A stretch of DNA of 64,000 nt from a virus. The stretch is taken from the IMG/VR virus record IMGVR_UViG_3300036884_000163, positions 1 to 64,000 of that record; one strand, given 5' to 3'. A program made the translations under genes and the position numbers. This document shows, piece by piece, positions 1 through 64,000 of this stretch. Numbering within the stretch: the first letter of the stretch is position 1; each line of letters starts with the position of its first letter. Below the pieces are notes generated by a model that saw nothing but the letters and a program-made list of their open reading frames with translations, made no database searches and was not told the origin of the DNA.

Positions 1-60
<60 letters not shown>

Positions 61-75
61 CCCAACCCCACGGGC

Positions 76-285
76 GCCAATCTCAGCGAGGCCTATCTCG
101 GCGAGGCCTATCTCAGCGGGGCCAATCTCAGCGAGGCCTATCTCGGCGGGGCCAATCTCAGGGGGGCCAATCTCAGGGGGGCCAATCTCAGCGGGGCCGA
201 TCTCAGGGGGGCCTATCTCAGGGGGGCCAATCTCAGCGAGGCCTATCTCAGCGGGGCCAATCTCAGGGGGGCCTATCTCAGCGGG
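76..285 (+). repeat. 14 tandem 15-bp units GCC(A/T/G)ATCTC(A/G)G(C/G)G(A/G)G encoding pentapeptides
   Basis: Directly visible. Confidence 0.95.
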
Positions 286-639
286 GCTGTCGGCGCAGAA
301 GTCGCCCTGGCACAGTGCGCCATCCTGCCATCGGACGGGCCAATTTGGGGATGGAAGAAATGCCGTAATGGCGTGCTCGTGAAACTCATCATTGGCGATA
401 CCGCAAAGCGCAGCCATGCCTCTGGGCGCAAGTGCCGCGCGGAACACGTAAAAGTTCTGGAAGTGATCGGCGCAGAAATCGGACTCAGTATTTTTGATGA
501 CGATGGGAAACAGAAACCAATCGAGTACCGTGTCGGCCAGATCGTGCGCTGTGACAAATGGAACGATGATCGCTGGACAGAATGCGGCGGCGGAATCCAT
601 TTCTTCCTGAATCGCGCGGAAGCTGAGGCTTATTCATGA
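76..639 (+). CDS. pentapeptide-repeat protein with C-terminal DUF5758-like domain (5' partial)
   Basis: Frame of ORF 373..639 is open upstream through A(N/Y/D)L(S/R/G)(G/E) repeats; C-terminus GWKK...KCRA...YRVG...ECGGGIHFF is typical of phage pentapeptide proteins. Confidence 0.85.
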   Translation, partial: ANLSEAYLGEAYLSGANLSEAYLGGANLRGANLRGANLSGADLRGAYLRGANLSEAYLSGANLRGAYLSGAVGAEVALAQCAILPSDGPIWGWKKCRNGVLVKLIIGDTAKRSHASGRKCRAEHVKVLEVIGAEIGLSIFDDDGKQKPIEYRVGQIVRCDKWNDDRWTECGGGIHFFLNRAEAEAYS

Positions 640-720
640 CCTCACCCAGAAAGGTGAATGCAGAGCGCCAGAGCAAAGTGAGCGGCGGAGACTAACCCGC
701 CGCAACTTAAAGGAGAAGCC

Positions 721-960
721 ATGAGCGCAGACATAACTACGTACCTTGAGCGCGTAAAAACCAAGTGTGAGGCTACAGACTTCGAGGCGGCACAACTGGT
801 AGCCCAGGTAGCCCTGCGAATTCTCGTCCAAACGCGAGTTGAGTTATGCGCGAATGCCGAAGACGTGGGCGGCGAAGAGCTGCGAGCCTTTATTTTCAAC
901 GATAACAGTGGGATGTGGGCCAAGGCCGAGGCCGCACTGGAAGCGATGGATGCCGCATGA
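721..960 (+). CDS. hypothetical protein
   Basis: AAGGAG RBS, ATGA coupling to next gene. Confidence 0.75.
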   Translation: MSADITTYLERVKTKCEATDFEAAQLVAQVALRILVQTRVELCANAEDVGGEELRAFIFNDNSGMWAKAEAALEAMDAA

Positions 961-1286
961 GCGCCACAAAGGCAGCACAGCCAAGACCGCGGATGACGAT
1001 ACGTGAGCATTTTGAGGATTTGGCGGGAGAGGCTTACGGCGGAGACATCAGCCATCTTCTCGGTCGTGATCCAGCGTATCCCGAATGGTATAAAGCTGCC
1101 GATCTTCAAGCGGCTTGGAGAGTTTTTGAGGCCGGCATAACTGATTTGCGCAACTCTAACCGGGAACTGCTCGAAGCGCTGGAGGGCCTGACTACTTATT
1201 TCGATGGTAAGAACTCATGGGATAGGCCAAGGCCAAAATTCATGATGATGGCGCGGGCCGCTATTGCGAAAGCGAGGAAGCCATGA
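957..1286 (+). CDS. hypothetical protein, ELLEAL/AAIAKA module paralog 1
   Basis: ATGA overlaps at both ends; shares N- and C-terminal DNA with 1596..1796. Confidence 0.75.
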   Translation: MSATKAAQPRPRMTIREHFEDLAGEAYGGDISHLLGRDPAYPEWYKAADLQAAWRVFEAGITDLRNSNRELLEALEGLTTYFDGKNSWDRPRPKFMMMARAAIAKARKP

Positions 1287-1528
1287 CGGACCAAGAGATT
1301 TGTTGCAGTGGATGCGGATTCCCAGCGAAAGCCGAAGAGCTAGATGCGGATGGCCGATGCGGATGCACTCCCCCAATGAAAGACATGAGGTGGGCGGTTC
1401 CTCTTGGTGATCTAGGGATTGAATTTCATGGCCCAAAGCATTGCTTTCGTCACGGAGTTCAATTGGACGAAAAACACGAATGTGCGCTGTGTGTTGCCGA
1501 AGACGAGAAGAAGGCAAGCGGCGGGTAA
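1283..1528 (+). CDS. small Cys-rich hypothetical protein
   Basis: Coupled start, CxxC-type motifs. Confidence 0.65.
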   Translation: MTDQEICCSGCGFPAKAEELDADGRCGCTPPMKDMRWAVPLGDLGIEFHGPKHCFRHGVQLDEKHECALCVAEDEKKASGG

Positions 1529-1595
1529 CCACGGAAGTCCCGCCGCAGCTTTTGCCGAAAGTCACGCCAATCAGCCCGGGATCGAAGGAGCAGCC

Positions 1596-1796
1596 ATGAG
1601 CACCACAAAGGCAGCACAGCCAAGCGCGCAGAAATTTGAGCAACAGTGCATTTATCCACTCGGCCATGAGCGGGAACTTCTCGAAGCGCTGAAGAAAATT
1701 AAACGGATCATGGCTGCGGGCCAACTTGAAGAGCGTGATATTCAATGCGTCTATTCCGTAGCCGCGGCCGCTATTGCGAAAGAGAGGAAGCCATGA
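1596..1796 (+). CDS. hypothetical protein, ELLEAL module paralog 2
   Basis: AAGGAG RBS; MSTTKAAQP...ELLEAL...AAIAKERKP. Confidence 0.7.
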   Translation: MSTTKAAQPSAQKFEQQCIYPLGHERELLEALKKIKRIMAAGQLEERDIQCVYSVAAAAIAKERKP

Positions 1797-2014
1797 GCAC
1801 CACAGCAGGAGCGTGCACTGGAGTTATTTGCCCACACTGTCAGACACGAATCCTTGAGCATGATTGTTGCGAGTCGGCCGTGGAACTTCTCGAAGCGCTG
1901 CGAAAACTTAGAAATGCAACCGTCAGTAATTCGATCACGACAGCCTTGATGGCTGAAATTGACGACTTGCTTTTCCCCGATTCCGCCATCCAGAAAGCAG
2001 AGGCAAAGCCATGA
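1793..2014 (+). CDS. hypothetical protein, ELLEAL module paralog 3 with CxxC
   Basis: ATGA coupling; ELLEAL...SAIQKAEAKP. Confidence 0.7.
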   Translation: MSTTAGACTGVICPHCQTRILEHDCCESAVELLEALRKLRNATVSNSITTALMAEIDDLLFPDSAIQKAEAKP

Positions 2015-2193
2015 CCGATCTAGCAGCCCATCTCCGCGACTTAGCCACCACTCTCGCACGGGTCGAAGCTGCGCCGGCCCTGACTCTCGAAGTTCGGGCG
2101 GAGCAAGAGGAACCGGAAGCCAACGTGGCATTCGTTGCCGCGCTTGACGCGGAAGTTGATCGGCTTTTTGAAATCGTGGACGGTCGTTTATGA
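2011..2193 (+). CDS. hypothetical protein
   Basis: ATGA coupling at both ends. Confidence 0.65.
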   Translation: MTDLAAHLRDLATTLARVEAAPALTLEVRAEQEEPEANVAFVAALDAEVDRLFEIVDGRL

Positions 2194-2369
2194 ACCACGA
2201 TCCGATTCCCTTCCCTGCAGATTTTGCGGCCGAGGAGCGCAGGCAAATGCTGGAAGACTCTCAACCCCTGAGTTGGTGGAGGGTCTTTCTTGCATTCACA
2301 ACTTCGCTCATTTTCTGGGCTGTGCTTGTTGGCTTGGCTCTCGGGTTGTACGCGAGGCTTCACCGATGA
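2190..2369 (+). CDS. small membrane protein (59 aa, not in ORF track)
   Basis: MNHDPIPF...WRVFLAFTTSLIFWAVLVGLALGLY; ATGA overlaps at both ends. Confidence 0.65.
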   Translation: MNHDPIPFPADFAAEERRQMLEDSQPLSWWRVFLAFTTSLIFWAVLVGLALGLYARLHR

Positions 2370-2659
2370 AAGGCATCTTTAGTGGCAAGGTCAACGCGAA
2401 TGTCGAGATCGGGGAATCCTCTCTCGTTATTAACGGACGCACGGTTTCCCTACGTGCGGTTGCGTCGGTTTCGCCCGACATGCTGGCTGTGCTCGAGGAA
2501 CTCTCCAAGCCGGAAGCAAGCGGCGGCGTCTATCGCGTCGAACGCTGGGTCGAGAAGGGCGAGCTGCGCGTGAGTTTGTTCAAGATTGGGCTGGCGGGAC
2601 ACGCTCTCCAGAAGGCAACCGATTTTGGGAAATATCTTGAGCGAAGCGGGCAGAAATGA
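2366..2659 (+). CDS. hypothetical protein
   Basis: Coupled start MKGIFSG within track ORF 2135..2659. Confidence 0.6.
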   Translation: MKGIFSGKVNANVEIGESSLVINGRTVSLRAVASVSPDMLAVLEELSKPEASGGVYRVERWVEKGELRVSLFKIGLAGHALQKATDFGKYLERSGQK

Positions 2660-2850
2660 GAGGCCGCTCTTGCGGAGACTGCGGCTCGTATCACGGACGC
2701 GACACCTGTCCCGTGAAGGAACTGGCGCGGAGGCAGGATCCGTATGGACTGAATCCTCCGCGTCCGACTCCGGCCATGCCGAGCGACCCAGCATCACGGG
2801 ATGCCAATGAGTACACGATTTTCCTGATTCCACCGAAACGGATTGTATGA
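2656..2850 (+). CDS. small CxxC-H-C hypothetical protein
   Basis: ATGA coupling. Confidence 0.55.
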   Translation: MRGRSCGDCGSYHGRDTCPVKELARRQDPYGLNPPRPTPAMPSDPASRDANEYTIFLIPPKRIV

Positions 2851-2976
2851 CATTCGCGGTTCGCTGCGAAACGCCGTCTCTACGAGGCGATCTCAATGTG
2901 AGGAGGGTTGCGGAGAAAGTTCGCTCGGAACCCGGGCCGGTCAGCGGTCCGGGAACTGAGTGGGAAGCAACCGAAA

Positions 2977-3588
2977 ATGACTCAAGCAACCTGTTTTACA
3001 CCGCGCGCCTGCATCCTCGCCGATCCCTGCGACCGCTGCGATGCCTGCATGGTGAACGCGCAGGAGTTACATGACACGCCAACCCCAGCAATGACCTTCA
3101 AGACCGATAAGCAGCAATCCGCCGGCCTGTGCTCTCGCGGTTGCGGCCATTCGAGTCACCGCGGGGCGTGCAAATGGCTGAAAATGCAATTTACTGGGCC
3201 GAAGAGCGATGACCCGAAAGTTATCCAGCACATTAAGCCACAGAACCGAACGCCGCAAGAGGAGAAGTTGATGGAATTAGCCCGCATCTGCCACGGCACC
3301 GAAGATCAGCCCTGCACCGAAAAACTGCATCCGCTCAACCACTCCGGCTTGTGCAAGCGGTGCTACTGGCGCCAGCACTACCGCGACAAGCACCCCGGTA
3401 AGTCATTGACACCGAAGGCTAAGCGTAAAAGTGTTTCACATGGAACACTTGGGCCGCCCTGCACAGTCCCTGTCCTGTCTCTCACGGTGACCGAGGCGCA
3501 GGTGAACACACTTCTCTTGGGCTTACCGGCGGGGAAAAAAGTGGCACTAGTGCAGGCCCATCTTGACGAGCTGGCGGCGACTTTATGA
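2977..3588 (+). CDS. Cys/His-rich putative zinc-binding protein (start uncertain)
   Basis: Several CxxC/CxxxCxH motifs. Confidence 0.55.
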   Translation: MTQATCFTPRACILADPCDRCDACMVNAQELHDTPTPAMTFKTDKQQSAGLCSRGCGHSSHRGACKWLKMQFTGPKSDDPKVIQHIKPQNRTPQEEKLMELARICHGTEDQPCTEKLHPLNHSGLCKRCYWRQHYRDKHPGKSLTPKAKRKSVSHGTLGPPCTVPVLSLTVTEAQVNTLLLGLPAGKKVALVQAHLDELAATL

Positions 3589-3707
3589 CTGGCCGCATGA
3601 ATCGCATCAACTGGAAAACTGTCCGGGATGACCTGATCGTGTTCGTGGTTCTCTCTGGGCTCTGGAGTGTCTTGATCATTGCGGGAACTCGGTTGTGGCA
3701 CAAATGA
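3585..3707 (+). CDS. small membrane protein (40 aa)
   Basis: MTGRMNRINWKTVRDDLIVFVVLSGLWSVLIIAG; ATGA overlaps. Confidence 0.55.
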   Translation: MTGRMNRINWKTVRDDLIVFVVLSGLWSVLIIAGTRLWHK

Positions 3708-3763
3708 CACCGTATTACGAACACACAGGGATCGTCATCCTGCACGGAGATTGTAGAGAATGA
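3704..3763 (+). pseudogene. N-terminal stub of an N4/N6 DNA methyltransferase
   Basis: MTPYYEHTGIVILHGDCRE* resembles the usual phage MTase start (PYY...I.HGDCRE) and then stops. Confidence 0.6.
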
Positions 3764-4410
3764 TTCGACATGATCGCAAAGTATCTTGTCCGATTTTGGA
3801 TCGGCTAGAGAAGCGGTATTCGGCCCCGCATTGGCGATTTCTGCGCGAGGTTAGAAATGATACCGGCTTCCAATCTAATCGGTCGGCGGACGCCATGGCG
3901 GTCGGAATGTATCACAGCCGTGGGCAAATCCTGATCGGGTGGGGTTTAATGTCGGTTGTGGGAAGCAAGCTCAGCATATTAAAGCGAGCGCCAAGCCTCA
4001 GCCCCAAACCGCTTGACCGTGGGATGCTTGCGGCCATCATCGAGCGATCCATTGAACAGGCTGTCAAACCTTACCTGATCTCAGAGCAAGAAAAGGACGA
4101 CAGGGACTACAGTGAGGCTTTTGAGCGCGGGAAGAATTCCGCGTCCAATGAACTCGCCCAGTTGCGCGAGTTGAAGAGCAAAGTTGAAGAGTTTGAAACG
4201 GCGAGTGGCGTGTCAATCAATCGTTGGTCGGACGCAGAGAAAATCGGAGAAGCGGTCAAGGCCGTTCTGCAACACGACAAAGTACTGCTGCACGCGAAGA
4301 ATCGCCTCTCTGTTTCATTGCGAGAACTCATCGAAGACACGGTGCCATCAATAAAGAAATCAATTGCAGCGCTGGAGGAAGTGTTCGACTTTTCGGAGGT
4401 AGCCCAGTGA
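3760..4410 (+). CDS. MmcB-like PD-(D/E)XK family protein, apparently lacking the ExK catalytic segment
   Basis: EVRNDTG...RSADAMAV...SRG...WGLM motifs; the usual GFExKxSRxD block is absent. Confidence 0.55.
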   Translation: MIRHDRKVSCPILDRLEKRYSAPHWRFLREVRNDTGFQSNRSADAMAVGMYHSRGQILIGWGLMSVVGSKLSILKRAPSLSPKPLDRGMLAAIIERSIEQAVKPYLISEQEKDDRDYSEAFERGKNSASNELAQLRELKSKVEEFETASGVSINRWSDAEKIGEAVKAVLQHDKVLLHAKNRLSVSLRELIEDTVPSIKKSIAALEEVFDFSEVAQ

Positions 4411-4742
4411 CCGCTCCGCTGCAAATGGACACACACAACGTACCCGTAACGGCTTGGGAAATAGCTCCGATCGATAATCTAGATCAAATTACGGTCTATT
4501 TCCAGGACTATGAACTCGGCAAAGGCAAGGTCACACTGGAATGTTGGGGCGGGGCTTGGAGTTCCTATTTCGGGGCCATGGGTAGTAAGACCATCCAGCA
4601 ATTTTTCCTCTCATGCGGTCCTGATTATCTGGTTAACAAACTGAGTGGCGCGCAATCTCTCAAGCAAACTAAGACTGCACAAAAATACTTAAGACGGGTA
4701 GTTGAAGCAGCGCAATCTGGACTGAGGGAGGTTCGTAGGTGA
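4407..4742 (+). CDS. hypothetical phage protein
   Basis: GGAGG RBS, GTGA coupling; LDxITVYFQD...GKxTLECWGxAWS seen in other phage ORFs. Confidence 0.7.
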   Translation: MTAPLQMDTHNVPVTAWEIAPIDNLDQITVYFQDYELGKGKVTLECWGGAWSSYFGAMGSKTIQQFFLSCGPDYLVNKLSGAQSLKQTKTAQKYLRRVVEAAQSGLREVRR

Positions 4743-5101
4743 CCGCTCCCCTGCAATACGAATTTGATCTATCTGGGAAACTCCCGGTATCTGCCCAGGA
4801 AGGCATGGCGCGCGCGGATGCGAACGCGAACGCTCGCTGGAAGCATATCTGGGATGGTTGCGTTTTGGCGGCAGCTAGAAGACTTCCAGAACTAACTTCC
4901 GATGATGTTCTTGAGGAGTTCGAGAAGCTGAAAGAGCCACCAACTACTCACACGTTGAGTGCCATCGGGCCTGCCATGAAGCGCGCTTGGAAAATGGGCA
5001 TTCTCCGGCCAACAGAGAAGATTGTTCGCAGCCAGCGCGAGGAGAAGCGCGGAAACTATCACCGCACCTGGGTCAGTAATTACTACGAGGTAGCCAAATG
5101 A
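4739..5101 (+). CDS. hypothetical protein, possible winged helix
   Basis: Coupled GTG start. Confidence 0.7.
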   Translation: MTAPLQYEFDLSGKLPVSAQEGMARADANANARWKHIWDGCVLAAARRLPELTSDDVLEEFEKLKEPPTTHTLSAIGPAMKRAWKMGILRPTEKIVRSQREEKRGNYHRTWVSNYYEVAK

Positions 5102-5682
5102 TCAGAAATTGTCTCAAGTGCGAAAAAGAGTTCACGCCGCGCCCAAGGAGAAATGCGCCCATATCTTTCGGCCTGTACTGCTCACGCCCTTGCCACTATG
5201 CCCATAAGCGATCACTGCCTCCAAAGGATTATCGCGAGAACTTCTGGGCAAAGGTCGATAAGAATGGACCACTGTGGAACGGGACACCGTGTTGGCTATG
5301 GATAGCCGCGAAAGATAAAGCGGGCTATGGCCGATTTGGCTTGCCCCGCGTTGGAAATGTCCCGGCTTATTGGGTTGCGTGGGAACTTCTGCGCGGAGAA
5401 ATCAATAAAACTCTCCAGTTCGATCATCTATGTCGGAATCGGCCATGTATCAACCCAGATCACCTAGAACCGGTGGCCCAGAAAATCAATTTGCTTCGAG
5501 GCGAGGGCTTTGCCGCAATCAACGCGAAGAAAACACACTGCATTCGCGGCCATGAGTTCACGCCAGAAAATACTCAGATGTTGAACGGATGGCGAGAATG
5601 TGCACGCTGCCGAATCATTCGCGCGTTGGCTCGAAAGCTCTGCCAAAAAGCAGACTTCGGTGAAATGCTGGCGGTCGCATGA
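5098..5682 (+). CDS. HNH endonuclease
   Basis: FWAKV...CWLW...GYGRF...DHLCRNRPCINPDHL; KTHCIRGHEF. Confidence 0.9.
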   Translation: MIRNCLKCEKEFTPRPRRNAPISFGLYCSRPCHYAHKRSLPPKDYRENFWAKVDKNGPLWNGTPCWLWIAAKDKAGYGRFGLPRVGNVPAYWVAWELLRGEINKTLQFDHLCRNRPCINPDHLEPVAQKINLLRGEGFAAINAKKTHCIRGHEFTPENTQMLNGWRECARCRIIRALARKLCQKADFGEMLAVA

Positions 5683-5725
5683 TGCACCGAATCTGGCGCT
5701 CGCTCGTGTACGGGAGGCTGAAGCC

Positions 5726-6997
5726 GTGACGACAGGCTCCCTCTTCACCGGCATTGCCGGCTTTGATGAAGGTTTGCGCCGCGCCGGTTTCACGACGCTA
5801 TGGATGGCTGAGAAAGAGCCGTTCTGTCGCGCCGTGTTGCGCACCCACTTTCCAGGAGTTCAGATATTCAATGACGTTGCCGACATTACCCGAGATTCAG
5901 CCGAAGCAGTTGACGTTCTTACCGCTGGATTCCCCTGCCAAGACCTCAGTGTGGCCGGAAAGCGAGCGGGATTGGAAGGCTCTCGAAGCGGCTTGTTCTG
6001 GGAAGTTGTCCGAATCCTGGGAGAGCTTAGGCCACCTTGGTTTGTTCTCGAAAACGTGCCCGGCCTCTTTTCTTCGGGTGAAGGACGCGACTTCGCCATC
6101 GTGCTCAACGCCTTGGATGAACTCGGGTATGGTCTGGCGTGGCGTGTGCTTGACTCGCAGTTCTTCGGAGTCGCCCAGAGACGCCGCCGTGTGTTCATTG
6201 TCGGATGTTTTGGAAAGCCATGTCCCGAAGAGATTCTTTTTGAGTCCGAGGGCGGCGCAGGGGATATTGCGGAGGGCCGAGAACCGGGGACGGATGTTGC
6301 CGGATCGCTTGCATCAGGCCCTCATGTATCTGGCTTCAATGGACAAGACGCCTACACAAACCACATTGTCGCCGGACCTTTGCAGTCAGGATTCAGTGAG
6401 CGCGGACACGGACGAGCCGGAGTCAACCAGCAAGCCGTCGAACAAGGACATATCGTCGCCCACACTCTCAGCGCAGCCAACGGGATTAAGCAATGTGGCG
6501 GACGGAGACGAGAGGACGACTTCAACCTTGCCGTTTGCAACGCACTTGGAGCAGCGCAGGGCGGACCAGACGACAACTCAGCGCAGGGCGGACCCATCGT
6601 CATCCAAGACGTGCGCGGCGGAACGCGAGATAAGACCGACAGCGGGCAAGGAATTGGAATCCGGGAAGGCGGACCAAGTTACACCCTCAGCGTCACCGAG
6701 CAGCACGCCGTCGCGTTCGAGTCTCGATTCGTGCGCAATGGACGCGGAGCACCTGACACAATCGTCCCCCCACTCAAAGCCGAATCAGGGCAAACCGGGA
6801 AGGGCGACGGATGCCCACTTGTCGCCGGTGATGTCGGTACGCCGTCTGACTCCAACGGAATGCGAGACTCTGCAGAATTTTCCAAAGGGATGGACAGTGC
6901 CCGCTATCGAGCACTGGGGAACGCGGTCACGGTCTCGGTTGCCGAGTGGATCGGCCGACGAATCATTGAAGCGGAAAGGTGCGAGGTGACCGCATGA
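5726..6997 (+). CDS. DNA (cytosine-5) methyltransferase, alpha-like chain
   Basis: Motif I SLFTGIAG, IV GFPCQDLS, VI ENVPG, VIII QRRRRVF, X RYRALGNAV; motif IX absent; GGAGG RBS before GTG. Confidence 0.92.
   Translation: MTTGSLFTGIAGFDEGLRRAGFTTLWMAEKEPFCRAVLRTHFPGVQIFNDVADITRDSAEAVDVLTAGFPCQDLSVAGKRAGLEGSRSGLFWEVVRILGELRPPWFVLENVPGLFSSGEGRDFAIVLNALDELGYGLAWRVLDSQFFGVAQRRRRVFIVGCFGKPCPEEILFESEGGAGDIAEGREPGTDVAGSLASGPHVSGFNGQDAYTNHIVAGPLQSGFSERGHGRAGVNQQAVEQGHIVAHTLSAANGIKQCGGRRREDDFNLAVCNALGAAQGGPDDNSAQGGPIVIQDVRGGTRDKTDSGQGIGIREGGPSYTLSVTEQHAVAFESRFVRNGRGAPDTIVPPLKAESGQTGKGDGCPLVAGDVGTPSDSNGMRDSAEFSKGMDSARYRALGNAVTVSVAEWIGRRIIEAERCEVTA
5871..6989 (+). CDS. overlapping +1-frame polypeptide carrying C5-MTase motif IX (beta-like chain)
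   Basis: More than 370 open codons nested in the MTase gene; contains RRLTPTECETLQNFPKGWT and LSDVLE...LSPRAAQGILRRA; AGGAG 12 nt upstream. Confidence 0.75.
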   Translation: MTLPTLPEIQPKQLTFLPLDSPAKTSVWPESERDWKALEAACSGKLSESWESLGHLGLFSKTCPASFLRVKDATSPSCSTPWMNSGMVWRGVCLTRSSSESPRDAAVCSLSDVLESHVPKRFFLSPRAAQGILRRAENRGRMLPDRLHQALMYLASMDKTPTQTTLSPDLCSQDSVSADTDEPESTSKPSNKDISSPTLSAQPTGLSNVADGDERTTSTLPFATHLEQRRADQTTTQRRADPSSSKTCAAEREIRPTAGKELESGKADQVTPSASPSSTPSRSSLDSCAMDAEHLTQSSPHSKPNQGKPGRATDAHLSPVMSVRRLTPTECETLQNFPKGWTVPAIEHWGTRSRSRLPSGSADESLKRKGAR

Positions 6998-7022
6998 CCA
7001 GGGAAAACCTGAGGCATAAACA

Positions 7023-7343
7023 GTGAAACTCGTCTCCACGCTCTCGCCCCACCAGCTCGCCGACATCCTCAATTTCCTGCTTGGCTTGCCCGTAAAGAAG
7101 GGTGTCAACGGCGGATTAGTGCGAAGAGATGGACTCCATCCCTGCTTAACATTTTCGTGGGGGATGAAGGTGCGGGCGCGGGCCGAGCACTGGGCGGAAA
7201 CAGCCCTTCGGACTCCCGATGCCTACGATGGGCGCATGGCTATTCCAGAACCTTTAGAGATTCGTCTAGGGAGGAAGCGACGGATGCCGAAGGAGTTAAA
7301 TCCATGGATCTGGACAACTTCGAGGGAGAGGCTACAGCGATGA
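7023..7343 (+). CDS. hypothetical protein
   Basis: Fills the gap, ATGA coupling to RusA. Confidence 0.5.
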   Translation: MKLVSTLSPHQLADILNFLLGLPVKKGVNGGLVRRDGLHPCLTFSWGMKVRARAEHWAETALRTPDAYDGRMAIPEPLEIRLGRKRRMPKELNPWIWTTSRERLQR

Positions 7344-7735
7344 GAACAGCTCCCACTGAGCACGAGACCCAGCAGGTGCACTTCACAGTCCCGCTAGTGC
7401 CGCCTAGCGTCAACCATTACGTCCAGCACTTTAAGGGCGGCGTGCATGTCGTGTCGGAGGAGGCGAAGGCGTTCAAGTTGGCGGTCTACATCTTCGGGCG
7501 CGACCAGCCGACTTTCTCCGGCAAGAACACTACCTACTCAGTGTTCCTTGCGATCTACCTGGCGAAAGGACAGAAGGGAGACATCGACAACTTTCCTAAA
7601 CTGATCCTGGATGGGCTGCGCGATGCCAAGATCATCCACTCCGACGCGGCAGTGATGTGCCTGCACATCGAACTGTTCCGCGATCCGGCCAATCCGCGCA
7701 CCGAGATTACGGTTGATGCGCGGCGGGCGCGTTAA
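7340..7735 (+). CDS. rusA: RusA-family Holliday junction resolvase
   Basis: PPSVNHY...DIDNFPKLILDGL...I.SDAAV motifs. Confidence 0.88.
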   Translation: MRTAPTEHETQQVHFTVPLVPPSVNHYVQHFKGGVHVVSEEAKAFKLAVYIFGRDQPTFSGKNTTYSVFLAIYLAKGQKGDIDNFPKLILDGLRDAKIIHSDAAVMCLHIELFRDPANPRTEITVDARRAR

Positions 7736-7785
7736 ACCCATGATAAATAGGGGAATATAGTTCTCGACATGCGCGGCGGGCGCGT
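7716..7785 (+). repeat. 17-bp direct repeat ATGCGCGGCGGGCGCGT (7716-7732, 7769-7785)
   Basis: Exact duplicate with a CGCG-N5-CGCG palindromic core. Confidence 0.9.
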
Positions 7786-7792
7786 ATATAGT
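7764..7792 (+). promoter_or_regulatory. sigma70-type promoter with an operator-like repeat as its spacer
   Basis: TCGACA-17 bp-TATAGT upstream of the GGAGG RBS of 7829. Confidence 0.7.
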
Positions 7793-7828
7793 GGGGATCG
7801 TTAAAGTACGAAGGCTGGGAGGCCATAT

Positions 7829-8947
7829 ATGGAAACCTATAAAGCAATTCCGCAAGCACGGAAAGCAGAAAAACATCAAGTTAAACTGAAACTCGGTATC
7901 CAGGGGCCATCTGGCTCAGGGAAAACTTTGGGCGCTTTGGAACTGGCGCACAACCTCTGGCCCGATGCCAAGATACTTGTCATCGACACCGAGAACGATT
8001 CTGCCAGCCTCTATGCGGATAAGGTTGCCTTCGACACCATCCCGCTCGATCCGCCCTATGAATCCGTCCGCTACGAAGCCTGCATCGACTATGCCGTGAA
8101 GAACGGATACGACGTTGCCATCCTCGACAGCGTGACTCACCAGTGGGACGGAGAAGGCGGGATACTGCGCCGCAAGGAAGAACTGGATCAGCGACCCAAC
8201 GCGAACTCATGGGCCAATTGGTCGAAGTTCACCCCGGAGCACACCCACTTTATCGAGACCATCAAACAGGCTCCCATCCACATCATTGCCACCCTGCGGT
8301 CGAAGCAGGATTACGTACTGCAGACCAACGACAAGGGCAAATCGACGCCCACGAAGTTAGGACTCGCTCCGATTCAGCGCGAGGGTTTCGAGTACGAGTT
8401 CACGCTGGTGTTTGATGTGCAGATGGACCACAAAGCCACGGTGAGCAAGAACCGCACAGGCTTGTTCGGCTCCAAGGTACTGGATCTCACGGACAAGAAA
8501 GTCGCCAACCAGATCCGGGAATGGCTGGAGTCCGGGAAGCCCGTCGAATCGCCGGTTCAGCCGGCTGCGCCGCCCGCCCCCCACACGAATGGAAAGACTA
8601 CTCCGCAAAAAGTAGACGACTGGAAGCTGGAATCCGATCAGTTGCGCTGCCACGTCTATGACGCGCAGAAACGCACAAGCAAGCAGGGGGAGTTCGTCGC
8701 AGTCAAGCATAACGGGCAAGTCAATGGGAAAGACATTGCGTTCTGTTTCCATCCACAATTGTTCGACGCGCTTCTGCTGGCCAAAGGCGGGAGCGCTTCG
8801 TTCTTAATCGAGGCTGGGGACTTCGTTAAGATCAACGATGTCATCCAAGTTGCCGATCAACTATATATGGACGGGAAGCCCGCACTCCTGCCCCCACCAA
8901 CTAACCTGCACGGCGTCGATGTGACGGACGCCGACATACCCTTCTAA
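7829..8947 (+). CDS. AAA_24/Sak4-like recombination ATPase
   Basis: Walker A GPSGSGKT, IDTE, ILDS, HIIATLRSK, EYEF. Confidence 0.88.
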   Translation: METYKAIPQARKAEKHQVKLKLGIQGPSGSGKTLGALELAHNLWPDAKILVIDTENDSASLYADKVAFDTIPLDPPYESVRYEACIDYAVKNGYDVAILDSVTHQWDGEGGILRRKEELDQRPNANSWANWSKFTPEHTHFIETIKQAPIHIIATLRSKQDYVLQTNDKGKSTPTKLGLAPIQREGFEYEFTLVFDVQMDHKATVSKNRTGLFGSKVLDLTDKKVANQIREWLESGKPVESPVQPAAPPAPHTNGKTTPQKVDDWKLESDQLRCHVYDAQKRTSKQGEFVAVKHNGQVNGKDIAFCFHPQLFDALLLAKGGSASFLIEAGDFVKINDVIQVADQLYMDGKPALLPPPTNLHGVDVTDADIPF

Positions 8948-8956
8948 GGAGGCACC

Positions 8957-9478
8957 TTGAAACTCTACGACATACCGATGGAATTCGCTGAACTGGAACA
9001 ATCCCTGCTGGAGTCCGAGGGCGAACTGAGTGCCGAACTGGAACTTCGTTTTGACAACTTTCTGCGCGGCGGAAAAGACAAGATCGAAGCTGCGGCGATG
9101 GTGGTCAGGACGCTGGAAAGCGAGGCCGACGCCTGCAAGGCTGAAGCCGCTCGTCTGTCGCAACGCCGAACCTCACTCGACAATAACGCGGATCGGCTCA
9201 AGAAAATGGTGCTGATCGCTCTGGACTCCGCCTTCTCGGGCAAGATCAAGACAACGCTGTTCACGATTTGGGGCCAGACGTCGGCAGCACGGGTGAGCAT
9301 CGACTTGGTACCTGGCGCAAGCTTGGAGGAGCTAAGAACCAGAGCACCAGAGTACGTCCGCACGAAGTACGAGCTTGATAAGGACGCCATTGGAGCAGCC
9401 CACAACGACGGCAAGGTTCTGCCGGAAGACCTGATTGTTTCGGATGTTCCTGGCACGCGCTTTCTGCGAATAAAGTGA
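8957..9478 (+). CDS. Siphovirus Gp157-family protein
   Basis: MKLYDI...K.EAARL..R...LK...DKDAI...LRIK; AGGAGG RBS with TTG start. Confidence 0.85.
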   Translation: MKLYDIPMEFAELEQSLLESEGELSAELELRFDNFLRGGKDKIEAAAMVVRTLESEADACKAEAARLSQRRTSLDNNADRLKKMVLIALDSAFSGKIKTTLFTIWGQTSAARVSIDLVPGASLEELRTRAPEYVRTKYELDKDAIGAAHNDGKVLPEDLIVSDVPGTRFLRIK

Positions 9479-9574
9479 TCCGAGAGCACGCAGGGTGCGC
9501 CCTGCGTCCTGGCCGTGGGATTGTAGTTTTCCTTACCGCGCTTAGAACGCGGGCGGCCAGAACGGAGGGCACAG

Positions 9575-9823
9575 ATGGAAACCAGCGAAGAAACAAAACC
9601 GAAATCAAGTTCGATGTTTGCGTGCGAACCGCAATATGACCGGGCCACGCAAACTCTCACCCTGACGTTCGCCAAGGGTGGGGCGTACACCTTTCCGAAC
9701 TTCGACCCCGAGAACGCCGCGGAATTCATCGCAGCAGACTCGTGGGGCAAGTGGTATCACGCCCACAAGGGACTGTTCACGAACGGTGTCAATCGACTTT
9801 CCTCCGGCCAAACCGCCTCCTAG
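9575..9823 (+). CDS. KTSC-domain protein
   Basis: YDxxTQTLTLTFxxGGxY...FIAADSWGKWY. Confidence 0.8.
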   Translation: METSEETKPKSSSMFACEPQYDRATQTLTLTFAKGGAYTFPNFDPENAAEFIAADSWGKWYHAHKGLFTNGVNRLSSGQTAS

Positions 9824-9930
9824 CTAAGCCGGAGGGGCCGGGCGGGTGCGACATGACGCTCTGAGAGGCATCGTGGGGCGCACCCACCCGGAATTGTAAG
9901 AGCAGGTCAAGCCACGAACAGGAGAGCACG

Positions 9931-10320
9931 GTGCATCTAAAACGTAATGAAAGATGCCCCATCCACAATGGGCGCCGAGACTGTTGCGGACGGTCCGAGT
10001 TTAACCGCTATCGGCAAGTATCCAAAGTGCCGCGCGGATGGACACAGATTTCTCCTGGAGTCAGGCGGTTCGCTGACGGGAGAGAAAAGCGGTCTCCGGC
10101 CGCCATGCGGAAGCTGCTGATGATGAAGGTCAAAGAGCAAATGGCAGTTTGCCCGCTTTGCGAATTGCCCTTCACGGACATGTTTGAAATCGTGCCCGAT
10201 CACCGCGAACCTCGCGGGATGGGCGGCTCCATGCGCGACGATTCGCCTAAGAATATCCAAGCCACGCACGCACTCTGCAATTTGATAAAGGCAAGTCGGA
10301 GGTTGCCTGTCGATGCCTAA
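9931..10320 (+). CDS. HNH endonuclease
   Basis: CPLC...DHREPRG.GG...N.QATH..CN..K. Confidence 0.85.
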   Translation: MHLKRNERCPIHNGRRDCCGRSEFNRYRQVSKVPRGWTQISPGVRRFADGREKRSPAAMRKLLMMKVKEQMAVCPLCELPFTDMFEIVPDHREPRGMGGSMRDDSPKNIQATHALCNLIKASRRLPVDA

Positions 10321-10882
10321 AGGAAAGACGAATCATTGTTCGACGTGCGGATCACTTTGCGATTCCCGCGTGCAGAATTGTAGGCAGTGTAGCGATGTGC
10401 TTCGGGTTAAAGATCCAAAGGCCCGACTCATGGCGAAGATTTCAACCGACCCGCTGTCGGGATGCTGGAACTTCACGGGGTTCAGATTGCCGAAAGGATA
10501 CGGTCGAATTCTGGGATTGATCCAAGGGCGCGTAGAACTAGCGCACCGAGTATCGTGGGTGGTTCATCATGGGCCCATCCCCGAAGGAGTCTGCGTTTGC
10601 CATAAATGCGACAACCCGAAGTGCGTAAATCCCGAGCATTTGTTTCTTGGAACCAGCGCGGAGAATTTATCAGATATGGATAGAAAAGGCCGACGCGTGA
10701 ACCATACCGCATCTCCACAGACGCGCAATGCAAACCATTGGAAAGCCTACCTGAGTGTCGAACAAATTGCTGCGATACGCAGCCGCGCCAGTGAACCTCG
10801 CAAGAAACTCGCAGTTGAGTTTGGAACATCGCCTCCCTACATCAGTGCAATCATCTGCGGAAGAAAGAGGAAATACGCATGA
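10313..10882 (+). CDS. HNH endonuclease with C-terminal HTH
   Basis: GCWNFTG...GYGRI...AHRVSW...CHKCDNPKCVNPEHL. Confidence 0.9.
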   Translation: MPKGKTNHCSTCGSLCDSRVQNCRQCSDVLRVKDPKARLMAKISTDPLSGCWNFTGFRLPKGYGRILGLIQGRVELAHRVSWVVHHGPIPEGVCVCHKCDNPKCVNPEHLFLGTSAENLSDMDRKGRRVNHTASPQTRNANHWKAYLSVEQIAAIRSRASEPRKKLAVEFGTSPPYISAIICGRKRKYA

Positions 10883-11133
10883 TGCCAGACCCCCACAACG
10901 ATCTCACGCCAGAAGAAGACGAACAGTGGACATTGGTAGCTGACGAAAAGCCGCCAAGTGGTAGGAATGTCCTGCTTGCCTTTGAGGAGCATTGGAATCC
11001 AGTCGTTGGATTTTACTGCTGCCTCAATGAATTTTTCGAGACAAGTGCCCATGATCACAATTCGCGCATTGTCGGAAAGGGGCCGAAATGGTGGATGAGT
11101 ATTCCAAGAGTTCCGCACCACGGCAAAAGCTGA
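10879..11133 (+). CDS. DUF551-like protein
   Basis: W..V.D..P....VL...WWMSIP. Confidence 0.55.
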   Translation: MMPDPHNDLTPEEDEQWTLVADEKPPSGRNVLLAFEEHWNPVVGFYCCLNEFFETSAHDHNSRIVGKGPKWWMSIPRVPHHGKS

Positions 11134-11292
11134 CGGACGAGGACGCGACCTTCTTCGCCCGAATGAAGCGCGACCGTGATCTGAAAGTGATGTCAACCAT
11201 AGAAGACAGAGACATTTTGGTTAGGATTATTGAGGACATGATTCGATAGGGCAAGCTGTGAACTACTCACATACCCAGGGGGCAGGACAAAA

Positions 11293-11511
11293 ATGAAGAA
11301 TCCGCCAGACTTCGTGATGTATGTCGTGATGGTCAAGGCGCCAGGTTCGGACAAGTTTGATCCGTGCTGGGGAGAATGGGCTGAATTCGGCCATGGCGTA
11401 CATGCAAAGGGATTCGCTCGGAAGCTAGACGCTGTTAGTGAATGCAAGGTATTTCGCGTTCGGTACGGCAAAAAGAACGCTTACGTTCAGCAGTACGGCC
11501 CAATTTCTTGA
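11293..11511 (+). CDS. hypothetical protein
   Basis: AGGA RBS. Confidence 0.55.
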   Translation: MKNPPDFVMYVVMVKAPGSDKFDPCWGEWAEFGHGVHAKGFARKLDAVSECKVFRVRYGKKNAYVQQYGPIS

Positions 11512-11584
11512 AGAGCTGATTCGATAAGTTCCCGGCTCTCGCCGGGCAAAGGAGCAAGGAGGTACACAGGAGAGGAGAACGGGA

Positions 11585-11785
11585 ATGGTTCAGATTCGCC
11601 TGCTTAAAATGATTCGAAGCGATTTTCCATTTGGGCGGATAGCGGTTGCCAAAGCCGGTATCTACGATGCAGAGATGAATCAGTATGGAGCATTGAGCGT
11701 TCGCGACTGCAACGGAGACTTGCTGGGAGTGAAGCCAGGAGAATTTGAATTTATCGGAGAACCTCCCGAACAGTGGAAAACGTAG
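11585..11785 (+). CDS. hypothetical phage protein
   Basis: GAGGAG RBS; N..GA.SV....G..LGVKPGEFE. Confidence 0.7.
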   Translation: MVQIRLLKMIRSDFPFGRIAVAKAGIYDAEMNQYGALSVRDCNGDLLGVKPGEFEFIGEPPEQWKT

Positions 11786-11899
11786 TTCATGCCACAGGAG
11801 CGGGCTTGGCCCGGAAAGGAAGAAGGTATGGAAAGAAGTGAAGGGGTTGCTGTATTGTTTGTACTGAGAGAAATTTTATGAGAAGGGGTAGGAGGAAGT

Positions 11900-12088
11900 A
11901 TGGCGAAAAGCGAGAAACAGAAACAGTTCGATACGAACTGCCCGATTTCGGAGGTAACTGCGGACGGTACTCCCTGTGGCCGTTGCTGGTACTGGTGTCG
12001 TGATGGGATTTGTCCGCGACACGGTGACGTGAAAGAGGCCATTACAAAGCACCTAGAGACCGGAAAATTGACCTGGGAGGAAGCATGA
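11900..12088 (+). CDS. small Cys-rich protein
   Basis: AGGAGG RBS; CGRC...CPRHG. Confidence 0.7.
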   Translation: MAKSEKQKQFDTNCPISEVTADGTPCGRCWYWCRDGICPRHGDVKEAITKHLETGKLTWEEA

Positions 12089-12279
12089 CCAAAGATCTGG
12101 TCAAAAGGAAACCAGTACGCGGCGAGACGTGGGAAGGTAGTTACGAATCCGCCTTAAAAGTACAGATTATGGCCTGCGTGGATGGCTATGTGGTGGCGCG
12201 CTACAAGGATTACCAGCCGTCGGTACGGTCCATCGATGAGTTTATGCGACATTTCACGTATAGCGAGCCATCCCGGTGA
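12085..12279 (+). CDS. hypothetical protein
   Basis: ATGA coupling. Confidence 0.65.
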   Translation: MTKDLVKRKPVRGETWEGSYESALKVQIMACVDGYVVARYKDYQPSVRSIDEFMRHFTYSEPSR

Positions 12280-12545
12280 CCAAAGATCGGCTCAAGGCGA
12301 CAGGCGAAGCAGCATTCGGGGCATTCATGGCGAAGGAATACCCATTTACGAGCTACGGCCGGACGCTGCAATTCAACACAATTTGGCAAGCCGCTTACTC
12401 AGCCGGACGCTCCGCCGAGTACGAGACCGCGATGGAGTGCTTGCGGGATTTATTACAGGCTTACAAGTGTGATGCCGCCACAAGAGACGACTTTTACAGC
12501 GAACTTTGCAGTCGAGCCGAGAAGCTTCTGGAGGACAAGTCATGA
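12276..12545 (+). CDS. hypothetical protein (WQAA module)
   Basis: GTGA coupling. Confidence 0.65.
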   Translation: MTKDRLKATGEAAFGAFMAKEYPFTSYGRTLQFNTIWQAAYSAGRSAEYETAMECLRDLLQAYKCDAATRDDFYSELCSRAEKLLEDKS

Positions 12546-12736
12546 CGGTTTGGAAAATTACAGGACGATTCCCCTCACATTGTGGAACGCCTGCACATAA
12601 TGCGGAGAACCTGGTACTTACTGAGTCGATAAGCCAAGCGATTGCTGCCTATCGGAATCATTATGCCCATGCTGAAATAGTCAAGATTGAACAGTTAGGA
12701 AAGCTTCTGGAGGACAAGTCATGGCAGACTGCTTAA
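12542..12736 (+). CDS. hypothetical protein bracketed by 23-bp direct repeats
   Basis: GGAGG RBS; AAGCTTCTGGAGGACAAGTCATG at 12522-12544 and 12701-12723. Confidence 0.65.
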   Translation: MTVWKITGRFPSHCGTPAHNAENLVLTESISQAIAAYRNHYAHAEIVKIEQLGKLLEDKSWQTA

Positions 12737-12840
12737 GTGTTGAGGCGGTGACGGAGGTGATTATGCATTTGACACAGACACTTAGTCGTTACACACTTGT
12801 AGCTGCCGTGACAGGGCTTTACAATGGTGTCTTAGTTTGC

Positions 12841-13749
12841 CTATTCTCTGTCGTTGTCTGCGCGCTGACCTCCGGTACACATAACCCATGTTTCATTCGC
12901 TCCCATGAGATAGCAAAAAGTGAACCAATGCGAATGATTGAAAACGTCATAATAGGTCACTCGGCCATGGACGTAGATTGTTTGACTGCCGCTCGTGACC
13001 GCGTCGTATTCATCCTGAGTCAGAGGGCATATGAATTTAGCAAGAATTTGGCCAGTATTCGTGTTTACCTCGCTGCACATCGTGAGAATCGGACTGTTGT
13101 AGATTTCGACATTGGGAAGTATTATGCCGCTCGCCATTGCGACCTGTGCGTCCCTTTCAAGTCGAGGCTTCTGCCCCTTCAGACGAGGCTCAATGAAGAT
13201 TCCGGTGTACGTATTTCTGGCTGGGGTCTTGCCGAGATTTTTGATACCTACAGTCACGGTGAAGGGCTCGCCCACGGCGAATTTGCTGACGCTTTTTATA
13301 GAGCCGAGACTGATCCAAGCCCGTTGATCTACCCGCATTTGCGTCTTGATGGCGTCCGCACTGTCTTGAGCCGCTTTCGCCTGTTGTCGAGCTATCGTCA
13401 ATTGGCTGTCAACTTTTCTAGCCGATTCGACGGAATCAGACGCAGCCTGCTTGGCTTGGGAGTTAAGGATTTTCGTTTGAGCCTGCATTTCCTTGAACTG
13501 GCGATGGAAAATCTTGGCGGTGTAGACGCCTACAGCAAACAAAAAAAGGGTGATCCATACCATGTGCCAAGCAGGGTTCTTGAACCATGGATCGGGACGC
13601 TCTGGATCTGCATTGGCTTGGTTTTGGATTTCGTTGCTATGTGGCTGCTTTGGATCAGGAGCAATGCGAGCAAGAATGGGTGGGAGTGGTTTGCCTGCGT
13701 TGCTCTGGCGTTCTTGATTCTCGCGATCAGTCTTTTCCCTATCACCCAT
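12841..13749 (-). CDS. moron-like membrane-anchored protein (single TM, coiled coil, QRAW domain)
   Basis: Opposite orientation to neighbours, AAGGAGG RBS, own extended -10; TM WHMVWITLFLFAVGVYTA. Confidence 0.8.
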   Translation of the reverse strand: MGDREKTDRENQERQSNAGKPLPPILARIAPDPKQPHSNEIQNQANADPERPDPWFKNPAWHMVWITLFLFAVGVYTAKIFHRQFKEMQAQTKILNSQAKQAASDSVESARKVDSQLTIARQQAKAAQDSADAIKTQMRVDQRAWISLGSIKSVSKFAVGEPFTVTVGIKNLGKTPARNTYTGIFIEPRLKGQKPRLERDAQVAMASGIILPNVEIYNSPILTMCSEVNTNTGQILAKFICPLTQDEYDAVTSGSQTIYVHGRVTYYDVFNHSHWFTFCYLMGANETWVMCTGGQRADNDRE

Positions 13750-13786
13750 GGAACGGACCTCCTTGGAATCTAGGGGGAAGGCGAGG

Positions 13787-13795
13787 ATTGTACCA
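13787..13795 (-). promoter_or_regulatory. extended -10 promoter (TGGTACAAT) for the 12841..13749 gene
   Basis: TGnTAnnnT about 40 nt upstream of the ATG. Confidence 0.6.
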
Positions 13796-14086
13796 CCGGC
13801 GAAGGGGAAAGTGCCGCGGGTGCCGCGGGTCGGATTGGTTACCGACCGTCCCGTGAAATTCCCAGATTATTAGGGCCGCGCAGAGCGTGATGGTTATACG
13901 GCCTTATATCCCGGAACTCCCCTTCCCGCGTGGAAGAACGCCGCGCCCAGCGCGAATGTTATATGCCTCCCGTTTCGTTGGCTGGGGAGCGAGATTTTTG
14001 TTACGAAAACCGAACAGGGGAAAAGCGATTATTTGGACTTGTGCGGGACGGGTTCCGAGCGGATCAGTTTCCCCAGCACCTTATCG

Positions 14087-14368
14087 GTGACGGACCCAGC
14101 AGAACAGCGAGCGCGGCGTGAGTTTGAGAAGTACGCGATAGGCCGGGGTTGGAAGGTGCAGCTCGGAATAGACGGCTCTACTTATGCGAATGCCATGATT
14201 CGTCTTCGCTGGAAAGAATGGCAAGCGTGCTGGCAAGCCGCCTCCGCAGAGGCCGTCAAGTCGTGGAGAGAGTGCCTGCAACGATTTTTTGCAGTCAACT
14301 GCGACGAAGAATATCAGCTTTGGCGGGTCGAGGCCGAAGCGTTGCTGAAGTATGGAGGCGGACAATGA
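14087..14368 (+). CDS. hypothetical protein (FEK...WQAA module)
   Basis: GTGA coupling; paralogous motif with the next gene. Confidence 0.65.
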   Translation: MTDPAEQRARREFEKYAIGRGWKVQLGIDGSTYANAMIRLRWKEWQACWQAASAEAVKSWRECLQRFFAVNCDEEYQLWRVEAEALLKYGGGQ

Positions 14369-14886
14369 CAGAAAAGAAACCTGATGCCGGGATGGTCGGA
14401 GAGACAGCGGAGCCAGTATCCGAATATACCAAGGCACTGCGAATACGCATGGGCCAGTGCACGCAGTGCGGAGAGATGCCCGATGAATGCGGCTGTAAGC
14501 CAGCGGGGACGCCGGGGATGACAGCGCGGGAGTTGTTCGAGAAGTGGATACGAGAAGAAGCGCGCAGTTATTCTCTGATTCCTGCCGATCCTGAATGCGG
14601 AACATATAAAGCACGAGACACTGATGCGCTATGGAAAGCTTGGCAAGCGGCCTCTCAGTCAGCCGTCGATCCCCGGATAGCCGAGCAACTCCGCTCCGCC
14701 CGCCAGGAGAAAAATCAAAAAGAAGTAGAGTACGAAAAGTTGCGGAAAGCCTTCTATCTCATGGCAGACACAAAGGAAGCTAAACTAGCGGCATCCCAGA
14801 AAGAAGTGGCGCGACTCCAGCGTTTGCTCGGAGAAAAGTGTGATAGAGAGCAAGACTTATTAAACCGCATGAGGCCCTCACTGTGA
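14365..14886 (+). CDS. hypothetical protein (CxxC, FEKW...WQAA, coiled coil)
   Basis: GGAGG RBS, ATGA coupling. Confidence 0.7.
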   Translation: MTEKKPDAGMVGETAEPVSEYTKALRIRMGQCTQCGEMPDECGCKPAGTPGMTARELFEKWIREEARSYSLIPADPECGTYKARDTDALWKAWQAASQSAVDPRIAEQLRSARQEKNQKEVEYEKLRKAFYLMADTKEAKLAASQKEVARLQRLLGEKCDREQDLLNRMRPSL

Positions 14887-15149
14887 AGATAGATAATTCA
14901 ATGATGTCCGCCTTCTTTGTCTGCCCGTGGTACTACTTCGAGAAGTACGAAGCGAAGATTGAGCGGATTAGAAAGACGGATGCGCTATCCTTCGGTAAGA
15001 GGATGCATAAACTCCTCGAAGCGCGGCTCCGCGAGATACAAACGACCGTGATTGTCGAAGACGGACAGAAAATGTCTGAGTTGGATGTGGTCGATGAGGC
15101 CATTAACGATCCCGGATCAGATCTTGTCGATTGGGATGTAACGCCATGA
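14883..15149 (+). pseudogene. truncated PD-(D/E)XK (Cas4/RecB-like) exonuclease N-terminus
   Basis: DNS...F..CP..Y...AL.FG..MH..LE present; catalytic core missing at only 88 aa. Confidence 0.55.
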
Positions 15150-15292
15150 CCGAGCAAGCAAAGCAGGAGCGGTGTCCAAATCATTGCGACAACGACCGCG
15201 TTTATGGTGGGAAATTTGGATTCGCGGTGTGTACATGGCCAGAGCACGGAGCCAGAGGCAGGAACTCTGTAAGATTTCCTGACGATTTTTAG
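15146..15292 (+). CDS. small Cys/His protein (48 aa), last + strand gene
   Basis: ATGA coupling; its TAG overlaps the terminase TAA. Confidence 0.45.
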   Translation: MTEQAKQERCPNHCDNDRVYGGKFGFAVCTWPEHGARGRNSVRFPDDF

Positions 15293-16989
15293 CGCCGCGA
15301 CTTCTCCCATGCCTCGATTCTCCGTCTGGCAGCACTGCCTCCGCTGTATGAGGATGGCCTGCCGCGCTGTTCTTCCTCTTCCTTAATTTTTCCCGCGTGG
15401 AACATGGCTGCAGTCGGATCGGTCTTCCACTGCTTTTCGATCCGCTCCTGAATTCTGACTTGCACCGGCGCCGTCACTCCCCGGTGGGTCTCGAACGAAT
15501 AGTAGAGATACCTGACGCAATCGTAAATGTCGTCAATGGGGTCGCCGCTAATTTTTAGTACGTCGTTCTCTTTTTTCGGATCGTGGATCCTCGACTCGAA
15601 CACTTCGATGGTTTGCTTGCAGTTCTCGCAGATAATCAGTTCTCCGGTTTCGAGACCGGTGTAGAGCTTCATGGCCCCGCCTTGGCGGTCGTTGCTGGCG
15701 GGACTGAAGTTGACTCCGTAAGGTCGGAGCACACTGTTCATCTGGCCGGCTAGAGTATCGGGATGGCCCTCCTCCGAGAAAGAGTCTGGCGAGAGATACC
15801 AGGGTTGCCAGCGGCGCTCGATAGGCTTCTTGTCTTCGTCCAGCACCCAGCGTTCGAGCAGCATCTTGGCAAAGTTTGCGGCGGTTTCCTGGCAGCCAAA
15901 CTCGTCTACGACCGCGACCCGTCCCCGTGGCCATCCGGGAGATGGCGGAATATGAACCGCTTCGTGAGCAGCCCCAATTGATATAGAAAATCCATAATCT
16001 GAGGCGCACCATCTCGGCCACCACCACTGCTCGTTCAGCACTCGCCGCGGGACCACCATCGGGCCGAAGCCCGGCGCGATCTTCATGGCTTCATCCCAGT
16101 CCATGCCCGGACGCATCCCACGCTGCGCGTCCCAGAGATCAAAATACTGACCCTCAAATATCTTCCAGCAGCCAGCGAGCAAAGCCTTGGACGTGGCCGC
16201 CGACTGCATCTTGAGTTTGGCTAGGTAGGATGCGGGATAGAGTGAGTGATCCCGGACGTTCGACAGGATGTAGGAGATTGACAGGCGTTCAATGCGTCCG
16301 TCTCCAAGGTCAATCGCAAGTTTCTGACCATCCGAAGGCCATTTTCCATCGTAACGCAGCACTCCTTGCGGTGGAGCATTCTGCGGTTCGCAGTGCGGAC
16401 ACACTCCACCCAGGAACAACTTCATGTGCCAGGTGTGGCCTATGTTCCCAGGATTTGTGCCCAGCCGGATGCGCGTCTTGAGGTTGGGATCTGTCGAGCG
16501 GCTCCTGGTGACCAGGTACCTGACCATCTTCTCTGGCCAGTGTGTCGATTCGTCGATCGCCAACGCACTCATGGCGTGGCCTTGGTAGGGATAGACGTTT
16601 TTTTCGTGCTGGGCGTGCCGGAAATAGAATTCTGCTCCGGAGGGCCACTTCCAGGTATGGGAACTGGAGTTGTACGTTGCCCCGGTCTGGGAGAATATCT
16701 TATGGCTCTGGTCAATGGCACCGTCGCCACCTTCCAGTTCTGCATAGGTGCGGCGGAAGAAGTACGAGCGCATGCTGGGGTAATCGCGCTCCTGGATGAG
16801 GTCTACAAGCATCGTGGAGGTCTTCAGCGAGCCTGCGGCACCGCCAAGTAGGAGAATGTCCGCCGGACAGTCCAGCGCGTCCTTCTGGGCCTTCGTAGCG
16901 GGCAGCCAGCGCCTTACTGGATCAGGTAGGACTTGGACATCGCTCGCGGGGAGGGGTGGAAGAATCTCTTGTTCGCGGGGACGGATCAT
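15289..16989 (-). CDS. terL: terminase large subunit
   Basis: LLGGAAGSLKT Walker A, FRRTYAEL, YQG, AIDES Walker B, GTNPG, DYG and DDIYDCVRY nuclease motifs. Confidence 0.93.
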   Translation of the reverse strand: MIRPREQEILPPLPASDVQVLPDPVRRWLPATKAQKDALDCPADILLLGGAAGSLKTSTMLVDLIQERDYPSMRSYFFRRTYAELEGGDGAIDQSHKIFSQTGATYNSSSHTWKWPSGAEFYFRHAQHEKNVYPYQGHAMSALAIDESTHWPEKMVRYLVTRSRSTDPNLKTRIRLGTNPGNIGHTWHMKLFLGGVCPHCEPQNAPPQGVLRYDGKWPSDGQKLAIDLGDGRIERLSISYILSNVRDHSLYPASYLAKLKMQSAATSKALLAGCWKIFEGQYFDLWDAQRGMRPGMDWDEAMKIAPGFGPMVVPRRVLNEQWWWPRWCASDYGFSISIGAAHEAVHIPPSPGWPRGRVAVVDEFGCQETAANFAKMLLERWVLDEDKKPIERRWQPWYLSPDSFSEEGHPDTLAGQMNSVLRPYGVNFSPASNDRQGGAMKLYTGLETGELIICENCKQTIEVFESRIHDPKKENDVLKISGDPIDDIYDCVRYLYYSFETHRGVTAPVQVRIQERIEKQWKTDPTAAMFHAGKIKEEEEQRGRPSSYSGGSAARRRIEAWEKSRR

Positions 16990-17624
16990 TTGGCGGGTGC
17001 GCTCTTGAGGTATTTCTGCTCCAACTGTCCGGACATCTTCCGCTTGTTCTCAATCATCCACTGCGATTCGTAGACCTGTAGGGCGGTTACGGCCGGCTGT
17101 CCTGCCATGGCTGCCGCCTGAGCGCTGGCATTGATGACCGTGCCCTTGGGCTGTACCAGCCCAACCGCTTCCATGCCATCGCGCAGTAGGTTGCGGACGT
17201 CGGCATCGCCGCGGTGCTCATGGGTGGTCATGGTACTCATGCGGTGCCGGTATTCTCCGTGAACGAACAGGGCGAGGTCTTGGCCGAGATTATTCAGGAC
17301 TTCCGTGCGCTCAGTTGCGGCCGCCGCGGTGCGTTGCAAGACGTCTGCCTTGAACTTCTCTTTCATTTCCTCAATCGTCTTGAGGACAAGTTCGCGGCGT
17401 TCGATGCCATAGCCCTGATGGATTGGCAGGCCAGCATAGCGGCAGGCGTCCGCGATGTACGCGCCTTGGGCGCGCCACGAGCAGTATTCAAGTTCTGGGA
17501 TAGAGAGAGCGGTTTTTGGCTGTTTATCACCGCGCTTGAGGTGGGTAGGGTGTTTCTTGCGGACAAGATTCTGGGGATTGCCTTGACGCGGAGATTTGGC
17601 GGGCTGTTGGGTGGGTTCAGACAT
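16986..17624 (-). CDS. putative terminase small subunit
   Basis: GNPQNL N-terminus, HTH-like segment, coupled to terL. Confidence 0.65.
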   Translation of the reverse strand: MSEPTQQPAKSPRQGNPQNLVRKKHPTHLKRGDKQPKTALSIPELEYCSWRAQGAYIADACRYAGLPIHQGYGIERRELVLKTIEEMKEKFKADVLQRTAAAATERTEVLNNLGQDLALFVHGEYRHRMSTMTTHEHRGDADVRNLLRDGMEAVGLVQPKGTVINASAQAAAMAGQPAVTALQVYESQWMIENKRKMSGQLEQKYLKSAPAK

Positions 17625-17755
17625 TTCGTCGCCGCCGCTGGTTCGGGCGGTTACAGCTTACTTCCCGGTGATTCAGGTGCGATCAGAGGGAAGGTGCGGC
17701 AACGACTTTACTGAGTTTCTCCAACCTCTTCCGGCTCTTCAACCGGCCGAGCCCA

Positions 17756-19021
17756 TTATACAACAACTTGCTCGCGGGTCGGCCATCTCATTCCTTTTTC
17801 TTTGGCCGCATCCCCAAAACGATCAGGGAATCTGGGGCCGACCTTGCCGGGAGTTACCGAGTTGGCATCGGTACCACTGGAGGATTTCGCAACATTGCTG
17901 TTGAGATTCTCATTTGCCCCAGCTTTAGCTCCTGCGGTTCCGAGAGATGGCCGAACATCGGGGGCAGTCGATCCGCGATCTGTTCCAGTTCCAGCGTTTT
18001 CTCTTTGCGCTTCATTGCTTCCCTTCTCCAGATGCCGCAACGGCACCTTGTCAATCACTCGACCGTCGCTGAGGGTTACCCGTGCATTCGCTTGGTCTGC
18101 CCAGTTCACGCTGCCAGTTGCGCCCGCGGGAATGATGTGCGACTCTCCGTTACCCTTGGAGAGTTGCACCTTGTTCGGGAAGGTTACGGAGTCGCCTTTG
18201 GCAAAGGCTGCGCCGTTCCCAGCAGATGAAACATCTCCTGCATTCGCCGGTTCAGATACTCGTCCAGCGACGTTGGTGCCAGAGACTTCGGCGAGAGCAC
18301 CATTGGAATGCTCATGTCCAACTGGTACGGTTCCTTCCCCTCTGGGAACACGTACAGTTTCTCCCCCGACTTTATCACGAACATTCCCGGCGGGAGGTGC
18401 GGATTCACTTCTAATTTCAGGTCCATTCTTTGATTCTACTCCCCCTGCCGCTGGCTGCGCATCTACAACTTCAAATTTTGGGGCAGGAGTTTTGCCGTCA
18501 ACAACCTCATATTGCGGGGCGGCAAGGTCGGCTGCTTTCTGGCGCCCCGTTACGCGTGGTACCGCTGTTGATCGTGCTTCCGAAGCTTTCGCGGTTTCCT
18601 TGGCGTTATCGTCGGCGATCTTGTCGCGGCGAGACACTTCTTCATTGATGACGCGTTGAGCGATGGTATCCGCCTGCTCTGGCGTTTTGACGATTTCCAG
18701 TTTGCCGCCGATTACAATCTTGCCTTGCTGCAGGATGGTTTTGGCCAGTTCTCCGTGAGTCTGAATCATGGCCTGCGACCTCTGGCCAGACGGAAGAGTC
18801 GCTAGATGGTCGCCAATTTCACTGATTTGCTGGTGGCCGACTTCGTGGACTGGCGGAGGGGCTTGTAGGGGCGGCGGAGGGGGCGGCGGGTCAACTGGAG
18901 GCAACCCTTGCGCAATCCGGCCAGCTCGCTGCCGCACGATATCGTATTCTGCGATGAGAGTGGCCACGGGATCTGGTGGCATCGGCAGTCCGAATTGTGG
19001 AGTCATTGGTTGAGTTGACAT
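17756..19021 (-). CDS. low-complexity protein resembling an internal-virion protein fragment
   Basis: Pro-rich N-terminus, (Y/F)EVVD repeats, SH3-like segment. Confidence 0.6.
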   Translation of the reverse strand: MSTQPMTPQFGLPMPPDPVATLIAEYDIVRQRAGRIAQGLPPVDPPPPPPPLQAPPPVHEVGHQQISEIGDHLATLPSGQRSQAMIQTHGELAKTILQQGKIVIGGKLEIVKTPEQADTIAQRVINEEVSRRDKIADDNAKETAKASEARSTAVPRVTGRQKAADLAAPQYEVVDGKTPAPKFEVVDAQPAAGGVESKNGPEIRSESAPPAGNVRDKVGGETVRVPRGEGTVPVGHEHSNGALAEVSGTNVAGRVSEPANAGDVSSAGNGAAFAKGDSVTFPNKVQLSKGNGESHIIPAGATGSVNWADQANARVTLSDGRVIDKVPLRHLEKGSNEAQRENAGTGTDRGSTAPDVRPSLGTAGAKAGANENLNSNVAKSSSGTDANSVTPGKVGPRFPDRFGDAAKEKGMRWPTREQVVV

Positions 19022-19034
19022 GAAAAGAACCAGG

Positions 19035-19054
19035 CCGGACTCTAATCCGGCCCT
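19035..19054 (-). terminator. probable intrinsic terminator
   Basis: GGCCGGA-N6-TCCGGCC followed by a U-rich tail on the - strand. Confidence 0.4.
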
Positions 19055-19074
19055 TTCCTGCTCTGTAAAGCGAC

Positions 19075-19419
19075 TTACCTGATGACGTTGCCCCTGAATT
19101 TAGCGGTAGCGGGCACAGGAGCCGAGTCGGTGACATCCAACTCAACCGGCGCCGTGCTAGTGCCAGCGGCAGTCGGAGTGCCTGCCAAGGTGATGTTGCC
19201 ATTGCCGTCTTCTGCAAAACTCACGCCAGCAGGCAGCGCGGCAGAATTCGGATCGGCAGAGTAGCTGTAAGGCGGAACGCCACCATTGACGGTGGCTACA
19301 GCCGTGCCATCGGCGGCAACGCCTTGGGTAAGCGTGATGGTTTCTGAGGCCGGGGTGACGGTGAGCGGTGCGACCGGCGGGTTGACATTGAAGACTACGG
19401 AGAGTGTGACTTCGGACAT
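19075..19419 (-). CDS. Ig-like (He_PIG) domain protein, putative decoration protein
   Basis: GGVPPYSY...LPAGVSF...ITLAGTPTAAGT; GAAAGGA RBS. Confidence 0.75.
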   Translation of the reverse strand: MSEVTLSVVFNVNPPVAPLTVTPASETITLTQGVAADGTAVATVNGGVPPYSYSADPNSAALPAGVSFAEDGNGNITLAGTPTAAGTSTAPVELDVTDSAPVPATAKFRGNVIR

Positions 19420-19512
19420 GTGAAATTCCTTTCGGTTGTGAAGTAGGTACTCAAGGATGCGGAGAAGTTCCCCGGAATGTGTCTCATGATGGGACATGGA
19501 GCCTCGGTGGAA

Positions 19513-19923
19513 CTAGGATTTCCCGAAGGCAATTTTCTTCGGCTTATGGGCAGACGTTTTCGCGGCGGTTTCCTGTTCGTCCACGGCGACATCGAGATCG
19601 TCGGCAGAGGGCAGATCGTCGGCCGGTTCGTGGTCGGGGCGCACGTTCTCTTCGTGCGGAGCAATCCAGTAGAACGACTGTTTATCCACGTCGTCCTTGT
19701 GCGGAACAAACAGCGTCCGGTGGAGGGTGTCCGCCCAGTTAATGCCGTTTAGCGCGTGATGCGCGTCAGTGGCGTCGAAGTAGACGAGGTTGAGAGTGAG
19801 TTGGCCGTGGCCTTCGACGGTATTGGAGCCGATGACCAGGGCGTCGTAGCGTTCGTACTTGCCTTGACCGGGCTTCTTTTCGGCTTTGTAGGTGAACAGC
19901 AGAACGTGCTTGGGCACTTCCAT
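19513..19923 (-). CDS. hypothetical protein
   Basis: AAGGAG RBS. Confidence 0.75.
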   Translation of the reverse strand: MEVPKHVLLFTYKAEKKPGQGKYERYDALVIGSNTVEGHGQLTLNLVYFDATDAHHALNGINWADTLHRTLFVPHKDDVDKQSFYWIAPHEENVRPDHEPADDLPSADDLDVAVDEQETAAKTSAHKPKKIAFGKS

Positions 19924-19988
19924 TTGAGTCTCCTTTGAAATTGTTGGGGATTGAGTTGCTGGCCTTGCGGGGCTTTATACTTTGCTAC

Positions 19989-22900
19989 CTACTTCGGCGG
20001 TCCCCACGCCAGTTTGCCGTTCGCATCCCGAACCGCGCGCGCATGGATTTGTTTTGTCCGTGGATCGCGCAGGATGCTGGTGTCGTTCTGGGGCTTGAAT
20101 TTCTCCGCCCCTTGCGGTACGGCAAAGGGAGTTGTAGAATCGGGGGCAGAGGTGGTTATGGGCGTACCTGAGTGGGGCTGTGTGATATTTGTGCTTTGGT
20201 TTGCTGTGGAGCTAGTAGCAGAAACGAGACGGGACGTACCAGGCTGGCCTTGGCCTAAATCGCGATCTCGTAAATCACGATCTCGTTCCTGATCGCCAGT
20301 TATACCGCCAGCGATTGCAGCCGTGCCCACGCTTTTCTTGATGATAGCGCTTGCCGCGCGTGCCAACCCTGGTCGCGTTGCCAACTCCATCCAGAGCTTA
20401 GGTCCATAACTTATCGCCGCGCCGCCCGCAAAAGTGAGAGGACTAGCCGCGAGCGCACCTTTCGCCATGGTGACCAACCCAAAAAGCTGTCGAATGGCGA
20501 ACATCCGCCCCATCATTCCAGCACCGCCGCCAATTCCCTTGCTCAATGCGTAGTCATTGAGACTCTGGGTGAAATCATCCATCGCCTTCAGGTTTTCCTC
20601 GGGTAGAATGCGTTCCAGCGAGGGGCGGACTTTCGAGAACTCGCTTTGAAATTTACCGACATCAAAGATACCGTCAGTTGATCCGAATGCGCCTTGCACC
20701 ATGGCGTTATCGCTGGCGTTGCGGAAAATGCGCTGTCCGAGTTGCGCTCGCAGTTGTGTCGCTTGCGGGTGCTTGTCGATCACTTCGAGCAATTTATCGG
20801 TGTACTCTTGGCTGTTGCCTGCGCGCTCGACGAGTTTCGATGGTTCCAATTCATTCGCCGCAGTGTCGGCAACTTTCTGTGTCCCTTTTTCAGTGACTGA
20901 TGGAGTTTCCATGCGCTGTGAGGCAGATCTCGCGCCAGTTGCCCGCCGTTCCGCAGCCACCACAGCCGAATTTTTGGTCACGTCCACACCCGCCACCTTC
21001 GCGGCCTTTTCTGAGGTCTCAGCCTTGGCGATCTTTTGCAGTTGATCGTCGAGCGCCATTTCCTGCGGCGAACGCTGCGCCATGCGCTTGCTATCAAGGT
21101 CTTTTACGAACTTGGTATATTTTTCCTCGCCCAAAAGAGTCTTGAGCGCTGGCGAACTTTGCGCGTTGCGGTGCGCCAGATCGTAATCGATCGCCTCGGG
21201 GCGCACACTGGCTGGCAAATCTGAGGAACCGGACGTAACCTTGGTGCTTTTCCGCAACACATAGTCCATGGCCCCACGCTGCGCCGTAGCTAAGCCTTCT
21301 CCTGTCTTGTCGGCATCTAACGCTGTTCTCAAGTCGGCAATGTCCGCTTCGTTCCCAGAGCGCATAACGGCTCCAATGACTTTCGCGGGATCGTCGCTTA
21401 ATACCATACGGCGGATAAATTTAGGATCGACGAACGTTGCCTTACGATCCACCGTCAGCGCGTTTGCCTCATTGAATTGCTTCGTGAGGTCCGGATGTGG
21501 TTCAAGCGATTTCTTCATCGCATCCGACATGCTCCCATACAGTTCTTGCTGAACGCGGACAGCGTTGCCACCCATCCCCGTTTGTTGGAAGTGTTTGCGA
21601 GCCCCCTGAAGTGATTCCCGGACCGCTGTACGTCCGGTCTTCATGATGTCGTAAGGCACTCCGGCCTCAAGTGGCTGAACGCCTTGCTTTGCTGCCTCAG
21701 TTTCGACTCGCTGCAGTGCATCTTTCCAGTTCGTGCCGCCAGCTCCTCTCGTTATTTCCTTCCCACTAGGAGGGGATTCTGCGAGAGACTTAAGTTCCAC
21801 ATAATTGTGCCCAGTCATGGCCTCTGCATACGGATCGAGGGGGCTGTTTGCAGCTTCACCTTCGGATGCGCGCTCAAGCATTTTTAGAACGCTTGCTGGA
21901 ATCGAGGAAGTAATGAGATCGCGGGCCGGGCCTTCCAATTGCACAACGCTCTTCGCAACATCTTGCATCGGTTTTGTATCAACAACTATCCCGCGATCTT
22001 TTGCTGCCTTCGTGAGTTGATTGTGCGCCGCCGATTCTTCTCCCTTGGCGGCATCGTTCGCTCCTCGCAAGGAAGTAATGATCTGTCGGTCGGCTTCCGG
22101 CACTGGCAATTCATCCCGGCCCGAAATGTCTTTTGCGGTCTGTTTCCCGGATTGAATATCGGCGCTGCGGCGTGCGTCCAAATCTCGCGTTGCAGATGCC
22201 TGAGCTTCCCTGCCCGCTGTTTCTGTGGCGGCGACCCTAGTCGTTTCCGCTTCGTCTTGAGCGCGATTAGCTAAATCTTTGACCAATCCTTGCGCTTCGC
22301 CTTGGCGTTGTAATACATCGCGCGCCGCGCCTTGAACGGCGGCACCAGTTGTTTCTGGAGTTCCTGCTTCTGGGCTAACTTTCGCCGCTGCATCCGTCAT
22401 GGCGGCGGTTCGATTACTCATCACATCTTGCATTCGGTTCTGAGACGTGCCCATGCGACTAAGCAGCTTTTCGGCACCCTGCTTTAGTCCGGCTCCCGCT
22501 GCTTCCCCAGAAGTCAAGGGAGCGCCTGGAATCGGCTCCCGCGCCGCCGGATGGATGCTTTTCATTAATCCTTCCCCAGCAACCGCAGTCAGTGCTTGAC
22601 CTGCGCCTTGTGCCGCTGTATCCTCCGCGGCATTTAGATAGCTTCCAGTTGGATCGGATGACTGGTCAATATCGTGGATTGCTCCAACTATTTTGGTGGC
22701 ATCGGCGGCGGAATGGCCGAGGCTCTGCAAGGTTCGGTGCAGGGGAAGGGCGGCCGGACTCATGGCGGCGATGCCGAGTTCGGTGTTATCTTTCGGTGCG
22801 GCGAACATATCCCACGCGCCTTTAAGAGCACCCTTGGTACCTTCCGCCACTTTATTAAGACCATGGATGGTCGCTCCCGCTACTCCCGCTGGGCCGGTAT

Positions 22901-23129
22901 AGCCGAGATATTCCTTGTCGGTCTTTTCCGTGGGCTGAGTCAGCGTGTCCCAGACTGAGGGTTGTGCTGGGGCTTGTGACGCTGGTGGCTTGGCAGGCAC
23001 GGACGAAATAGCGCTGACCGGCTTGGCGATAGCCGCAAAAGGATCGGTAGCCGTCTGCATCGCTGGCGGCATGGCTCCGCTGGAAGCAATTGGGCTAGCG
23101 ATGGCCGCGAAGGGGTCTTGATCTGGCAT
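19989..23129 (-). CDS. large DNA-ejection/internal virion protein
   Basis: 1046 aa, Ala/Gly-rich and helical; DPFAAIA twice at the N-terminus; position after nozzle genes. Confidence 0.7.
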   Translation of the reverse strand: MPDQDPFAAIASPIASSGAMPPAMQTATDPFAAIAKPVSAISSVPAKPPASQAPAQPSVWDTLTQPTEKTDKEYLGYTGPAGVAGATIHGLNKVAEGTKGALKGAWDMFAAPKDNTELGIAAMSPAALPLHRTLQSLGHSAADATKIVGAIHDIDQSSDPTGSYLNAAEDTAAQGAGQALTAVAGEGLMKSIHPAAREPIPGAPLTSGEAAGAGLKQGAEKLLSRMGTSQNRMQDVMSNRTAAMTDAAAKVSPEAGTPETTGAAVQGAARDVLQRQGEAQGLVKDLANRAQDEAETTRVAATETAGREAQASATRDLDARRSADIQSGKQTAKDISGRDELPVPEADRQIITSLRGANDAAKGEESAAHNQLTKAAKDRGIVVDTKPMQDVAKSVVQLEGPARDLITSSIPASVLKMLERASEGEAANSPLDPYAEAMTGHNYVELKSLAESPPSGKEITRGAGGTNWKDALQRVETEAAKQGVQPLEAGVPYDIMKTGRTAVRESLQGARKHFQQTGMGGNAVRVQQELYGSMSDAMKKSLEPHPDLTKQFNEANALTVDRKATFVDPKFIRRMVLSDDPAKVIGAVMRSGNEADIADLRTALDADKTGEGLATAQRGAMDYVLRKSTKVTSGSSDLPASVRPEAIDYDLAHRNAQSSPALKTLLGEEKYTKFVKDLDSKRMAQRSPQEMALDDQLQKIAKAETSEKAAKVAGVDVTKNSAVVAAERRATGARSASQRMETPSVTEKGTQKVADTAANELEPSKLVERAGNSQEYTDKLLEVIDKHPQATQLRAQLGQRIFRNASDNAMVQGAFGSTDGIFDVGKFQSEFSKVRPSLERILPEENLKAMDDFTQSLNDYALSKGIGGGAGMMGRMFAIRQLFGLVTMAKGALAASPLTFAGGAAISYGPKLWMELATRPGLARAASAIIKKSVGTAAIAGGITGDQERDRDLRDRDLGQGQPGTSRLVSATSSTANQSTNITQPHSGTPITTSAPDSTTPFAVPQGAEKFKPQNDTSILRDPRTKQIHARAVRDANGKLAWGPPK

Positions 23130-24349
23130 TACGGGGTTACCTGGTGTCCGAATGATTGAATGGCTTGCTTGATTTCAGCGTCAGATTTCCCTTTGTACTG
23201 CGGAAGCTGGCGGGCGGCTGCCAGACTCACCCCTTTGCCGCTACTCGGCGCTCCTGCGCTCGGTGCCGCGCCCGACGCACTACGAACTGAGGTCAACCGC
23301 TGGTTAACCTCATCGTTGACGGTCTGGATTTCCTTGTTTTTGTTCCCCGTCAATTTATTCCAATAAGGATGCTCTTTCCAGTCGTTCTCGATGGAAGTGA
23401 GTCGTGCTTTCCTTTCGTCTTCTAGGGATTTCGCGTCCGTGCCGATGGAGAACTTCTGGCGATCGTTCTCATTTTTCTGTTCTCGTATTTGGTTAGCCAT
23501 GTCTTGCATACGTCCCTGCTGCTCGATGGACATCTGTTTGAGATCCAACCCTCGACTCTTGGATTCCAAGTCGTTCGAAATCTTCGCAAGAGCAGCGTCT
23601 TTCTGATCCGACTCCTTGATTTTCGCGGTATCGGCAATTTGCTGCCTGAGATCGTCAATGGACTTGTTTTGCTTTTCTGTTTCCGCTTCCTTTTTGGCGT
23701 TGATCTGGTTTGTTGCCCCTTCCTGCATAACTCGAGCGTAGTCCGAGGCAAGAGCGTTGCCGCGGCCCAGGTCTTCACCTTCGGTTTTCCACTGGCTTTC
23801 CTGCTGGCCGTAGGCGGTCTGGGCCCGGTCCCATGGGCCATACTTAAAAGCCTGTCCAGCTTTCGCGCCAGCTTCGTAGCCTCCCCCCCCTAATCCAGCC
23901 GCAGCCCCAATAAACGGCGAGACGATCTTCTTCCAGAGCGGCGGTTTGTAATCTTCGTAGTTCGGAGCGGTTGGCTTGCGTCCCTGCCAATCCGTCTCCG
24001 CCTGCTGGCGTTGCTTGATGAAGTCAAGACCAGATTGCGTAGCCTTGGCTTGCGGGTTTTGAGCCGGATCATCAGAGGGTGCGGGCGGTGGCGCGGATGA
24101 AGCGCCGGTGGCTTTACCCCAATCCATCGTTCCTGTTGGCGAAGGAGGCGTGTAAGTAGGCACCGGACCGCGCTGTTGCATGGGAACTTGCGGTGGTACG
24201 GCTGGAGGAGGAGCCACTGGCTGAACCTGCGGCATGGCCGCCGCGGGCTGCATCGGTTGCGGAGGCATACCGGGCGTGGGCGGTACAGCCCCTTTGGCGA
24301 GGGCGGCCTTTAAGAGATCGGGATTCATCGCTGGCATCCAGGAACTCAT
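23129..24349 (-). CDS. DNA-ejection/internal virion protein
   Basis: Pro-rich N-terminus, Gly-rich hydrophobic patch, coiled coil; TAATG coupling. Confidence 0.65.
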   Translation of the reverse strand: MSSWMPAMNPDLLKAALAKGAVPPTPGMPPQPMQPAAAMPQVQPVAPPPAVPPQVPMQQRGPVPTYTPPSPTGTMDWGKATGASSAPPPAPSDDPAQNPQAKATQSGLDFIKQRQQAETDWQGRKPTAPNYEDYKPPLWKKIVSPFIGAAAGLGGGGYEAGAKAGQAFKYGPWDRAQTAYGQQESQWKTEGEDLGRGNALASDYARVMQEGATNQINAKKEAETEKQNKSIDDLRQQIADTAKIKESDQKDAALAKISNDLESKSRGLDLKQMSIEQQGRMQDMANQIREQKNENDRQKFSIGTDAKSLEDERKARLTSIENDWKEHPYWNKLTGNKNKEIQTVNDEVNQRLTSVRSASGAAPSAGAPSSGKGVSLAAARQLPQYKGKSDAEIKQAIQSFGHQVTP

Positions 24350-24918
24350 TAGGCTCCCCCTCCCGCTGCGCCTGCGGCTGCTTGCTTTGCGGAGCCTATG
24401 ACATTGTTCCAGAACCCGTACTGCTGACCTGAGAGGTTGCTTAGATTATTGAGTGCAGTCCCCTGCCCGCCGGTTGCCGTGCCGTACATGCCTTGCTCGG
24501 CTTGTGCCGCTCCGAGCGGCAAACCCGCAAGATACTGCTGATACTGGAGGTTCTTGCTGTAGTCCTGCGCTGCGCGCTGGGCGCTCAAGGTATCGGCTTC
24601 GCGGCCAGTTTGCAACGTCACATCCCGCTGCGCGAGCGGAACCTGAGAGGAATTCAGTCCCCCGGTTGCTTTCGACCAGCGTGCCATCTCCGCCTTGCCG
24701 GAATTGGCATTCGTGTTCAGGGCTTCCGACTGCAACTTGTTCTGATTGGAAAGGTATGCAGTGGACTTATAGGGGTCGGCACCAACATCCTGGCCAGAGT
24801 CCAGTTTGCCAATATTGGCGTTGTATTGGGCAACGTCGCCCTGCTCCTGGCCATAAGCGGTTTTGCTCTCCGTGCCGTAAGTGTCATTGGCAGCTTTTGC
24901 CGCACTATCCCGCGCCAT
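24349..24918 (-). CDS. small ejection (pilot) protein
   Basis: Gln/Ala/Gly-rich, podovirus synteny. Confidence 0.6.
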   Translation of the reverse strand: MARDSAAKAANDTYGTESKTAYGQEQGDVAQYNANIGKLDSGQDVGADPYKSTAYLSNQNKLQSEALNTNANSGKAEMARWSKATGGLNSSQVPLAQRDVTLQTGREADTLSAQRAAQDYSKNLQYQQYLAGLPLGAAQAEQGMYGTATGGQGTALNNLSNLSGQQYGFWNNVIGSAKQAAAGAAGGGA

Positions 24919-24921
24919 CGG

Positions 24922-25350
24922 TTAGTCCTTTCCAATCCACTTGCTGTACGGCGTGACTTCCGACTGATCTTCGCGCACGAATCCGAAATGCTTCAGGATG
25001 CGCTCGATGGCTGTAGGCTTCTTGGGACGGCTGCGAATCAAGGCCGCGTTCGGAATGAAAGCGTGGACGGAGCGGATGCGGTAGCCTTCGCAGACTGTCC
25101 GCATGGCCTTTGCTGCCTTATCCCACTCTTTCAGAGGAAGAGGTACTTCACCAAGCAGTACAATCTCCGCCTGTGCTTCGAGTTGTGCTGCATTTGTCAC
25201 TACACCATCGCGTTCGTAGACCAACCCTACAAGCGATGGCCGTTTGTCGAGTTCCGCTAATGGGAACTTCATTCCCAGCCGAGATTCCATCTGCGCGTGC
25301 ATGGTGTCCACGGCTTCTTTATCGCTGGCTTCATAGCCGCGCCAGCCCAT
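24922..25350 (-). CDS. GNAT-fold tail assembly-like protein
   Basis: R.Y...D N-terminus, IERILKHFGF C-terminus; typical position before ejection genes. Confidence 0.55.
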   Translation of the reverse strand: MGWRGYEASDKEAVDTMHAQMESRLGMKFPLAELDKRPSLVGLVYERDGVVTNAAQLEAQAEIVLLGEVPLPLKEWDKAAKAMRTVCEGYRIRSVHAFIPNAALIRSRPKKPTAIERILKHFGFVREDQSEVTPYSKWIGKD

Positions 25351-25772
25351 TATGGAATCACCACCTGGCCGCTGCGGACTGGGCCTGTAAATGTCTTGCC
25401 GTCGAAACTGGAACGTACTTCAAAATGGAAGGTTCCAGATCCCAATTCCTTCGTGTCGATGTACGTCTGGTGCGTGATTCCAAAATCCGTCACGCTCTTG
25501 TTGAACTGTGGGAACGGACTGGCTCGTATCCAGTGACGAATCGGAGCGGCAATCGGATTGCCCCGGCTCGTTTGGAATTCTGGATTCACGATACGGATGA
25601 ATGCGTGTCCGGGCGCGCTCGGATTTACAGTCACGTTCAAAATCGCTTTTGGGGGTGCCGGTGCTTTGCGGCCATTCTCGAAACTTTGCAGGTTCGCGGC
25701 TGCTTCGAGATTGTTCAGCCGCTCATAGATCCGGCGCACGAAGCTCTGCTGTGCATGATCGGGGAAGGCCAA
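25350..25772 (-). CDS. hypothetical virion protein (FN3-like C-terminus)
   Basis: GT.HFEVRSSFDG. Confidence 0.6.
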   Translation of the reverse strand: MAFPDHAQQSFVRRIYERLNNLEAAANLQSFENGRKAPAPPKAILNVTVNPSAPGHAFIRIVNPEFQTSRGNPIAAPIRHWIRASPFPQFNKSVTDFGITHQTYIDTKELGSGTFHFEVRSSFDGKTFTGPVRSGQVVIP

Positions 25773-25845
25773 TATGCTCGGCGCTGGCGTCTTGTATGAG
25801 ATACCATTCTCCTATGCTGAAACATGGTAAGGTATAGAAAACACT

Positions 25846-28800
25846 CTATTTTGAGTACTCCAGCGGTTTGAACCAAAGAAACTCTTCGACCAACTGGAAC
25901 CACGCGCCCGGCACTCCGCCGTTGGAAAATTCACACGAGAGAAGCTCGTTGTCGCCCATGATCCCTACAGCAAAATAGGTGACAGGAGCGCTTCCTGGCA
26001 CTTGCGCCTGCCCTTCGTCCAGATTCACAATCTCGGGATCTTCCTCATACGTCGGGTCATAGGTGCGCGGCGTAATTTCAACGTCGCCGCTCCCCAGCAT
26101 GTGTCCTGTGCAAGCGCTGAACCGCAGATAGCGCCCGCCCGCCGGAAACTGCTGGCTGGGTGGCTCCTTGGCATACGATGGCCAGTAACGCGACTCGTAC
26201 CCGGCTCCCAAGTCGTCGTAGGCTCCGGGCTGCATATAGAGCACACTGACGGAATTGGCGGTACTTGGGTATTGGCCAATCAGCAGTTGATGGTAATTGC
26301 ATCGCTGATCGACGGGAGTTGCCAAAGTCCGCTTGACCATCGCCATCGAGCGCGTCGGAATGGGGTCAATGTTCCAGCGCCGCGACGTCCGGTTCGCCAC
26401 CCACTCTCCGCTCAATGTCAGCATCAACGGATCTTGCCAGCCGTTGAAGTAGCTCATAGTCAGGATGTGCGACGGGGTTGTAGCGCCGTCAAGCGGAACC
26501 GCAATCTTGACTTCTTTCGCGATGTCATCCACCACAACTTGAATTTGCGCGCCCGCAGCCCGGTTCACCCGGTCCCATATCGCCATGCGCGATGCGTCTT
26601 GGTTGTTTGCTCCGCTCAGTTCCTTCGAGAGCCAGTCGAGTTCTCCCTGTCCGAGCGTTGGGGGCCATTTGTACAGGCCCGATTCCGGATCCACGAACAT
26701 GGCGAAATCAAGTCCTGTGGTGCCATCGCGCCCGGTGGCGATATTGCGGCCCGACTGCGGGCCGTGGATTCCCCAGCGCCGGCTCTGTCCCCAGCGTGCG
26801 GGAGCGTCTGCCGTGGGAAGGATCTGGTAGCCGCCATTTTCTTTGAACGCGATAATGTCGCCGTTCAGCAGTTCCCGGACTCCAACCAGCCGCGAACCAT
26901 TGGACGGCTCAATCGCTTGCACATCATTCAATCCATCCACTTCGCCCATAAACGAATTCTCGGAAAACACTGCCGTGCTCGGCTCCGCGTCGGTCACATA
27001 GGCCATCCGCTGTACCGAGGGCAGATAGGCCAGATCAATACACTGCGGCAGAGCCACAAAGAGCAAGTTTCCAGTCACGTCAACGCCTTGCGGCAAGGTC
27101 GAATCGTCGAACTGCAAGAGAATTCCAACTTTCCCGGGCGCCACTTGCGTTGGCTCCGTCTGTACAACCGTCATGGTGACGCCGAGTATTGGGGCCGGAT
27201 AGACACCTACCGGCATGGTATCGGGCAGGGTCACTACATTGTTCGATGTGCCGATGGTGGCAAGCACGCGTTGCCCGTTCATCTTGGTATGAGGAGCCGT
27301 CCAGCCCGCGATCAGCACGGTATCGCCCGCAGCGAGTCCAATGGTCGAGCCGACCGTCATAAACGCATTGCCGTTCCCGTCGGTGCTTTCGACCAGAATC
27401 GAGGTTGAGAACGGGTTGGCCGGGGTAGAGTCGGTCAGGTAATTGAACGGGCCATCGACGCCCAATCCGGCTACTGTGAAGGCGAGCACATCGTAAGAGT
27501 ATCCCGGCCCTTCCTGAACGCCTGGCGGGATGACCGCGACCGGGCACGGGCCGGCGGCGAAGCTGACAATCGCCGAAGATGGAGTAGCGCTCGGGGTGAA
27601 CCCCGCTGCGCTGTAGATCACCAACGTGCCTTGCGGGAACGAGACTGCCGCTTCTATAAAATTCCCGTCCCAGCCTACCGACATCGACGGGTAAATGGCG
27701 AAGATAGAGTAGTCTCCACTCCACTCCTGGTTCAGTTGAGACTGCACGTTGATGAGCATCCCCGGACTGTACTCGGTGACATCGTTCACCGCGAGATACA
27801 TGTACTGTGGCAGCGGCGGACTCGCGGGAACGCCTGCGGTTATCACGTCATAGGAGGTGAGGGTCTTGCCAATGCCAGTGATTTTGCTGGTTAAGTTGGT
27901 GGGAGAACTCCCGTAATATAGAGTCCAACTGTCTTCAAGGCTATCGCCCGGCAACTGCAACTCCATCGTCACCAGATAGGTATTGCTGTAGTAGTAGTAA
28001 GTTACGTTAAATGGACCTAACACCTGAGTCCAGGCCACTTCTACGCCGCTTACAACCTTGGCGATTTGCGCGTAGTATGTGCCGCCGGGAATCGTCGGAC
28101 TGCTCGGATTCGTCAGCTTGACGGTAGCGATGTTGACGGTGAGTGGAATGGATTGGGCTACGTCGGCAACAAACGCGCCTACACTAATTCCCGCCGGCCG
28201 GTAACTCGCACCGGCAAACTGCACTGGAAGAACTCCTTGCGGATCGACCGGGCTGAGGTCTCCCATCGTGTTCTGCCGCAGCAGAACGGCGTTCCGGACT
28301 CCGCCTTCGCCCATGAACTGCTCGGTTGAAATCGCCGCTGTGGGGATGGTCCGCGGCGTAAACAGCGTCCCCGATCCAGGAATGGACGTAACCACCAGCG
28401 GCCCATCGGCTGAAGCAGTGCCGTACAGGCGATATTGCGTGGGGGCGGCAGCGTTATGTGCAACTGACGCAACGTAGATGTTGATGCACTGCGAGGATGG
28501 CCAGTGCAGTCCATCGGTAGTCGTCCCAAGGTTCATCACCGACATCAGCCAAGTCGGCATCGGCGGTCCACTCGCCGCGCTCGGCCGATTGAATGTGTAA
28601 GTCAGCGTGGCCGCTGCCGAAGTATTTGTATATGCGAACGGTTGCGTCCAAATGCTTTCGCCAAGATCGTTGAAATAGCAAAAACACATGTAGACATCGA
28701 GGTTCGCCGCGATCGTTCCGCCACCCGTCTGCTGGATTAGACCTGCTGGGATTGGTGACGGCAGAACGTTTGGAAAGCCTGGTGTCCATTCCTGCCATAC

Positions 28801-29649
28801 CCCAGTGACTCCATTATCGTCAGCCGTGATGTAATACGGTTGATAAGTTGGAGTGAAGTACCCAAGAACCATAAGTCCTTGAGCACCTCCGTTCGGTGTC
28901 GGCCATGTCGGCTCAGTCGCTCCACTGTACCCGGTGACTACCCTCCGATACCAGATTGCCGCAGTCGTGCTTGGGGTTACAATATCCCCTTCCTGATAGA
29001 ACGTGTCCGCCTGCCAGATGGCTGCAATGGGATTCTGCTCGACTGGACTGATCCATCCTGTAGCCGCGTCCAAAGCGAGCACGGGAGCCTTTGACGCCAG
29101 CAAGTCGGTGAACGCCATGTAAATCCGGTTGTAGGCTTTCGCCGTCTGCATCACCGCCCCTGCGGGCAACAAGGTCGCAATCGAGGCCGCTATGCGAGGG
29201 TTGGCTGCTGGCACTATGGGGACCGGAATCAGCGTTCCGCTCCCGGCGGGAAGCTCAAGGCATAGCTGACCTGCGTCCGTAAAGACGATTCCAACTTGCG
29301 TGTTCGCCGCGATTCCGTTGGAGGGGGGAAACCATCGCCTTCTCCTAACGTCTCCGCCCACCTGTCCTCGGCTCGCGCCGCCTGCCTGTTGATTCGTCCC
29401 CTGTGCACTTGGAGTTACAGCGTTTCCCAGCACGGTCAGCACGTCCATGCCGGTGACGTTGCCAAACTCCGTCAAGAGTTGCATGGCGTAGCGCAACCCC
29501 CAGCGCGTCTTAACCGTCTCCGAAAGGAAGACCATGTTCTGGACGTCGAGCGCCAGCCCGTTCGGAACGGAAACCGCATCGTCCCACGCCACAAGGCCGC
29601 CCATGCGAACGACCTTGTGAGGGACAAGTGATTCTAAATTGACAGGCAT
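25846..29649 (-). CDS. podovirus tail nozzle / tubular-B-like protein
   Basis: GGL...N....V.TR.G N-terminus, beta-propeller-like C-terminal half, synteny. Confidence 0.7.
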   Translation of the reverse strand: MPVNLESLVPHKVVRMGGLVAWDDAVSVPNGLALDVQNMVFLSETVKTRWGLRYAMQLLTEFGNVTGMDVLTVLGNAVTPSAQGTNQQAGGASRGQVGGDVRRRRWFPPSNGIAANTQVGIVFTDAGQLCLELPAGSGTLIPVPIVPAANPRIAASIATLLPAGAVMQTAKAYNRIYMAFTDLLASKAPVLALDAATGWISPVEQNPIAAIWQADTFYQEGDIVTPSTTAAIWYRRVVTGYSGATEPTWPTPNGGAQGLMVLGYFTPTYQPYYITADDNGVTGVWQEWTPGFPNVLPSPIPAGLIQQTGGGTIAANLDVYMCFCYFNDLGESIWTQPFAYTNTSAAATLTYTFNRPSAASGPPMPTWLMSVMNLGTTTDGLHWPSSQCINIYVASVAHNAAAPTQYRLYGTASADGPLVVTSIPGSGTLFTPRTIPTAAISTEQFMGEGGVRNAVLLRQNTMGDLSPVDPQGVLPVQFAGASYRPAGISVGAFVADVAQSIPLTVNIATVKLTNPSSPTIPGGTYYAQIAKVVSGVEVAWTQVLGPFNVTYYYYSNTYLVTMELQLPGDSLEDSWTLYYGSSPTNLTSKITGIGKTLTSYDVITAGVPASPPLPQYMYLAVNDVTEYSPGMLINVQSQLNQEWSGDYSIFAIYPSMSVGWDGNFIEAAVSFPQGTLVIYSAAGFTPSATPSSAIVSFAAGPCPVAVIPPGVQEGPGYSYDVLAFTVAGLGVDGPFNYLTDSTPANPFSTSILVESTDGNGNAFMTVGSTIGLAAGDTVLIAGWTAPHTKMNGQRVLATIGTSNNVVTLPDTMPVGVYPAPILGVTMTVVQTEPTQVAPGKVGILLQFDDSTLPQGVDVTGNLLFVALPQCIDLAYLPSVQRMAYVTDAEPSTAVFSENSFMGEVDGLNDVQAIEPSNGSRLVGVRELLNGDIIAFKENGGYQILPTADAPARWGQSRRWGIHGPQSGRNIATGRDGTTGLDFAMFVDPESGLYKWPPTLGQGELDWLSKELSGANNQDASRMAIWDRVNRAAGAQIQVVVDDIAKEVKIAVPLDGATTPSHILTMSYFNGWQDPLMLTLSGEWVANRTSRRWNIDPIPTRSMAMVKRTLATPVDQRCNYHQLLIGQYPSTANSVSVLYMQPGAYDDLGAGYESRYWPSYAKEPPSQQFPAGGRYLRFSACTGHMLGSGDVEITPRTYDPTYEEDPEIVNLDEGQAQVPGSAPVTYFAVGIMGDNELLSCEFSNGGVPGAWFQLVEEFLWFKPLEYSK

Positions 29650-29667
29650 GGGGAGTTAGAGAGATTC

Positions 29668-30099
29668 CTAGTTGTACCGTAATGGCGCTGCGACTTGAAT
29701 GACGAAAGGTTCGAGGAGCTGAGGCGCCGTATAGGCAACAGTCCCCAACTCGACTGGGATTGTTCCTCCGGAACCAGCCGCAAAGATACGCAGCACGAAA
29801 TTAGACGCAGTGGGAGCCACGGCGTTCTGTTCCACTATCGCCGTATATCCAGCGACCACATTCTCTACCTTGATATCGGTGGCTTTCGGTAGGGCGCTTG
29901 TGGACCCGTTGATGACACTTGGAATCTTCGGACGTGCCAGTTTCTTCGGATTTAAGGCGGCGTTGAAGTTCAGGGTCTCGCCCGCCGTACCGACAGCGCC
30001 ACCGTTGGTGTAGTTTCCAGCGGTCGGCTGGAAAAGGAATTCCCAGATGACCGCGTGAGGGAGGACGTATTTGTTGTTGAGAGTTAGTGTTCCCGCCAT
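29668..30099 (-). CDS. virion structural protein
   Basis: AAGGAG RBS, beta-rich. Confidence 0.7.
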   Translation of the reverse strand: MAGTLTLNNKYVLPHAVIWEFLFQPTAGNYTNGGAVGTAGETLNFNAALNPKKLARPKIPSVINGSTSALPKATDIKVENVVAGYTAIVEQNAVAPTASNFVLRIFAAGSGGTIPVELGTVAYTAPQLLEPFVIQVAAPLRYN

Positions 30100-30111
30100 G
30101 ATGTTGTCTCC

Positions 30112-30858
30112 TTAGTTATTGATGATCGGTGACGTAAATCCAGAATTCGCTGCCGAGCTGGCCGAACGCCGTCCGCCCAGCCGGAACCTCTTCGACTGCT
30201 CCGTCTTCATTGATAACCCTTCAAAATCGGCACAAGCGGTATTGAACCGCTTCTCGAATCCAGCAGCCAGCGTCGTCATGCCCGAGGCTCGCGCCATCAC
30301 AATCACCTGGCAGCACTTGTACACATAGACGTTGGTCAGTCCGATGACTTGCTGGGTGGAATTCGTGTTCAGCGAAATTGCGGTGCCGACGAAGCGCACC
30401 CGGTAATCAACCGGCTCCATGCACGGACTTACTCGCAGGATGCCTTGTCGCCACTCGTAACTCTCAACCGTAGGATCGTCGGAAGCGACTGGCGCTTCCG
30501 TTTCTCCGGTGCCAGTATCGGTGTCAATCAATTTGTCCACCATCTTGACGAAACTCCACTGCTCCTGCGTCTGGCCCACCAACCGCCACTCAATGCTCTT
30601 CGGCAATATCATCTGCGAGAGGACTTGGCCCGTTGCCTGAAACTGCGACAGGTCCGTGGTGTTTGCCGCAACGTTCGGCAGAATCACTTCCTGAGTGGAA
30701 TAGTTCAGGTCGAGAAGCTGGAGACGCACAGCGATGTCGTCGCCAATGGTCGCCAGCTTCCCGAGAATGTAATCCGCGTCAGTCCAGCCCCGGTTCGAGG
30801 AGCCGGTAGCATCCTGAAGTTCTTTCTGGACCCGCGAGATTATGTCCTGGACTGTCAC
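30112..30858 (-). CDS. head-tail adaptor / tubular-A-like protein
   Basis: MTVQDIISRVQKELQD...WTD N-terminus typical of phage adaptors. Confidence 0.65.
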   Translation of the reverse strand: MTVQDIISRVQKELQDATGSSNRGWTDADYILGKLATIGDDIAVRLQLLDLNYSTQEVILPNVAANTTDLSQFQATGQVLSQMILPKSIEWRLVGQTQEQWSFVKMVDKLIDTDTGTGETEAPVASDDPTVESYEWRQGILRVSPCMEPVDYRVRFVGTAISLNTNSTQQVIGLTNVYVYKCCQVIVMARASGMTTLAAGFEKRFNTACADFEGLSMKTEQSKRFRLGGRRSASSAANSGFTSPIINN

Positions 30859-30860
30859 GT

Positions 30861-31325
30861 TTAATGCGCCCCGTGCCGCGTGTTTTCCGGCCACCACGAT
30901 ACAGAGCCCCATCTTGGTGTGAATTCATGGGGAATCGAATTGCCATCCATGCACGCATTGGCAGCGAGATAGCCTGGGCGATTCGTGTGGTAACTGCGCT
31001 GGAGAGGTTGCGCACAGAGACCGCATACTTTCATGCCCGCTTTACGGAAGAGTTCGGCAGTAATCTCGCCCGGACTATCTCTCGGACCAAAGATCACGGT
31101 CGCCAGTTCCGTGCCTTCGGGATCGTCGAGACCGCAGATGAATAAGTCGGTAGGGATGACTCCGCCATTCTCTTCCTGAGTAAATAAGGTTCCGACCAGT
31201 AACCCGTCACGATACTTCTTAAGGCAAACAGACGACGGCAGCAGGAGCGCTTTTAGCATATTGTGTACTGCCTCAGCGGTCGTGCTGCCCAGCGATCCCA
31301 GTGCGGTTATTACATAACTTCCCAT
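30861..31325 (-). CDS. hypothetical protein
   Basis: GAGGAGG RBS. Confidence 0.55.
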   Translation of the reverse strand: MGSYVITALGSLGSTTAEAVHNMLKALLLPSSVCLKKYRDGLLVGTLFTQEENGGVIPTDLFICGLDDPEGTELATVIFGPRDSPGEITAELFRKAGMKVCGLCAQPLQRSYHTNRPGYLAANACMDGNSIPHEFTPRWGSVSWWPENTRHGAH

Positions 31326-32086
31326 CTCGTGCGTCCTCCTCTAAGTTTTTTTCTTGCCCTCTGCCGCTTCGATTCGTTCGGAGAAACGTACTCTTGGCAG
31401 TAGAGCGGGAGGTTCTCCAGTTTTCCGATATTGAACAGATAGTGAGCAATCCAACGGTGGTACTTGCCTTTGCCCGCCCGGTTCTTCCATGAGTCCGTAC
31501 CCTTGGCCTGCCAGGCATCCAGATACTTCTCGTGTTCCGCTTGGTAGTAGAGAAGCAGTGCAGCATGCGCTTCGGCGAACTGGGTGAGTTCTTCCGCCGC
31601 AGTCGATCTCTCCGAGCCCGGCCGGTGCGCGCCTTCGTAGCAGAAGACTCCACCGCGGTCGCCACCAAACTTGTTCTGGCCAACCGCATCCCGCGCCTGG
31701 TCAATCGGCCAGATGTGTCCCGAGCCAGTAATCATCTCTGGGTCGGTCTGCTGGCCTTCGTAGTAGCGCCAAACCGTCGGCTTCCATTCCGTGAACACAT
31801 GCTGCGTGTACGGCGCTTCAATTCCATTCGGCAGCAAGATTTTGGGAGCTACCAGCCAGTGCTCCTTGCTAATTGGGACGGCCTGAATGTTGACGTTTGC
31901 CGGGTAGGTTGGTCCAGTAACCGGCCAACTGAAGGCGTGCATACTGATTACGGAAGCTGGTTGCCAGCCATTGCGCTCCGCTTCAGCTTTCAGCTTGGCG
32001 TATTGAGACATGGCCCGTTTCTGGCTGTCGGTCAGGAACGGGTCGGCGAAAGTGAATCCTTGATGCGCTTGCGCGACTACGGTCAT
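31310..32086 (-). CDS. hypothetical protein
   Basis: AAGGAG RBS, 258 aa. Confidence 0.75.
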   Translation of the reverse strand: MTVVAQAHQGFTFADPFLTDSQKRAMSQYAKLKAEAERNGWQPASVISMHAFSWPVTGPTYPANVNIQAVPISKEHWLVAPKILLPNGIEAPYTQHVFTEWKPTVWRYYEGQQTDPEMITGSGHIWPIDQARDAVGQNKFGGDRGGVFCYEGAHRPGSERSTAAEELTQFAEAHAALLLYYQAEHEKYLDAWQAKGTDSWKNRAGKGKYHRWIAHYLFNIGKLENLPLYCQEYVSPNESKRQRARKKLRGGRTRWEVM

Positions 32087-32152
32087 TGTGTTTCTCCTTT
32101 AGGATCGTCCGCTCCGTCTGATTCGCGGTGGGACGTTGGGTGGTGCATAAAC

Positions 32153-33019
32153 TCAGTTTCCGACGTGGCCTAAGACAATGCCCTTCATCCGGCACTTCGC
32201 GGCCAATTCTTCGCGGATGCGGCCCGATTCTAGGCTTGATCCAAAGACTGGTGAGATGTCGTCTTTCAGCATCGCCTCGGCATTCGCCTGCTCGCGGCGC
32301 TCATGAGCAACCCTCGCGGCTTGCAGTTCGGCGACATGCTTCAGGCTTCGCCAGGCCCGCTCGGTGTCGCTAACCGACACGTCGCCACGCTCAGTGATCG
32401 CACGTTCGTTGTGCTGGATCGCTAGCTCCATCCACGATTGTCCAGGGATAGTGGGGAAGGTCTCTGCCAGATGCCATGACCCATCAAGCCTCTGTTCGTC
32501 ATGCGTAAACTGCCGTTCATAGACGCCGTGCGCTGGGAACTCTCCAAGTAACGGAAGATCGGGCCTGCCTTCTACATGCACTTCGTAGTGCTCGCGCGCG
32601 TAGTAATTCGGCGGATACCAGACTTGCAGCAGCCAGCCTTTGATGTCCGAGTAGCGCGGAATCCAGCGCATCTCCTCGACTACCCGGATGGGACTGTTTT
32701 GCGATACTCCCACCATGGCCGGCACGTCCATCTCGACTTCGATCGTCTTGCTATGGTCGGAGGGGTCGCGCATGACGTTCTTGCTTTTGCGCGTGCCGCT
32801 AAATTCCAGACCGCCCTGATCCTGCAATACTGTGTTCGGTTTCCAGTCGTGCCACCTGGCCCCGACATACACCATCACCTTTTCCGCGATGACCAGGCGA
32901 TAGCGGTTCTCGCCCCACGGGTTGACGCCACCCACATCGCGCAGCCACTTGCGGAGATGCTTGGGCGCTCTGCCGTCAGTTAATACGTCGTGGCGCTCGG
33001 GGAGAAGAGGGTGAATCAT
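32153..33019 (-). CDS. hypothetical protein
   Basis: 288 aa, GG.N.WGE..YRL motif. Confidence 0.75.
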   Translation of the reverse strand: MIHPLLPERHDVLTDGRAPKHLRKWLRDVGGVNPWGENRYRLVIAEKVMVYVGARWHDWKPNTVLQDQGGLEFSGTRKSKNVMRDPSDHSKTIEVEMDVPAMVGVSQNSPIRVVEEMRWIPRYSDIKGWLLQVWYPPNYYAREHYEVHVEGRPDLPLLGEFPAHGVYERQFTHDEQRLDGSWHLAETFPTIPGQSWMELAIQHNERAITERGDVSVSDTERAWRSLKHVAELQAARVAHERREQANAEAMLKDDISPVFGSSLESGRIREELAAKCRMKGIVLGHVGN

Positions 33020-33216
33020 TGTGCCCTGCCTTTGGCGTTCGCTTGAGTTATTAAGGACCGAAGAGTTTCAAGCGAATCGACAACGACATACTCGTTATGT
33101 GTTCCCGGAAGCATTCTCAGAACAGTGTTTGTCTTTAGAGATGGATTGACGTAGACATTCATGCCGTCAATTTGAGTATCTATACATCGAACCATTGCTT
33201 CTTGCATCAACACCAC
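33016..33216 (-). CDS. hypothetical protein
   Basis: AGGGGG RBS, ATGA coupling. Confidence 0.5.
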   Translation of the reverse strand: MVLMQEAMVRCIDTQIDGMNVYVNPSLKTNTVLRMLPGTHNEYVVVDSLETLRSLITQANAKGRAQ

Positions 33217-33284
33217 ATTGCCCCCTGCTTACTAAGAAGATTACCACTTGACATTTAGCACTTCACCTGATACGTATAGATATT

Positions 33285-33773
33285 ATGGCAAACAGGAAGT
33301 TCGGCGATAAAAACCTCTACGAGTGGGCGCGCGAACAGTGTCTCGCGCATACGACAAACGACTGCTTGCTGTGGCCGTACAGCACAACTACTGAAGGTTA
33401 CGGTCGGCTTGGATTGCCACCCGGCAAGAAACTTGTGCTCGTTCACCGGCTCGCCTTCTTTTTCAAGTACGGACGCTGGCCGAAGGACAAGTGCCTACAC
33501 ACATGCGATACACCGCATTGCTTCAACTGGCGGCATTTGTTCGACGGCACGCAAGCGGAAAACGTTTCCGACATGATGAAGAAAGGGCGCGGCGTATTCC
33601 TTAAAGGCAGCGTACACGGCAATGCAAAGGTCAACGACAACCAGGTTCGTGCGATTCGTGCCCTTTATGCTGCTGGGATGTCTGAAGCAATCATCGCCGA
33701 GCAATTCGGCATGGCTCAGACAAACGTGAGCAGCATAGTTAGACGCAAAACATGGAAGCACGTAACAGAATAA
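33285..33773 (+). CDS. HNH endonuclease inserted antisense within the late block
   Basis: CLLW...GYGRL...VHRLAF...LHTCDTPHCFNWRHL, C-terminal HTH; TTGACA upstream. Confidence 0.9.
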   Translation: MANRKFGDKNLYEWAREQCLAHTTNDCLLWPYSTTTEGYGRLGLPPGKKLVLVHRLAFFFKYGRWPKDKCLHTCDTPHCFNWRHLFDGTQAENVSDMMKKGRGVFLKGSVHGNAKVNDNQVRAIRALYAAGMSEAIIAEQFGMAQTNVSSIVRRKTWKHVTE

Positions 33774-33860
33774 CTACTAGGTAGTATGAAACTAGGCAGG
33801 AACCAGAGATTCCTGCCTATTCCAATTCTTAACTCTAAAGAACATCTAAGTCCTTTAGAA

Positions 33861-35153
33861 TCAATAACCCTGCAACGTGCCCGCGGGGACACCGCAGCCA
33901 GTGATAACTCCGTTTGCGAGTGCGTTATCGCAAAAGAACTGCTCGAAGTTAACATAACAACTTGCATATTGGAAATTTGGTGTACCCCCCTGGTTGTACG
34001 TGTTGTACACACGCGAACCGTTGACGGTCGGGAAGTACGGCTCTTTGAACATCACCCGGCCAAAGGAAGACGGCGCCAGCAGATACCACGCTTGCTGATC
34101 GGCGTGCTGGCCCCAGGTAATGCGCTTGCCTTCGATCCCGATTTTGTCGGTGCCGAAGAAGGGGTCAAACCCACCAGCCTTTCCGCCTTCCAACGGAATG
34201 TACTGCAGGTCGTAGCCGATTTCCTTCAGGCTGTTAATTTGCGAATCGTGTGTATAAATGAAGTCTTCGCCGACCGCGCTTTCGTCAACACGCGCCCGCC
34301 GCTGCGACATCAGCAACTGGATAGCCGAGCGAGTGATTACCGAGCCGCCCATGTCGAAGCCGTTCGCCACAACTTGCGGAGTGCTTCGTGGAACGCCGTG
34401 GAGTTCGCCCGCGGTCGAGTAGCTGACCATGTAGCGAAGCCCGTTGATCCACTTCGGAACGCCGTCGGTCAATCCTCCGTAACGGACATAATCGCCCGTG
34501 GTCGGATTGCCGTTGCCAGTCGTGCCCACCAGCGCGTTCTGAGTGCAGGTGAAATACTGCTGCGCTCCGAGCAATGCGCCCTTGTTCGCGATGGTCAGCG
34601 AGGTTCGAGTGACGTTGCCAGTCGGGTTGACAATATCGACTGTCTGGCCGATTTCGATGTTGCGAGCACCAAACGGCGTAGCGGCCAGATTGACCGTGTT
34701 GGCATTGGGTGGAACTGCCGACAAGCTGGCGAGAAATCCGGTGCCATCGGTGTGTAGCCCGATGTCTTCCCAGTTCTTCATCATTGTGGTCAGATCGCCC
34801 AGAGCTTTGACCACGTAGTTCTCGATGGCGACGTCTTCCACTTTGACGCCGACTAGGGCCATCAATTCGGTCCAGTTGGTTGCGGTCGAGATCGCGCTGG
34901 GGGTCACGCCGCCAGCGATGTACTGCGCTGCACTGCCCAGCGGGAATGCGCCGCCGTCCGGGTACACCGCACGGGAGTCGCCGCCAGCCAGAGCAATTTG
35001 CTGCACGATGCGGTAATCGCGGTTAGAGACGCGCTCGGCCCGGCCATTCTTCATCTTGGAGGCGAGTTTGTCGGTGGTGATAAGAAGGACTGGAATCTTG
35101 GAAGCGACTCGTTCCAGTGTCAGGTTAATCAGACTAGATACGTCTGCAGCCAT
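33861..35153 (-). CDS. major capsid protein
   Basis: 430 aa directly after the scaffold; TDGTG.LA motif, composition and synteny. Confidence 0.75.
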   Translation of the reverse strand: MAADVSSLINLTLERVASKIPVLLITTDKLASKMKNGRAERVSNRDYRIVQQIALAGGDSRAVYPDGGAFPLGSAAQYIAGGVTPSAISTATNWTELMALVGVKVEDVAIENYVVKALGDLTTMMKNWEDIGLHTDGTGFLASLSAVPPNANTVNLAATPFGARNIEIGQTVDIVNPTGNVTRTSLTIANKGALLGAQQYFTCTQNALVGTTGNGNPTTGDYVRYGGLTDGVPKWINGLRYMVSYSTAGELHGVPRSTPQVVANGFDMGGSVITRSAIQLLMSQRRARVDESAVGEDFIYTHDSQINSLKEIGYDLQYIPLEGGKAGGFDPFFGTDKIGIEGKRITWGQHADQQAWYLLAPSSFGRVMFKEPYFPTVNGSRVYNTYNQGGTPNFQYASCYVNFEQFFCDNALANGVITGCGVPAGTLQGY

Positions 35154-35232
35154 GGGAATTCTCCCGTTGAGTGGTTAGGCAGGACAAGGCTTGCAGTCCT
35201 AAGCCGTTGATTGTTCACGCGAGACAGAACAG

Positions 35233-36762
35233 TTAACGTTTCAGGGATGAGGCAAACACCTCGGCATCGGTCGGCATTCTACCGTTGGCCGCGAAGAAGT
35301 CGGTTTTGATCTTGCCGACCTCCTGCTCGGGAGTCATCACCGGAGCAGGTTTCGCCCCAGGAGTTGTGCCCGTTCCCTGATTCATCTTGTCGTTTTGGAT
35401 CTGCGTGTCGAGTTTCTTTTGCTTCTGCTGCTGCTTGGAAATAACTTTGCCGCCGTAGGCTTCCACTTCGCGCTTCAAAATCTTAGTGACTGCCTGCGTA
35501 AAAGTTGTGGTGGCGAGCGTCGTAATCCGTTGCTGGATTTCCGGCGTTCGTCCTTGCGCCCACCATTGGTTGATCTGGCCGAGATAATGGCGGTTCGTGG
35601 CCATGCCGTCCAAGGCTTCCGCGACCGCGTCCTTAGCAATGGATCGCTTCTCGTTATCGTTCAGGCTGGTTCCCGCCAGTGTGCTTTCGACGAAAGCCAG
35701 ACCTGCGGTTTCAAACTTGCTGTTGATTCCATCCTGAAAGATTTGCGCTTCTTTTTGGCCGGCTTCCGTTTTTGTCTTGGCCGCTTCCGCCCGATCCTTT
35801 GCGGCCTGGTCGATCAGTGCCTGATCTTCGGGACTGCGGGTTCCCGATGCCGCTTTCGCGCCGGAAAGTTTGCCGCCAGAATCGCGGAACTGCTGGCCGA
35901 GAATCAGTGCTTCTTTGACCCGCTCCGCTTCCGCCTGAAGACGCTCGCCTTCTTCTCCCGGAACCGCGGCATACGACTTAATCAGCCGTTCGACAGCGCC
36001 CATTGCCCCCAAAGTATCCCACTGCACGGCTGCTTGAGTGAATCTTGCGATGGAACCGTCAGTCTGGAAGCTGCCGTCTGCGTTCTTCAGCGGTTGACCG
36101 TCCGGGCCGATTATCTGCGACAGCGGCAGCGCGACCTTGGTGATGAACTCGTCGAAGCTGCCAACGTCTTTTATGTTTGGGAAACTTTCTTCGATGTCGT
36201 AGAAGTGCTGGGCCGATTCGCCCGCAAACTTCGCCGCTTCTGGTGTCGGAAACACTTCCTGAAACTGGCCAGTAAGTGCGGCACTGCGCGCAGTCTCGTA
36301 GAGCGTGTCCACGTCGATGCCGGATTTTTCCAGTTCCGCCGCGAGCGCCGGGTTGGTTTCCAGCGCCTTTGCCAATGTCGTAACCGGTAAGGGGCCGAGC
36401 GAGTCAAGCGGGTTCGGTTCAACCTTGGTTTCTGCGGCCTTGGCATCCGCTGCCGCCTTGTCTGCTGCCGCCTTTACTTCGGCAGCCTTCTCTTCATCCG
36501 TCTTGGGCGCGATCGCTTCCGCGGCTTTCTTGTCCGCCTCAGCTTTTTCCGCCGCAAGCTGCTCGGGCGTCTTGGCCGCTGCCGCTTCTTTCGGCTTCGT
36601 GCCTTCGGCTACCGACTCATGCACTGCTTCCCGCAATGCTGCCATCGGATCAGGCGCGGTGGTGGTAGTTTCGACGACGGGCGTAGCAGGAGTAGATTCC
36701 ACCGTTGCTACTGGCGGATCGGCGACTGCGACTGCTCCAGAGTTTACGATTTCATCGGCCAT
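35233..36762 (-). CDS. capsid scaffolding protein
   Basis: Acidic Ala/Glu/Lys-rich N-terminus; between portal and capsid; AAGGAG RBS. Confidence 0.7.
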   Translation of the reverse strand: MADEIVNSGAVAVADPPVATVESTPATPVVETTTTAPDPMAALREAVHESVAEGTKPKEAAAAKTPEQLAAEKAEADKKAAEAIAPKTDEEKAAEVKAAADKAAADAKAAETKVEPNPLDSLGPLPVTTLAKALETNPALAAELEKSGIDVDTLYETARSAALTGQFQEVFPTPEAAKFAGESAQHFYDIEESFPNIKDVGSFDEFITKVALPLSQIIGPDGQPLKNADGSFQTDGSIARFTQAAVQWDTLGAMGAVERLIKSYAAVPGEEGERLQAEAERVKEALILGQQFRDSGGKLSGAKAASGTRSPEDQALIDQAAKDRAEAAKTKTEAGQKEAQIFQDGINSKFETAGLAFVESTLAGTSLNDNEKRSIAKDAVAEALDGMATNRHYLGQINQWWAQGRTPEIQQRITTLATTTFTQAVTKILKREVEAYGGKVISKQQQKQKKLDTQIQNDKMNQGTGTTPGAKPAPVMTPEQEVGKIKTDFFAANGRMPTDAEVFASSLKR

Positions 36763-36868
36763 TGCTTATCTCCTTCGAAATTCAGGCGTTGGGTTCAGGT
36801 TCGTCCCGCTGCCTGTGATGGTGGTGCGTGAGTTGTGAGGGGTAAGGCTTACTACATCTTGCCAACTG

Positions 36869-37018
36869 CTATGCCTTGGTCCGATCCGGTGTCATCGCCG
36901 AAAGTCGCAGTAGCGCTATCGTTACCGGCGACATCAACTCCCGTGTCGCCCGGTTCTGATCGTATTGGATAGCTTCCAGCCTTTTTGTGGTGTCTGGCGT
37001 GTTCTCTTTCACTGCCAT
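36869..37018 (-). CDS. small hypothetical protein (possibly frameshifted)
   Basis: TAATG coupling with GGAG RBS. Confidence 0.35.
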   Translation of the reverse strand: MAVKENTPDTTKRLEAIQYDQNRATRELMSPVTIALLRLSAMTPDRTKA

Positions 37019-37221
37019 TACATCGCTCCCCTCTTCGGCATGGTGATCTTCGCTCTTACGTCAGCGATGGTTTCGACGCGCCATCGCTCGACGCTGAAAT
37101 CGTCGAACCGTTCGATAGACTGCTGATACTTCTTGAATTCTTCCGCTGCCGATTTAGAGGAAAACACGCCGCGGAGCATATTGAACCCACATCCGTCCTG
37201 CATTACTGCGAAAACGACCAT
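37018..37221 (-). CDS. small inserted protein (GVFSSK..AE motif)
   Basis: TAATG coupling; bracketed by 17-bp direct repeats. Confidence 0.65.
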   Translation of the reverse strand: MVVFAVMQDGCGFNMLRGVFSSKSAAEEFKKYQQSIERFDDFSVERWRVETIADVRAKITMPKRGAM

Positions 37222-39728
37222 TACATCGCTCCCCCGCCCGGCACTGGTGCGGATGGTCCGCCCTTGCCAGGAGGTGCCTGTCCTAACTTGCCGCCCCAAC
37301 CAGGCGTTCCCGCATCGAGCAGCGCCGGTCCTGCCTGTCCGGCAATCTTCTCCATCTGCATGGACATCACCGCCAGTTTCAAGTAGCCGCGAATTTGCAC
37401 GTCCGCGGGCGATCCTAGCGGCAATTCCTGCCAGTTCTTGATGCCGTAGCGGATCACCTGCGAAATGACTAAGTCCCACTTCCCAGAGAAGAACTCCTTG
37501 TCCGGTTCGACCGAGGGTTTCATCACCGGCATACCATCTGGCCCCGGCACGTTCGACGGAATCGGCTGCGCGCCCGGCGCGATCAGTGCGGTAATGTCCG
37601 CCTTGATCTTGTCAATGAAGATTTGCTCGGGCAGCTCGAAATCGTAAGGAGCCAAATAGCGCATGGCGCAACGCCTGTTTTCCGGGGTGTCCAGAACTTC
37701 CATGACTAGCGGGTTCGGCTCCCGGCCGCTCGCCATCTGGATCAGTTCTTTGTAGAGTGCGCGTTGCGCCTCGAAGTCAATCGGGTAGTCCTGATCCGCC
37801 AACGGTCGGGCATCGGCCTTTCCGTCAAGGTCGGCCAGTCGAATCGGTTCATTAGAGAAGTCGGATGAACTATCGCTTTTCGTGACCTTGTACTCGTCGT
37901 CAGTCGCGTTCTCTGCGAAGCAATCGACGCTTAAGGTTGCAGCTCGTGTCCATTCCGCGCGCAAAGCGTTCCAGTAGGGTAAGAGCGTGCCTTTAGCCGT
38001 ATCGAGCGCCTGCTCCTGCCCGCCCTTGGTCTTGATGTCCTTGTCCGAACCTCCGAAGGTCATCGGCGTCAGGCCAAGCAGTAATTGGAAATACTTGAAC
38101 AGTTGTTCAATCCACTGCGGAGCGGTCGCATCAAGATGGAATTCCGGCTGAAAGAAAACATCCTTCATGCTGCGGCCTACATCGCCGTTCACCGCCACGC
38201 CAATCATGGTAGCGGGCGGCAGAAAGACGCCGTTCATCCCCTCGCCGATGATCGTCTCGTTAAACAGAATCGGCGGACAGCCTATACGGTCATGCGCATC
38301 GTCCACTGAATCTGTCCGGTCATTGATCCGATCCTGGAAGTCGAGGCCGAGTTTGACTGGAGCTGTTGGGTAGGCTCCTACACCTTTTTCCGCGCCGCAC
38401 CAGGTCCACTGTTTCCGGAACACTGCAGGCTGGATGTCGATCAGTTTGTCTTGAAACCAGACCCCGACACATCCCTCGCCAACGTACTGCGCCAGTTCAT
38501 CGGCGTCTTCCTTCTTATCAATAGCCGCGATCGCGTCTTGCGTGTACCAGACGCGGTGCAGCGAGTTCATCTTTTGCAGCGTGTTCGTCCCAAAAGACGA
38601 GCCACCAGACCGCGAGCCGCCAGGGGAGGCAACCCTCATCCTGGCCTGCCGGGCAATCTCGCCGTCGGTGATGCCGGAATCGGAGCCGCTGTTTTTTGCC
38701 AGATCCCAGTTGTCTGGATAGAGCCGACGGAATGCTCCTTTGGTGATTTCCGCCTGGTAATCGCCGAGCGGTGTATTGGCAATCACTCCACCACCGTTCG
38801 TGTTGGCTTGAGGCATCACTTCCATACTCAAGCCATGCACCACGTCCCAGCGAACTTGGCCGTTTGGAACTTCCCGCTGTCCGGTAATCACCGGCATCTT
38901 GATTCTGGCGCCGGGGTAGAAATTCTCTTGACCTAACGGCTTTCCACACTGCGGGCAAGGCACGTTCTCTTGCAGGTTTTGACTGAGATCAACTGGAGCC
39001 TGACCGCCGCACTGCGGGCACTCGAAGCGATCGGGAGAGACTTGCCGCTCCTGCATCGACGTGATGTCTTCGTAATGCGTCCCGGTAATTCCGGGGTCCA
39101 TCGACCAGCGGATGTGCCGGAAATAATGGCCGGTCAGGAACAGGAATTCCTTGCACTGCTCGAGGAAATTCCGGTCCTCGTTGTCCGAGGAAATCTTTCC
39201 GTAGGCGCGATCTCTGGCAACGGCCGCTCTCGCATCGAGATCGGAGTCGGAGTCTCCCGGCCACCACTCTACCCCTGGAACCGTGCCGAACATGGAGCTC
39301 CATACCCTGCAGGCCCAGCCGATGACGTTGACGTTTTTCTGCGGAGTGTAGTCGGTATGGCCTTGTTCGGTGCCCGCGTTCGTCCCCTGCGATCGCATGA
39401 TGTCGTTGTAGCCGACATAGGCGCAGGTGAGCGGATCCCACCCGATGTGCTGGTTGCCCTTTTTGTACTCGATGGCGCGCGTAATGGAGCGAATGACTTC
39501 GCGCCGCTGCACCGACCAATCCTCGATGTGCTGCTTCCAGCAAGTCTTCAGGCCGGACTCGAACTTCGCTATCGCAGTTTTGTCCTGCGTTTTGAAGAAC
39601 GCGGCAAGGCGGTCTTCCGGCTTGCCAGTGGCCGGCGTCGCCGCGGAAGTTTCGGGACGCTGATCGGGCTTCTGATCTTCTGGGGAAGGCTGCCGGCCGT
39701 CGCCGAGTTGGAGAGTTGGACTTGCCAC
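37221..39728 (-). CDS. portal protein with zinc-ribbon insertion
   Basis: 835 aa; Y..G.Q, CPQCG twice, Q...N...D, KTKGGQEQAL; precedes scaffold and capsid. Confidence 0.8.
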   Translation of the reverse strand: MASPTLQLGDGRQPSPEDQKPDQRPETSAATPATGKPEDRLAAFFKTQDKTAIAKFESGLKTCWKQHIEDWSVQRREVIRSITRAIEYKKGNQHIGWDPLTCAYVGYNDIMRSQGTNAGTEQGHTDYTPQKNVNVIGWACRVWSSMFGTVPGVEWWPGDSDSDLDARAAVARDRAYGKISSDNEDRNFLEQCKEFLFLTGHYFRHIRWSMDPGITGTHYEDITSMQERQVSPDRFECPQCGGQAPVDLSQNLQENVPCPQCGKPLGQENFYPGARIKMPVITGQREVPNGQVRWDVVHGLSMEVMPQANTNGGGVIANTPLGDYQAEITKGAFRRLYPDNWDLAKNSGSDSGITDGEIARQARMRVASPGGSRSGGSSFGTNTLQKMNSLHRVWYTQDAIAAIDKKEDADELAQYVGEGCVGVWFQDKLIDIQPAVFRKQWTWCGAEKGVGAYPTAPVKLGLDFQDRINDRTDSVDDAHDRIGCPPILFNETIIGEGMNGVFLPPATMIGVAVNGDVGRSMKDVFFQPEFHLDATAPQWIEQLFKYFQLLLGLTPMTFGGSDKDIKTKGGQEQALDTAKGTLLPYWNALRAEWTRAATLSVDCFAENATDDEYKVTKSDSSSDFSNEPIRLADLDGKADARPLADQDYPIDFEAQRALYKELIQMASGREPNPLVMEVLDTPENRRCAMRYLAPYDFELPEQIFIDKIKADITALIAPGAQPIPSNVPGPDGMPVMKPSVEPDKEFFSGKWDLVISQVIRYGIKNWQELPLGSPADVQIRGYLKLAVMSMQMEKIAGQAGPALLDAGTPGWGGKLGQAPPGKGGPSAPVPGGGAM

Positions 39729-39731
39729 GAG

Positions 39732-40487
39732 TTACCAGGGCCGGCCGACATGAACCATCCACAGATCGGTGTCAGGGGCTGCGATTACACTGAAAGGCAT
39801 CCAGAAATAACCCCGCTGTCCCCAACCGTCTGACCAACTGTTCTGGATAAGCGCCAGTTGTTTCGGCAGGTCATATCCCAGACAAAGAACTTCGTGACCA
39901 CCGTCTGATGCTTCACCAGGTTTCGGTGGCGACATGATGCCAGTCTCTCCGACAGGGCCGGTCATAAACGACATTGGTACAGAGAACGCAACCAGTACCG
40001 GCCATGGCGTCGGATCGGCGAGGCAGGTCAGCACATCGTTCAGCGTGGCCAGCCGGTGATAGGCTCCGGTTCTGTATTTGAATGCGTTCGCCATCTGTTC
40101 TGGGGTTAGGGCGACTATCTTGCGTGACGCATCTGGGTAAAGCGAATCCTCGCACGCTCCAAATTTCGTGAGCATCTGGCAAGCCGTGCGCGGCATCGCA
40201 CCTTGTCCGTTCGGAAAAGTACCCTCAGCCTGCAATGCTTCCACGTACAGACTTAAGGGGCTAAGAACAGGCGACACCTTCTCGTAGCGGCGCGCAATCC
40301 ATTCGCGCCCCGAAGTGAAGGCATGACCAATACAGGTCGGTTGATCGCCCTGATCCTTGATTGGGCCACCAAACTCGCGCAAGTCAACCTGTTGCGGAAG
40401 CACTGGGATGCCACGACCTAGAGCAACGCGGTACATTCGATCCCGCACGTCATGCACGTCGCGGACCGCTCCATTCTTGCGAATCAT
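39732..40487 (-). CDS. C1 family (papain-like) cysteine peptidase
   Basis: LP..VDLR, KDQG..TC, GGHEV..LGY, QNSW..GWG..GYFW. Confidence 0.92.
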   Translation of the reverse strand: MIRKNGAVRDVHDVRDRMYRVALGRGIPVLPQQVDLREFGGPIKDQGDQPTCIGHAFTSGREWIARRYEKVSPVLSPLSLYVEALQAEGTFPNGQGAMPRTACQMLTKFGACEDSLYPDASRKIVALTPEQMANAFKYRTGAYHRLATLNDVLTCLADPTPWPVLVAFSVPMSFMTGPVGETGIMSPPKPGEASDGGHEVLCLGYDLPKQLALIQNSWSDGWGQRGYFWMPFSVIAAPDTDLWMVHVGRPW

Positions 40488-40741
40488 CGCCCAAACGCCT
40501 TACTCATCGCTTCGGGGGGCATGGACGCGCCGGACTTCTTCGGCGCTTTGCCTTTGATCGCATTGTGAGCGGTCATCAGCCCTGCAATGTGATCGGCACC
40601 AGGACTGCCGTCAGGATGCATGGACTCCTCGCCGCCCATCATCGTGTTGCCTTCGTCGCCGTCCGGCTCGCGCTCCACGCGTAGTGTGTGGCCGCCGGCC
40701 ATCGACTTGATGTGCATCGCCTTGACTTTCCCTTTTGCCAT
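40484..40741 (-). CDS. hypothetical protein
   Basis: GGAG RBS, ATGA coupling. Confidence 0.65.
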   Translation of the reverse strand: MAKGKVKAMHIKSMAGGHTLRVEREPDGDEGNTMMGGEESMHPDGSPGADHIAGLMTAHNAIKGKAPKKSGASMPPEAMSKAFGR

Positions 40742-40745
40742 AGTT

Positions 40746-40934
40746 TTAGTCTCCCTCGTTGTCCGCTACGTCCTTCTTCGTTTCCGAATCAATGACTTGG
40801 TAGAGTTCCGGCTTATCATTCTTTGCTGCGGCGATCGCCTCTTCTGCAGTATCGAAGTCGCCCTCGAAATCCCCCCAGCCACCGCACGGATAATAGGCCG
40901 CAAAAGTAAACAACAAGAACCGCTTCAACGCCAT
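40746..40934 (-). CDS. hypothetical phage protein (YYP.GGW.DF motif)
   Basis: Motif common in small phage ORFs. Confidence 0.7.
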   Translation of the reverse strand: MALKRFLLFTFAAYYPCGGWGDFEGDFDTAEEAIAAAKNDKPELYQVIDSETKKDVADNEGD

Positions 40935-40935
40935 C

Positions 40936-41373
40936 TCAGTCTCCCGCTGCCTTCTGGGCTTCTGTAATTGTGTCGTTCAACCTTGCCACAACTTCCGCCT
41001 GCTCTTTCGGCAGCGGACGCGAATGGCCTTGCATCTCTTCAAGCTTCTGTTGCTGCTGCACTTCAAACAGCGCCAGTTCGCGGCGGGCCTGCTTTGGGGC
41101 GCGCGCCGCATTCACCAGCGCCTTGCTCGCCTCTCCAGCTTGCTCGGGCGGCCTGCCTGCAATCGGCTTGTGCGGCTGGTACGCCTCTGGCAACAAGTCG
41201 GGATCGAATGCCACTCCTCCGCCAACTCGCCAGTTCAAAAAGTTCCAGAGCTTCTGATTGCGCGCTCGCTCGAAGTCAAGGTCATCCCGCAGACGGTTCA
41301 GGTCTACTCGCTGATCATCGAACCGTTCGCGGCTGACGAAGGGCAATTCCCACATTTTCAACGTCCCTTTCAT
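40936..41373 (-). CDS. hypothetical coiled-coil protein
   Basis: Co-oriented, tightly packed. Confidence 0.65.
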   Translation of the reverse strand: MKGTLKMWELPFVSRERFDDQRVDLNRLRDDLDFERARNQKLWNFLNWRVGGGVAFDPDLLPEAYQPHKPIAGRPPEQAGEASKALVNAARAPKQARRELALFEVQQQQKLEEMQGHSRPLPKEQAEVVARLNDTITEAQKAAGD

Positions 41374-41394
41374 TGCTTTATCTATGCGCGAAGA

Positions 41395-42150
41395 TCAATA
41401 CACCCTGCAGGACGATCCGCGATAAATCGTTACCAGATCGGCGACAGTCGGCGCTACAAGCTGAATGTTGAGCACAGTCCCGGAAGCGCTTGCACCCTCT
41501 ACCGTTCCCCAGATATGAGCTGGCATCTGGGTTGCGGCACCGCCAAGCGTCCAAGCCACGCCAATCGCCTGCGATGATGTACTAGAAATCTGATCAACGA
41601 TCGCGCCTGATTTTGAAGACCCCGTGGCCGTGCTCATGAGGTAGGAGGCGGTTATGTTGGTTGCTGCGTTAGTCGCCGTCTGTACGTCCCAATAGTTTGC
41701 GGTTGCCGCGGTAGCCTGCCCAACGATAAGATTGCAGTCAAAACTCCAAGTCGCAGCGACCAAGGGCAGAGTAAAACTTAGTGCGCCAATCGTCACCGGA
41801 CTGGTGCAATCACTGACCGTCCCGGCCGTTCCGCACGTCCAGTCGGCCCCGGTAATTGTTTTCGTCTGCGGAAAGCTCCCGGCAAAGGCCGTCCACGCCG
41901 ATCCACTGTATTGACAGGTAACAATGGTCGTTCCTGCCCCAGCGCCGCAGTCCGTGGCTGAGTTTCCGTTTGTGACCACGGCAATGGTGCCAGCCGTTTT
42001 TCCCGAAACACTGGCCAGTCCGGCAACGGTCGTAATCGGGATACCACCACCGCCGCCACCTGGTTGAACCAAGGTCTGAGCAAAGACAGGGGCGGAGAAC
42101 AGCAACGAGAGCACCAACAGCCTCAACGATTTCATGGGAAGTGTTCTCAT
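41395..42150 (-). CDS. signal-peptide-bearing fibre/adhesin-like protein
   Basis: MKSLRLLVLSLLFSAPVFA-Q; Thr/Ala/Gly-rich with paired Cys. Confidence 0.75.
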   Translation of the reverse strand: MRTLPMKSLRLLVLSLLFSAPVFAQTLVQPGGGGGGIPITTVAGLASVSGKTAGTIAVVTNGNSATDCGAGAGTTIVTCQYSGSAWTAFAGSFPQTKTITGADWTCGTAGTVSDCTSPVTIGALSFTLPLVAATWSFDCNLIVGQATAATANYWDVQTATNAATNITASYLMSTATGSSKSGAIVDQISSTSSQAIGVAWTLGGAATQMPAHIWGTVEGASASGTVLNIQLVAPTVADLVTIYRGSSCRVY

Positions 42151-42569
42151 CGGGATAGTTGCCGCCATTCGCGCATCTCAACATAAACCGCCGTCGCGCT
42201 CGCGCTTTTCACTTTCAAATACGGAGTTGCCGGACGAACGACTCCATCGGGATAAGTGAAACTGCCGAATCCGACATGCTCATTCTTTGCGATGGCGTCC
42301 CCGATCTGGATGATCTCGCCGGGAACCGCGGGATAGGTGTTAGCGTAGTTTTCGTCAGCTCGCTGGTATTCGAGTCCTTGCCCGGTAAAAGCTCCGCCAG
42401 TGTAGTTGCCGACGCCGCCTTGTGGACATTCCTGAACCTCGACATATCCGAATGATCCCTGCGAAGCGGAGAGCAGAACGAATGCGCCGGCACTTCCGTT
42501 GATAGTGACGATGGTGCGGATCGGGCTTGCCCGGTTCACCACACCTGCGGTATTGGTCGGATTGGCCAA
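42147..42569 (-). CDS. putative structural protein
   Basis: GGAGG RBS, TTG start, beta-rich. Confidence 0.65.
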   Translation of the reverse strand: MANPTNTAGVVNRASPIRTIVTINGSAGAFVLLSASQGSFGYVEVQECPQGGVGNYTGGAFTGQGLEYQRADENYANTYPAVPGEIIQIGDAIAKNEHVGFGSFTYPDGVVRPATPYLKVKSASATAVYVEMREWRQLSR

Positions 42570-42570
42570 G

Positions 42571-42774
42571 TTATTTCCTCCCGGCGCCGGTCGCGGCTGC
42601 CCACTTCTTCTTCATTGGTGAGGCCTTGTACTCTTCGTCGCCAGCATCCGCTTTCTTCTTTTCGGAAAGCATGATCGCGATAGCTTGTTGACGGGTTTTT
42701 ACGACCGGGCCGGCCGGACCTCCGGAGTGCAGGGTTCCTGCTTTCCATTTTCCCATCACCGCTGTATATGGCAT
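42571..42774 (-). CDS. DUF6496-like small basic protein
   Basis: VM...KAGTLHSG...GPVVK.R.QAIAI.LSE. Confidence 0.75.
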   Translation of the reverse strand: MPYTAVMGKWKAGTLHSGGPAGPVVKTRQQAIAIMLSEKKKADAGDEEYKASPMKKKWAAATGAGRK

Positions 42775-43262
42775 TGTAGGTACTCTAAGGCGTTACGCAG
42801 GCCGTCAACACTGTCACCGAAACAACCAAGTCCAGTGTTGCAGGTGCTACACAACAGGCCGCGTATCGTCCCTGTCTCATGATCATGGTCAACGGCCAGT
42901 TTTCGTGCTTGAGTCTTTCCGCAAATTTTGCAGTGCCCAGATTGCTTGGTAAACATCCGCTCATATCGGTCGGGCGTGCAACCCAATTTCCCAATTTGTC
43001 GTACCCAGTTCCGCGCCAACGTCTTGGTCTTGTGCTTGGCATAGTAACGACGGTGCATTGCTTGCCACTTTTCTGGATCGGCTGCGTATCGCGCTTTGTC
43101 CTTTTGTCGTCTTACTTCTAATGAATCGCCGAACTCGTGGGTGCATGTTCGACACTCAAGATAAACTCTGTCCCCGCGTCGGCGTTCATAACAATTTTCC
43201 TTTGTCCGCAGATGTCCGCGTCCACAATGCGTCGAGCGGCGACCAAACGTTGACCTCTGCAT
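42756..43262 (-). CDS. endonuclease VII-family (HNH) nuclease
   Basis: Q...CKIC...LAVDHDH.TG.IRGLLC..CN..LG. Confidence 0.9.
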   Translation of the reverse strand: MQRSTFGRRSTHCGRGHLRTKENCYERRRGDRVYLECRTCTHEFGDSLEVRRQKDKARYAADPEKWQAMHRRYYAKHKTKTLARNWVRQIGKLGCTPDRYERMFTKQSGHCKICGKTQARKLAVDHDHETGTIRGLLCSTCNTGLGCFGDSVDGLRNALEYLQCHIQR

Positions 43263-43268
43263 CTCTAC

Positions 43269-43457
43269 TTACCGCCCTCCGGCGTTCTTTGCGAAGCGCG
43301 CTTCCTTACCTAACACTCCGGGAGCATGCGCTTCCTTTGCTGCGTAGGCTTGCGTGCTCATGCCGGCCCGCGCCGCCTTGCGCCCAAACAGACCCTTGGT
43401 TCCGTGCTTCGTCATGGCTGCGCGCGCCGCCTGCATCCAATGAGCTTTCTCGGCCAT
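43269..43457 (-). CDS. small basic phage protein
   Basis: GGAG RBS; KG.F..KA.RAGMS...ARFAKN. Confidence 0.7.
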   Translation of the reverse strand: MAEKAHWMQAARAAMTKHGTKGLFGRKAARAGMSTQAYAAKEAHAPGVLGKEARFAKNAGGR

Positions 43458-43697
43458 GTCTCTCCCTACTATCCCCAGATTCGCAGCGCCAAGTCTGCCG
43501 CCTCAATCCATAGAAACAAGAGCGCCAGTCCGATGAACCAGCACAGGAGTTTCGCCGGTTTCGTCATCGAAGTATCAGCCACCCAGCGCCCATGATGTTC
43601 CTCATTCAAAAAAGTTCTCCCAGCAACCCGGTTCAGCTCTTCACGGCGACTCCGCTTTCCTTAGCGGTGATCGGGAAGCTGGGAGGAATGCGCAACA

Positions 43698-45416
43698 TCA
43701 GTTCAAGACTTTTACTGACAAATTCATCAACTTCGGTACTGCAGTCGATGACGTGGTTTGCACCATAATCACCTGCAAACGTGCTGGCCCCGCCAAGTTC
43801 AGCGAGCCAACTGCTGCCACGGTCATATTCGGCCCCACCGCAGGAGTTGCGCACGTAGTCAATGCACATTCCGCCAAGTAGCCATGACCCGCCTGAATGC
43901 TTCCGCCAGTTGCCGTAGCCGAAGCTACGGTCGTGGTGAAATCCTGGCAGAAGTCAAACTGCCCGGTAGTTCCAGTCGTCAACGTATTGGTTACGGAAGG
44001 CCCGCCAATCAGAACCGGCAACCCGGTGGTGACGTCCGACCCCTGCGCATCCCACTCGAAGGCGATCTGCACAACCGTGCTTGCGCCCTGCGTGGACGAA
44101 TAGGCGTAGCCGCAGACCTCAATGCTGCGGCCGACGTAGTTCATGAAGCCAGCAGGAAGCTCAACCGATCCCAAAGGCTGAGGAACGGTCGAGGCCGCCG
44201 CAGTGGCAATCGTGTTAGCTGGCAGCACTTTCACGACACCCGGTATTCCAGGAGTCGCTGCCGGCGCATAGGTATACGCGGTTCGCGCCTCACTGTTTGC
44301 TTGGTAGTAGCTGGCCGTTGAGATCAGACCGAGCTGGACACCTTGCGGCGAAGTTACCACTGGATACGCAGTAACGACCGCACCGGAACCGGTCTGGCCG
44401 TAACTGGCGTTGGTAATCGCGCAAGCGTACTTGCCAATCGACAGCAGAATGGGACTCAAAGTGCACACCCCACTCGATACCGGCGCGACGTTTACTACCG
44501 TCGGCTGAGTGTAGAGCTTCACTTGATATTCGTTCGTAGCCGCGCCGCTCATCAGCCCGATATACGGAATCCATCCGCACGCTCCTGTAATGGCGGCGGG
44601 CGCCGTGAACTGGATTGCCGTGGTAGCCGTAGCTGTGAAGGAGTAATCGGCGGATTCCGGTCCTTCGTTGCCCATGCAATCGACTGGAGTGTAAGCAACG
44701 TGGATGGTTGCGGCGGTGTACGACGCGGAACCGGCCACGGTGAGACTCGAAAACGCCGTAGCGGACGTCAGCGCACCCGGAGCCGCGAACAGGCCAGCCG
44801 CCGGAGCGGGATTCCAGTACTGCCACTGCGGGCCGCGCTTATCGATAATCTGAACACTGGGATAAACCAATGTTCCTAGTGGATACGCCGAGGGCAGGCT
44901 AGCCGCAGAATCAATCGTGACGATGCCTACACCCAGCGACAGTGCATCATTCATCGCTTCTGCCACTCCGCCATCGCCGGACGTGATGGTCACTCCCTGC
45001 GCGTGCGAGTTGGCAAAGGTTGCAGTGAACGAGCAGAAATACGGTTGCGGGTAAGACGGGGTAGTGGCAGCCACCGACGGGAACGATGCGGCGGTTTCCG
45101 AAGCCACTGCTTCCGAGCTTGCTCCGTCCTGCACCTGGATGGGAACATTCAGCGCCTGAGCGCCCTGCGCCCAGAAAGGAAAGATTTGACGGTTGCCAGT
45201 GCCCACGTGGATAAAGCACGGAGCGATCTGAACGTTGTTCGCGCCGACCGCGATCGGACTGAGCGTGGTCACCGCCCACTTGCCATACTCCGAGACGATG
45301 ATCTCGCCCGCGACCTGGTTAGATTGTGAAGGGTTGCCGGATTGAGCCAGCGCTGGAACTGTGCCAGCCACCAGCCCGCCGAGTAGAGTTAATGCCAGCG
45401 CAAGCTTTCGGATCAT
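43698..45416 (-). CDS. signal-peptide-bearing tail/fibre-like protein
   Basis: MIRKLALALTLLGGLVAGTVPALA-Q; VAYTPVD..GNEG..S phage tail motif; AGGAG RBS. Confidence 0.8.
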   Translation of the reverse strand: MIRKLALALTLLGGLVAGTVPALAQSGNPSQSNQVAGEIIVSEYGKWAVTTLSPIAVGANNVQIAPCFIHVGTGNRQIFPFWAQGAQALNVPIQVQDGASSEAVASETAASFPSVAATTPSYPQPYFCSFTATFANSHAQGVTITSGDGGVAEAMNDALSLGVGIVTIDSAASLPSAYPLGTLVYPSVQIIDKRGPQWQYWNPAPAAGLFAAPGALTSATAFSSLTVAGSASYTAATIHVAYTPVDCMGNEGPESADYSFTATATTAIQFTAPAAITGACGWIPYIGLMSGAATNEYQVKLYTQPTVVNVAPVSSGVCTLSPILLSIGKYACAITNASYGQTGSGAVVTAYPVVTSPQGVQLGLISTASYYQANSEARTAYTYAPAATPGIPGVVKVLPANTIATAAASTVPQPLGSVELPAGFMNYVGRSIEVCGYAYSSTQGASTVVQIAFEWDAQGSDVTTGLPVLIGGPSVTNTLTTGTTGQFDFCQDFTTTVASATATGGSIQAGHGYLAECALTTCATPAVGPNMTVAAVGSLNLAGPARLQVIMVQTTSSTAVPKLMNLSVKVLN

Positions 45417-45485
45417 TGTTTTTCTCCTGTTAGTGTGTGAAGCGTTTACGCAAAGCCCGCGCGCGGCGGGCGACTTCCTTAGTAT

Positions 45486-45638
45486 CTACAGCCTCCCAAG
45501 CAGAAGCAAAATCAACAAGATGAGCAGAATCAGCCCTATACCGCCGCTTGGGAAATAACCCCAATCTTGGCTATGAGGCCAATTCGGGAGTGCTCCAACA
45601 AGCAACAGTACCAACACGATCACTAGAATCAGGTACAT
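45486..45638 (-). CDS. DUF3309-family membrane protein (50 aa, not in track)
   Basis: ILV..LL.GALP.WPHS..WGY.PSGG.GLIL; AGGAG RBS. Confidence 0.8.
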   Translation of the reverse strand: MYLILVIVLVLLLVGALPNWPHSQDWGYFPSGGIGLILLILLILLLLGRL

Positions 45639-45666
45639 TCTCAGTCTCCTACTTGAACAGAATTGA

Positions 45667-45840
45667 CTACCTCACGGCAGGCCCAAAAACCCTCCAACCC
45701 AGGATGCCAACGAGCACCCAGAGGACGGTGTAACCTCCAGCGCGTCGGAACCAGGCCGGTTGGCCGGGTTCATAGTAAGACCAGAACGCAGCCAGCAATG
45801 CGACGATATAAATCACCCAGAACAAGATGTTTAACGGCAT
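45667..45840 (-). CDS. small two-TM membrane protein
   Basis: AAGGAG RBS; ILFWVIY...LGWRVFG. Confidence 0.7.
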   Translation of the reverse strand: MPLNILFWVIYIVALLAAFWSYYEPGQPAWFRRAGGYTVLWVLVGILGWRVFGPAVR

Positions 45841-45857
45841 AGTTATTTCTCCTTTTC

Positions 45858-46295
45858 TTAAACACAGTGCCCGAAATACCAAGCGGCGACTTCGGCGCGC
45901 GTGGACATGCCGGTCTTATTCATCACTTCGCGCATGTAGTTTTTCACTACCTGCTCGCTGGTGGAAAGCAACACGCCGATTTGCTTGTTGGTATTTCCGT
46001 GCGCCACTCCCTCCAAGACCATTCCTTCTTTCAGAGTGAAGGAGTGCGCCATTCCTAGAGGGCAAACGAACTTTCCTGAAACATTCGTAAACAGGTTAGC
46101 GAGTTTCACCCGCTTTCCGGATTCTTTGATGCCCGCGTGCCGGAACAGCGTGCGCAGGTGCTGTTTCACTATCCCCATGCTGATGTTCAGGTGGCTCGCG
46201 ATTTCTTTGTTGCTGCATCCCTGCACCAGCAGACGCAGCACTTGCTGGTCACGGGCTGTGATCTTGAGCGCGGGTGTCATGACATTTTCGTGCAT
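45858..46295 (-). CDS. tandem LuxR-type HTH regulator without a receiver domain
   Basis: ITARDQQVL..L.QG.SNKEIA and FT.KE..VL..VA.G.TNKQIG. Confidence 0.88.
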   Translation of the reverse strand: MHENVMTPALKITARDQQVLRLLVQGCSNKEIASHLNISMGIVKQHLRTLFRHAGIKESGKRVKLANLFTNVSGKFVCPLGMAHSFTLKEGMVLEGVAHGNTNKQIGVLLSTSEQVVKNYMREVMNKTGMSTRAEVAAWYFGHCV

Positions 46296-46516
46296 CTATT
46301 ACTCTTCGGTTCGTGGCCCGTATCTGTACAATTTAAGTCGATTGGTTCGCACGGCAATGGCTCAAACTCCACTCCGCCAACCTTTGGAACGCAGAAGAAA
46401 TTCTCCGGTGCCTTCGGCTTAGGCTTAGGCTTGTGATGGCGGTGAAATGGCCACCACATCAGCATAAGAATCCCGAGGGTGATGAGTTTGGGAATGGCGC
46501 CATCCTCTTAGGCTTC

Positions 46517-46729
46517 TTACTTCTTGCCAAGGGTAACGACATGCACCGTCGCCCGCGCCGTCTTCTGGGCTGCTTTCTTTGTCGCCTTCGCAATCGGGAT
46601 AGCGACATAGTTTCGTGTGACGACCGATCCCGCCCCGATGCCCAGACCGATGTAGAGGCTTTTGCTGTCCAAGGTGCCAGCGAAGGCCACCGAGGACAGC
46701 AGAAGAAGAATGGTCGCTAGGCGCTTCAT
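46517..46729 (-). CDS. small exported/membrane protein
   Basis: MKRLATILLLLSSVAFA-G signal peptide. Confidence 0.65.
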   Translation of the reverse strand: MKRLATILLLLSSVAFAGTLDSKSLYIGLGIGAGSVVTRNYVAIPIAKATKKAAQKTARATVHVVTLGKK

Positions 46730-47304
46730 TTCACCTCGTACTGCTTGCCGAAGACTCCTGCTTTCGAATTGAAATCAGCCCGGAAGTGCTTTGCAGATTT
46801 CAGATTGTTAAACAGAGCCTTAACTTCGTCATGGCCGGTGACCTTACCCTGGACGACTGGGAGCAACGCGAGTAGGGAAGTAAGCTCGGCAGCAACGGCG
46901 TCAAACACGGCGACAATCTTTACCTGCGTGCCGGCGTCGGTAACGTGCAATTCTGGCAGTAGGGCCGCCAGGTTGGTATTGATGACACCAATCAGGGTCT
47001 GGATCTCGACCAGGATGCCAGGTTTGGCGCCCGCAGCGGCGGCATTGTACTGATCGATCAGCCCCTTGACAGTGAGTAAATCGGCTTGCGCCGCGGTTGA
47101 CCATGCCTGTATCGCTGTCAGGGCTGTGGGCGGTATACCAAGACCGAAGGCTGCCAGGATGGCTAGCGCCGAGGTAATGGCTGGTCCCAGCAAAATGATG
47201 ATGTTGGAGGCTTCCGTGGTCCATGCGGTTGTGCAGGCCGTCGCGAACAAAAGCAAGTTGAGCAGAGCGAACAACAAAAAGAATCTGACAGCAAAGCGTT
47301 TCAT
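46726..47304 (-). CDS. lipoprotein, possible lysis accessory
   Basis: AGGGA RBS; lipobox FATAC. Confidence 0.7.
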   Translation of the reverse strand: MKRFAVRFFLLFALLNLLLFATACTTAWTTEASNIIILLGPAITSALAILAAFGLGIPPTALTAIQAWSTAAQADLLTVKGLIDQYNAAAAGAKPGILVEIQTLIGVINTNLAALLPELHVTDAGTQVKIVAVFDAVAAELTSLLALLPVVQGKVTGHDEVKALFNNLKSAKHFRADFNSKAGVFGKQYEVK

Positions 47305-47348
47305 GAAACATCCCTCCTTGGGATTGGTAATGAAAAGGCAGGTTGTAG

Positions 47349-47855
47349 TTAAGGATTTGGAAAGTACGGAGCGTGCCAGTCCATTACTTCCCAGCATTGA
47401 ACGTCTTTCCCGTCCCACAGCCACACGTCGTTGCCGTTCAAGTCGTGGGTATGAATTTGCTGCGTGCCATCCTTGAAAGTAATTTGGAGGTAAGGCCAGG
47501 GCGACTTCAGACCATCCCAAAATCCGGGTTGACCGTTGAAATTGAGCTTCAGCTCTTGCGCCTGCACTTTGTTGAACCACCTGATGCAGTTGTTTACGTG
47601 CCTCGCGTCGTCCGGCATGAGCGGAAAGAAGATTTTCATGTCGAGCGGTTGACCGCCGCGGTCCATGTCCATAACGTGATACTCGACGCCAATCTGCGGG
47701 ATGGTAAGCGGCGTCCCCGCAGGATCGGGATTGACGACTTGAAATGTCGAGAATTGGACTGTATCCACGTTTCCGGTCACGGTGAGCAGAACGCCTTGAG
47801 CGGCGCACGCGACAGAGCCTGCAAAGAGCAAGATGCTTAGAATTGCATGTTTCAT
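47349..47855 (-). CDS. exported hypothetical protein
   Basis: MKHAILSILLFAGSVACAA-Q; ATGA coupling to the endolysin. Confidence 0.65.
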   Translation of the reverse strand: MKHAILSILLFAGSVACAAQGVLLTVTGNVDTVQFSTFQVVNPDPAGTPLTIPQIGVEYHVMDMDRGGQPLDMKIFFPLMPDDARHVNNCIRWFNKVQAQELKLNFNGQPGFWDGLKSPWPYLQITFKDGTQQIHTHDLNGNDVWLWDGKDVQCWEVMDWHAPYFPNP

Positions 47856-48376
47856 GTTGTAGATCCTGTGTCAAACAATCCGGCTTCGATCCAGAGGCAA
47901 CTCATCCCGGCGTTCAAGAATACAGACCGCGCCTCGTCATTGGGCGAAACTGGGAACGTGCCCGTGAGCTGAAAGTGGGGGTCATCTTTCGGGCAGTGAA
48001 CGAATTCATCTCCCGAGTACATCCCTAGACTCTCGCCGAGGGCAATGATGCGCCGCCACACCGGACCCCAGATCGGATCATCCAGCTTCCACTCCGGTTT
48101 CCCCTGCGCGTCGAACGGCGCTACGTCCACGGCCATCCCGAAGTTGTGCCAAGAATGACCTGGCGGTGCGTTGGTCACGATCTTCAATGGATCAATAACC
48201 TTCCCGGTTTGGTCTCGGCCTTGAAGCCATATTTTTTGCTGGTCGTTCCAAGAGGCCAACCCACGGGTGACTCGTATGTCGATCCCCTCGTCCGCAAGCA
48301 GCGTAGCCTCTGCGCGAATCTTTCTCGCCAGCTGCGGATTCACGAGAGATAGCCGAGTTTCGGAAGAGGGGTCCAT
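47852..48376 (-). CDS. endolysin, M15 family (L-Ala-D-Glu peptidase-like)
   Basis: GR...G.IVTNAPPG.SWHNFGMAVD...D.PHFQ. Confidence 0.9.
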   Translation of the reverse strand: MDPSSETRLSLVNPQLARKIRAEATLLADEGIDIRVTRGLASWNDQQKIWLQGRDQTGKVIDPLKIVTNAPPGHSWHNFGMAVDVAPFDAQGKPEWKLDDPIWGPVWRRIIALGESLGMYSGDEFVHCPKDDPHFQLTGTFPVSPNDEARSVFLNAGMSCLWIEAGLFDTGSTT

Positions 48377-48675
48377 TACCAAAACCAGCAAACCAGTGCC
48401 ACCGCAACAACCGCGACGCCTGCACACAGCGACCACCATGGGAAGCCTACCTCGGGAAGACGTTTCGGCCCGGCGCTGTAGTCATTGAACTCCGATTCGA
48501 GCGGATCCGGAGGTACCGTACAGACTTGGGGATTAATGGAGGCAACGGTAGCCGCATAGAGCAGGGGATTGATGGAGGCAACGGGGACCGTTTGACAAGT
48601 TCTCGCTTGTCTCGATCTGATTGGCGTGACTTTCGCCACCTTCGCCTTCGCTTTTTTCTTCGCGTTTTTCTTCAT
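48376..48675 (-). CDS. basic protein with C-terminal TM
   Basis: Lys-rich N-terminus, VASINP twice, C-terminal hydrophobic helix. Confidence 0.6.
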   Translation of the reverse strand: MKKNAKKKAKAKVAKVTPIRSRQARTCQTVPVASINPLLYAATVASINPQVCTVPPDPLESEFNDYSAGPKRLPEVGFPWWSLCAGVAVVAVALVCWFW

Positions 48676-48678
48676 GTG

Positions 48679-49026
48679 TTACTTTCCCGCCGCCTCTACA
48701 TTCGCGGCTTTTACCTCAACCTTGGCGGCTTCGACCAGCGCCGTGGCATTGGGAATTCCCAGTGCCGTAGCCTGAGAAGCTGAAATTGTTTCGCCCTTAG
48801 CCAGCACTTGCGCCGGGCTGGAGTGGGTGTTGAAAGCCTTCGCGACAATGCCCAGTCCAATCAGGCCAGTCGCCCCGATGATCAGCAATCCATGCGTCCA
48901 TGCGGAAGGCAGAGTGAGTCCCAGGGCCGCGCAGGATTGCGTGACTAATACTGGGCCCCCAGCCAAGATGCCGAAGATTGTCGTTAAGTAACCTTGCAGA
49001 ATTGTCGCACTCCAGAAAGATTTCAT
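48679..49026 (-). CDS. putative holin
   Basis: Two TM segments, TTIFGIL...GLIGLGIVAK; upstream of the endolysin. Confidence 0.65.
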   Translation of the reverse strand: MKSFWSATILQGYLTTIFGILAGGPVLVTQSCAALGLTLPSAWTHGLLIIGATGLIGLGIVAKAFNTHSSPAQVLAKGETISASQATALGIPNATALVEAAKVEVKAANVEAAGK

Positions 49027-49038
49027 TTTCGGACTCCT

Positions 49039-49380
49039 TTACTTTCCCGCGTGCACGATCATGCTCGCTGCCCGGTTCCGGGCATCCCGCTGTTCCGTTT
49101 CAATGCGTCTGTGATCTTCAATATTAGCGGCGGCCATCGCTTGCAACGAAGCGCTGATTTTTGTGAGTTCCTCTAATTGCCGATCGCGCTGGGCATCGTC
49201 TTCAGCCTGCTTTAATTTCCATGCTCCAGTCGATGCCACCAGGTCGAGCACGGTACGCGCGCGCATTATCGAGTTCCGGTTTTGGCTGCTCAACCAGAGC
49301 ACAGCTGCCGTAACATAGCCGACTAACATGACGATGCTTGGCCCCCACTCGTGAACCAAACCGTAGCTTAGAATCTGCAT
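49039..49380 (-). CDS. membrane protein with coiled coil (lysis-associated)
   Basis: N-terminal TM plus coiled coil; GAGG RBS. Confidence 0.6.
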   Translation of the reverse strand: MQILSYGLVHEWGPSIVMLVGYVTAAVLWLSSQNRNSIMRARTVLDLVASTGAWKLKQAEDDAQRDRQLEELTKISASLQAMAAANIEDHRRIETEQRDARNRAASMIVHAGK

Positions 49381-49452
49381 TGATGTCAGTTCCCTCTCGT
49401 AGTTGATGACTGATTTGGCATCGCGAACAGCAGCTTCACGGTTAGCTTCTTC

Positions 49453-49887
49453 TTACCAGTGCGGACTTTCGGCAGGGGCGCATTCAAACATCAGCGGCAT
49501 AGTGGATGGATGAAGAGAAAACGTAGCCTTGGAATCTTCGTAACAGCGGCGGCACTTGCCGTCGATCAGCGACGGAAACACGCATGCTCTAGTCGAGCAG
49601 CGGCCTTCGAGGGCGCGGCTTAGCAAGCGGCCGTCCTCTGCTGTACGTTCTTGTTCTGAGAGGATGTAGGGGCCTTTGCTGCTGCCTCGGGTGGGCCAGC
49701 CGACGTGATACCGAATTCCAGCCGCGATTAAGGCCTTACTGACGCAGGTACTACTGACGCCGACCCTCGCGGCAATCTCATACTGGGGCTTGTGCTGCTT
49801 GCCCATGGCAAGCACGATCTCCCGCACGTTGGCGGTGAGTTTTATTTTATGTGGCATTTTGGGAATGGCTACGCAGGAATCACCCAA
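49453..49887 (-). CDS. HTH DNA-binding protein with C-terminal Cys cluster
   Basis: PQYEIAARVGVSSTCVSKAL; C....C...C..C. Confidence 0.65.
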   Translation of the reverse strand: MGDSCVAIPKMPHKIKLTANVREIVLAMGKQHKPQYEIAARVGVSSTCVSKALIAAGIRYHVGWPTRGSSKGPYILSEQERTAEDGRLLSRALEGRCSTRACVFPSLIDGKCRRCYEDSKATFSLHPSTMPLMFECAPAESPHW

Positions 49888-49891
49888 GATC

Positions 49892-49975
49892 GCCCTCAGT
49901 TTTGGTCAGGGAAGAGGCCCCCGCTCAGCTACCGGCTGAGAACTGTCCCCGTTGCCTTGGGCAGCACCGGGGACA
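49892..49975 (-). ncRNA. putative structured RNA element, copy A (hairpin-hairpin-pseudoknot)
   Basis: TGTCCCCG/CGGGGACA, CTCAGC/GCTGAG, CGGGGG-CCTC-TTCCCTG-ACCAAAACT-GAGG; homologous to 63385-63487. Confidence 0.6.
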
Positions 49976-50283
49976 AGCTTTGGAAATTGTTCACAGAGTT
50001 TCCCTATTTGACCATCTATTTACTAGAGAATCAAGGAGTTGAGACGATTTTCTTGTGGAAATCATGCACTCAATCTTCCTGCTCCGCGTGCTTCTGTGCT
50101 TCCACTGGTTTCGTCGCCCGCGTCTCAGAATGAATCGAGCACGGTCCGACGTGGTTGGGCGGCCGTACCTGGCAGTAGGTCGAGGCTCGCTGAATGTCTT
50201 TGTATCCAGGCAGCGGGATGACTTTATTGCAGCGCATACTGTCCCTTCAGTTTGCTGTGCATACACACAGTTTTTCAGTCTTG

Positions 50284-50685
50284 CTATTTAGGTACGGCTT
50301 GCAAGTTAGATGCTGGGTTCGGAGGCAGAAACGGAATGAGAGCCTTCGCCTCGTTTGACGTTGCGCTCACACCCCCAGGGCCAGTTGCCGCAACCACGTA
50401 GTAATAAGTGGCTCCCTCAGTCAGTACGTTTCCAGTTCCCGATGTGTCCACGTAGGTGAACTGGGTCACCGGAGGACAGGTTGGCTGGCCAGTTCCGCCG
50501 CAGATCGTTGCATACGGGCCGCCAGTTACGGTACCGCGCTGAACGATAAAGCCAGTCGCCTGACCTCCGTTGCCTTGAGTCCACGTCCATGATAACGTAA
50601 CGGTGTGTTGAGCAAGCGCGAAGGTAGGGCTTGCGATGAACAAAACGGTGATAAACAAAACGGTGAATAACAGTAGTTGTTTCAT
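50284..50685 (-). CDS. exported fibronectin type III protein
   Basis: Signal ...SPTFALA-Q; VTLSW...F.VQRG..TGGPY...YVD...TYYYVV.A...S..SNEA. Confidence 0.85.
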   Translation of the reverse strand: MKQLLLFTVLFITVLFIASPTFALAQHTVTLSWTWTQGNGGQATGFIVQRGTVTGGPYATICGGTGQPTCPPVTQFTYVDTSGTGNVLTEGATYYYVVAATGPGGVSATSNEAKALIPFLPPNPASNLQAVPK

Positions 50686-50963
50686 AATCTCCTTGATTTG
50701 CCAGCACCATAACTTGGACCCGTAATGATGCAATCGCAGCAATCATCACTACCATTCTCACAGAGTGGCTCCACGAGCGGCATGAAGTCCTGGGGATGGC
50801 GGGTGACAATGGGCAGGGCCACGCACCATCCTACATCTTCAATCTGTATGGTTAGATCGCAAGGTTTCAACTCGCCATCAAGAGCAGGTCCGCCTTCTAC
50901 TCCTACCGGCTGATCCTGCCCCCATGCCATCGTTGCCAGCAAAAGTACCAACGCGTATTTCAT
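50682..50963 (-). CDS. small exported Cys-rich protein
   Basis: MKYALVLLLATMAWG-Q; GAGGAG RBS. Confidence 0.65.
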   Translation of the reverse strand: MKYALVLLLATMAWGQDQPVGVEGGPALDGELKPCDLTIQIEDVGWCVALPIVTRHPQDFMPLVEPLCENGSDDCCDCIITGPSYGAGKSRRL

Positions 50964-50976
50964 TTATCTCCTCGGT

Positions 50977-53900
50977 TTAGTGGTCCGGGTAAGGACCATG
51001 AGTTCCACAGTATGCTCCAGCTGGGCATACATAGCCGTTTTGTGTCATCGCAGTGTTCATTTGGGTTGTATCGACTCCCTGCGTTTTGTATATGCTTGTT
51101 GCGTCATAAGCAAGGTTTGAGAGTGTGAGATTATTCGCCCAAGGTAACGCCATCAGTGGGCAATTAAACGGGGCATTCCCATTAGGGCACGCGCCTGTGG
51201 GGTAGGTAACTGTAGGACTGCTACCCATAAACCCGGAGTACCCAAGACAGGTTCCGTCTGCTGTCGAAGTCGCGCAGTTAACCGTAGTCGGAAAGTGGTT
51301 GGTGCAGTCAGTGACTCCAGCGGGACAACCTACCACACTCCAATTACTCCCCGTACCTTGGTTCTCTAAAACATTACGATAGAACTGGAAGCTCGCTAGA
51401 TCCCATGATTGAAATGCAGTCGTTCCTTCGCCCGCCGGAGCCGTGCTATAAACATCCGAACTGGCTCCCGTGTCGGTAGTCGCGAAAACATTGTCATGGA
51501 AGAAGTTGGAAATCGGCGAGTGCCATGCGCCGAAATTGGTAATTGCGAAGTTGTTTGGAGAAAGAAACGTGTTGTGCTGGAGTGTTATAAAACGTCCTAA
51601 TCCGGCACCATTATTGACAAGGCAGTTAGTTATTCCCGGTGCAGGCGCTGATGTTAAATTGTACTTGACAATCAATCCAATCGTCGCGGTTTCACCAATC
51701 GCATAGTTAGCCGTAGTTGATCCCGTCGCATAACCGTTGTCGGCGCAGGTAGTGTCTCCACCACCTATGTTATGCGCATAAACTCCATCACCGCCGGCAA
51801 TGGCAATCATCTTCCCCGCCAGCGAGGCAAACGTGAGCGTGCCAGAACCGATTGCTGTATTACAGGCGGCAAGAGTGCTGCAAACCGTTCCTGGGGTTGA
51901 TGCTGGGTCGTTGTAAACGATTGTTTGCCCTCCCGTGCCGTCGCTATAGCCTGCCCATTGTCCACTGGTCCCAGTCATGGCGAACGAACCGGCAGACAGT
52001 GCACCGGTATTTGGGCTAGTTCCTACGATGCTACTACCGACTATGATCGGACACGTCGTCCACGAAGCGCCGCTCGTAATACAAGTGCCAGCCGCAGAAG
52101 TGGAGAGTGTCGGGTCAAGACGGATACTGGCGTGCAAGATGGTAACGTTGTGACTGCTATCGACGGTAATACTCTGGATGTGGGCGGGACTCTTAATGTC
52201 GGTCTGGAAGGGGGAACAGTTCGCCGTTACCGTGTATAGGCTGGGCGAGACGGTGACGTAGGACATGGCGCAGGTATAGTTATTCCCGTTGCCAGAAGTC
52301 CACTGCCACATATGACCGGGCGTGTTGAACTGGTTAGTATCCCCAATATTGGTGAACAGGTTGTTGATGAAGTCGTTATGCCCCACGGGCAACGTGGTGC
52401 CACCGCCGTTTCCAGTGTTCATGTCGCCACGCCCAATCATCTGCACTGGATTCGGAGCATTGCGTATCCAGTTGTTGCTTAATCGCACATTATCAAGGTA
52501 AGAGGCAGGTCGTCCTGTAGCCGGATCGAATACTCCTGCCGCTTGTCCGCCAGAAGTGGCTTCAACAAGCAGTAGGACGGCGAATCCACTCTGCCCGTCC
52601 GACCATGTATTTTCTATGATATTTCCATCCACCAAATTACGGTGCCCCTCTTTCGCCTCAAAACTATTCTTGACGGACCACGGGAAAGGACAAGTGTTAT
52701 GCGATGCGTACTTGCTTTCGAACGTTCCGCATCCCCAAGGAGGAGCTGGACTGTTAGCTGCACCGCCTGTAAGGAGACGCCAATTCAGGTCTCGGCCAAG
52801 ATAGTTTTTACGGATTTCGTTATCCGACCCCGGTCCGCCATTTTGATCTGCTGGAGCGCCTCCAGAGAAAAGAGTTTCCGACCCTCCCTCCATCCAGTTG
52901 TTCACAATCTTCGTTGGTCCGTTATCGAAGCCGTAGGTGGCAGCCTTTGTTTCACTAGACCAATGATGAATCTTTTCAATATAACCATTCATTAGCCAGC
53001 CATTGTCGATGTTGAACGTAACGCCGGCAGATGAATCGTCTCCGCAGCCGGGGGTATAGTTTGACGGTGGATTGATTTGAAGATATTGGACCCCTGTTTG
53101 CGTTCCTGGTTGGCCGTTGATCGTCAGGACTGTGTTTGAGGTCGTCGGATCGAAATCGGAAATCGTGTAGTTGGCTCCGCCGCTGATCGAGCCTCCGGCT
53201 CCTGAGGGAAGATTAGACATCGTGCCGCCGATGTTGATTGTCGAAACGGGACTGACGGTGAACGTGGGGCCGAAAAACGTATTGCCGAACGCGAGGGTGG
53301 GAACCGTGCTCGTAAGCGTGACCGAACCATGCGTGCCGTCAGTGTTCGCCGTAGTGACCGTTCCGGAGTTGTACCATGATAAACAATTTCCGGTCGCATC
53401 CACGCTAGATCCAGTCGTTGGTTGGCCAGAATCGCCGGGATCCCATCCATGTACGTAGAAGCGGTCGAGTCCAACATAGTTCACCGACAAAGGTGACGCG
53501 GGTCGCGTAGCAAGAGGGTTACTTTGTCCGTGGAACAAAACGGGAACAGTAGAACCGTTCTTGCTTGGAGCCGCCCCTGGCTTCGTTGTGATCTCCACGT
53601 CGCGGATGACAATGTGATTGGTAACGTTGGTGGACGTGACCGGATCTACGCTCGCCTCAATGCCCGTGTCACCAGTAGCAGGAACAACATCAAGCATCAC
53701 CGTCCACATGCTCGCTTTGTCGTTGGGAAGCACTCCAGGATTTGTGTGTCCATCGCATCCGGGGTTACGCGCGCCACCAAAACCTGGAAGTCCGCGACCG
53801 CAGGCCATCACGCCAGCAGTGAGAGGAGTTGTTGATTCGAGCGTTAGGCATTGCGTGGGTTCTACGCCAGTGCTGGGGTTAGCTTTGCCAGGAAGGCTGA

Positions 53901-55611
53901 TGCAATTACCGTTGTGCACCCCTGCAAAGTCGGATGACGTACAGTGCAACACGGTTCCGGATGGAATCTTGATACGCCACGATTTGTCCAAGTAACCGCC
54001 CCCAATGGTGTTTCCACCATTGTCACGCCAGTTATAGCAGGCGTCGAGTAATCCAGCGGGCGTGAGAGCATAAGCCGCGCCAAGGGCTTCGCCTGCAACG
54101 TTTGGCCCATTGTTGACCGACGTTCCAAGAGTCAGGTCAACGTAGTAAGTTCCCCCAGGCGGATTGCAGACGGTATCGTCTACCCATTTGATTGGGAGCG
54201 CAGCGCAAGCGAGCGGGATCCCAAAGCAATCGCCCGAAGAAGGGGGAGGAGCAGGGCTGCCTACAACCGCTACTAAGTTAATGCCTCCGCTACCCGAAAC
54301 TGCCGCGAAGCGACCTACTCTTGTGCGTCCAGGGTTTGGCGCGACCTGGCCGGTGCCGGTAAGGCTAACGGTCTGAGTGCTGCCCCCAACGCCCCCGGAA
54401 TCGTCCGTCACGGTCAAGGTTCCGGTGCGCGTTCCTGTGGTAGTCGGAGTGAAGGTCACTGAGATTGTGCAAGAAGGATTAAGGCCTCCTGTCCCGGATA
54501 ACACACTAGGACAAGTATTCGTCTGGGCAAAGTCACCTGTGATCGAAATGGAAGCGATATTCAAATTTGTCGTGCCGCCGTTTGTCAATGTAACCGTTTG
54601 ACTGAAACTGGTGGTCCCGGTTTGCTGCGCAGCGTAAGTTAATGTATTAGGTGAAATCGTCGCATAAGAAGTAGTGATTACATATGCAGCGGACGCGACC
54701 GCAGAATCTGCAAGGCTGGCGGTCCCAGCCACGGCGTAGAGCGTTTCACTTACGTTTACAGTTACGCTTCCTCCGTTTGCAAGCGGTGTGCCCGTTGTGC
54801 AATTGATACCGTCCCCAGTGGTCTGCGGATTGGACATTAGGCCATAGCAAATCAAAGCACCCGTTGTTGAGCTGGTAATCGCAACGCTCAGAGCGCTGGA
54901 GGACGTGCCTCCGCCCGGATAAAATGTCGGCGTAGCGGCATTGGAGATTTCCGTAAAAGCAATCGCGCTCAGGGCGGCTTGCGCGGTGTCCTGCGTCCAT
55001 GCCGGCGCCGTGCCGCTCGACGTGTTGATGCTCGTGGCAAATCCTGAATTGCCGCTGAAATCTTGGTATGTGCTGTAGGGAGACGATACGGCGGTAGGAA
55101 TACTCCCCCAGATAATTTGATAGATCGCATCGCTCGATCCCGCCAATGTCAACGTGACTCCGGCGGGACTCGTCGTGTTCGTGGTCTGAGCCCTGGTTGC
55201 CGGACTTCCTGTATCCACTATGGCAGAGACGCCAGTGAAAGAAAGTTCCGTAGCCTCCACCCTCCATGCGAATGTAGTGGTGTCAGTTCGTGTCACCGTG
55301 ATCGTTGTGGCTCCGCTCGTGCTCGATAGGGTGTAAGCGCAATCCGAACCATTGGTTGTGCTCTGGACGCCATAGCAACCGGCGGGGTGAGTGTAAGTGC
55401 CTCCGCCGCTGACGCTGACAATCTGTTCCGCGTTGCTTAAAATGCCGAACCCTATAACAATGACGTGACCCGATCCTGTACTCGCTACGGTTATGTCGCA
55501 CGTCGCAGAGGTCGTGACGCAGGTGCCAGAGACAGCATGTTGCACCACGGCCCACGAGGCCCACGCGGGCGAGCCTATCAGCAGTATCAGCGAAAGTAGA
55601 AGTCGTCTCAT
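50977..55611 (-). CDS. exported multidomain beta-helix depolymerase/adhesin (beta-sandwich, CHB_HEX_C-like, ASH/choice-of-anchor D, pectate-lyase-like)
   Basis: Signal MRRLLLSLILLIGSPAWA; ATPTF.P.GGT; QTVTLTN.G...GDFAQTNTC...CTISVTFTP; GP.KIVNN..EG, VKN.FE.K...DGNI.EN. Confidence 0.85.
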   Translation of the reverse strand: MRRLLLSLILLIGSPAWASWAVVQHAVSGTCVTTSATCDITVASTGSGHVIVIGFGILSNAEQIVSVSGGGTYTHPAGCYGVQSTTNGSDCAYTLSSTSGATTITVTRTDTTTFAWRVEATELSFTGVSAIVDTGSPATRAQTTNTTSPAGVTLTLAGSSDAIYQIIWGSIPTAVSSPYSTYQDFSGNSGFATSINTSSGTAPAWTQDTAQAALSAIAFTEISNAATPTFYPGGGTSSSALSVAITSSTTGALICYGLMSNPQTTGDGINCTTGTPLANGGSVTVNVSETLYAVAGTASLADSAVASAAYVITTSYATISPNTLTYAAQQTGTTSFSQTVTLTNGGTTNLNIASISITGDFAQTNTCPSVLSGTGGLNPSCTISVTFTPTTTGTRTGTLTVTDDSGGVGGSTQTVSLTGTGQVAPNPGRTRVGRFAAVSGSGGINLVAVVGSPAPPPSSGDCFGIPLACAALPIKWVDDTVCNPPGGTYYVDLTLGTSVNNGPNVAGEALGAAYALTPAGLLDACYNWRDNGGNTIGGGYLDKSWRIKIPSGTVLHCTSSDFAGVHNGNCISLPGKANPSTGVEPTQCLTLESTTPLTAGVMACGRGLPGFGGARNPGCDGHTNPGVLPNDKASMWTVMLDVVPATGDTGIEASVDPVTSTNVTNHIVIRDVEITTKPGAAPSKNGSTVPVLFHGQSNPLATRPASPLSVNYVGLDRFYVHGWDPGDSGQPTTGSSVDATGNCLSWYNSGTVTTANTDGTHGSVTLTSTVPTLAFGNTFFGPTFTVSPVSTINIGGTMSNLPSGAGGSISGGANYTISDFDPTTSNTVLTINGQPGTQTGVQYLQINPPSNYTPGCGDDSSAGVTFNIDNGWLMNGYIEKIHHWSSETKAATYGFDNGPTKIVNNWMEGGSETLFSGGAPADQNGGPGSDNEIRKNYLGRDLNWRLLTGGAANSPAPPWGCGTFESKYASHNTCPFPWSVKNSFEAKEGHRNLVDGNIIENTWSDGQSGFAVLLLVEATSGGQAAGVFDPATGRPASYLDNVRLSNNWIRNAPNPVQMIGRGDMNTGNGGGTTLPVGHNDFINNLFTNIGDTNQFNTPGHMWQWTSGNGNNYTCAMSYVTVSPSLYTVTANCSPFQTDIKSPAHIQSITVDSSHNVTILHASIRLDPTLSTSAAGTCITSGASWTTCPIIVGSSIVGTSPNTGALSAGSFAMTGTSGQWAGYSDGTGGQTIVYNDPASTPGTVCSTLAACNTAIGSGTLTFASLAGKMIAIAGGDGVYAHNIGGGDTTCADNGYATGSTTANYAIGETATIGLIVKYNLTSAPAPGITNCLVNNGAGLGRFITLQHNTFLSPNNFAITNFGAWHSPISNFFHDNVFATTDTGASSDVYSTAPAGEGTTAFQSWDLASFQFYRNVLENQGTGSNWSVVGCPAGVTDCTNHFPTTVNCATSTADGTCLGYSGFMGSSPTVTYPTGACPNGNAPFNCPLMALPWANNLTLSNLAYDATSIYKTQGVDTTQMNTAMTQNGYVCPAGAYCGTHGPYPDH

Positions 55612-56303
55612 TATGGTTTCAACTCGATTGCGGCCGCTTTCCAAACGCCAGTAGTTTGAGTCGCCGTACAATCTATCGTGGCCGGCGAAGCGGACGTGTT
55701 ATCGACGAGCACTCCGTTATTTGCGGTAGTGGTCACCGCCTGACGTGGAGTTCCAACCGTCACCGTCATTACGTGGGTCGCACCGTCACCCAGTCCGCAG
55801 ACTATGTAATCGTTGCTATAGGATGTAGCCACGGCAATATCCGCCGTCGTGCTACTTCCATTGTTGACGCTTCCCGAACCCACCACGGCAGTAACCCCGG
55901 AATACCCTTCTTCCACTACAAAGCCGGTTCTCGCCGTAGTCCAGGATAAGATATAACTCGTGACTCCAGAAGGAACCGATGCTTGATAGAGGGACGCAAG
56001 AGGAGAGACTGCCGGACCCACGCTTAGAGCATTGCTCAGATTATCGACCCCACTCAGCGCGGTTATTGAGCTGCTGGTGTAAAGATAGATAATCGAAGTG
56101 CTTCCAGTGGCAGGCGACGGAGAGGGTGTGACTGTTACTGTTGAGTTTGAGGTAAACGTGGCCGCATATCCGTTGATCGCAGGCGTGATTGTTCCACCAC
56201 CGCCCGCCACCGGTGGTTTAGAACCCACCACGCTTAGCCACTGAAAGCCAGATCCAATTGCAATCAGCACTGCCAACGAAATGATGATTCCAAGTTTTCT
56301 CAT
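55611..56303 (-). CDS. exported beta-sandwich protein, paralog of the N-terminal domain of 50977..55611
   Basis: Signal MRKLGIIISLAVLIAIG; E.YSGV...D.IV.G...AAAIELK. Confidence 0.75.
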   Translation of the reverse strand: MRKLGIIISLAVLIAIGSGFQWLSVVGSKPPVAGGGGTITPAINGYAATFTSNSTVTVTPSPSPATGSTSIIYLYTSSSITALSGVDNLSNALSVGPAVSPLASLYQASVPSGVTSYILSWTTARTGFVVEEGYSGVTAVVGSGSVNNGSSTTADIAVATSYSNDYIVCGLGDGATHVMTVTVGTPRQAVTTTANNGVLVDNTSASPATIDCTATQTTGVWKAAAIELKP

Positions 56304-56304
56304 G

Positions 56305-59300
56305 TTAGCTGCTCGTCGATGTGCCGGCTAAGGTCGTACATTTCAGACTGTAGGCCGAAGCACCAGTCTGAAACGAGAAACAGGAGAATGAGTTCCCAAT
56401 TCCTGGAGTGGCGAAGATGATATGAGTCACTCCGGATGCAGAACCATCGAGGTATATATTCGCTGCGGTCGTGCCATTTGTGACCGAATTATATTGCCAA
56501 GCATAAGCTCCGGGAGCCGTGCCGACGATCATAATAAAATTCATGCCCGCCGCTGGCGTCGGACCCGTGATCGCTACCGCAGCCGTCGTCTGACCATAGT
56601 TCCATGCCATCGCATTCGAAAGTTGCGCTGCGGTCGGACTGCAAGCCGTATGACAGTCGATGGATTGTGGAGTGACAGATGCGGTAGTCAACGTAGGGGA
56701 GGTCGAAGGCGCTTTGGCGTTGAGTTGTGTTTGAATGCTAGATGTAGGATCGACATAACCCATGACCGTCGAAGTCACGCCGTCCACCGTTTTGTTGGTT
56801 AAGACCTGTGTGTCAGTCGTTCCAACGATTGTTCCCGTGGGGGCCGCGACGGACGAGGTAATCGTATTCGCTGTTGCCGCGACTGGGATCTGCGTTGCCG
56901 TCATTCCAGAGAGTCCGCTGCTGCCGGCCGCGCCGAATGGCCCCACGGTTCCACCATTGATTCGGGCATACATTCCAGCAGTAGTGGTCCATAAGTCTCC
57001 GTTTACTGGGCTAGTAGGTGCGGAACCATGCGGAACATTTAATCCAGTAGTCGTAGTAGTAGATGCAGCCGTTACAACTTCTGCGGTGTGGGTTTGCACC
57101 GCTGTCCAAGTCGCCGCCCGACCGAGAAACCCAGCACAACCAAAATTATGCACTACAGCGGATCCATCGCTGTACTCGGCGCTAAAACAATGGTTCGTTG
57201 AATCAAACGTGGTTTCGTGCGTAAAAATTGGCAATGTCGTGTCTAGTGCGCCTTCGGTGGCCAAGTCGTAGGGAGGAGTTCCACCTGAATTTCCTGTGAT
57301 TGGCGTACCCTCAGAAAACGAAGTCGTGGAGGCTAGGGTCGAGAAAAAGCCTGGCGCCGGAGTTGTTCCACCGATTGTTGGCGGCGCAGCGTAGCTTTGC
57401 GTTGCGAAGGTTCCAAACGCCACATTGTTGGTTTTGGTGCAGGTAGCGACGCCCGTGCTGGCGAGCGTGCAGTCTTGGCTCAGGGCCGTTGGCGCATAAG
57501 CGGTTCCACCAGAATTTCCAACCGCCAGGTAGCCTGCCCCCGGCGCGGTGTTTGGCATGACTGCGGCCTTCGTCTGCGCGTCGTTGGTTACGCTGCTCAG
57601 GCCGACAGACGTTTTCGTAACCGAGATCGCGCCCGCCGTATTTAGGACGCTGGTGCCATCCGGCTTGACGCCGCCCAAAACAGATGCAGTGGCCGTCGGC
57701 AGCGAGTAGAGCGCCGCGAAGGCCCCTGTGTTCAAAGCTCCCGACGCTGACGGTTTCTGGCCGTGCGTTCCGTCTGCAACCATTGGCACCTCTGCGGTTG
57801 TTCCCGGATCAGAGGAGGTCGCCGTGCCCGCTGCAGAACCAAACACCGTTAGCGTCGTTGCCCAGGCCGTGCAAGGCGTTCCTATACAAACTGGAACTCC
57901 TGGTGTGGTGGGCCACGTCATCGCGCTACCGGAGGATCCGCAGCCTGTTCCGGTGGATAAAATCACGCCTGAAGAAACATTGAGGCAACCATTCGACAAG
58001 CTGGCTAGCGTAACACTCTGATCGAACTTCGCCGGAACGTTGAACTCTTTCAGCGATGCGGTCAACCTTTCCAGCCAGTTTGCGGTTACGCCATCGCCAA
58101 CCTGCGCGATGTAATTCGTAATTGACACCGGGGCTCCAAACGCAAGCTGCCCCGAACTCAGTCCCACTCCGGCGCTCGGCACATCCGTGCCAATCCACGT
58201 ATCGTTCGCACTTGCTGGTGGACGATACCCCCACGTTGCTTGAGTCAGGGCAGGCTGGGAATCAATCAGTGTGATGATATGGTGTGGATTTAGGCCCGGG
58301 GTAAACAGGGAAAAATTCAGTCTTCCTTTTGCTAAGACCGAAAAGGAATTATGGGGGTTATTGTCCTGCAAGAACGTGGCGGTGGCGTTAGGGATGCTAT
58401 TATTCGTGGTATTGATACTCGACAAACAAACTGTAGCTCCTCCTGGCGACGCTGCTCCGTAGACCGAGCACCGATTCGCAACCTGAATCGGATCTCCATA
58501 CAATCCAATTCCTACGACGTTCCCTACTTCCACATCTACCTTAACAGTTTTGTTGACCGCTACTATTGAACCGGGCCAGAAGTTTAATTGTCCTGCATAA
58601 TTCCCAGCCTTAATCGTGTATGCGGAAGTGGATGACGATCCTGTATCAGTGTAAGTACAAACCAACGTCCCCGAACAAGCCGTGGCTTGAGATAGGTTGT
58701 GCGCCACATATCCGCACGTCCCACCCGATCCACCGGGGCATCCGCCATTGTAGGGATAGACTGCACCGACTCCAACCGGAGTTGTCATGCGGATTACGTC
58801 ATAGGTGATCGTGTCAGTTCCGTTTGCCACTCGCGGCCAACTAACCGGAATTGAATCGCTTCCGGTAGAACTCCAATTGAGAATCTGCATCGGAGAGGTT
58901 TGCGTATTGGCAGTCGTATCATTGGCTACGATGTAATAGGTGTATGGCGTAGCGCCAGCTGCCGTTCCGAACACCGTCCCTGCGGTTAAAACAGAGCTTG
59001 TCGTCAACTGAAAAGTGCTGGAATTGCTTGCAGTGACTGACCAAGTACCGTTGTACCCTGATGGAGTCATTCCGGTTATGGCTACGTTGTTTGTTCCTGT
59101 GCCGGGATTCAGTGTTGACGTTATTGTGATCGTGTAAGTAGGGCCACCACCAGATTCACTGGCTGCCGTGATCGCGGCACTGGAGACGCCAGCCTGAAAC
59201 GCACCCTCAGGTGCCGGTCCGGCAATCTGAAAATTTGCATTTAGGGTCGATTCTCCGGCAATCAAACCAGCAATTCCAAGACCAGGAAAGGGAGACTCGG

Positions 59301-61848
59301 CAGCGGAGCACGAGGATGGATAGCTACTACAAGGCGGATTGGCGGCAGCGCTGCTCTCGGAGTAGATGTTCTTAAGGTAGGCTCCCTGATAGTTTCCGGT
59401 GGAGTTCGATGAATACACTTGCCACAACGAGGTGGCCTGAATGACTGTGTTCTCGATGTACAACCCGTTCGAATTATAGACGGTTATTCCTAGTTGTTGA
59501 GAAGTGATGTTCGAGTCGCGCAGCGTGATGACCGAAGCGTGATTATGCGCTATGTTCATCTGGCCACCCGAGAAGACATAGGAACCGATCCACGTTGCAC
59601 CACCGTTTAATCCCGCGCTATTGTTATTGAAGTGGTCAACGGTCGCGTTCTCGTCATCCCAGAAATCGAAGAAATTATTGAATGCACCGTTCTCTCCTAC
59701 AAGGTCGCCAGAAATATCGTTAAAGTGTGTACCGTTTGCATTGTCCAAAATCGCTTCATAAGCTAAGGCAACGACTCCGGGAGTATTCATGGAAACGGGC
59801 GCTCCGGGATGTGCGTAAGTATAGGTCACACTCGACGGCACGGACGTAATAACGGCATCTCCCCAATAAGTTGAGCTGTCCGTAAACATCTGCGTAACTA
59901 TGTCACCCGGACGAAATCCGTGGGCGGATGCCGTGGTGATTGTAGCAATGCCGCCAGAGAAGGATGTGTTGGTAATGTTTACGCCAGCATATGCGGCGAT
60001 AGATGAGTGATCGGTTGGAGTACGGAAACTGATGCCTTGAATGGTGTTACTTACAAAATCATTGGCGTTTACGCGATCGCCGACCTGGATACAAGCTCCA
60101 CGCCCAACGCAATTCAGGGAGGTTCCATATCCGCTCAGTGTAGACTGGTTAGCGTGGACGAAGATCGTGCCGTAAACGTTGTAGTTGTTTATTGAATGCG
60201 GATAGCCTGGACCGTTCGCAGGAATTGTTACATTGCATTGGGCGTTCTTGTAGTACGTTGGGTCGGTACCGCAAGCGACGTTGACCGTTTCCTGAATGCC
60301 AGAAGAGGCCGAACCGATTGTGTAGGCAGAGTGTGAGAAGAAGGGCGTGAAGAGAATGGTCCCTCCACTCCCCGCGGTATAAGTGCCACCCGTCACGTTC
60401 ACTGCTTCGCTATTTGAACCATCCGTGATGTAGACCTGATAGCCAGCGCCCGAACTCACGTCAATGCCAACGATTCCCGAAGCAAGAGTCACAGTTGCCG
60501 CCGTATTCGCCGTGAGCGCCGTAGTCGAAGATTTCGACCAGTTCATCGCCGATGTCACGTAGGCGGTGGGGGGATTAGGACATTCCACACTGACATTCGG
60601 AGCCGACTGCTGAAACAGGCAGTTAAAATAGCCAGTCTGCGGTGCGGGCGTTGCAGCGTTCAGGTTGGCCGCCGACTGCGATACGCTGTTTACGCTGAAG
60701 GGGAAGCTACCAGGCGAAGGAACTGGGATCCATGTCTGGTTGCCAGCAAGAATCGTAGCCGAGTTCGCCGCGCCACTGCCTAGTTGAGCCGTGGGCACAT
60801 ACCCACCGACCAGGCTCGCCTTGGCGGCTAAACCGGTGTCCACATATCCCTTGTTGCTTGCGTGGTTAATCGCCGTAGGGTTCCCTGGCAGCGTGATCGG
60901 ACCTGTGACCGTTCCCCCGACGAGCGATAGATAAGAGCCGCCCGAGCCAGGGGCGAACTGGCTAGCGAGATTCCCTACCGGGCACCCAAGCGAGATGTCG
61001 CCAGTCGTATCCGTAGCGAAGTTGCAGTTCAGAAATCCCGCGCCAAAGAGTGGCAGAACGTTGTTGAAGTTCGCCACCGGGACGGTGCTCCCAAGCGGGA
61101 CGCTGTTCACGCTGATGTTCGCCGCCCCTACGACACCGACGCCCAATCCGATGACGGTCGCCTGCGAGAAGTCGAAGAGGCCTTTAAAGAATGCCGAGGT
61201 GCCGGTTGGCTGCGTCCAAGTCTGGCTGTTGATGGGATTGCCGAAGAGTTGATAGAAGCCGGGAGGCGGGGGAATCACGGTGCACGGCTGCGTCAGGGCA
61301 GGATTGAAGGTGTCGCCGCTCGTCAGGCAGTAATACTCCGGCTGTCCGCCGGCTTGGTTGCTCGCTTTGTACTCGGTTACGAGCCACTGGGTAGAGTTCA
61401 CGTTCCCACAAAGGATTTGGTCTTGCCCGTAAACACTACCAGCGATTAGACCTGTGGTCGGATTAGGACGCATATCGAACTGCTGCGCGACGATGGCAAA
61501 GGCATTTCCTTGTACCTGGGGGACGTTATTTCCACAGTTCCACAGTTCGAAGTGGAGATAACCGGTCTTTTGAATGTTGCCCTGGCCGTCGGTAAGCGTT
61601 GCTGTGACGGTGACGCCGGGAGCTTGAGCGTAGGCGCACACTCCAAGCGTTAGCAGGGTGATAGCCGATAACGCCTTGAGTAACAATGCACGCATTCTAA
61701 TGAGGCGCCCATGCGCCCGAGCTTCCACCGAACGACACCGCGCGCAGCAGAAGACACCAGTCGTTTGCCCTGGCGAGCCCTCTGTGTCCACGTGACCGAA
61801 CAATCGGCACAACACAATGAGCGCTAACGCCTTGAGAGTAGGTCGCAT
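56305..61848 (-). CDS. giant tail-fibre-like protein; internal start at 61695 yields a Sec signal peptide
   Basis: Fibre motifs HASNKGYVD, YSLPTATASVLGGVK, VGLSSVTNDAQ, LTNKT; central beta-helix; MRALLLKALSAITLLTLGVCAYA-Q. Confidence 0.85.
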   Translation of the reverse strand: MRPTLKALALIVLCRLFGHVDTEGSPGQTTGVFCCARCRSVEARAHGRLIRMRALLLKALSAITLLTLGVCAYAQAPGVTVTATLTDGQGNIQKTGYLHFELWNCGNNVPQVQGNAFAIVAQQFDMRPNPTTGLIAGSVYGQDQILCGNVNSTQWLVTEYKASNQAGGQPEYYCLTSGDTFNPALTQPCTVIPPPPGFYQLFGNPINSQTWTQPTGTSAFFKGLFDFSQATVIGLGVGVVGAANISVNSVPLGSTVPVANFNNVLPLFGAGFLNCNFATDTTGDISLGCPVGNLASQFAPGSGGSYLSLVGGTVTGPITLPGNPTAINHASNKGYVDTGLAAKASLVGGYVPTAQLGSGAANSATILAGNQTWIPVPSPGSFPFSVNSVSQSAANLNAATPAPQTGYFNCLFQQSAPNVSVECPNPPTAYVTSAMNWSKSSTTALTANTAATVTLASGIVGIDVSSGAGYQVYITDGSNSEAVNVTGGTYTAGSGGTILFTPFFSHSAYTIGSASSGIQETVNVACGTDPTYYKNAQCNVTIPANGPGYPHSINNYNVYGTIFVHANQSTLSGYGTSLNCVGRGACIQVGDRVNANDFVSNTIQGISFRTPTDHSSIAAYAGVNITNTSFSGGIATITTASAHGFRPGDIVTQMFTDSSTYWGDAVITSVPSSVTYTYAHPGAPVSMNTPGVVALAYEAILDNANGTHFNDISGDLVGENGAFNNFFDFWDDENATVDHFNNNSAGLNGGATWIGSYVFSGGQMNIAHNHASVITLRDSNITSQQLGITVYNSNGLYIENTVIQATSLWQVYSSNSTGNYQGAYLKNIYSESSAAANPPCSSYPSSCSAAESPFPGLGIAGLIAGESTLNANFQIAGPAPEGAFQAGVSSAAITAASESGGGPTYTITITSTLNPGTGTNNVAITGMTPSGYNGTWSVTASNSSTFQLTTSSVLTAGTVFGTAAGATPYTYYIVANDTTANTQTSPMQILNWSSTGSDSIPVSWPRVANGTDTITYDVIRMTTPVGVGAVYPYNGGCPGGSGGTCGYVAHNLSQATACSGTLVCTYTDTGSSSTSAYTIKAGNYAGQLNFWPGSIVAVNKTVKVDVEVGNVVGIGLYGDPIQVANRCSVYGAASPGGATVCLSSINTTNNSIPNATATFLQDNNPHNSFSVLAKGRLNFSLFTPGLNPHHIITLIDSQPALTQATWGYRPPASANDTWIGTDVPSAGVGLSSGQLAFGAPVSITNYIAQVGDGVTANWLERLTASLKEFNVPAKFDQSVTLASLSNGCLNVSSGVILSTGTGCGSSGSAMTWPTTPGVPVCIGTPCTAWATTLTVFGSAAGTATSSDPGTTAEVPMVADGTHGQKPSASGALNTGAFAALYSLPTATASVLGGVKPDGTSVLNTAGAISVTKTSVGLSSVTNDAQTKAAVMPNTAPGAGYLAVGNSGGTAYAPTALSQDCTLASTGVATCTKTNNVAFGTFATQSYAAPPTIGGTTPAPGFFSTLASTTSFSEGTPITGNSGGTPPYDLATEGALDTTLPIFTHETTFDSTNHCFSAEYSDGSAVVHNFGCAGFLGRAATWTAVQTHTAEVVTAASTTTTTGLNVPHGSAPTSPVNGDLWTTTAGMYARINGGTVGPFGAAGSSGLSGMTATQIPVAATANTITSSVAAPTGTIVGTTDTQVLTNKTVDGVTSTVMGYVDPTSSIQTQLNAKAPSTSPTLTTASVTPQSIDCHTACSPTAAQLSNAMAWNYGQTTAAVAITGPTPAAGMNFIMIVGTAPGAYAWQYNSVTNGTTAANIYLDGSASGVTHIIFATPGIGNSFSCFSFQTGASAYSLKCTTLAGTSTSS

Positions 61849-62072
61849 CAGTCTTCCGCGTGCTCGAGCACCACGACGTTCTCCGCCTTCAGGCCCTTCT
61901 CGCCTTTGGTAACATCAAACTCCACCACGTCACCCTCGGTGAGTTTGCGGTAGCCCTCGGCTTGGATGGCGCTAAAGTGAACAAAAGCTTCTCGGTTGCT
62001 GCCATCATCCAAAATCAGAAAGCCGTATCCCTTAGCGTTGTTAAACCACTTGCAAATGCCTCGTTCTGCCAT
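61848..62072 (-). CDS. csp: cold-shock (CspA-family) protein
   Basis: KWFN..KGYGF (RNP1), AFVHFSAI (RNP2), L.EG..VEF; AAGGAG RBS. Confidence 0.95.
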   Translation of the reverse strand: MAERGICKWFNNAKGYGFLILDDGSNREAFVHFSAIQAEGYRKLTEGDVVEFDVTKGEKGLKAENVVVLEHAED

Positions 62073-62111
62073 AGCGATCTACTGCTCCTTTTCATCTGTG
62101 AATTCTTGCTT

Positions 62112-62429
62112 CTACTGGAAATCGCGGTGAAACGTATGCTCGCCCACCACCACGGGTCTGGCTTCTTCTAACGCTCCAATCATCGCTGTCGAGATGGGCG
62201 GGATAGGCTCGAGGGTGGGGTTGGCGCAGTCGCGATGAACTGTCGCTACTGGGTCGTTGGCACCTATATAAATCACCGTGCGCCACTTGTGATTGCGCAA
62301 AATTTGCTGCTGGCATTTCGCGCAGATGCGCTTCTGTCGCTGATTGCCTTTTTTGGCACGTTTCTTCGTCAACGGGTTACGACGATAGAACGCTACTCCC
62401 CATTTAATCCACTGCCTGAACGTCTTCAT
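62112..62429 (-). CDS. basic CxxC...H..C protein
   Basis: GGAG RBS; CAKC...HRDC. Confidence 0.55.
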   Translation of the reverse strand: MKTFRQWIKWGVAFYRRNPLTKKRAKKGNQRQKRICAKCQQQILRNHKWRTVIYIGANDPVATVHRDCANPTLEPIPPISTAMIGALEEARPVVVGEHTFHRDFQ

Positions 62430-62445
62430 AGCTTCACTCCACCTT

Positions 62446-62835
62446 CTACCGCTCATTCGTGGCTCGCACACTCGTTTTGCGGTCTCGCGCACCATGCGCC
62501 CCTGCCCTAACTTTGAACTGACCAGCTCGGCCGCCAACGACGCCCTCAACTAGCTGCATCGACTTCCCAACTGGACCGCCGAGTTCGCCGGAGATCCCTA
62601 CGCCGCGCCAGATCACGGCGATCACCGGCGCCACTACCCAGCCATCAATGAGCCACCGCCACCGCGCAATCCCTTCTGGCTTCTTGATTTCCGCTTGGGC
62701 CGCGGTGAGGTCGATGTGCATGTGATGCCCGCGCGTGGGATATTTACCCATTTGACATGCGGGGTAGACTTGGTGAAATTCGAGACTTTCGGCCTCTCTC
62801 CGACTAAGAAGACAACACTGATAGCGCTTACTCAT
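62446..62835 (-). CDS. hypothetical protein
   Basis: ATGA coupling to the HNH gene. Confidence 0.55.
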   Translation of the reverse strand: MSKRYQCCLLSRREAESLEFHQVYPACQMGKYPTRGHHMHIDLTAAQAEIKKPEGIARWRWLIDGWVVAPVIAVIWRGVGISGELGGPVGKSMQLVEGVVGGRAGQFKVRAGAHGARDRKTSVRATNER

Positions 62836-63320
62836 GCGGCCCTCTTTCTTTGCCGCTTGTTGCGATTCTGTTCAACGGCTGTGGCCCAGCGGCAGTTGCC
62901 CGGTTCGTAGTTGCCGTTGTTTTCGATCCGGTCAATGCTGTGTGCAGGAGAAGGGCGTGGCCCCATATCAGCGAAGAAGTTCTCGAACTTCCGCCAGCGC
63001 TCACAGATCGTGATTCCACGGCCACCGTAGTACTGGTAATTTGAAGCCTTTGGGTTACAAATCCGCTGGTTCATGCTTCTCCACGAGTTGTTCGTCAGGG
63101 ACCCAGACATTCCGTGGAGGGTGTTTCGATGAAGCAACTTTTGGCGCAGGAGACATCCACAACTGTGAATGCCATCCCGACGCAAATTTCCCGACGTTAC
63201 GACGCATAACTTGCCGCAGTCACAGGAGCACAACCATGCAGCCCAACGACGGATTCTCCCTGCTGGCCAGCGGGCGATCAGGCGCCCAAAGCGGTGATTT
63301 GTTTTATCGTGGATTTGCAA
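62832..63320 (-). CDS. HNH homing-endonuclease-like protein
   Basis: [52 protein letters not shown]. Confidence 0.9.
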   Translation of the reverse strand: MQIHDKTNHRFGRLIARWPAGRIRRWAAWLCSCDCGKLCVVTSGNLRRDGIHSCGCLLRQKLLHRNTLHGMSGSLTNNSWRSMNQRICNPKASNYQYYGGRGITICERWRKFENFFADMGPRPSPAHSIDRIENNGNYEPGNCRWATAVEQNRNKRQRKRAA

Positions 63321-63384
63321 TTTGAATTTGTGTGTGCGGAGAAGTGCTATTGCTCAATCTCGGGGTGCGAGATCGCCGCGAGTA

Positions 63385-63487
63385 GCCCTCCAGTTTTGGT
63401 CAGGAAAGGAGGCCCCTGTCAGGAAGAAACCCGGTCAGCGGTTCCTGAAGTTTCCCGGCACCGCTCGCGATACGTTACCGGGGAACT
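63385..63487 (-). ncRNA. putative structured RNA element, copy B (hairpin-hairpin-pseudoknot)
   Basis: AGTTCCCCGG/CCGGGAAACT, TCAGGAA/TTCCTGA, CAGGGG-CCTCC-TTTCCTG-ACCAAAACT-GGAGG. Confidence 0.6.
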
Positions 63488-63563
63488 GACAACAGTTTGC
63501 ATGGATTTGCTTTTACGATAGCCGTATTCACAGAAATAAATCAATCTTAAAATCTCTCTATTC

Positions 63564-63572
63564 TGTGGATAA
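63564..63572 (-). promoter_or_regulatory. perfect DnaA box (TTATCCACA) in an AT-rich intergenic region
   Basis: TGTGGATAA on +; near-match GTATTCACA in the opposite orientation at about 63524-63532. Confidence 0.45.
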
Positions 63573-63580
63573 CGCATGTG

Positions 63581-63876
63581 TTATAGGTAAGACGGCGAGG
63601 TAATCGCGAATTCTACTGGCATCCCGCCAGCAATCCGCCTTGCAAGCATGCGGCACCCCACCTTGCACCGTAGGTCTTCCGACCATTCCTTTACGGTGCG
63701 CGTCTCTCCGAAAGCGGTCACGGTTGCCTTGGTTGATCCGCCCTTGTTGCGTCCCAGCCATCGACTGTTGCGCCGATTCTGGGCCTGCTCTTTTCGTGTG
63801 GCCCATTTGCAGTTCCCAGGTTCGTAGTTGCCGTCATTCTCGATCCGCTCGATGGTCAGGCCGGATGGCCTGCGCC
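63581..63876 (-). pseudogene. C-terminal half of an HNH nuclease, interrupted at its 5' side
   Basis: [28 protein letters not shown] present; N-terminal half replaced by unrelated sequence. Confidence 0.7.
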
Positions 63877-64000
63877 GGTAGTGGGCTACTTTGAATTTCA
63901 TTGGTTTAGTTTCCCTTGCCATGGCATACTGAAACCATGCCAAAGCGTATAAGCAAACGACCAATTGACATAAACCAAGCGGCATTCCAGATGGTGCATC
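63877..64000. mobile_element. probable end of an insertion element (IS1595-like terminus) running off the window
   Basis: GGTAGTGGGCTACTTTGAA lies exactly at the HNH breakpoint; resemblance to IS1595-family ends is from memory only. Confidence 0.4.

Follow-up and report, generated by a model that had tools for sequence, protein, structure and literature searches.

All parts of tailed phages are thought to be built in the cytoplasm, and it is there that the fibres and tailspikes of podoviruses, such as T7 gp17, P22 gp9, the SP6 and K1-5 tailspikes and the endosialidases, are made. A virion receptor-binding protein with a cleavable leader, folded with disulfides in the periplasm, is known from filamentous phages, namely pIII. 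The phage proteins ordinarily exported are of other kinds: spanins, Sec- or SAR-type endolysins, the T5 exclusion lipoprotein Llp, and Lom and Bor of lambda. Leader-bearing proteins of unknown function have also been described in P. gingivalis phages, where they follow the Bacteroidetes Q-rule (PMC10367356; PMC5837995); the rule is described as Bacteroidetes-specific, and Acidobacteria are unmentioned in the passages of PMC5837995 covered.

The window analysed here, the whole stretch of 64,000 nucleotides, belongs to a 72.9-kb virus contig (72,949 bases) rated 100% complete by CheckV. It has relatives in Terriglobales assemblies, and we take it for a soil phage of short-tailed type from Terriglobales (Acidobacteriota). 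The relatives are many and uncultured; no isolate of the clade was found, and a tblastn search with the 572-aa protein described below gave 0 matches in 50,697 phage records. The terminase large subunit (15289..16989; this and all genes listed below with a range are on the minus strand) was recognised by family match (phrog_979, 1.3e-40), and the major capsid protein (33861..35153) through its relatives, 5 of 9 family members matching phrog_14242 (major head protein) and the window's own member giving no such match. Among the leaderless parts these two labels have family support, whereas the portal, adaptor, nozzle and ejection proteins named in an earlier, sequence-only reading were assigned from position and size only. 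A papain-like C1 peptidase gene (39732-40487) adjoins the portal-like gene. Neither a tyrosine nor a serine recombinase was found in the rated-complete record, and promoter- or terminator-like sites are no commoner than in shuffled sequence.

The sequence-only reading had reported ten leader-bearing N-termini in the block at 41395-61848, and all ten are present at minus-strand starts 61695, 56303, 55611, 50963, 50685, 47855, 47304, 46729, 45416 and 42150. Each opens with a basic n-region, continues with a hydrophobic core free of charges and has small residues ahead of the likely cut, the calls being made with a home-made n-h-c heuristic, not SignalP. Ten of the ~19 ORFs taken as genes in this block thus bear a leader; in the neighbouring block (15289-41373), 1 of 26 ORFs was flagged by a looser heuristic with internal starts included, and that one is unconvincing. 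Shine-Dalgarno-like sequences lie upstream of the starts at 50963, 50685, 47304, 45416 and 46729, and the starts at 56303, 47855 and 42150 abut or overlap the preceding gene's stop codon. The likely signal peptidase I cut falls mostly ahead of Gln. The 230-aa product has a hydrophobic core of 17 residues with no clear cut site, and its leader may be a signal anchor instead. At 47304 the window has a weak lipobox, whereas that of the homolog from the related locus L004 is canonical. For the 1544-aa ORF, the source's gene call begins at an internal Met and yields 943 aa, which we read as an artefact because homologs align upstream of that Met.

Leader conservation was followed in four families, those of the 572-, 1796-, 1544- and 251-aa proteins. 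Leaders were found in 109 of 114 full-length homologs of the first and 109 of 120 of the second; 36 of 39 homologs of the 1544-aa core (1040-1470 aa) have a leader of their own, as do 110 of the best 150 homologs of the 251-aa C-terminal domain. Homologs keep the leaders while the remaining sequence diverges; in the 572-aa family, 109 of 114 sequences have a small-x-small-Gln site. In the mature proteins, the number of Cys is even for 108 of 114 sequences of the 572-aa family, 99 of 109 of the 1796-aa family and 34 of 36 of the 1544-aa core family; among the terminase, portal-like and capsid proteins encoded at the same loci, which have no leader, it is even for 12 of 36. Paired gain or loss of cysteines is seen across the leader-bearing families: in that of the 572-aa protein, which has four invariant Cys, columns pair up, with two present in 85 sequences each (85 have both), two in 39 and 38 (38 both) and two in 21 each (21 both). 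The Cys richness ascribed to the large products was recovered, at 1.7-2.4% in four large or medium leader-bearing proteins versus 0 in four leaderless structural proteins. When 20 related viral contigs are counted together with this genome, a leader is present on 34 of the 39 ORFs of fibre-like composition and on 10 of the 149 others. As a control, six fibre-type proteins of Tunturi_3, a cultured acidobacterial podovirus (PP885686), have no leader and contain 0, 1, 1, 7, 1 and 1 Cys. Because leaders are conserved and mature Cys counts are even, Sec export and disulfide folding of the block's leader-bearing proteins appear well supported by sequence, and the earlier proposal of export for oxidative folding agrees with the leaders, the pairing and parity of Cys, and the control phage, which has neither.

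It seems somewhat probable that five products of the block (1796, 1544, 572, 251 and 230 aa) are fibre-, spike- or lectin-like proteins and that these, together with a number of small partners, are all made with host-type Sec leaders. The 1796-aa fibre- or tailspike-like protein (56305..61695, its ORF open 51 further codons upstream, to 61848) bears a leader and the fibre motifs that had been quoted for the 1.8-kaa product. It has 254 homologs of ~1.9 kaa, the named ones being from Terriglobales, and matches annotated tail fibre proteins over 30-41 residues; one homolog (P0122) contains BppL_N repeats (E 6.6e-13). Its model is poor and gave weak beta-helix and beta-barrel fold matches, at Z 6-9, within the tool's common range. 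The Ser/Thr/Gly-rich 230-aa protein (55611..56303), with its hydrophobic leader or signal anchor, starts one base past the upstream stop and had no family match in searches. The leader-bearing 1544-aa protein (50977..55611) consists of an N-terminal extension, with an Ig-like domain at residues 324-421, fused to a core family of ~1090 aa. The leader-bearing, disulfide-rich 572-aa protein (43698..45416) has three beta-sandwich modules, and in its model (pLDDT 76) the C-domain looks TNF-like or jelly-roll and the N-domain tail-protein-like, on matches at Z 7-8 that tie with unrelated rows and are likewise within the tool's common range. In 19 of 22 loci its gene neighbours a portal-like gene, and in 10 a terminase; on comparative grounds it is a core gene of the clade, in the terminase-to-capsid module, and its product is a candidate primary receptor-binding protein. 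Identity within the family is 31-50%, versus mostly 21-25% for the portal-like protein of the same loci, and conservation above that of the portal-like protein is unusual in a receptor-binding protein. The 251-aa leader-bearing protein (41395..42150) has a short N-module and a C-terminal domain which elsewhere ends proteins of 102-2355 aa (371 representatives at E <= 0.001). Its start abuts the stop of a leaderless 140-aa gene (42147..42569), look-alikes of which (157-165 aa, kinship judged by eye only) precede the leader-bearing genes of relatives. The motif [L/V]xVVGSxxP, once suggested as a docking peptide, is not supported: it sits in a Gly/Pro-rich stretch directly behind the leader, and all-against-all BLASTP detected no shared module (best E 0.26-0.9), hence no N-terminal anchor common to the leader-bearing proteins. 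By eye, no outer-membrane sorting signal was evident in them.

Two small partners, each preceded by a strong Shine-Dalgarno-like site, are a leader-bearing 93-aa protein with 6 Cys (50682..50963) and a leader-bearing 133-aa single beta-sandwich protein (50284..50685), whose fold, by eye, is putatively fibronectin-III-like; a related locus (L008) has a small leader-bearing gene similar to the latter. Lysis genes are interleaved in the block. The endolysin (VanY / Peptidase_M15_4; 47852..48439) is supported by PF02557 (2.8e-08), PF13539 (2.2e-06) and phrog_2649 (1.6e-16); a 115-aa protein with two membrane helices (48679..49026) would be holin-like, and one of 113 aa (49039..49380), in which a membrane helix at the N-terminus is followed by a charged coiled-coil tail, i-spanin-like, neither having a family match. 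The start of a leader-bearing 168-aa protein (47349..47855), also without family match, overlaps the endolysin stop codon. Next, the 192-aa lipoprotein (46726..47304), with its lipobox-like site, had been counted among the adsorption parts but is probably a member of the lysis cassette and not a fibre part, as lipoproteins of 207 and 186 aa adjoin lysis genes in the related loci L004 and L019; a spanin-like role is our guess. The block further includes a leader-bearing basic 70-aa protein (46517..46729), a LuxR/GerE-type helix-turn-helix regulator (45858..46295; PF00196, 1.5e-22) and an Endonuclease VII (42756..43262; PF02945, 2e-22).

Do the exported proteins reach the virion? The sequence-only reading had them form an adsorption apparatus joined to virions in the periplasm or at lysis; of this, export and disulfide folding stand, and virion attachment is what we infer from four points, namely the lack of any other fibre-like gene, the core status of the 572-aa gene, gene position in two relatives, and Cellulophaga phage phi18:3. 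That no separate signal-less fibre gene exists holds over the whole 72,949-base record, with the caveat of a leaderless 1267-aa protein (25846..29649), nozzle- or hub-like by position and size, which is the sole other receptor-binding candidate. It is of intermediate composition, has 9 Cys and an atlas lead to the Phage_stabilise cluster at 0.90. The two relatives, G203 and G205, each have direct terminal repeats and a completeness rating of 100%; they have ~1000-aa homologs of this protein between adaptor-like and ejection-like genes, and leader-bearing fibre-like genes (363 aa in G203, 462 aa in G205) that overlap the last of the putative ejection-protein genes at its stop codon. Because the fibre-like proteins carry secretion signals and paired cysteines, the periplasm, rather than the cytoplasm, is probably where the host-recognition gear folds. 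Exported fibres and cytoplasmic tails are in separate compartments before lysis, which is an obstacle, and no description of assembly via exported fibres was found in the literature.

We lean towards reading the block as late genes for the outer gear of a Terriglobales phage of short-tailed type, whose exported fibres dock on the tail. Late in infection, the leader-bearing proteins would cross the inner membrane unfolded, signal peptidase I would cleave their leaders, mostly before Gln, and disulfide-bonded folding would follow in the periplasm, three steps that the leaders and cysteines support. Heads and tails would be assembled in the cytoplasm as usual. With the inner membrane breached by the holin and the wall degraded by the endolysin, the outer membrane would presumably enclose particles and periplasmic fibres in a common compartment. 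Docking on the tail would take place at that stage or in the lysate, and would involve the 572-aa protein at the least and probably the large proteins too.

A tentative alternative, which we rate clearly lower, is that the proteins are exported and disulfide-folded but stay free, as periplasmic or lysis-released glycan-binding or glycan-cutting proteins, the nozzle-like protein binding the receptor. They might strip or mask receptor or exopolysaccharide against superinfection and loss of progeny on debris, or clear matrix for release. This agrees with the well-supported export itself, with beta-helix-like stretches as close to polysaccharide lyases as to tailspikes, with the missing shared anchor module, with a 572-aa family more conserved than virion proteins and with the leaderless 1267-aa tail protein; the leader-bearing proteins of P. 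gingivalis phages have been read as host-surface modifiers (PMC10367356). However, it would leave a rated-complete genome and two complete relatives without any fibre or spike, whereas the leader-bearing genes come after the ejection-protein genes, overlapping the last stop, and their products show tail-fibre motifs and exchangeable C-terminal tips, as receptor-binding proteins of virions typically do; there is also a virion precedent in phi18:3, and no outer-membrane sorting signal was evident by eye.

Lysogenic conversion, in which a prophage would supply its host with beneficial surface adhesins or enzymes, is improbable. Exported phage proteins such as lambda Lom and Bor are of such a kind, and homologs of the 1796-aa protein occur in Terriglobales chromosomes (34 of 201 genomes, including G090, flagged unpublished); but the same gene cluster adjoins the homolog in 4 of 4 chromosomal contexts inspected, and the one cluster scanned contains a terminase and a portal gene. 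The lysogen-adhesin option of the earlier reading is further weakened by the missing recombinases, by co-oriented genes interleaved with lysis and morphogenesis genes, several with stop/start overlaps, and by promoter- and terminator-like sites that do not exceed their frequency in shuffled sequence. Least probable of all, and very unlikely in our view, is that the hydrophobic N-termini are not Sec signals but chance, wrong starts or cytoplasmic propeptides, cut for example by the papain-like peptidase. The heuristic calls, the C1 peptidase gene next to the portal-like gene and the one source gene call that begins downstream of a leader would fit, and prohead protease cutting has been suggested for capsid 'signal peptides' of P. 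gingivalis phages (PMC10367356). Against this, leaders with host-like cut sites are conserved in hundreds of diverged homologs, ribosome-binding sites lie directly upstream of leader starts, paired and even cysteines are hard to reconcile with cytoplasmic folding, and Tunturi_3 has neither leaders nor Cys parity.

Compared with known podovirus fibres and tailspikes, those of Tunturi_3 included, the window's proteins are alike in their low-charge, Ser/Thr/Gly/Asn-rich composition and fibre repeat motifs, in having jelly-roll tips, beta-barrel and beta-helix-like modules and distal domains that are exchanged as modules, and in gene position behind the ejection-protein genes or behind the terminase. 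The known fibres differ in being leaderless and folded in the cytoplasm, and those of Tunturi_3 have neither leader nor Cys parity; no particle-binding N-domain was identified with confidence in the window's fibre-like proteins. Ordinary exported phage proteins are likewise products of late genes using host Sec or lipoprotein export, and the 192-aa lipoprotein and the helix/coiled-coil protein fit among them, but they are small and few per genome, whereas in the window leaders are found on five fibre-like proteins, the largest of 1796 aa, whose genes together take up ~13 kb. With pIII the window's proteins would share a cleavable leader, disulfide folding in the periplasm and a role in adsorption; inoviruses, however, are extruded at the membrane and have no cytoplasmic capsid, whereas terminase and capsid protein indicate a tailed, packaged particle here. 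The P. gingivalis phage proteins have leaders that copy the host signal peptidase I site, with Gln at +1, but they have been read as host-surface modifiers and are not reported as fibre-like, core or many per genome.

A close likeness is phi18:3 (Pachyviridae, NC_021794), cultured and short-tailed. Just upstream of its endolysin gene, three adjacent late proteins, gp085, gp086 and gp087 (547, 785 and 559 aa), all begin with a host-type leader cut before Gln, and by the record annotation they are virion structural or tail proteins by MS/MS; leaders are absent from the phage's nine remaining structural proteins with an MS/MS annotation. A caveat on the annotation of the three is that secreted proteins, when abundant, can end up as contaminants in preparations of virions, and no discussion of these leaders was found in print. 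The host is from the Bacteroidota, BLASTP at E <= 0.01 linked none of the three to a protein of the window, and gp085-gp087 differ in having few Cys (0, 1 and 3) and ordinary charge content. If our reading is true, the folding of fibres in the periplasm departs from the all-cytoplasmic build assumed for tailed phages.

In the textbook account of tailed phages, every virion part is made in the reducing cytoplasm, and receptor-binding fibres and tailspikes fold there and carry no secretion signal. As predicted from their sequence, the fibre-like proteins of the minus-strand block at 41395-61848 break this no-leader property, and this is the central point of our finding. A sequence-only reading had claimed that ten products of the block begin with a signal peptide, and all ten N-termini were found in place, with an n-h-c form. 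Leaders were scored with a home-made rule: a basic n-region, an uncharged hydrophobic core of about 7-17 residues, and small residues at -3 and -1. By this Sec/signal peptidase I rule, nine of the ten qualify, the exception being the 230-aa product (55611..56303), which lacks a clear cut site. Good Shine-Dalgarno-like sites precede 5 of the 10 leader starts, and 3 starts abut or overlap the upstream stop codon. When a looser form of the rule was applied to the neighbouring block, from the terminase gene to 41373, one weak match was scored among 26 ORFs.

The leaders were retained in homologs of four families, while their sequences drifted. For the 572-aa protein (43698..45416), 142 homologs were found at E≤0.001; among the 120 listed, 114 were full length, and 109 of these 114 have a small-x-small-Gln site after the hydrophobic core, with Gln directly after the cut. 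The 1796-aa protein (56305..61695) has 254 homologs, and a leader was detected in 109 of the 120 listed; the other 11 include 5 fragments and 4 proteins whose evident leader escaped the regular expression. The 1544-aa protein (50977..55611) is a fusion, made of its own leader, an N-terminal extension with an Ig-like domain, and a core of ∼1090 aa whose stand-alone homologs have their own leader in 36 cases out of 39. Finally, the C-terminal domain of the 251-aa protein (41395..42150) terminates 371 representative proteins of 102 to 2355 aa; a leader starts 110 of the best 150 of these 371, many of the remainder being fragments.

Some observations concern how such starts are called. For 50977-55611, the gene call of the source is a 943 aa product beginning at an internal Met, and a second contig was called likewise (944 aa); automatic gene calling may regularly cost such genes their leaders and N-domains. 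An internal start giving a leaderless 572-aa isoform was considered and rejected, no Met being present near the cut site. Many chromosomal homologs of the 1796-aa protein (our protein handles P0126-P0128, P0136, P0137, P0152, P0156-P0158 and P0163-P0165, among others) are called with a conserved Arg-rich extension of ∼28 residues before the leader, reminiscent of the extended signal peptides that are a feature of very large secreted proteins. A hydrophobic, leader-like N-terminus was also seen in Cys-free, highly charged scaffold-like proteins encoded after the portal-like gene in six related loci (L003 9541-10944, L010 5690-7102, L016 11140-12534, L017 7637-9049, L018 9884-11287 and L019 14587-15960); the scaffold-like protein of the window (35233-36762) is without it.

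Cysteine content was then compared between leader-bearing proteins and leaderless controls. In the 572-aa family, four Cys are invariant, and Cys columns are gained and lost two at a time, with phi values of 0.98-1.0: the columns of one pair are filled in 85 sequences each, all 85 having both, those of a second in 39 and 38 (38 having both), and those of a third in 21 each (21 having both). In the mature chain, Cys residues are even in number in 108 of 114 members (binomial p 3e-25), as they are in 99 of 109 for the 1796-aa family, among the 120 listed of 254, and in 34 of 36 for the 1544-aa core family. Among leaderless proteins of the same loci, even counts were found for 2/10 terminases, 7/19 portal-like proteins and 3/7 capsids, 12/36 in total. 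The leader-bearing fibre-like proteins of our all-against-all set contain 2-3% Lys+Arg, 3-6% Asp+Glu, 49-54% Ser/Thr/Gly/Asn/Ala and 0.9-2.4% Cys; four leaderless structural proteins (421, 1046, 406 and 509 aa) contain 11-12% Lys+Arg and no Cys. Because the leaders are conserved, and because Cys parity and pairing set these families apart from the leaderless controls, we hold it highly probable that the leader-bearing proteins are exported by Sec, cut by signal peptidase I and oxidatively folded in the periplasm. The first half of the earlier reading, export with oxidative folding, is thereby sustained; its second half, late docking on virions, keeps the status of a proposal.

The residue after the cut is itself of interest. 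A cut before Gln is almost always found in the 572-, 1796- and 1544-aa phage families, and often in leaders of Terriglobales hosts: in ORFs of the chromosomal loci L036-L046, ∼6 of 11 convincing leaders end before Gln by eye, and 5 of 17 flagged by script, a very small sample. Under the Q-rule, most substrates of a host have Gln right behind the cut, where it is cyclised to pyroglutamate. PMC5837995 describes this rule as Bacteroidetes-specific and makes no mention of Acidobacteria. Different leader-bearing proteins of one phage also have in common Gln-Asn-Phe-Pro/Ser-Gly at the predicted mature N-terminus (pairs starting at 7106 and 9578 in related locus L008, 2597 and 5765 in L012, 7376 and 9335 in L019), with BLASTP E values of only 0.07-1.6. 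This motif may reflect a preferred cut site, or act as a short tag for sorting or docking.

Are these proteins fibres? The three tail-fibre motifs reported earlier were all recovered in the 1796-aa protein. A close homolog of it has three BppL_N repeats (E 6.6e-13). Within the 1796-aa protein itself, the stretch 1552-1592 is similar to proteins annotated as tail fibres in two phages, one of Stenotrophomonas and one of Bradyrhizobium. The monomer model of its residues 1-900 was poor (pLDDT 46.7) and usable only over 383-660, a part resembling beta-helix proteins and the phi92 endosialidase beta-barrel at Z 6-9, a range which the tool calls common; these matches are given little weight. The 572-aa model was better (pLDDT 76, pTM 0.78) and is made of three beta-sandwich modules. 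Its residues 44-150 resemble tail-tip and tailspike N-domains, and its TNF-like or jelly-roll C-terminal module matches, among others, the PRD1 P5 head, a cyanophage short-fibre binding domain and a lactococcal phage receptor-binding protein, in both cases at Z 6-8 and tied with unrelated rows. Pfam and PHROGs gave no match for nine of the ten leader-bearing products, and none when the two large ones were cut into 400-residue pieces; the 1544-aa protein is the exception, with an Ig-like stretch and phrog_18474. No match was obtained with phmmer against PDB sequences for the two large proteins, nor in the ESM Atlas for the 572-aa protein. Since the fold matches (Z 6-9) rank level with unrelated rows and the 1796-aa model is poor, these sequences and models lend moderate support to a fibre or tailspike character and do not prove it. 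The short docking peptide suggested previously was abandoned: all-against-all BLASTP found no module common to the leader-bearing proteins (best E 0.26-0.9).

Scanning viral contigs with the 572-aa protein as single query gave no relative. An 8-row alignment was used, because a 30-row alignment was too diverse for a genome scan, and homologs were found on twenty IMG/VR contigs. The gene lies beside a portal-like gene in 19 of 22 loci and beside the terminase gene in 10 of 22, the usual order being terminase, 572-aa homolog, portal-like, scaffold-like, capsid. Among ORFs of at least 200 aa in this genome and the 20 contigs, a leader was found in 34 of 39 with fibre-like composition, versus 10 of 149 others; at least two of the five leaderless fibre-like ORFs have a truncated or mis-set start. 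Two viral relatives, G203 (47.7 kb) and G205 (45.6 kb), are both rated 100% complete, with direct terminal repeats. In both, an adaptor-like gene, a ∼1000-aa nozzle-like gene and three Cys-free putative ejection-protein genes are followed by a leader-bearing fibre-like gene (363 and 462 aa, respectively), whose start overlaps the stop of the preceding gene. In T7-type genomes, the slot after the ejection-protein genes is the tail fibre gene position. The earlier statement that no signal-less fibre gene is present holds for this genome: no fibre-like ORF was seen between the capsid and terminase genes, and the last 9 kb hold no ORF above 325 aa. One qualification concerns the leaderless 1267-aa nozzle- or hub-like protein (25846..29649), a candidate binder.

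A leaderless gene of 140-165 aa lies directly 5′ of the leader-bearing fibre-like gene in the window (42147-42569), in G203 (21069-21545) and in related locus L012 (2103-2600), while a 70-aa ORF intervenes in G205 (33946-34419), kinship between these genes being judged by eye. The stop of the 140-aa gene of the window abuts the start of the 251-aa gene. The small protein may be a chaperone or an adaptor. Complex prediction of the 140-aa protein with the mature 251-aa protein gave 0.48, 0.00 and 0.00 in runs with no control pairs folded, and weighs neither for nor against binding.

The block also contains lysis genes, and LuxR-type regulator and endonuclease VII genes are interleaved in it. A VanY/M15 endolysin is encoded at 47852-48439. 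The product of 48679-49026, with two membrane helices, looks like a holin, and that of 49039-49380 (113 aa, an N-terminal helix followed by a charged coiled coil) like an i-spanin; family searches with these two products gave no match backing either label. The 113-aa protein fits the inner-membrane partner of a spanin pair. The 192-aa lipoprotein (46726..47304) contains an additional hydrophobic stretch, and its gene is set apart from that of the 113-aa protein by those for the holin-like protein and the endolysin; the -3 residue of its lipobox is non-canonical in the window, canonical in the L004 homolog and looser in that of L019. Because similar lipoproteins adjoin lysis genes in these two related loci, the 192-aa product is more probably lysis than adsorption equipment. 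The idea that all ten products form an adsorption apparatus probably does not extend to this lipoprotein.

The 64 kb of the window are the beginning of one virus record of 72,949 bases, linear according to IMG/VR and 100% complete according to CheckV. No tRNA was seen in the 64 kb. The large terminase subunit (15289-16989; phrog_979, 1.3e-40) has a best identity of only ∼26% to any terminase among 50,697 phage records. Of the names given earlier to leaderless parts, that of the capsid has support through relatives: in the family of the 430-aa product (33861-35153), 5 of 9 members match phrog_14242, major head protein, and a PDB profile search with this family gave no match. That of the portal (37221-39728) was not confirmed, as a PDB-sequence profile search and PHROGs scans of 11 family members returned no portal, and the name reflects size and position alone. 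At profile residues ∼197-263, this portal-sized family has a double Cys-Pro-x-Cys-Gly zinc-ribbon insert matching ribosomal zinc-ribbon proteins. The portal-like gene is immediately followed, as transcribed, by one for a leaderless cysteine peptidase of the papain family (C1; 39732-40487; PF00112, 9.8e-09); a 64% identical copy lies in a Terriglobales chromosome (L039 14852-15607), beside a lipoprotein gene and a small gene that is endolysin-like by eye. Genes at 5600-6997, 7157-7735 and 7829-8947, in the early region on the plus strand, code for a C-5 cytosine DNA methylase, a RusA resolvase and an AAA_24 ATPase. A prophage boundary or host island was rejected, as phage genes lie on both flanks and the gene order is syntenic in L004.

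The host is very probably a member of Terriglobales, since relatives of the 572-aa protein are present in assemblies titled Terracidiphilus and Acidobacteriaceae, and named homologs of the 1796-aa protein are from Terriglobales, which we take to be diderm bacteria. A homolog of the 1796-aa protein was found in 34 of 201 Terriglobales genomes, a tally including one flagged unpublished (G090). In the four chromosomal contexts that were examined (loci L036-L046; G155:C7 ∼700-760 kb, G121:C4 ∼1.53-1.59 Mb, G070:C6 and G117:C7), a homolog of ∼1.9-2.2 kaa adjoins the same gene cluster, flanked by the same host genes in at least three. A capsid-sized gene is part of this cluster too, as is, in G155 and G070, a further leader-bearing beta-helix-like gene; that of G155, the only one scanned with PHROGs, encodes a terminase (phrog_2) and a portal protein (phrog_2662). 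The cluster may represent a domesticated element of gene-transfer-agent type, with a fibre that is likewise exported.

How would exported fibres reach a virion? Heads and tails would assemble in the cytoplasm, and the whole receptor-binding apparatus would be exported through Sec and disulfide-folded in the periplasm. The fibres would join the tails only after the holin has breached the inner membrane, either in the space that the outer membrane still encloses or in the newly formed lysate. Between holin and spanin action, the contents of cytoplasm and periplasm are mixed inside a still intact outer membrane, as established in lysis biology, and this stage is a plausible place for fibre-tail assembly. 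We lean slightly towards the view that, after the holin has acted on the inner membrane, at least the 572-aa protein docks on tails built in the cytoplasm. That the clade builds its virion in two compartments, with a cytoplasmic head and tail and a periplasmic receptor-binding apparatus joined after the holin breach, is put forward tentatively, and in our estimate falls a little short of an even chance.

The main rival to docking is that the leader-bearing proteins stay free, as binders or enzymes directed at the receptor or the matrix, with the leaderless 1267-aa nozzle-like protein binding the receptor. The leader-bearing proteins have no anchor module in common, the 572-aa family has diverged less than the portal-like protein, and some modules look, in their models, like lyases, all of which favour free proteins. 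Alternatively, the genes might be morons, serving lysogenic conversion, such as the lysogen adhesins envisaged earlier; this supposes a temperate phage and an independent transcription unit. Neither PF00589 nor PF00239, that is no tyrosine integrase or serine recombinase, was found in the 72,949-base record, promoter- and terminator-like sites are about as frequent as in shuffled sequence, and the leader-bearing genes overlap late genes, which argues against this explanation.

If receptor-binding proteins are routinely exported and disulfide-folded, then assembly needs a step after holin action; to our knowledge, nobody has looked for such a step in tailed phages. Recombinant fibres and depolymerases of such phages should then be made in the periplasm or in oxidising strains, and annotation that takes a signal peptide as a non-structural sign will mislabel key host-range genes. 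Leader style, here a cut before Gln, would then also be a clue to the host. The window extends the pattern of leader-bearing fibre-like proteins to Acidobacteriota, a dominant soil phylum from which very few phages have been isolated.

Our search of full-text papers found no description of Sec-exported fibres of tailed phages. The nearest case in print is that of five leader-bearing proteins of P. gingivalis phages, of unknown function and read as host-surface modifiers (PMC10367356). Closer to the presumed host, Tunturi_3 (PP885686) is a cultured podovirus of an Acidobacteriaceae host (PMC11924767); none of the terms 'mass spectrometry', 'tail fiber' and 'signal peptide' is used in that paper. 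The fibre-type proteins of Tunturi_3 share the low-charge composition of those of the window; unlike them, they are without leader and contain 0, 1, 1, 7, 1 and 1 Cys. The leader and Cys pattern is therefore not a by-product of acidobacterial fibre composition. BLASTP found no similarity between proteins of the window and those of Tunturi_3 or of the Cellulophaga phage phi18:3 (NC_021794). In the latter, gp085, gp086 and gp087, encoded just upstream of the endolysin gene, each begin with a leader cut before Gln, as in the window, and the record, which is the virion evidence, annotates them as structural or tail proteins 'based on experimental MS/MS proteomics analysis'; nine further proteins annotated as structural from MS/MS are without leader. 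The likeness to phi18:3 is only an analogy for the presence of the leader-bearing proteins of the window in virions, and phi18:3 is a cultured system in which the question of exported fibres is directly testable.

Follow-up and report, generated by a model that had tools for sequence, protein, structure and literature searches.

The genome of a peat-soil phage (72,949-nt record) contains two copies of a non-coding sequence of about 39 bases. They are tentatively read as a duplicated 5'-leader cassette that would mask the Shine-Dalgarno (SD) sequence ahead of two accessory genes, an HTH-like ORFan and an HNH endonuclease. This is the best explanation found, with a probability somewhat short of even.

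The shared core spans 39 alignment columns on the minus strand, at 49892-49927 in copy A and 63385-63421 in copy B. Local alignment of the two copies scores 47, against 17.3 ± 2.4 for 500 dinucleotide shuffles, none of which reaches 47. The core similarity is a real repeat, far above chance. The sequence strings quoted in the preliminary description are present on the minus strand at these positions in both copies, and the core that it proposed, C(G/A)GGGG-CCTC(C)-TT(C/T)CCTG-ACCAAAACT-(G)GAGGGC, is common to A and B. Its invariant linker, CCTGACCAAAACTG, is identical in the two. This 14-mer has two matches at up to two mismatches in the window (the whole 64-kb stretch of DNA analysed) and two at up to one mismatch in the full record, where the reversed control has none. 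Within the core, 14 bases are invariant and two indels are compatible with pairing. Outside it, identity between the copies drops steeply; in the region 5' of the core, neither sequence similarity nor homology of the two hairpins located there is detectable (the score is equalled or exceeded in 255 of 500 shuffles). Searches for homologues in IMG/VR, as proposed in the preliminary description, and in JGI metagenomes, GTDB genomes and GenBank phages yielded no third copy.

Each copy lies directly below an AT-rich region, as had been described, with a GC content of 0.37 (A) and 0.355 (B) compared with 0.554 for the genome. These regions are two of 24 low-GC islands, and the island at copy B is the genome's lowest, with a minimum of 0.322. 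A promoter consensus scan upstream of A and of B gave no match at either; the likely promoters listed below were assigned by eye.

Candidate fold of the leaders

The elements of the two leaders are as follows, in the order of the presumed transcripts.

49976-50086, minus strand: AT-rich island above copy A, likely promoter region (by eye TGGTCA-17-AACAAT)
49944-49975, minus strand: copy A SL1 (UGUCCCCG...CGGGGACA), in the MFE and in the centroid structure
49924-49940, minus strand: copy A SL2 (CUCAGC-CGGUA-GCUGAG), in the centroid structure
49892-49923, minus strand: copy A core, candidate H-type pseudoknot, from pairing and alignment of the copies
49918-49923 with 49907-49912, minus strand: copy A S1, -7.2 kcal/mol as a separate hairpin
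49914-49917 (CCUC) with 49894-49897 (GAGG), minus strand: copy A S2, -4.3 kcal/mol as a separate hairpin
49898-49906, minus strand: copy A L3, A-rich linker ACCAAAACU
63488-63580, minus strand: AT-rich island above copy B, likely promoter region (by eye TTGATT-18-TATCGT)
63452-63485, minus strand: copy B SL1 (UUCCC(C)GG...CCGGGAA), from sequence and folding
63419-63448, minus strand: copy B SL2 (UCAGGAA, 16-nt loop, UUCCUGA), read from the sequence
63385-63418, minus strand: copy B core, candidate H-type pseudoknot, from pairing and alignment of the copies
63413-63418 with 63401-63406, minus strand: copy B S1, -5.4 kcal/mol as a separate hairpin
63408-63412 (CCUCC) with 63387-63391 (GGAGG), minus strand: copy B S2, -7.6 kcal/mol as a separate hairpin
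63392-63400, minus strand: copy B L3, pseudoknot loop

Two GC-rich hairpins precede the core in each copy, and the CCCCGGT-bearing hairpin and the hairpin closed by TCAG/CTGA were found in both, as previously reported. The predicted folds are not uniform. Copy A has an alternative fold, because its MFE structure pairs the 5' arm of SL2 with CUGAGGGC of the core; the MFE structure of copy B has a shifted inner helix and an outer UUGUCAG/CUGACAG helix in place of SL2. The folding energies are unremarkable: z is -1.11 for copy A and -0.82 for copy B, and 27 and 46 of 200 shuffles, respectively, are at least as stable.

An H-type pseudoknot is possible in both copies, in which CCUC(C) pairs with (G)GAGG. 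A pseudoknot descriptor matches only A and B in the whole genome, both on the minus strand, with no match on the plus strand; at the level of the regions, such a knot arises in 5 of 3000 shuffles (A) and 10 of 3000 (B). The covariance model R1 assigns 58.7 bits to A and 61.3 bits to B, having been built from these same two sequences. No nucleotide separates S1 from S2 (L1 = 0), a junction that would be sterically tight unless a terminal G-U pair opens.

The pyrimidine-rich strand of S2 resembles the 3' tail of 16S rRNA. In copy B, CCUCCUUUC corresponds to 9 nt of this tail, which reads GGATCACCTCCTTTCT in both Acidobacteriaceae genomes checked for the host lineage; copy A retains the CCUC of this anti-SD mimic. 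The pairing partner of the SD sequence thus resembles the anti-SD of the host lineage in two of two genomes.

The copies had been described as covarying. The four differences between A and B within the core are all compatible with the pseudoknot, but chance gives such a pattern in 5-28% of trials for these two sequences. In a null model of two substitutions and two insertions (100,000 trials), the pseudoknot was kept in 18,287 trials and a pair was gained in 5,335; restricting the substitutions to transitions gave 27,705 and 7,841. The covariation evidence is statistically weak with n = 2 sequences. In the 64-kb window no Rfam family matches at its gathering score, in agreement with the proposed novelty. 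At E ≤ 10, Rfam 15 gave nothing near copy B; near copy A it gave PK1-TEV_CVMV (15.7 bits, gathering 40), on the opposite strand and outside the element, and sR10 (8.7 bits, gathering 45). Of the earlier assignment as a new cis-regulatory RNA, the leader is retained as the best reading, in keeping with the Rfam result, but not the support from covariation. The homologous sequences number two, and supported covariation across homologues, as in a conserved RNA family, was not found. The copies most likely represent an ordinary type of leader gating two accessory genes, and a new RNA class is not yet proven.

Downstream genes and related genomes

The following features surround the two leaders.

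49453-49887, minus strand: ORFan of 144 aa, beginning at a TTG 5 nt past GAGGG; the gene caller picks this start too
49832-49859, minus strand: second conserved block, copy A (AAATGCCACATAAAATAAAACTCACCGC), covering the internal ATG at 49855-49857
62446-62835, minus strand: 129-aa gene, homologue of the first gene following the leader in the related genome G001
62832-63320, minus strand: HNH endonuclease gene, 162 aa (phrog_374, E 1.8e-55)
63291-63316, minus strand: second conserved block, copy B (AAATCCACGATAAAACAAATCACCGC), codons 2-10 of the HNH gene
63581-63901, minus strand: HNH endonuclease fragment, 106 aa (phrog_3377, E 3.4e-21, profile 58-141 of 196)

The gene behind copy A was earlier called an HTH gene. 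Look-alikes in the protein atlas are of the HTH_23, HTH_38 and Sigma70_r4 type at 0.81-0.86, all below 0.9 and hence leads, but Pfam and PHROGs contain no match. The protein is possibly an HTH plus zinc-ribbon protein. Its sole database match is its own cluster, which is 144 aa long; the ORF therefore uses the TTG start.

A second conserved block, absent from the preliminary description and new here, lies at the 5' ends of both downstream ORFs. Its local alignment between A and B is equalled by 2 to 6 of 1000 shuffles, depending on the scoring scheme, and its position at both ORF starts indicates that a leader-plus-start cassette was copied. The spacer between core and block measures 32 nt in copy A and 68 nt in copy B. 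In copy A the block also holds an alternative in-frame ATG at 49857, an observation that counts against the proposed reading.

SD masking applies to the two copies unequally. In copy A, the SD sequence would lie within a helix and GAGGG precedes the TTG by 5 nt, inside the 4-10 nt range used, but copy B has no adjacent gene start. The HNH gene starts with a TTG about 65 nt past the core of copy B, without an SD sequence before it. Between GGAGG and this start there is no ATG, GTG or TTG except one TTG that opens a 17-codon frame. Because the GGAGG of copy B lacks a nearby gene start, SD masking cannot be a present function shared by both.

The 129-aa gene is homologous to G001:11859-12167 (E 6.8e-8, 41% identity), and the HNH gene sits between leader B and this G001-type first gene. 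Directly upstream of copy B, the 106-aa fragment comprises the C-terminal part of an HNH domain and a tail; over a 58-nt stretch it matches part of the other HNH gene at 83% identity (repeat D3). At the same position, the G001 leader carries two hairpins followed by a knot of the same geometry, which 4 of 3000 shuffles produce. This leader is strongly structured (z = -2.35, a stability matched by 2 of 200 shuffles), and in its MFE structure the last hairpin pairs the AGAGG preceding the first ATG. Its alignments with A and B are not significant (their scores are matched by 88 to 525 of 1000 shuffles), and the G001 knot is analogous in shape only. The leaders of G004, G155 and G156, the other three of the four full-length relatives, contain no such knot.

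In the proposed mechanism, the copies would act as minus-strand RNA, and a sigma-70-type promoter within the adjoining upstream AT-rich island probably drives the transcription of each. The transcript would open with the two GC-rich hairpins, which may serve as 5' protection or as a folding scaffold, and the leader would end in the compact H-type pseudoknot. Within it, the internal 16S tail mimic (CCUC in A, CCUCCUUUC in B) is predicted to pair with the SD sequence (GAGG in A, GGAGG in B), while the A-rich linker ACCAAAACU would pass across the G-C-rich first stem. If so folded in vivo, copy A would hide the SD sequence of the TTG 5 nt downstream, so that the 144-aa ORFan would be translated poorly until the knot opens or is bypassed. 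The knot of copy B may have been separated from its ancestral gene by the HNH homing-endonuclease gene, and the present role of this copy, if any, would be limited to that of a leader or stability element. Core and second block would have been reused, as one cassette, before two accessory genes. Of this scheme, the repeat, the pairing potential, the 16S mimicry and the synteny with G001 rest on observation; transcription, folding in vivo and any effect on translation are inferred.

Alternative readings

The two copies could be a functionless duplicated 5' flank, carried along with inserted or recombined accessory or selfish genes (HNH endonuclease, ORFan), with the hairpins and knot being incidental. 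HNH genes on both sides of copy B, one of them a fragment, are consistent with this, as are the restriction of homology to the core and the ORF-start block with unequal spacers, the absence of a third copy from the collections searched, the ordinary folding energies and the non-significant covariation. Against it, identity falls sharply past the core while the invariant bases and compatible indels are kept, which points to a core under selection and not to recent copying. In addition, chance is an unlikely source of a 16S-tail mimic that pairs with a perfect GGAGG, and an analogous knot occupies the same position in G001. This explanation is considered unlikely.

A put- or nut-like processive antitermination RNA, in which the leader or a linker-bound phage protein would modify host RNA polymerase for read-through of the long minus-strand late blocks, is possible by analogy and is rated as rather unlikely; none of the results obtained here favours a put-like role. 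The analogy draws on the two copies per genome, each below a likely promoter and heading a long co-directional gene block, and on hairpins combined with an A-rich strand over a G-C stem; HK022 put has two stem-loops with a minor-groove triplex (PMC9378689). A core kept within the genome, with a similar knot of different sequence in G001, is the pattern expected of co-evolution between a phage-specific factor and its site, and the knot lies 65-75 nt from any start codon in copy B and G001. Intrinsic terminators are nevertheless not in excess in the blocks (14 against 19.1 expected, and 21 against 20.9), and none stands directly behind either leader. Among 40 ORFs scanned, no N-like or Q-like protein was recognised, N proteins being too short and divergent for this to exclude them, and the architecture is missing in three of four full-length relatives. 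A lambda-type nut site would combine a boxA sequence and a boxB hairpin with an N-like protein; comparison of the core with the rRNA spacer of one Acidobacteriaceae genome revealed neither similarity nor a boxA-like word there.

A site acting at the DNA level, as an operator or promoter element to which a phage regulator would bind to switch on two late units, is improbable. Its candidate regulators would be, for example, a double LuxR/sigma-region-4-like protein at 45858-46295 or the 144-aa protein itself. An invariant 14-bp stretch in two intergenic regions beside AT-rich DNA would suit such a site, and HTH regulators are encoded by the phage, the 144-aa protein counting as a lead only. Conserved dyad or direct-repeat half-sites are lacking, though, and the partial CCTGA/TGAGG dyad of copy A is lost in B. 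The indels keep RNA pairing and not DNA spacing, and with 5 nt between the core of copy A and the start codon, a promoter would not fit downstream of the core.

STAB-SD elements place an SD-like sequence far from a start codon and protect transcripts from 5'-end-dependent decay. A stabiliser of this kind, with terminal hairpins and a distant GGAGG shielding long late transcripts, is very improbable: the hairpins begin near the likely 5' end, judged from the by-eye promoters, and in copy B about 65 nt separate the GGAGG from the start codon further downstream and no ORF is attached to it, but this GGAGG is predicted to pair with the internal anti-SD mimic, so 30S binding would be blocked.

Comparison with known systems

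HK022 put comprises two stem-loops of about 70 nt, occurs in two copies and contains a minor-groove triplex in stem I (PMC9378689). It acts on the zinc-binding domain of the RNAP beta' subunit, suppressing terminators without protein factors (PMC9378689). The phage copies resemble putL and putR as two copies per genome that share sequence below promoters (likely ones here) and as multi-hairpin RNAs of 70-100 nt; the third strand in the stem minor groove of put would correspond to the proposed A-rich L3 over S1 (PMC9378689). They differ in that put consists of two long stem-loops with no pseudoknot and belongs to the early operons of a lambdoid coliphage (PMC9378689). Set against put, the phage has two copies with a 39-column shared core, each below an AT-rich island, but consensus promoters were not detected, and the two hairpins and the knot are predicted with ordinary energies.

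In the preQ1-I/II and SAM-II riboswitches, a small H-type pseudoknot with an A-rich tail conceals the SD sequence. Similar here are the compact candidate knot of about 32-34 nt, the A-rich strand crossing a G-C stem and the placement of the SD sequence in the 3' helix. In contrast to these riboswitches, there is no Rfam match of this kind at E ≤ 10, the knot sequence is not conserved in G001, the loop is fully used by S2 with no obvious ligand pocket, and no related metabolic genes lie near the phage copies.

Pseudoknotted translational operators are represented by E. coli rpsO/S15, and SD-masking phage leaders by those of T4 gene e (lysozyme), soc, I-TevI and other homing-endonuclease genes. 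Unlike in the phage leaders, the helix here lies within a possible H-type pseudoknot after two hairpins, no embedded late promoter is evident, the masked SD sequence of copy B has no start codon, and there is no sequence relationship. The likeness lies in the pyrimidine-rich, anti-SD-like strand that would pair with the SD sequence just before the start in copy A, in the association with an accessory or homing-endonuclease gene in copy B, and in the location in a late phage region.

Two copies of a proposed leader and their genomic setting

The phage genome (G000) corresponds to a full IMG/VR record of 72,949 nt, rated 100% complete by CheckV; the window covers bases 1-64000 of it. The plus-strand genes, among them a C5 methylase, an AAA_24 ATPase, and an IS1595-type transposase, start near 63.9 kb and continue rightwards past the record ends as far as about 15 kb. 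The minus-strand genes start near 63.9 kb as well and reach down as far as the large terminase; among them are an endolysin, a CspA-family protein, and two giant fibre-like genes (1847 and 1564 aa). Two repeats, copy A and copy B, are located on the minus strand.

Features of the phage genome (window positions unless stated otherwise)
49892-49975, minus strand: copy A (core 49892-49927)
63385-63487, minus strand: copy B (core 63385-63421)
49832-49859, minus strand: second similar block, behind copy A
63291-63316, minus strand: second similar block, behind copy B
15289-16989, minus strand: large terminase
45858-46295, minus strand: 145-aa protein with two LuxR/sigma-region-4-like HTH domains (PHROG 'sigma factor' and 'transcriptional regulator' at ~1e-12)
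56305-61848, minus strand: 1847-aa fibre-like gene, site of clustered differences
61848-62072, minus strand: CspA-family cold-shock protein (Pfam CSD, E 6.4e-25)
Record 66599-67573 (L119 3600-4574), beyond the window: IS1595-family transposase (DDE_Tnp_IS1595, E 1.6e-41, with its zinc ribbon)

The strings quoted in the preliminary description are found on the minus strand at both copies, and the core repeat is well above chance. The alignment spans 39 columns, starting with the final bases of the second hairpin (SL2) and ending at GAGGGC, and scores 47 compared with 17.3 +/- 2.4 for dinucleotide shuffles, none of which (0/500) reaches this value. The record contains exactly two occurrences of the invariant CCTGACCAAAACTG and none of its reversed control. 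The AT-rich islands reported directly upstream of the copies are likewise present, with a GC content of 0.37 (A) and 0.355 (B) versus 0.554 overall; they are two of 24 low-GC islands, that of copy B being the lowest in the genome. Promoter scans found no excess, and terminator scans revealed no enrichment of intrinsic terminators in the late blocks.

The proposed common hairpin architecture holds insofar as two GC-rich hairpins precede each core, but the sequences upstream of the cores show no detectable similarity (255/500 shuffles score as high). The folding energies of both whole elements are ordinary, with z = -1.11 for copy A (27/200 shuffles fold equally well) and z = -0.82 for copy B (46/200), and the plus-strand folds are no better than those of the minus strand. 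A second similar block, absent from the preliminary description, marks the 5' end of each downstream ORF, and its score is reached by 2-6 of 1000 shuffles. The spacer between core and second block measures 32 nt in copy A versus 68 nt in copy B. As both core and second block are repeated, the duplicated unit consists of leader and start together, as a cassette whose spacer varies.

The CspA-family gene adjoins the giant fibre gene on its upstream side, inside the unit headed by copy B, and its product could act as an RNA chaperone on structured leaders. The 145-aa LuxR/sigma-region-4-like protein is a candidate late regulator; a LuxR-type gene is found near the corresponding place in the related phage G002. 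Further repeats are present elsewhere in the genome. The record opens with a run of about 55 C, and a 15-nt tandem unit with at least 14 copies at window 17-316 recurs at the last bases of the record (72890-72949). This looks like a pentapeptide-repeat-like gene broken by assembly, and the genome is therefore probably circularly permuted. An exact 23-nt repeat, AAGCTTCTGGAGGACAAGTCATG, comprising a Shine-Dalgarno (SD) sequence and start, precedes two plus-strand ORFs at window 12522-12544 and 12701-12723, and several repeats of 26-55 nt at window 939-1900 mark paralogous small genes.

The candidate pseudoknot core and the genes behind it

Both cores match an H-type pseudoknot descriptor consisting of a stem S1 of 5-6 bp, a stem S2 of 4-5 Watson-Crick bp, and an A-rich crossing linker (L3) of 7-11 nt. 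They are the only matches genome-wide, both on the minus strand, compared with 0-3 matches (mean 1.4) in shuffled genomes. Shuffling of the local regions yields a match in 5/3000 (A) and 10/3000 (B) cases. Taken as separate hairpins, the stems are predicted at -7.2 (S1) and -4.3 kcal/mol (S2) in copy A, and at -5.4 (S1) and -7.6 kcal/mol (S2) in copy B. No nucleotide separates S1 from S2, and a junction of this kind is tight unless a terminal G-U pair opens.

The copies had been described as covarying. The four differences between the cores comprise G/A facing U, C/U facing G, and a C insertion balanced by a G insertion; each of them indeed keeps or extends the pairing. When a null model introduces two substitutions and two insertions, 18,287 of 100,000 trials preserve the knot and 5,335 gain a pair; with transitions only, these numbers rise to 27,705 and 7,841 per 100,000. 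Covariation read from two sequences is suggestive at best.

The 3' end of the 16S rRNA is GGATCACCTCCTTTCT in both Acidobacteriaceae genomes checked. Copy B holds CCUCCUUUC, a 9-nt copy of this tail with GGAGG as its predicted partner, while in copy A the predicted partner of CCUC is GAGG. S2 thus amounts to an anti-SD mimic placed on an SD sequence.

In copy A, GAGG was claimed as the SD of a TTG-initiated HTH gene. The first part is in line with the position of GAGGG, 5 nt before the TTG; the HTH assignment finds no counterpart in Pfam or PHROG, neither of which matches the 144-aa ORFan (49453-49887). Its atlas look-alikes are exclusively of the HTH type, with scores of 0.81-0.86 that serve only as a lead. 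The ORFan's one database cluster is itself, at 144 aa, which shows that the gene caller took the TTG as the start. An alternative in-frame ATG is located at 49857, within the second block.

In copy B, about 65 nt separate GGAGG from the start of the downstream gene (62832-63320), which encodes an HNH endonuclease (phrog_374, E 1.8e-55). The only TTG in between opens a frame of 17 codons, and this interval contains no other ATG, GTG, or TTG. An HNH fragment is situated just upstream of copy B (phrog_3377, E 3.4e-21).

Relatives, variation, and searches for further copies

The relatives point to Acidobacteriaceae as hosts, as a decayed prophage with a capsid identity of 70% is found in an Acidobacteriaceae MAG. 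In this prophage (G003; L148 / L162-L165, contig C24, ~74-81 kb), the capsid gene is frameshifted and the portal gene is split into three pieces, of which one carries an in-frame TGA. Directly behind the portal, the phage genes break off.

The closest full relative is G001, which is syntenic and shares 65% (terminase) and 66% (capsid) identity. Its late arm starts with a 230-nt leader, directly followed by a homologue of the 129-aa gene of G000 (62446-62835; E 6.8e-8). The HNH gene of G000 therefore lies between leader B and the 129-aa gene, which explains the orphaned SD in copy B.

Late-arm leader of G001
L129 11668-11779: two long hairpins and a candidate pseudoknot

This leader is strongly structured (z = -2.35; 2/200 shuffles fold equally well). 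Immediately after the two hairpins, it contains a candidate knot that matches the descriptor with the geometry of copies A and B, GCACGG-U-ACCGC-AG-CCGUGU-GGAAAAGAAGC-GCGGU; such a knot arises in 4/3000 shuffles. By eye, the closing helix of SL2, CUUAGC/GCUAAG, resembles CUCAGC/GCUGAG of copy A, with a C-G to U-A change. Alignment of G001 with A and B yields no significant shared sequence, the scores being reached by 88, 326, 383, and 525 of 1000 shuffles, and the short core-like matches CTGACCAAA and AAACTGAGGGC in G001 are within chance. By the descriptor, no such knot is present in the leaders of the complete relatives G004, G155, and G156, the last of which folds with z = -0.9. The sequences of G002 and the G003 prophage remnant stop short of the leader region.

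In agreement with the initial remark that the element could not be matched to a riboswitch or ribozyme, neither copy matches Rfam; the G001 leader gives nothing relevant there. Homologues did not emerge from a search with R1, a covariance model built from both cores: in 258 kb of this and related phages, it recovers only A (58.7 bits) and B (61.3 bits), the two sequences from which it was made. The next match (13 bits, E = 2) falls within a small membrane-protein ORF of G004, the single match in 151 Acidobacteriaceae genomes (E = 0.073) is judged to be chance, and G155 and G156 give none.

The invariant 14-mer of the core occurs in at least 116 IMG/VR stretches, with 102 distinct contexts among the matches listed, including both window copies; the core flanks are absent from all other contexts among these matches. 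Extended by AGGG, it is found in five stretches (L120, L023, L121-L123) that represent one single sequence.

Extended 14-mer in an unrelated phage
L120 2850-2990: 7-bp stem CCCCCTA/TAGGGGG around the 14-mer

The L120 stem is located in the portal-protease gap, just before the ATG of the prohead protease, with an anatomy like that of S2. As a homologue it is judged to be chance, because stems of at least 6 bp (at most 8 bp counted) occur in 3 of the 102 contexts among the matches listed. GTDB genomes contain 13 stretches of the 14-mer with AGGG, none with the 5' half, and GGGG...YCCYTGACCAAAACTG is found zero times in IMG/VR and three times in JGI metagenomes, there without an S2 partner. All further matches to the patterns in these three collections are thus put down to chance. 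Among GenBank phages, neither the element nor the capsid protein found a match or a relative, and the ORFan as a locus probe for relatives returned nothing. An Anaerolineales MAG contig (L134 3340-3470) carries two direct copies of ACCCGCC(A/T)GACCAAAACTG, about 110 nt apart, with GAGGG after the second.

Seventeen studies contributed the 20 peat metagenome runs in which the phage is present; no RNA run is among them. Contigs from four of the peat runs, compared over window 49700-63650, are essentially identical over the covered parts. Copy A is covered by one contig (X17, record 1) with 0 differences, none of the differences listed lies inside either element, and no contig joining A and B was found; natural variation is thus uninformative on covariation. 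Nearly all of the differences listed cluster at window 58000-60300 in the 1847-aa fibre-like gene. Among them are a deletion of 20 nt and two replaced segments: in one, 36 nt stand in for 261 skipped nt, and the other is a diverged block of 283 nt. The region is hypervariable, probably with a role in host range; none of the ORFs scanned was recognised as a reverse transcriptase.

Possible functions of the cassette

A 5'-leader cassette that was duplicated and acts as RNA is the reading with the best support. Its conserved part would be an anti-SD:SD pseudoknot that plausibly gates translation of the ORFan in copy A; in copy B, it may be left over or serve as a stability element. Should the knot gate translation, it would add a further case of the familiar anti-SD mimic masking a ribosome site before selfish or accessory genes, which is of use for annotation and not surprising.

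A DNA-level site and a functionless duplication tied to HNH activity are both live rivals of the RNA cassette. The repeats may also represent a put- or nut-like antiterminator, by analogy: there are two copies, each behind a likely promoter, the knot is distant from the start codons in copy B and G001, and conservation is seen within one genome and not between genomes. However, no test favours this function, and the blocks show no enrichment of intrinsic terminators.

A further, improbable reading takes the hairpin-hairpin-pseudoknot as a leader RNA specific to this lineage, which would bind polymerase or a phage factor, have a nut-/put-like function, and license transcription of the late arm in an Acidobacteriaceae phage group. 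Copies A and B and the G001 leader would then share a conserved shape, with the sequence co-evolving with a partner encoded by the phage. If true, it would constitute a new class of phage antitermination RNA, and the shape shared with G001, as a polymerase- or factor-binding leader, would open a first way into the control of late genes in these phages. Acidobacteriota are abundant in peat; to our knowledge, no phage regulation is known in this phylum, and almost nothing on gene regulation of its phages. A literature search found nothing on leader RNAs of Acidobacteria phages.

Masking of the ribosome site is known for phage late and homing-endonuclease genes, and the proposed leader cassette is akin to SD masking in these genes. 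Its likeness to HK022 put lies in the two copies per genome, as put is likewise present in two copies; put also forms a minor-groove triplex (PMC9378689).
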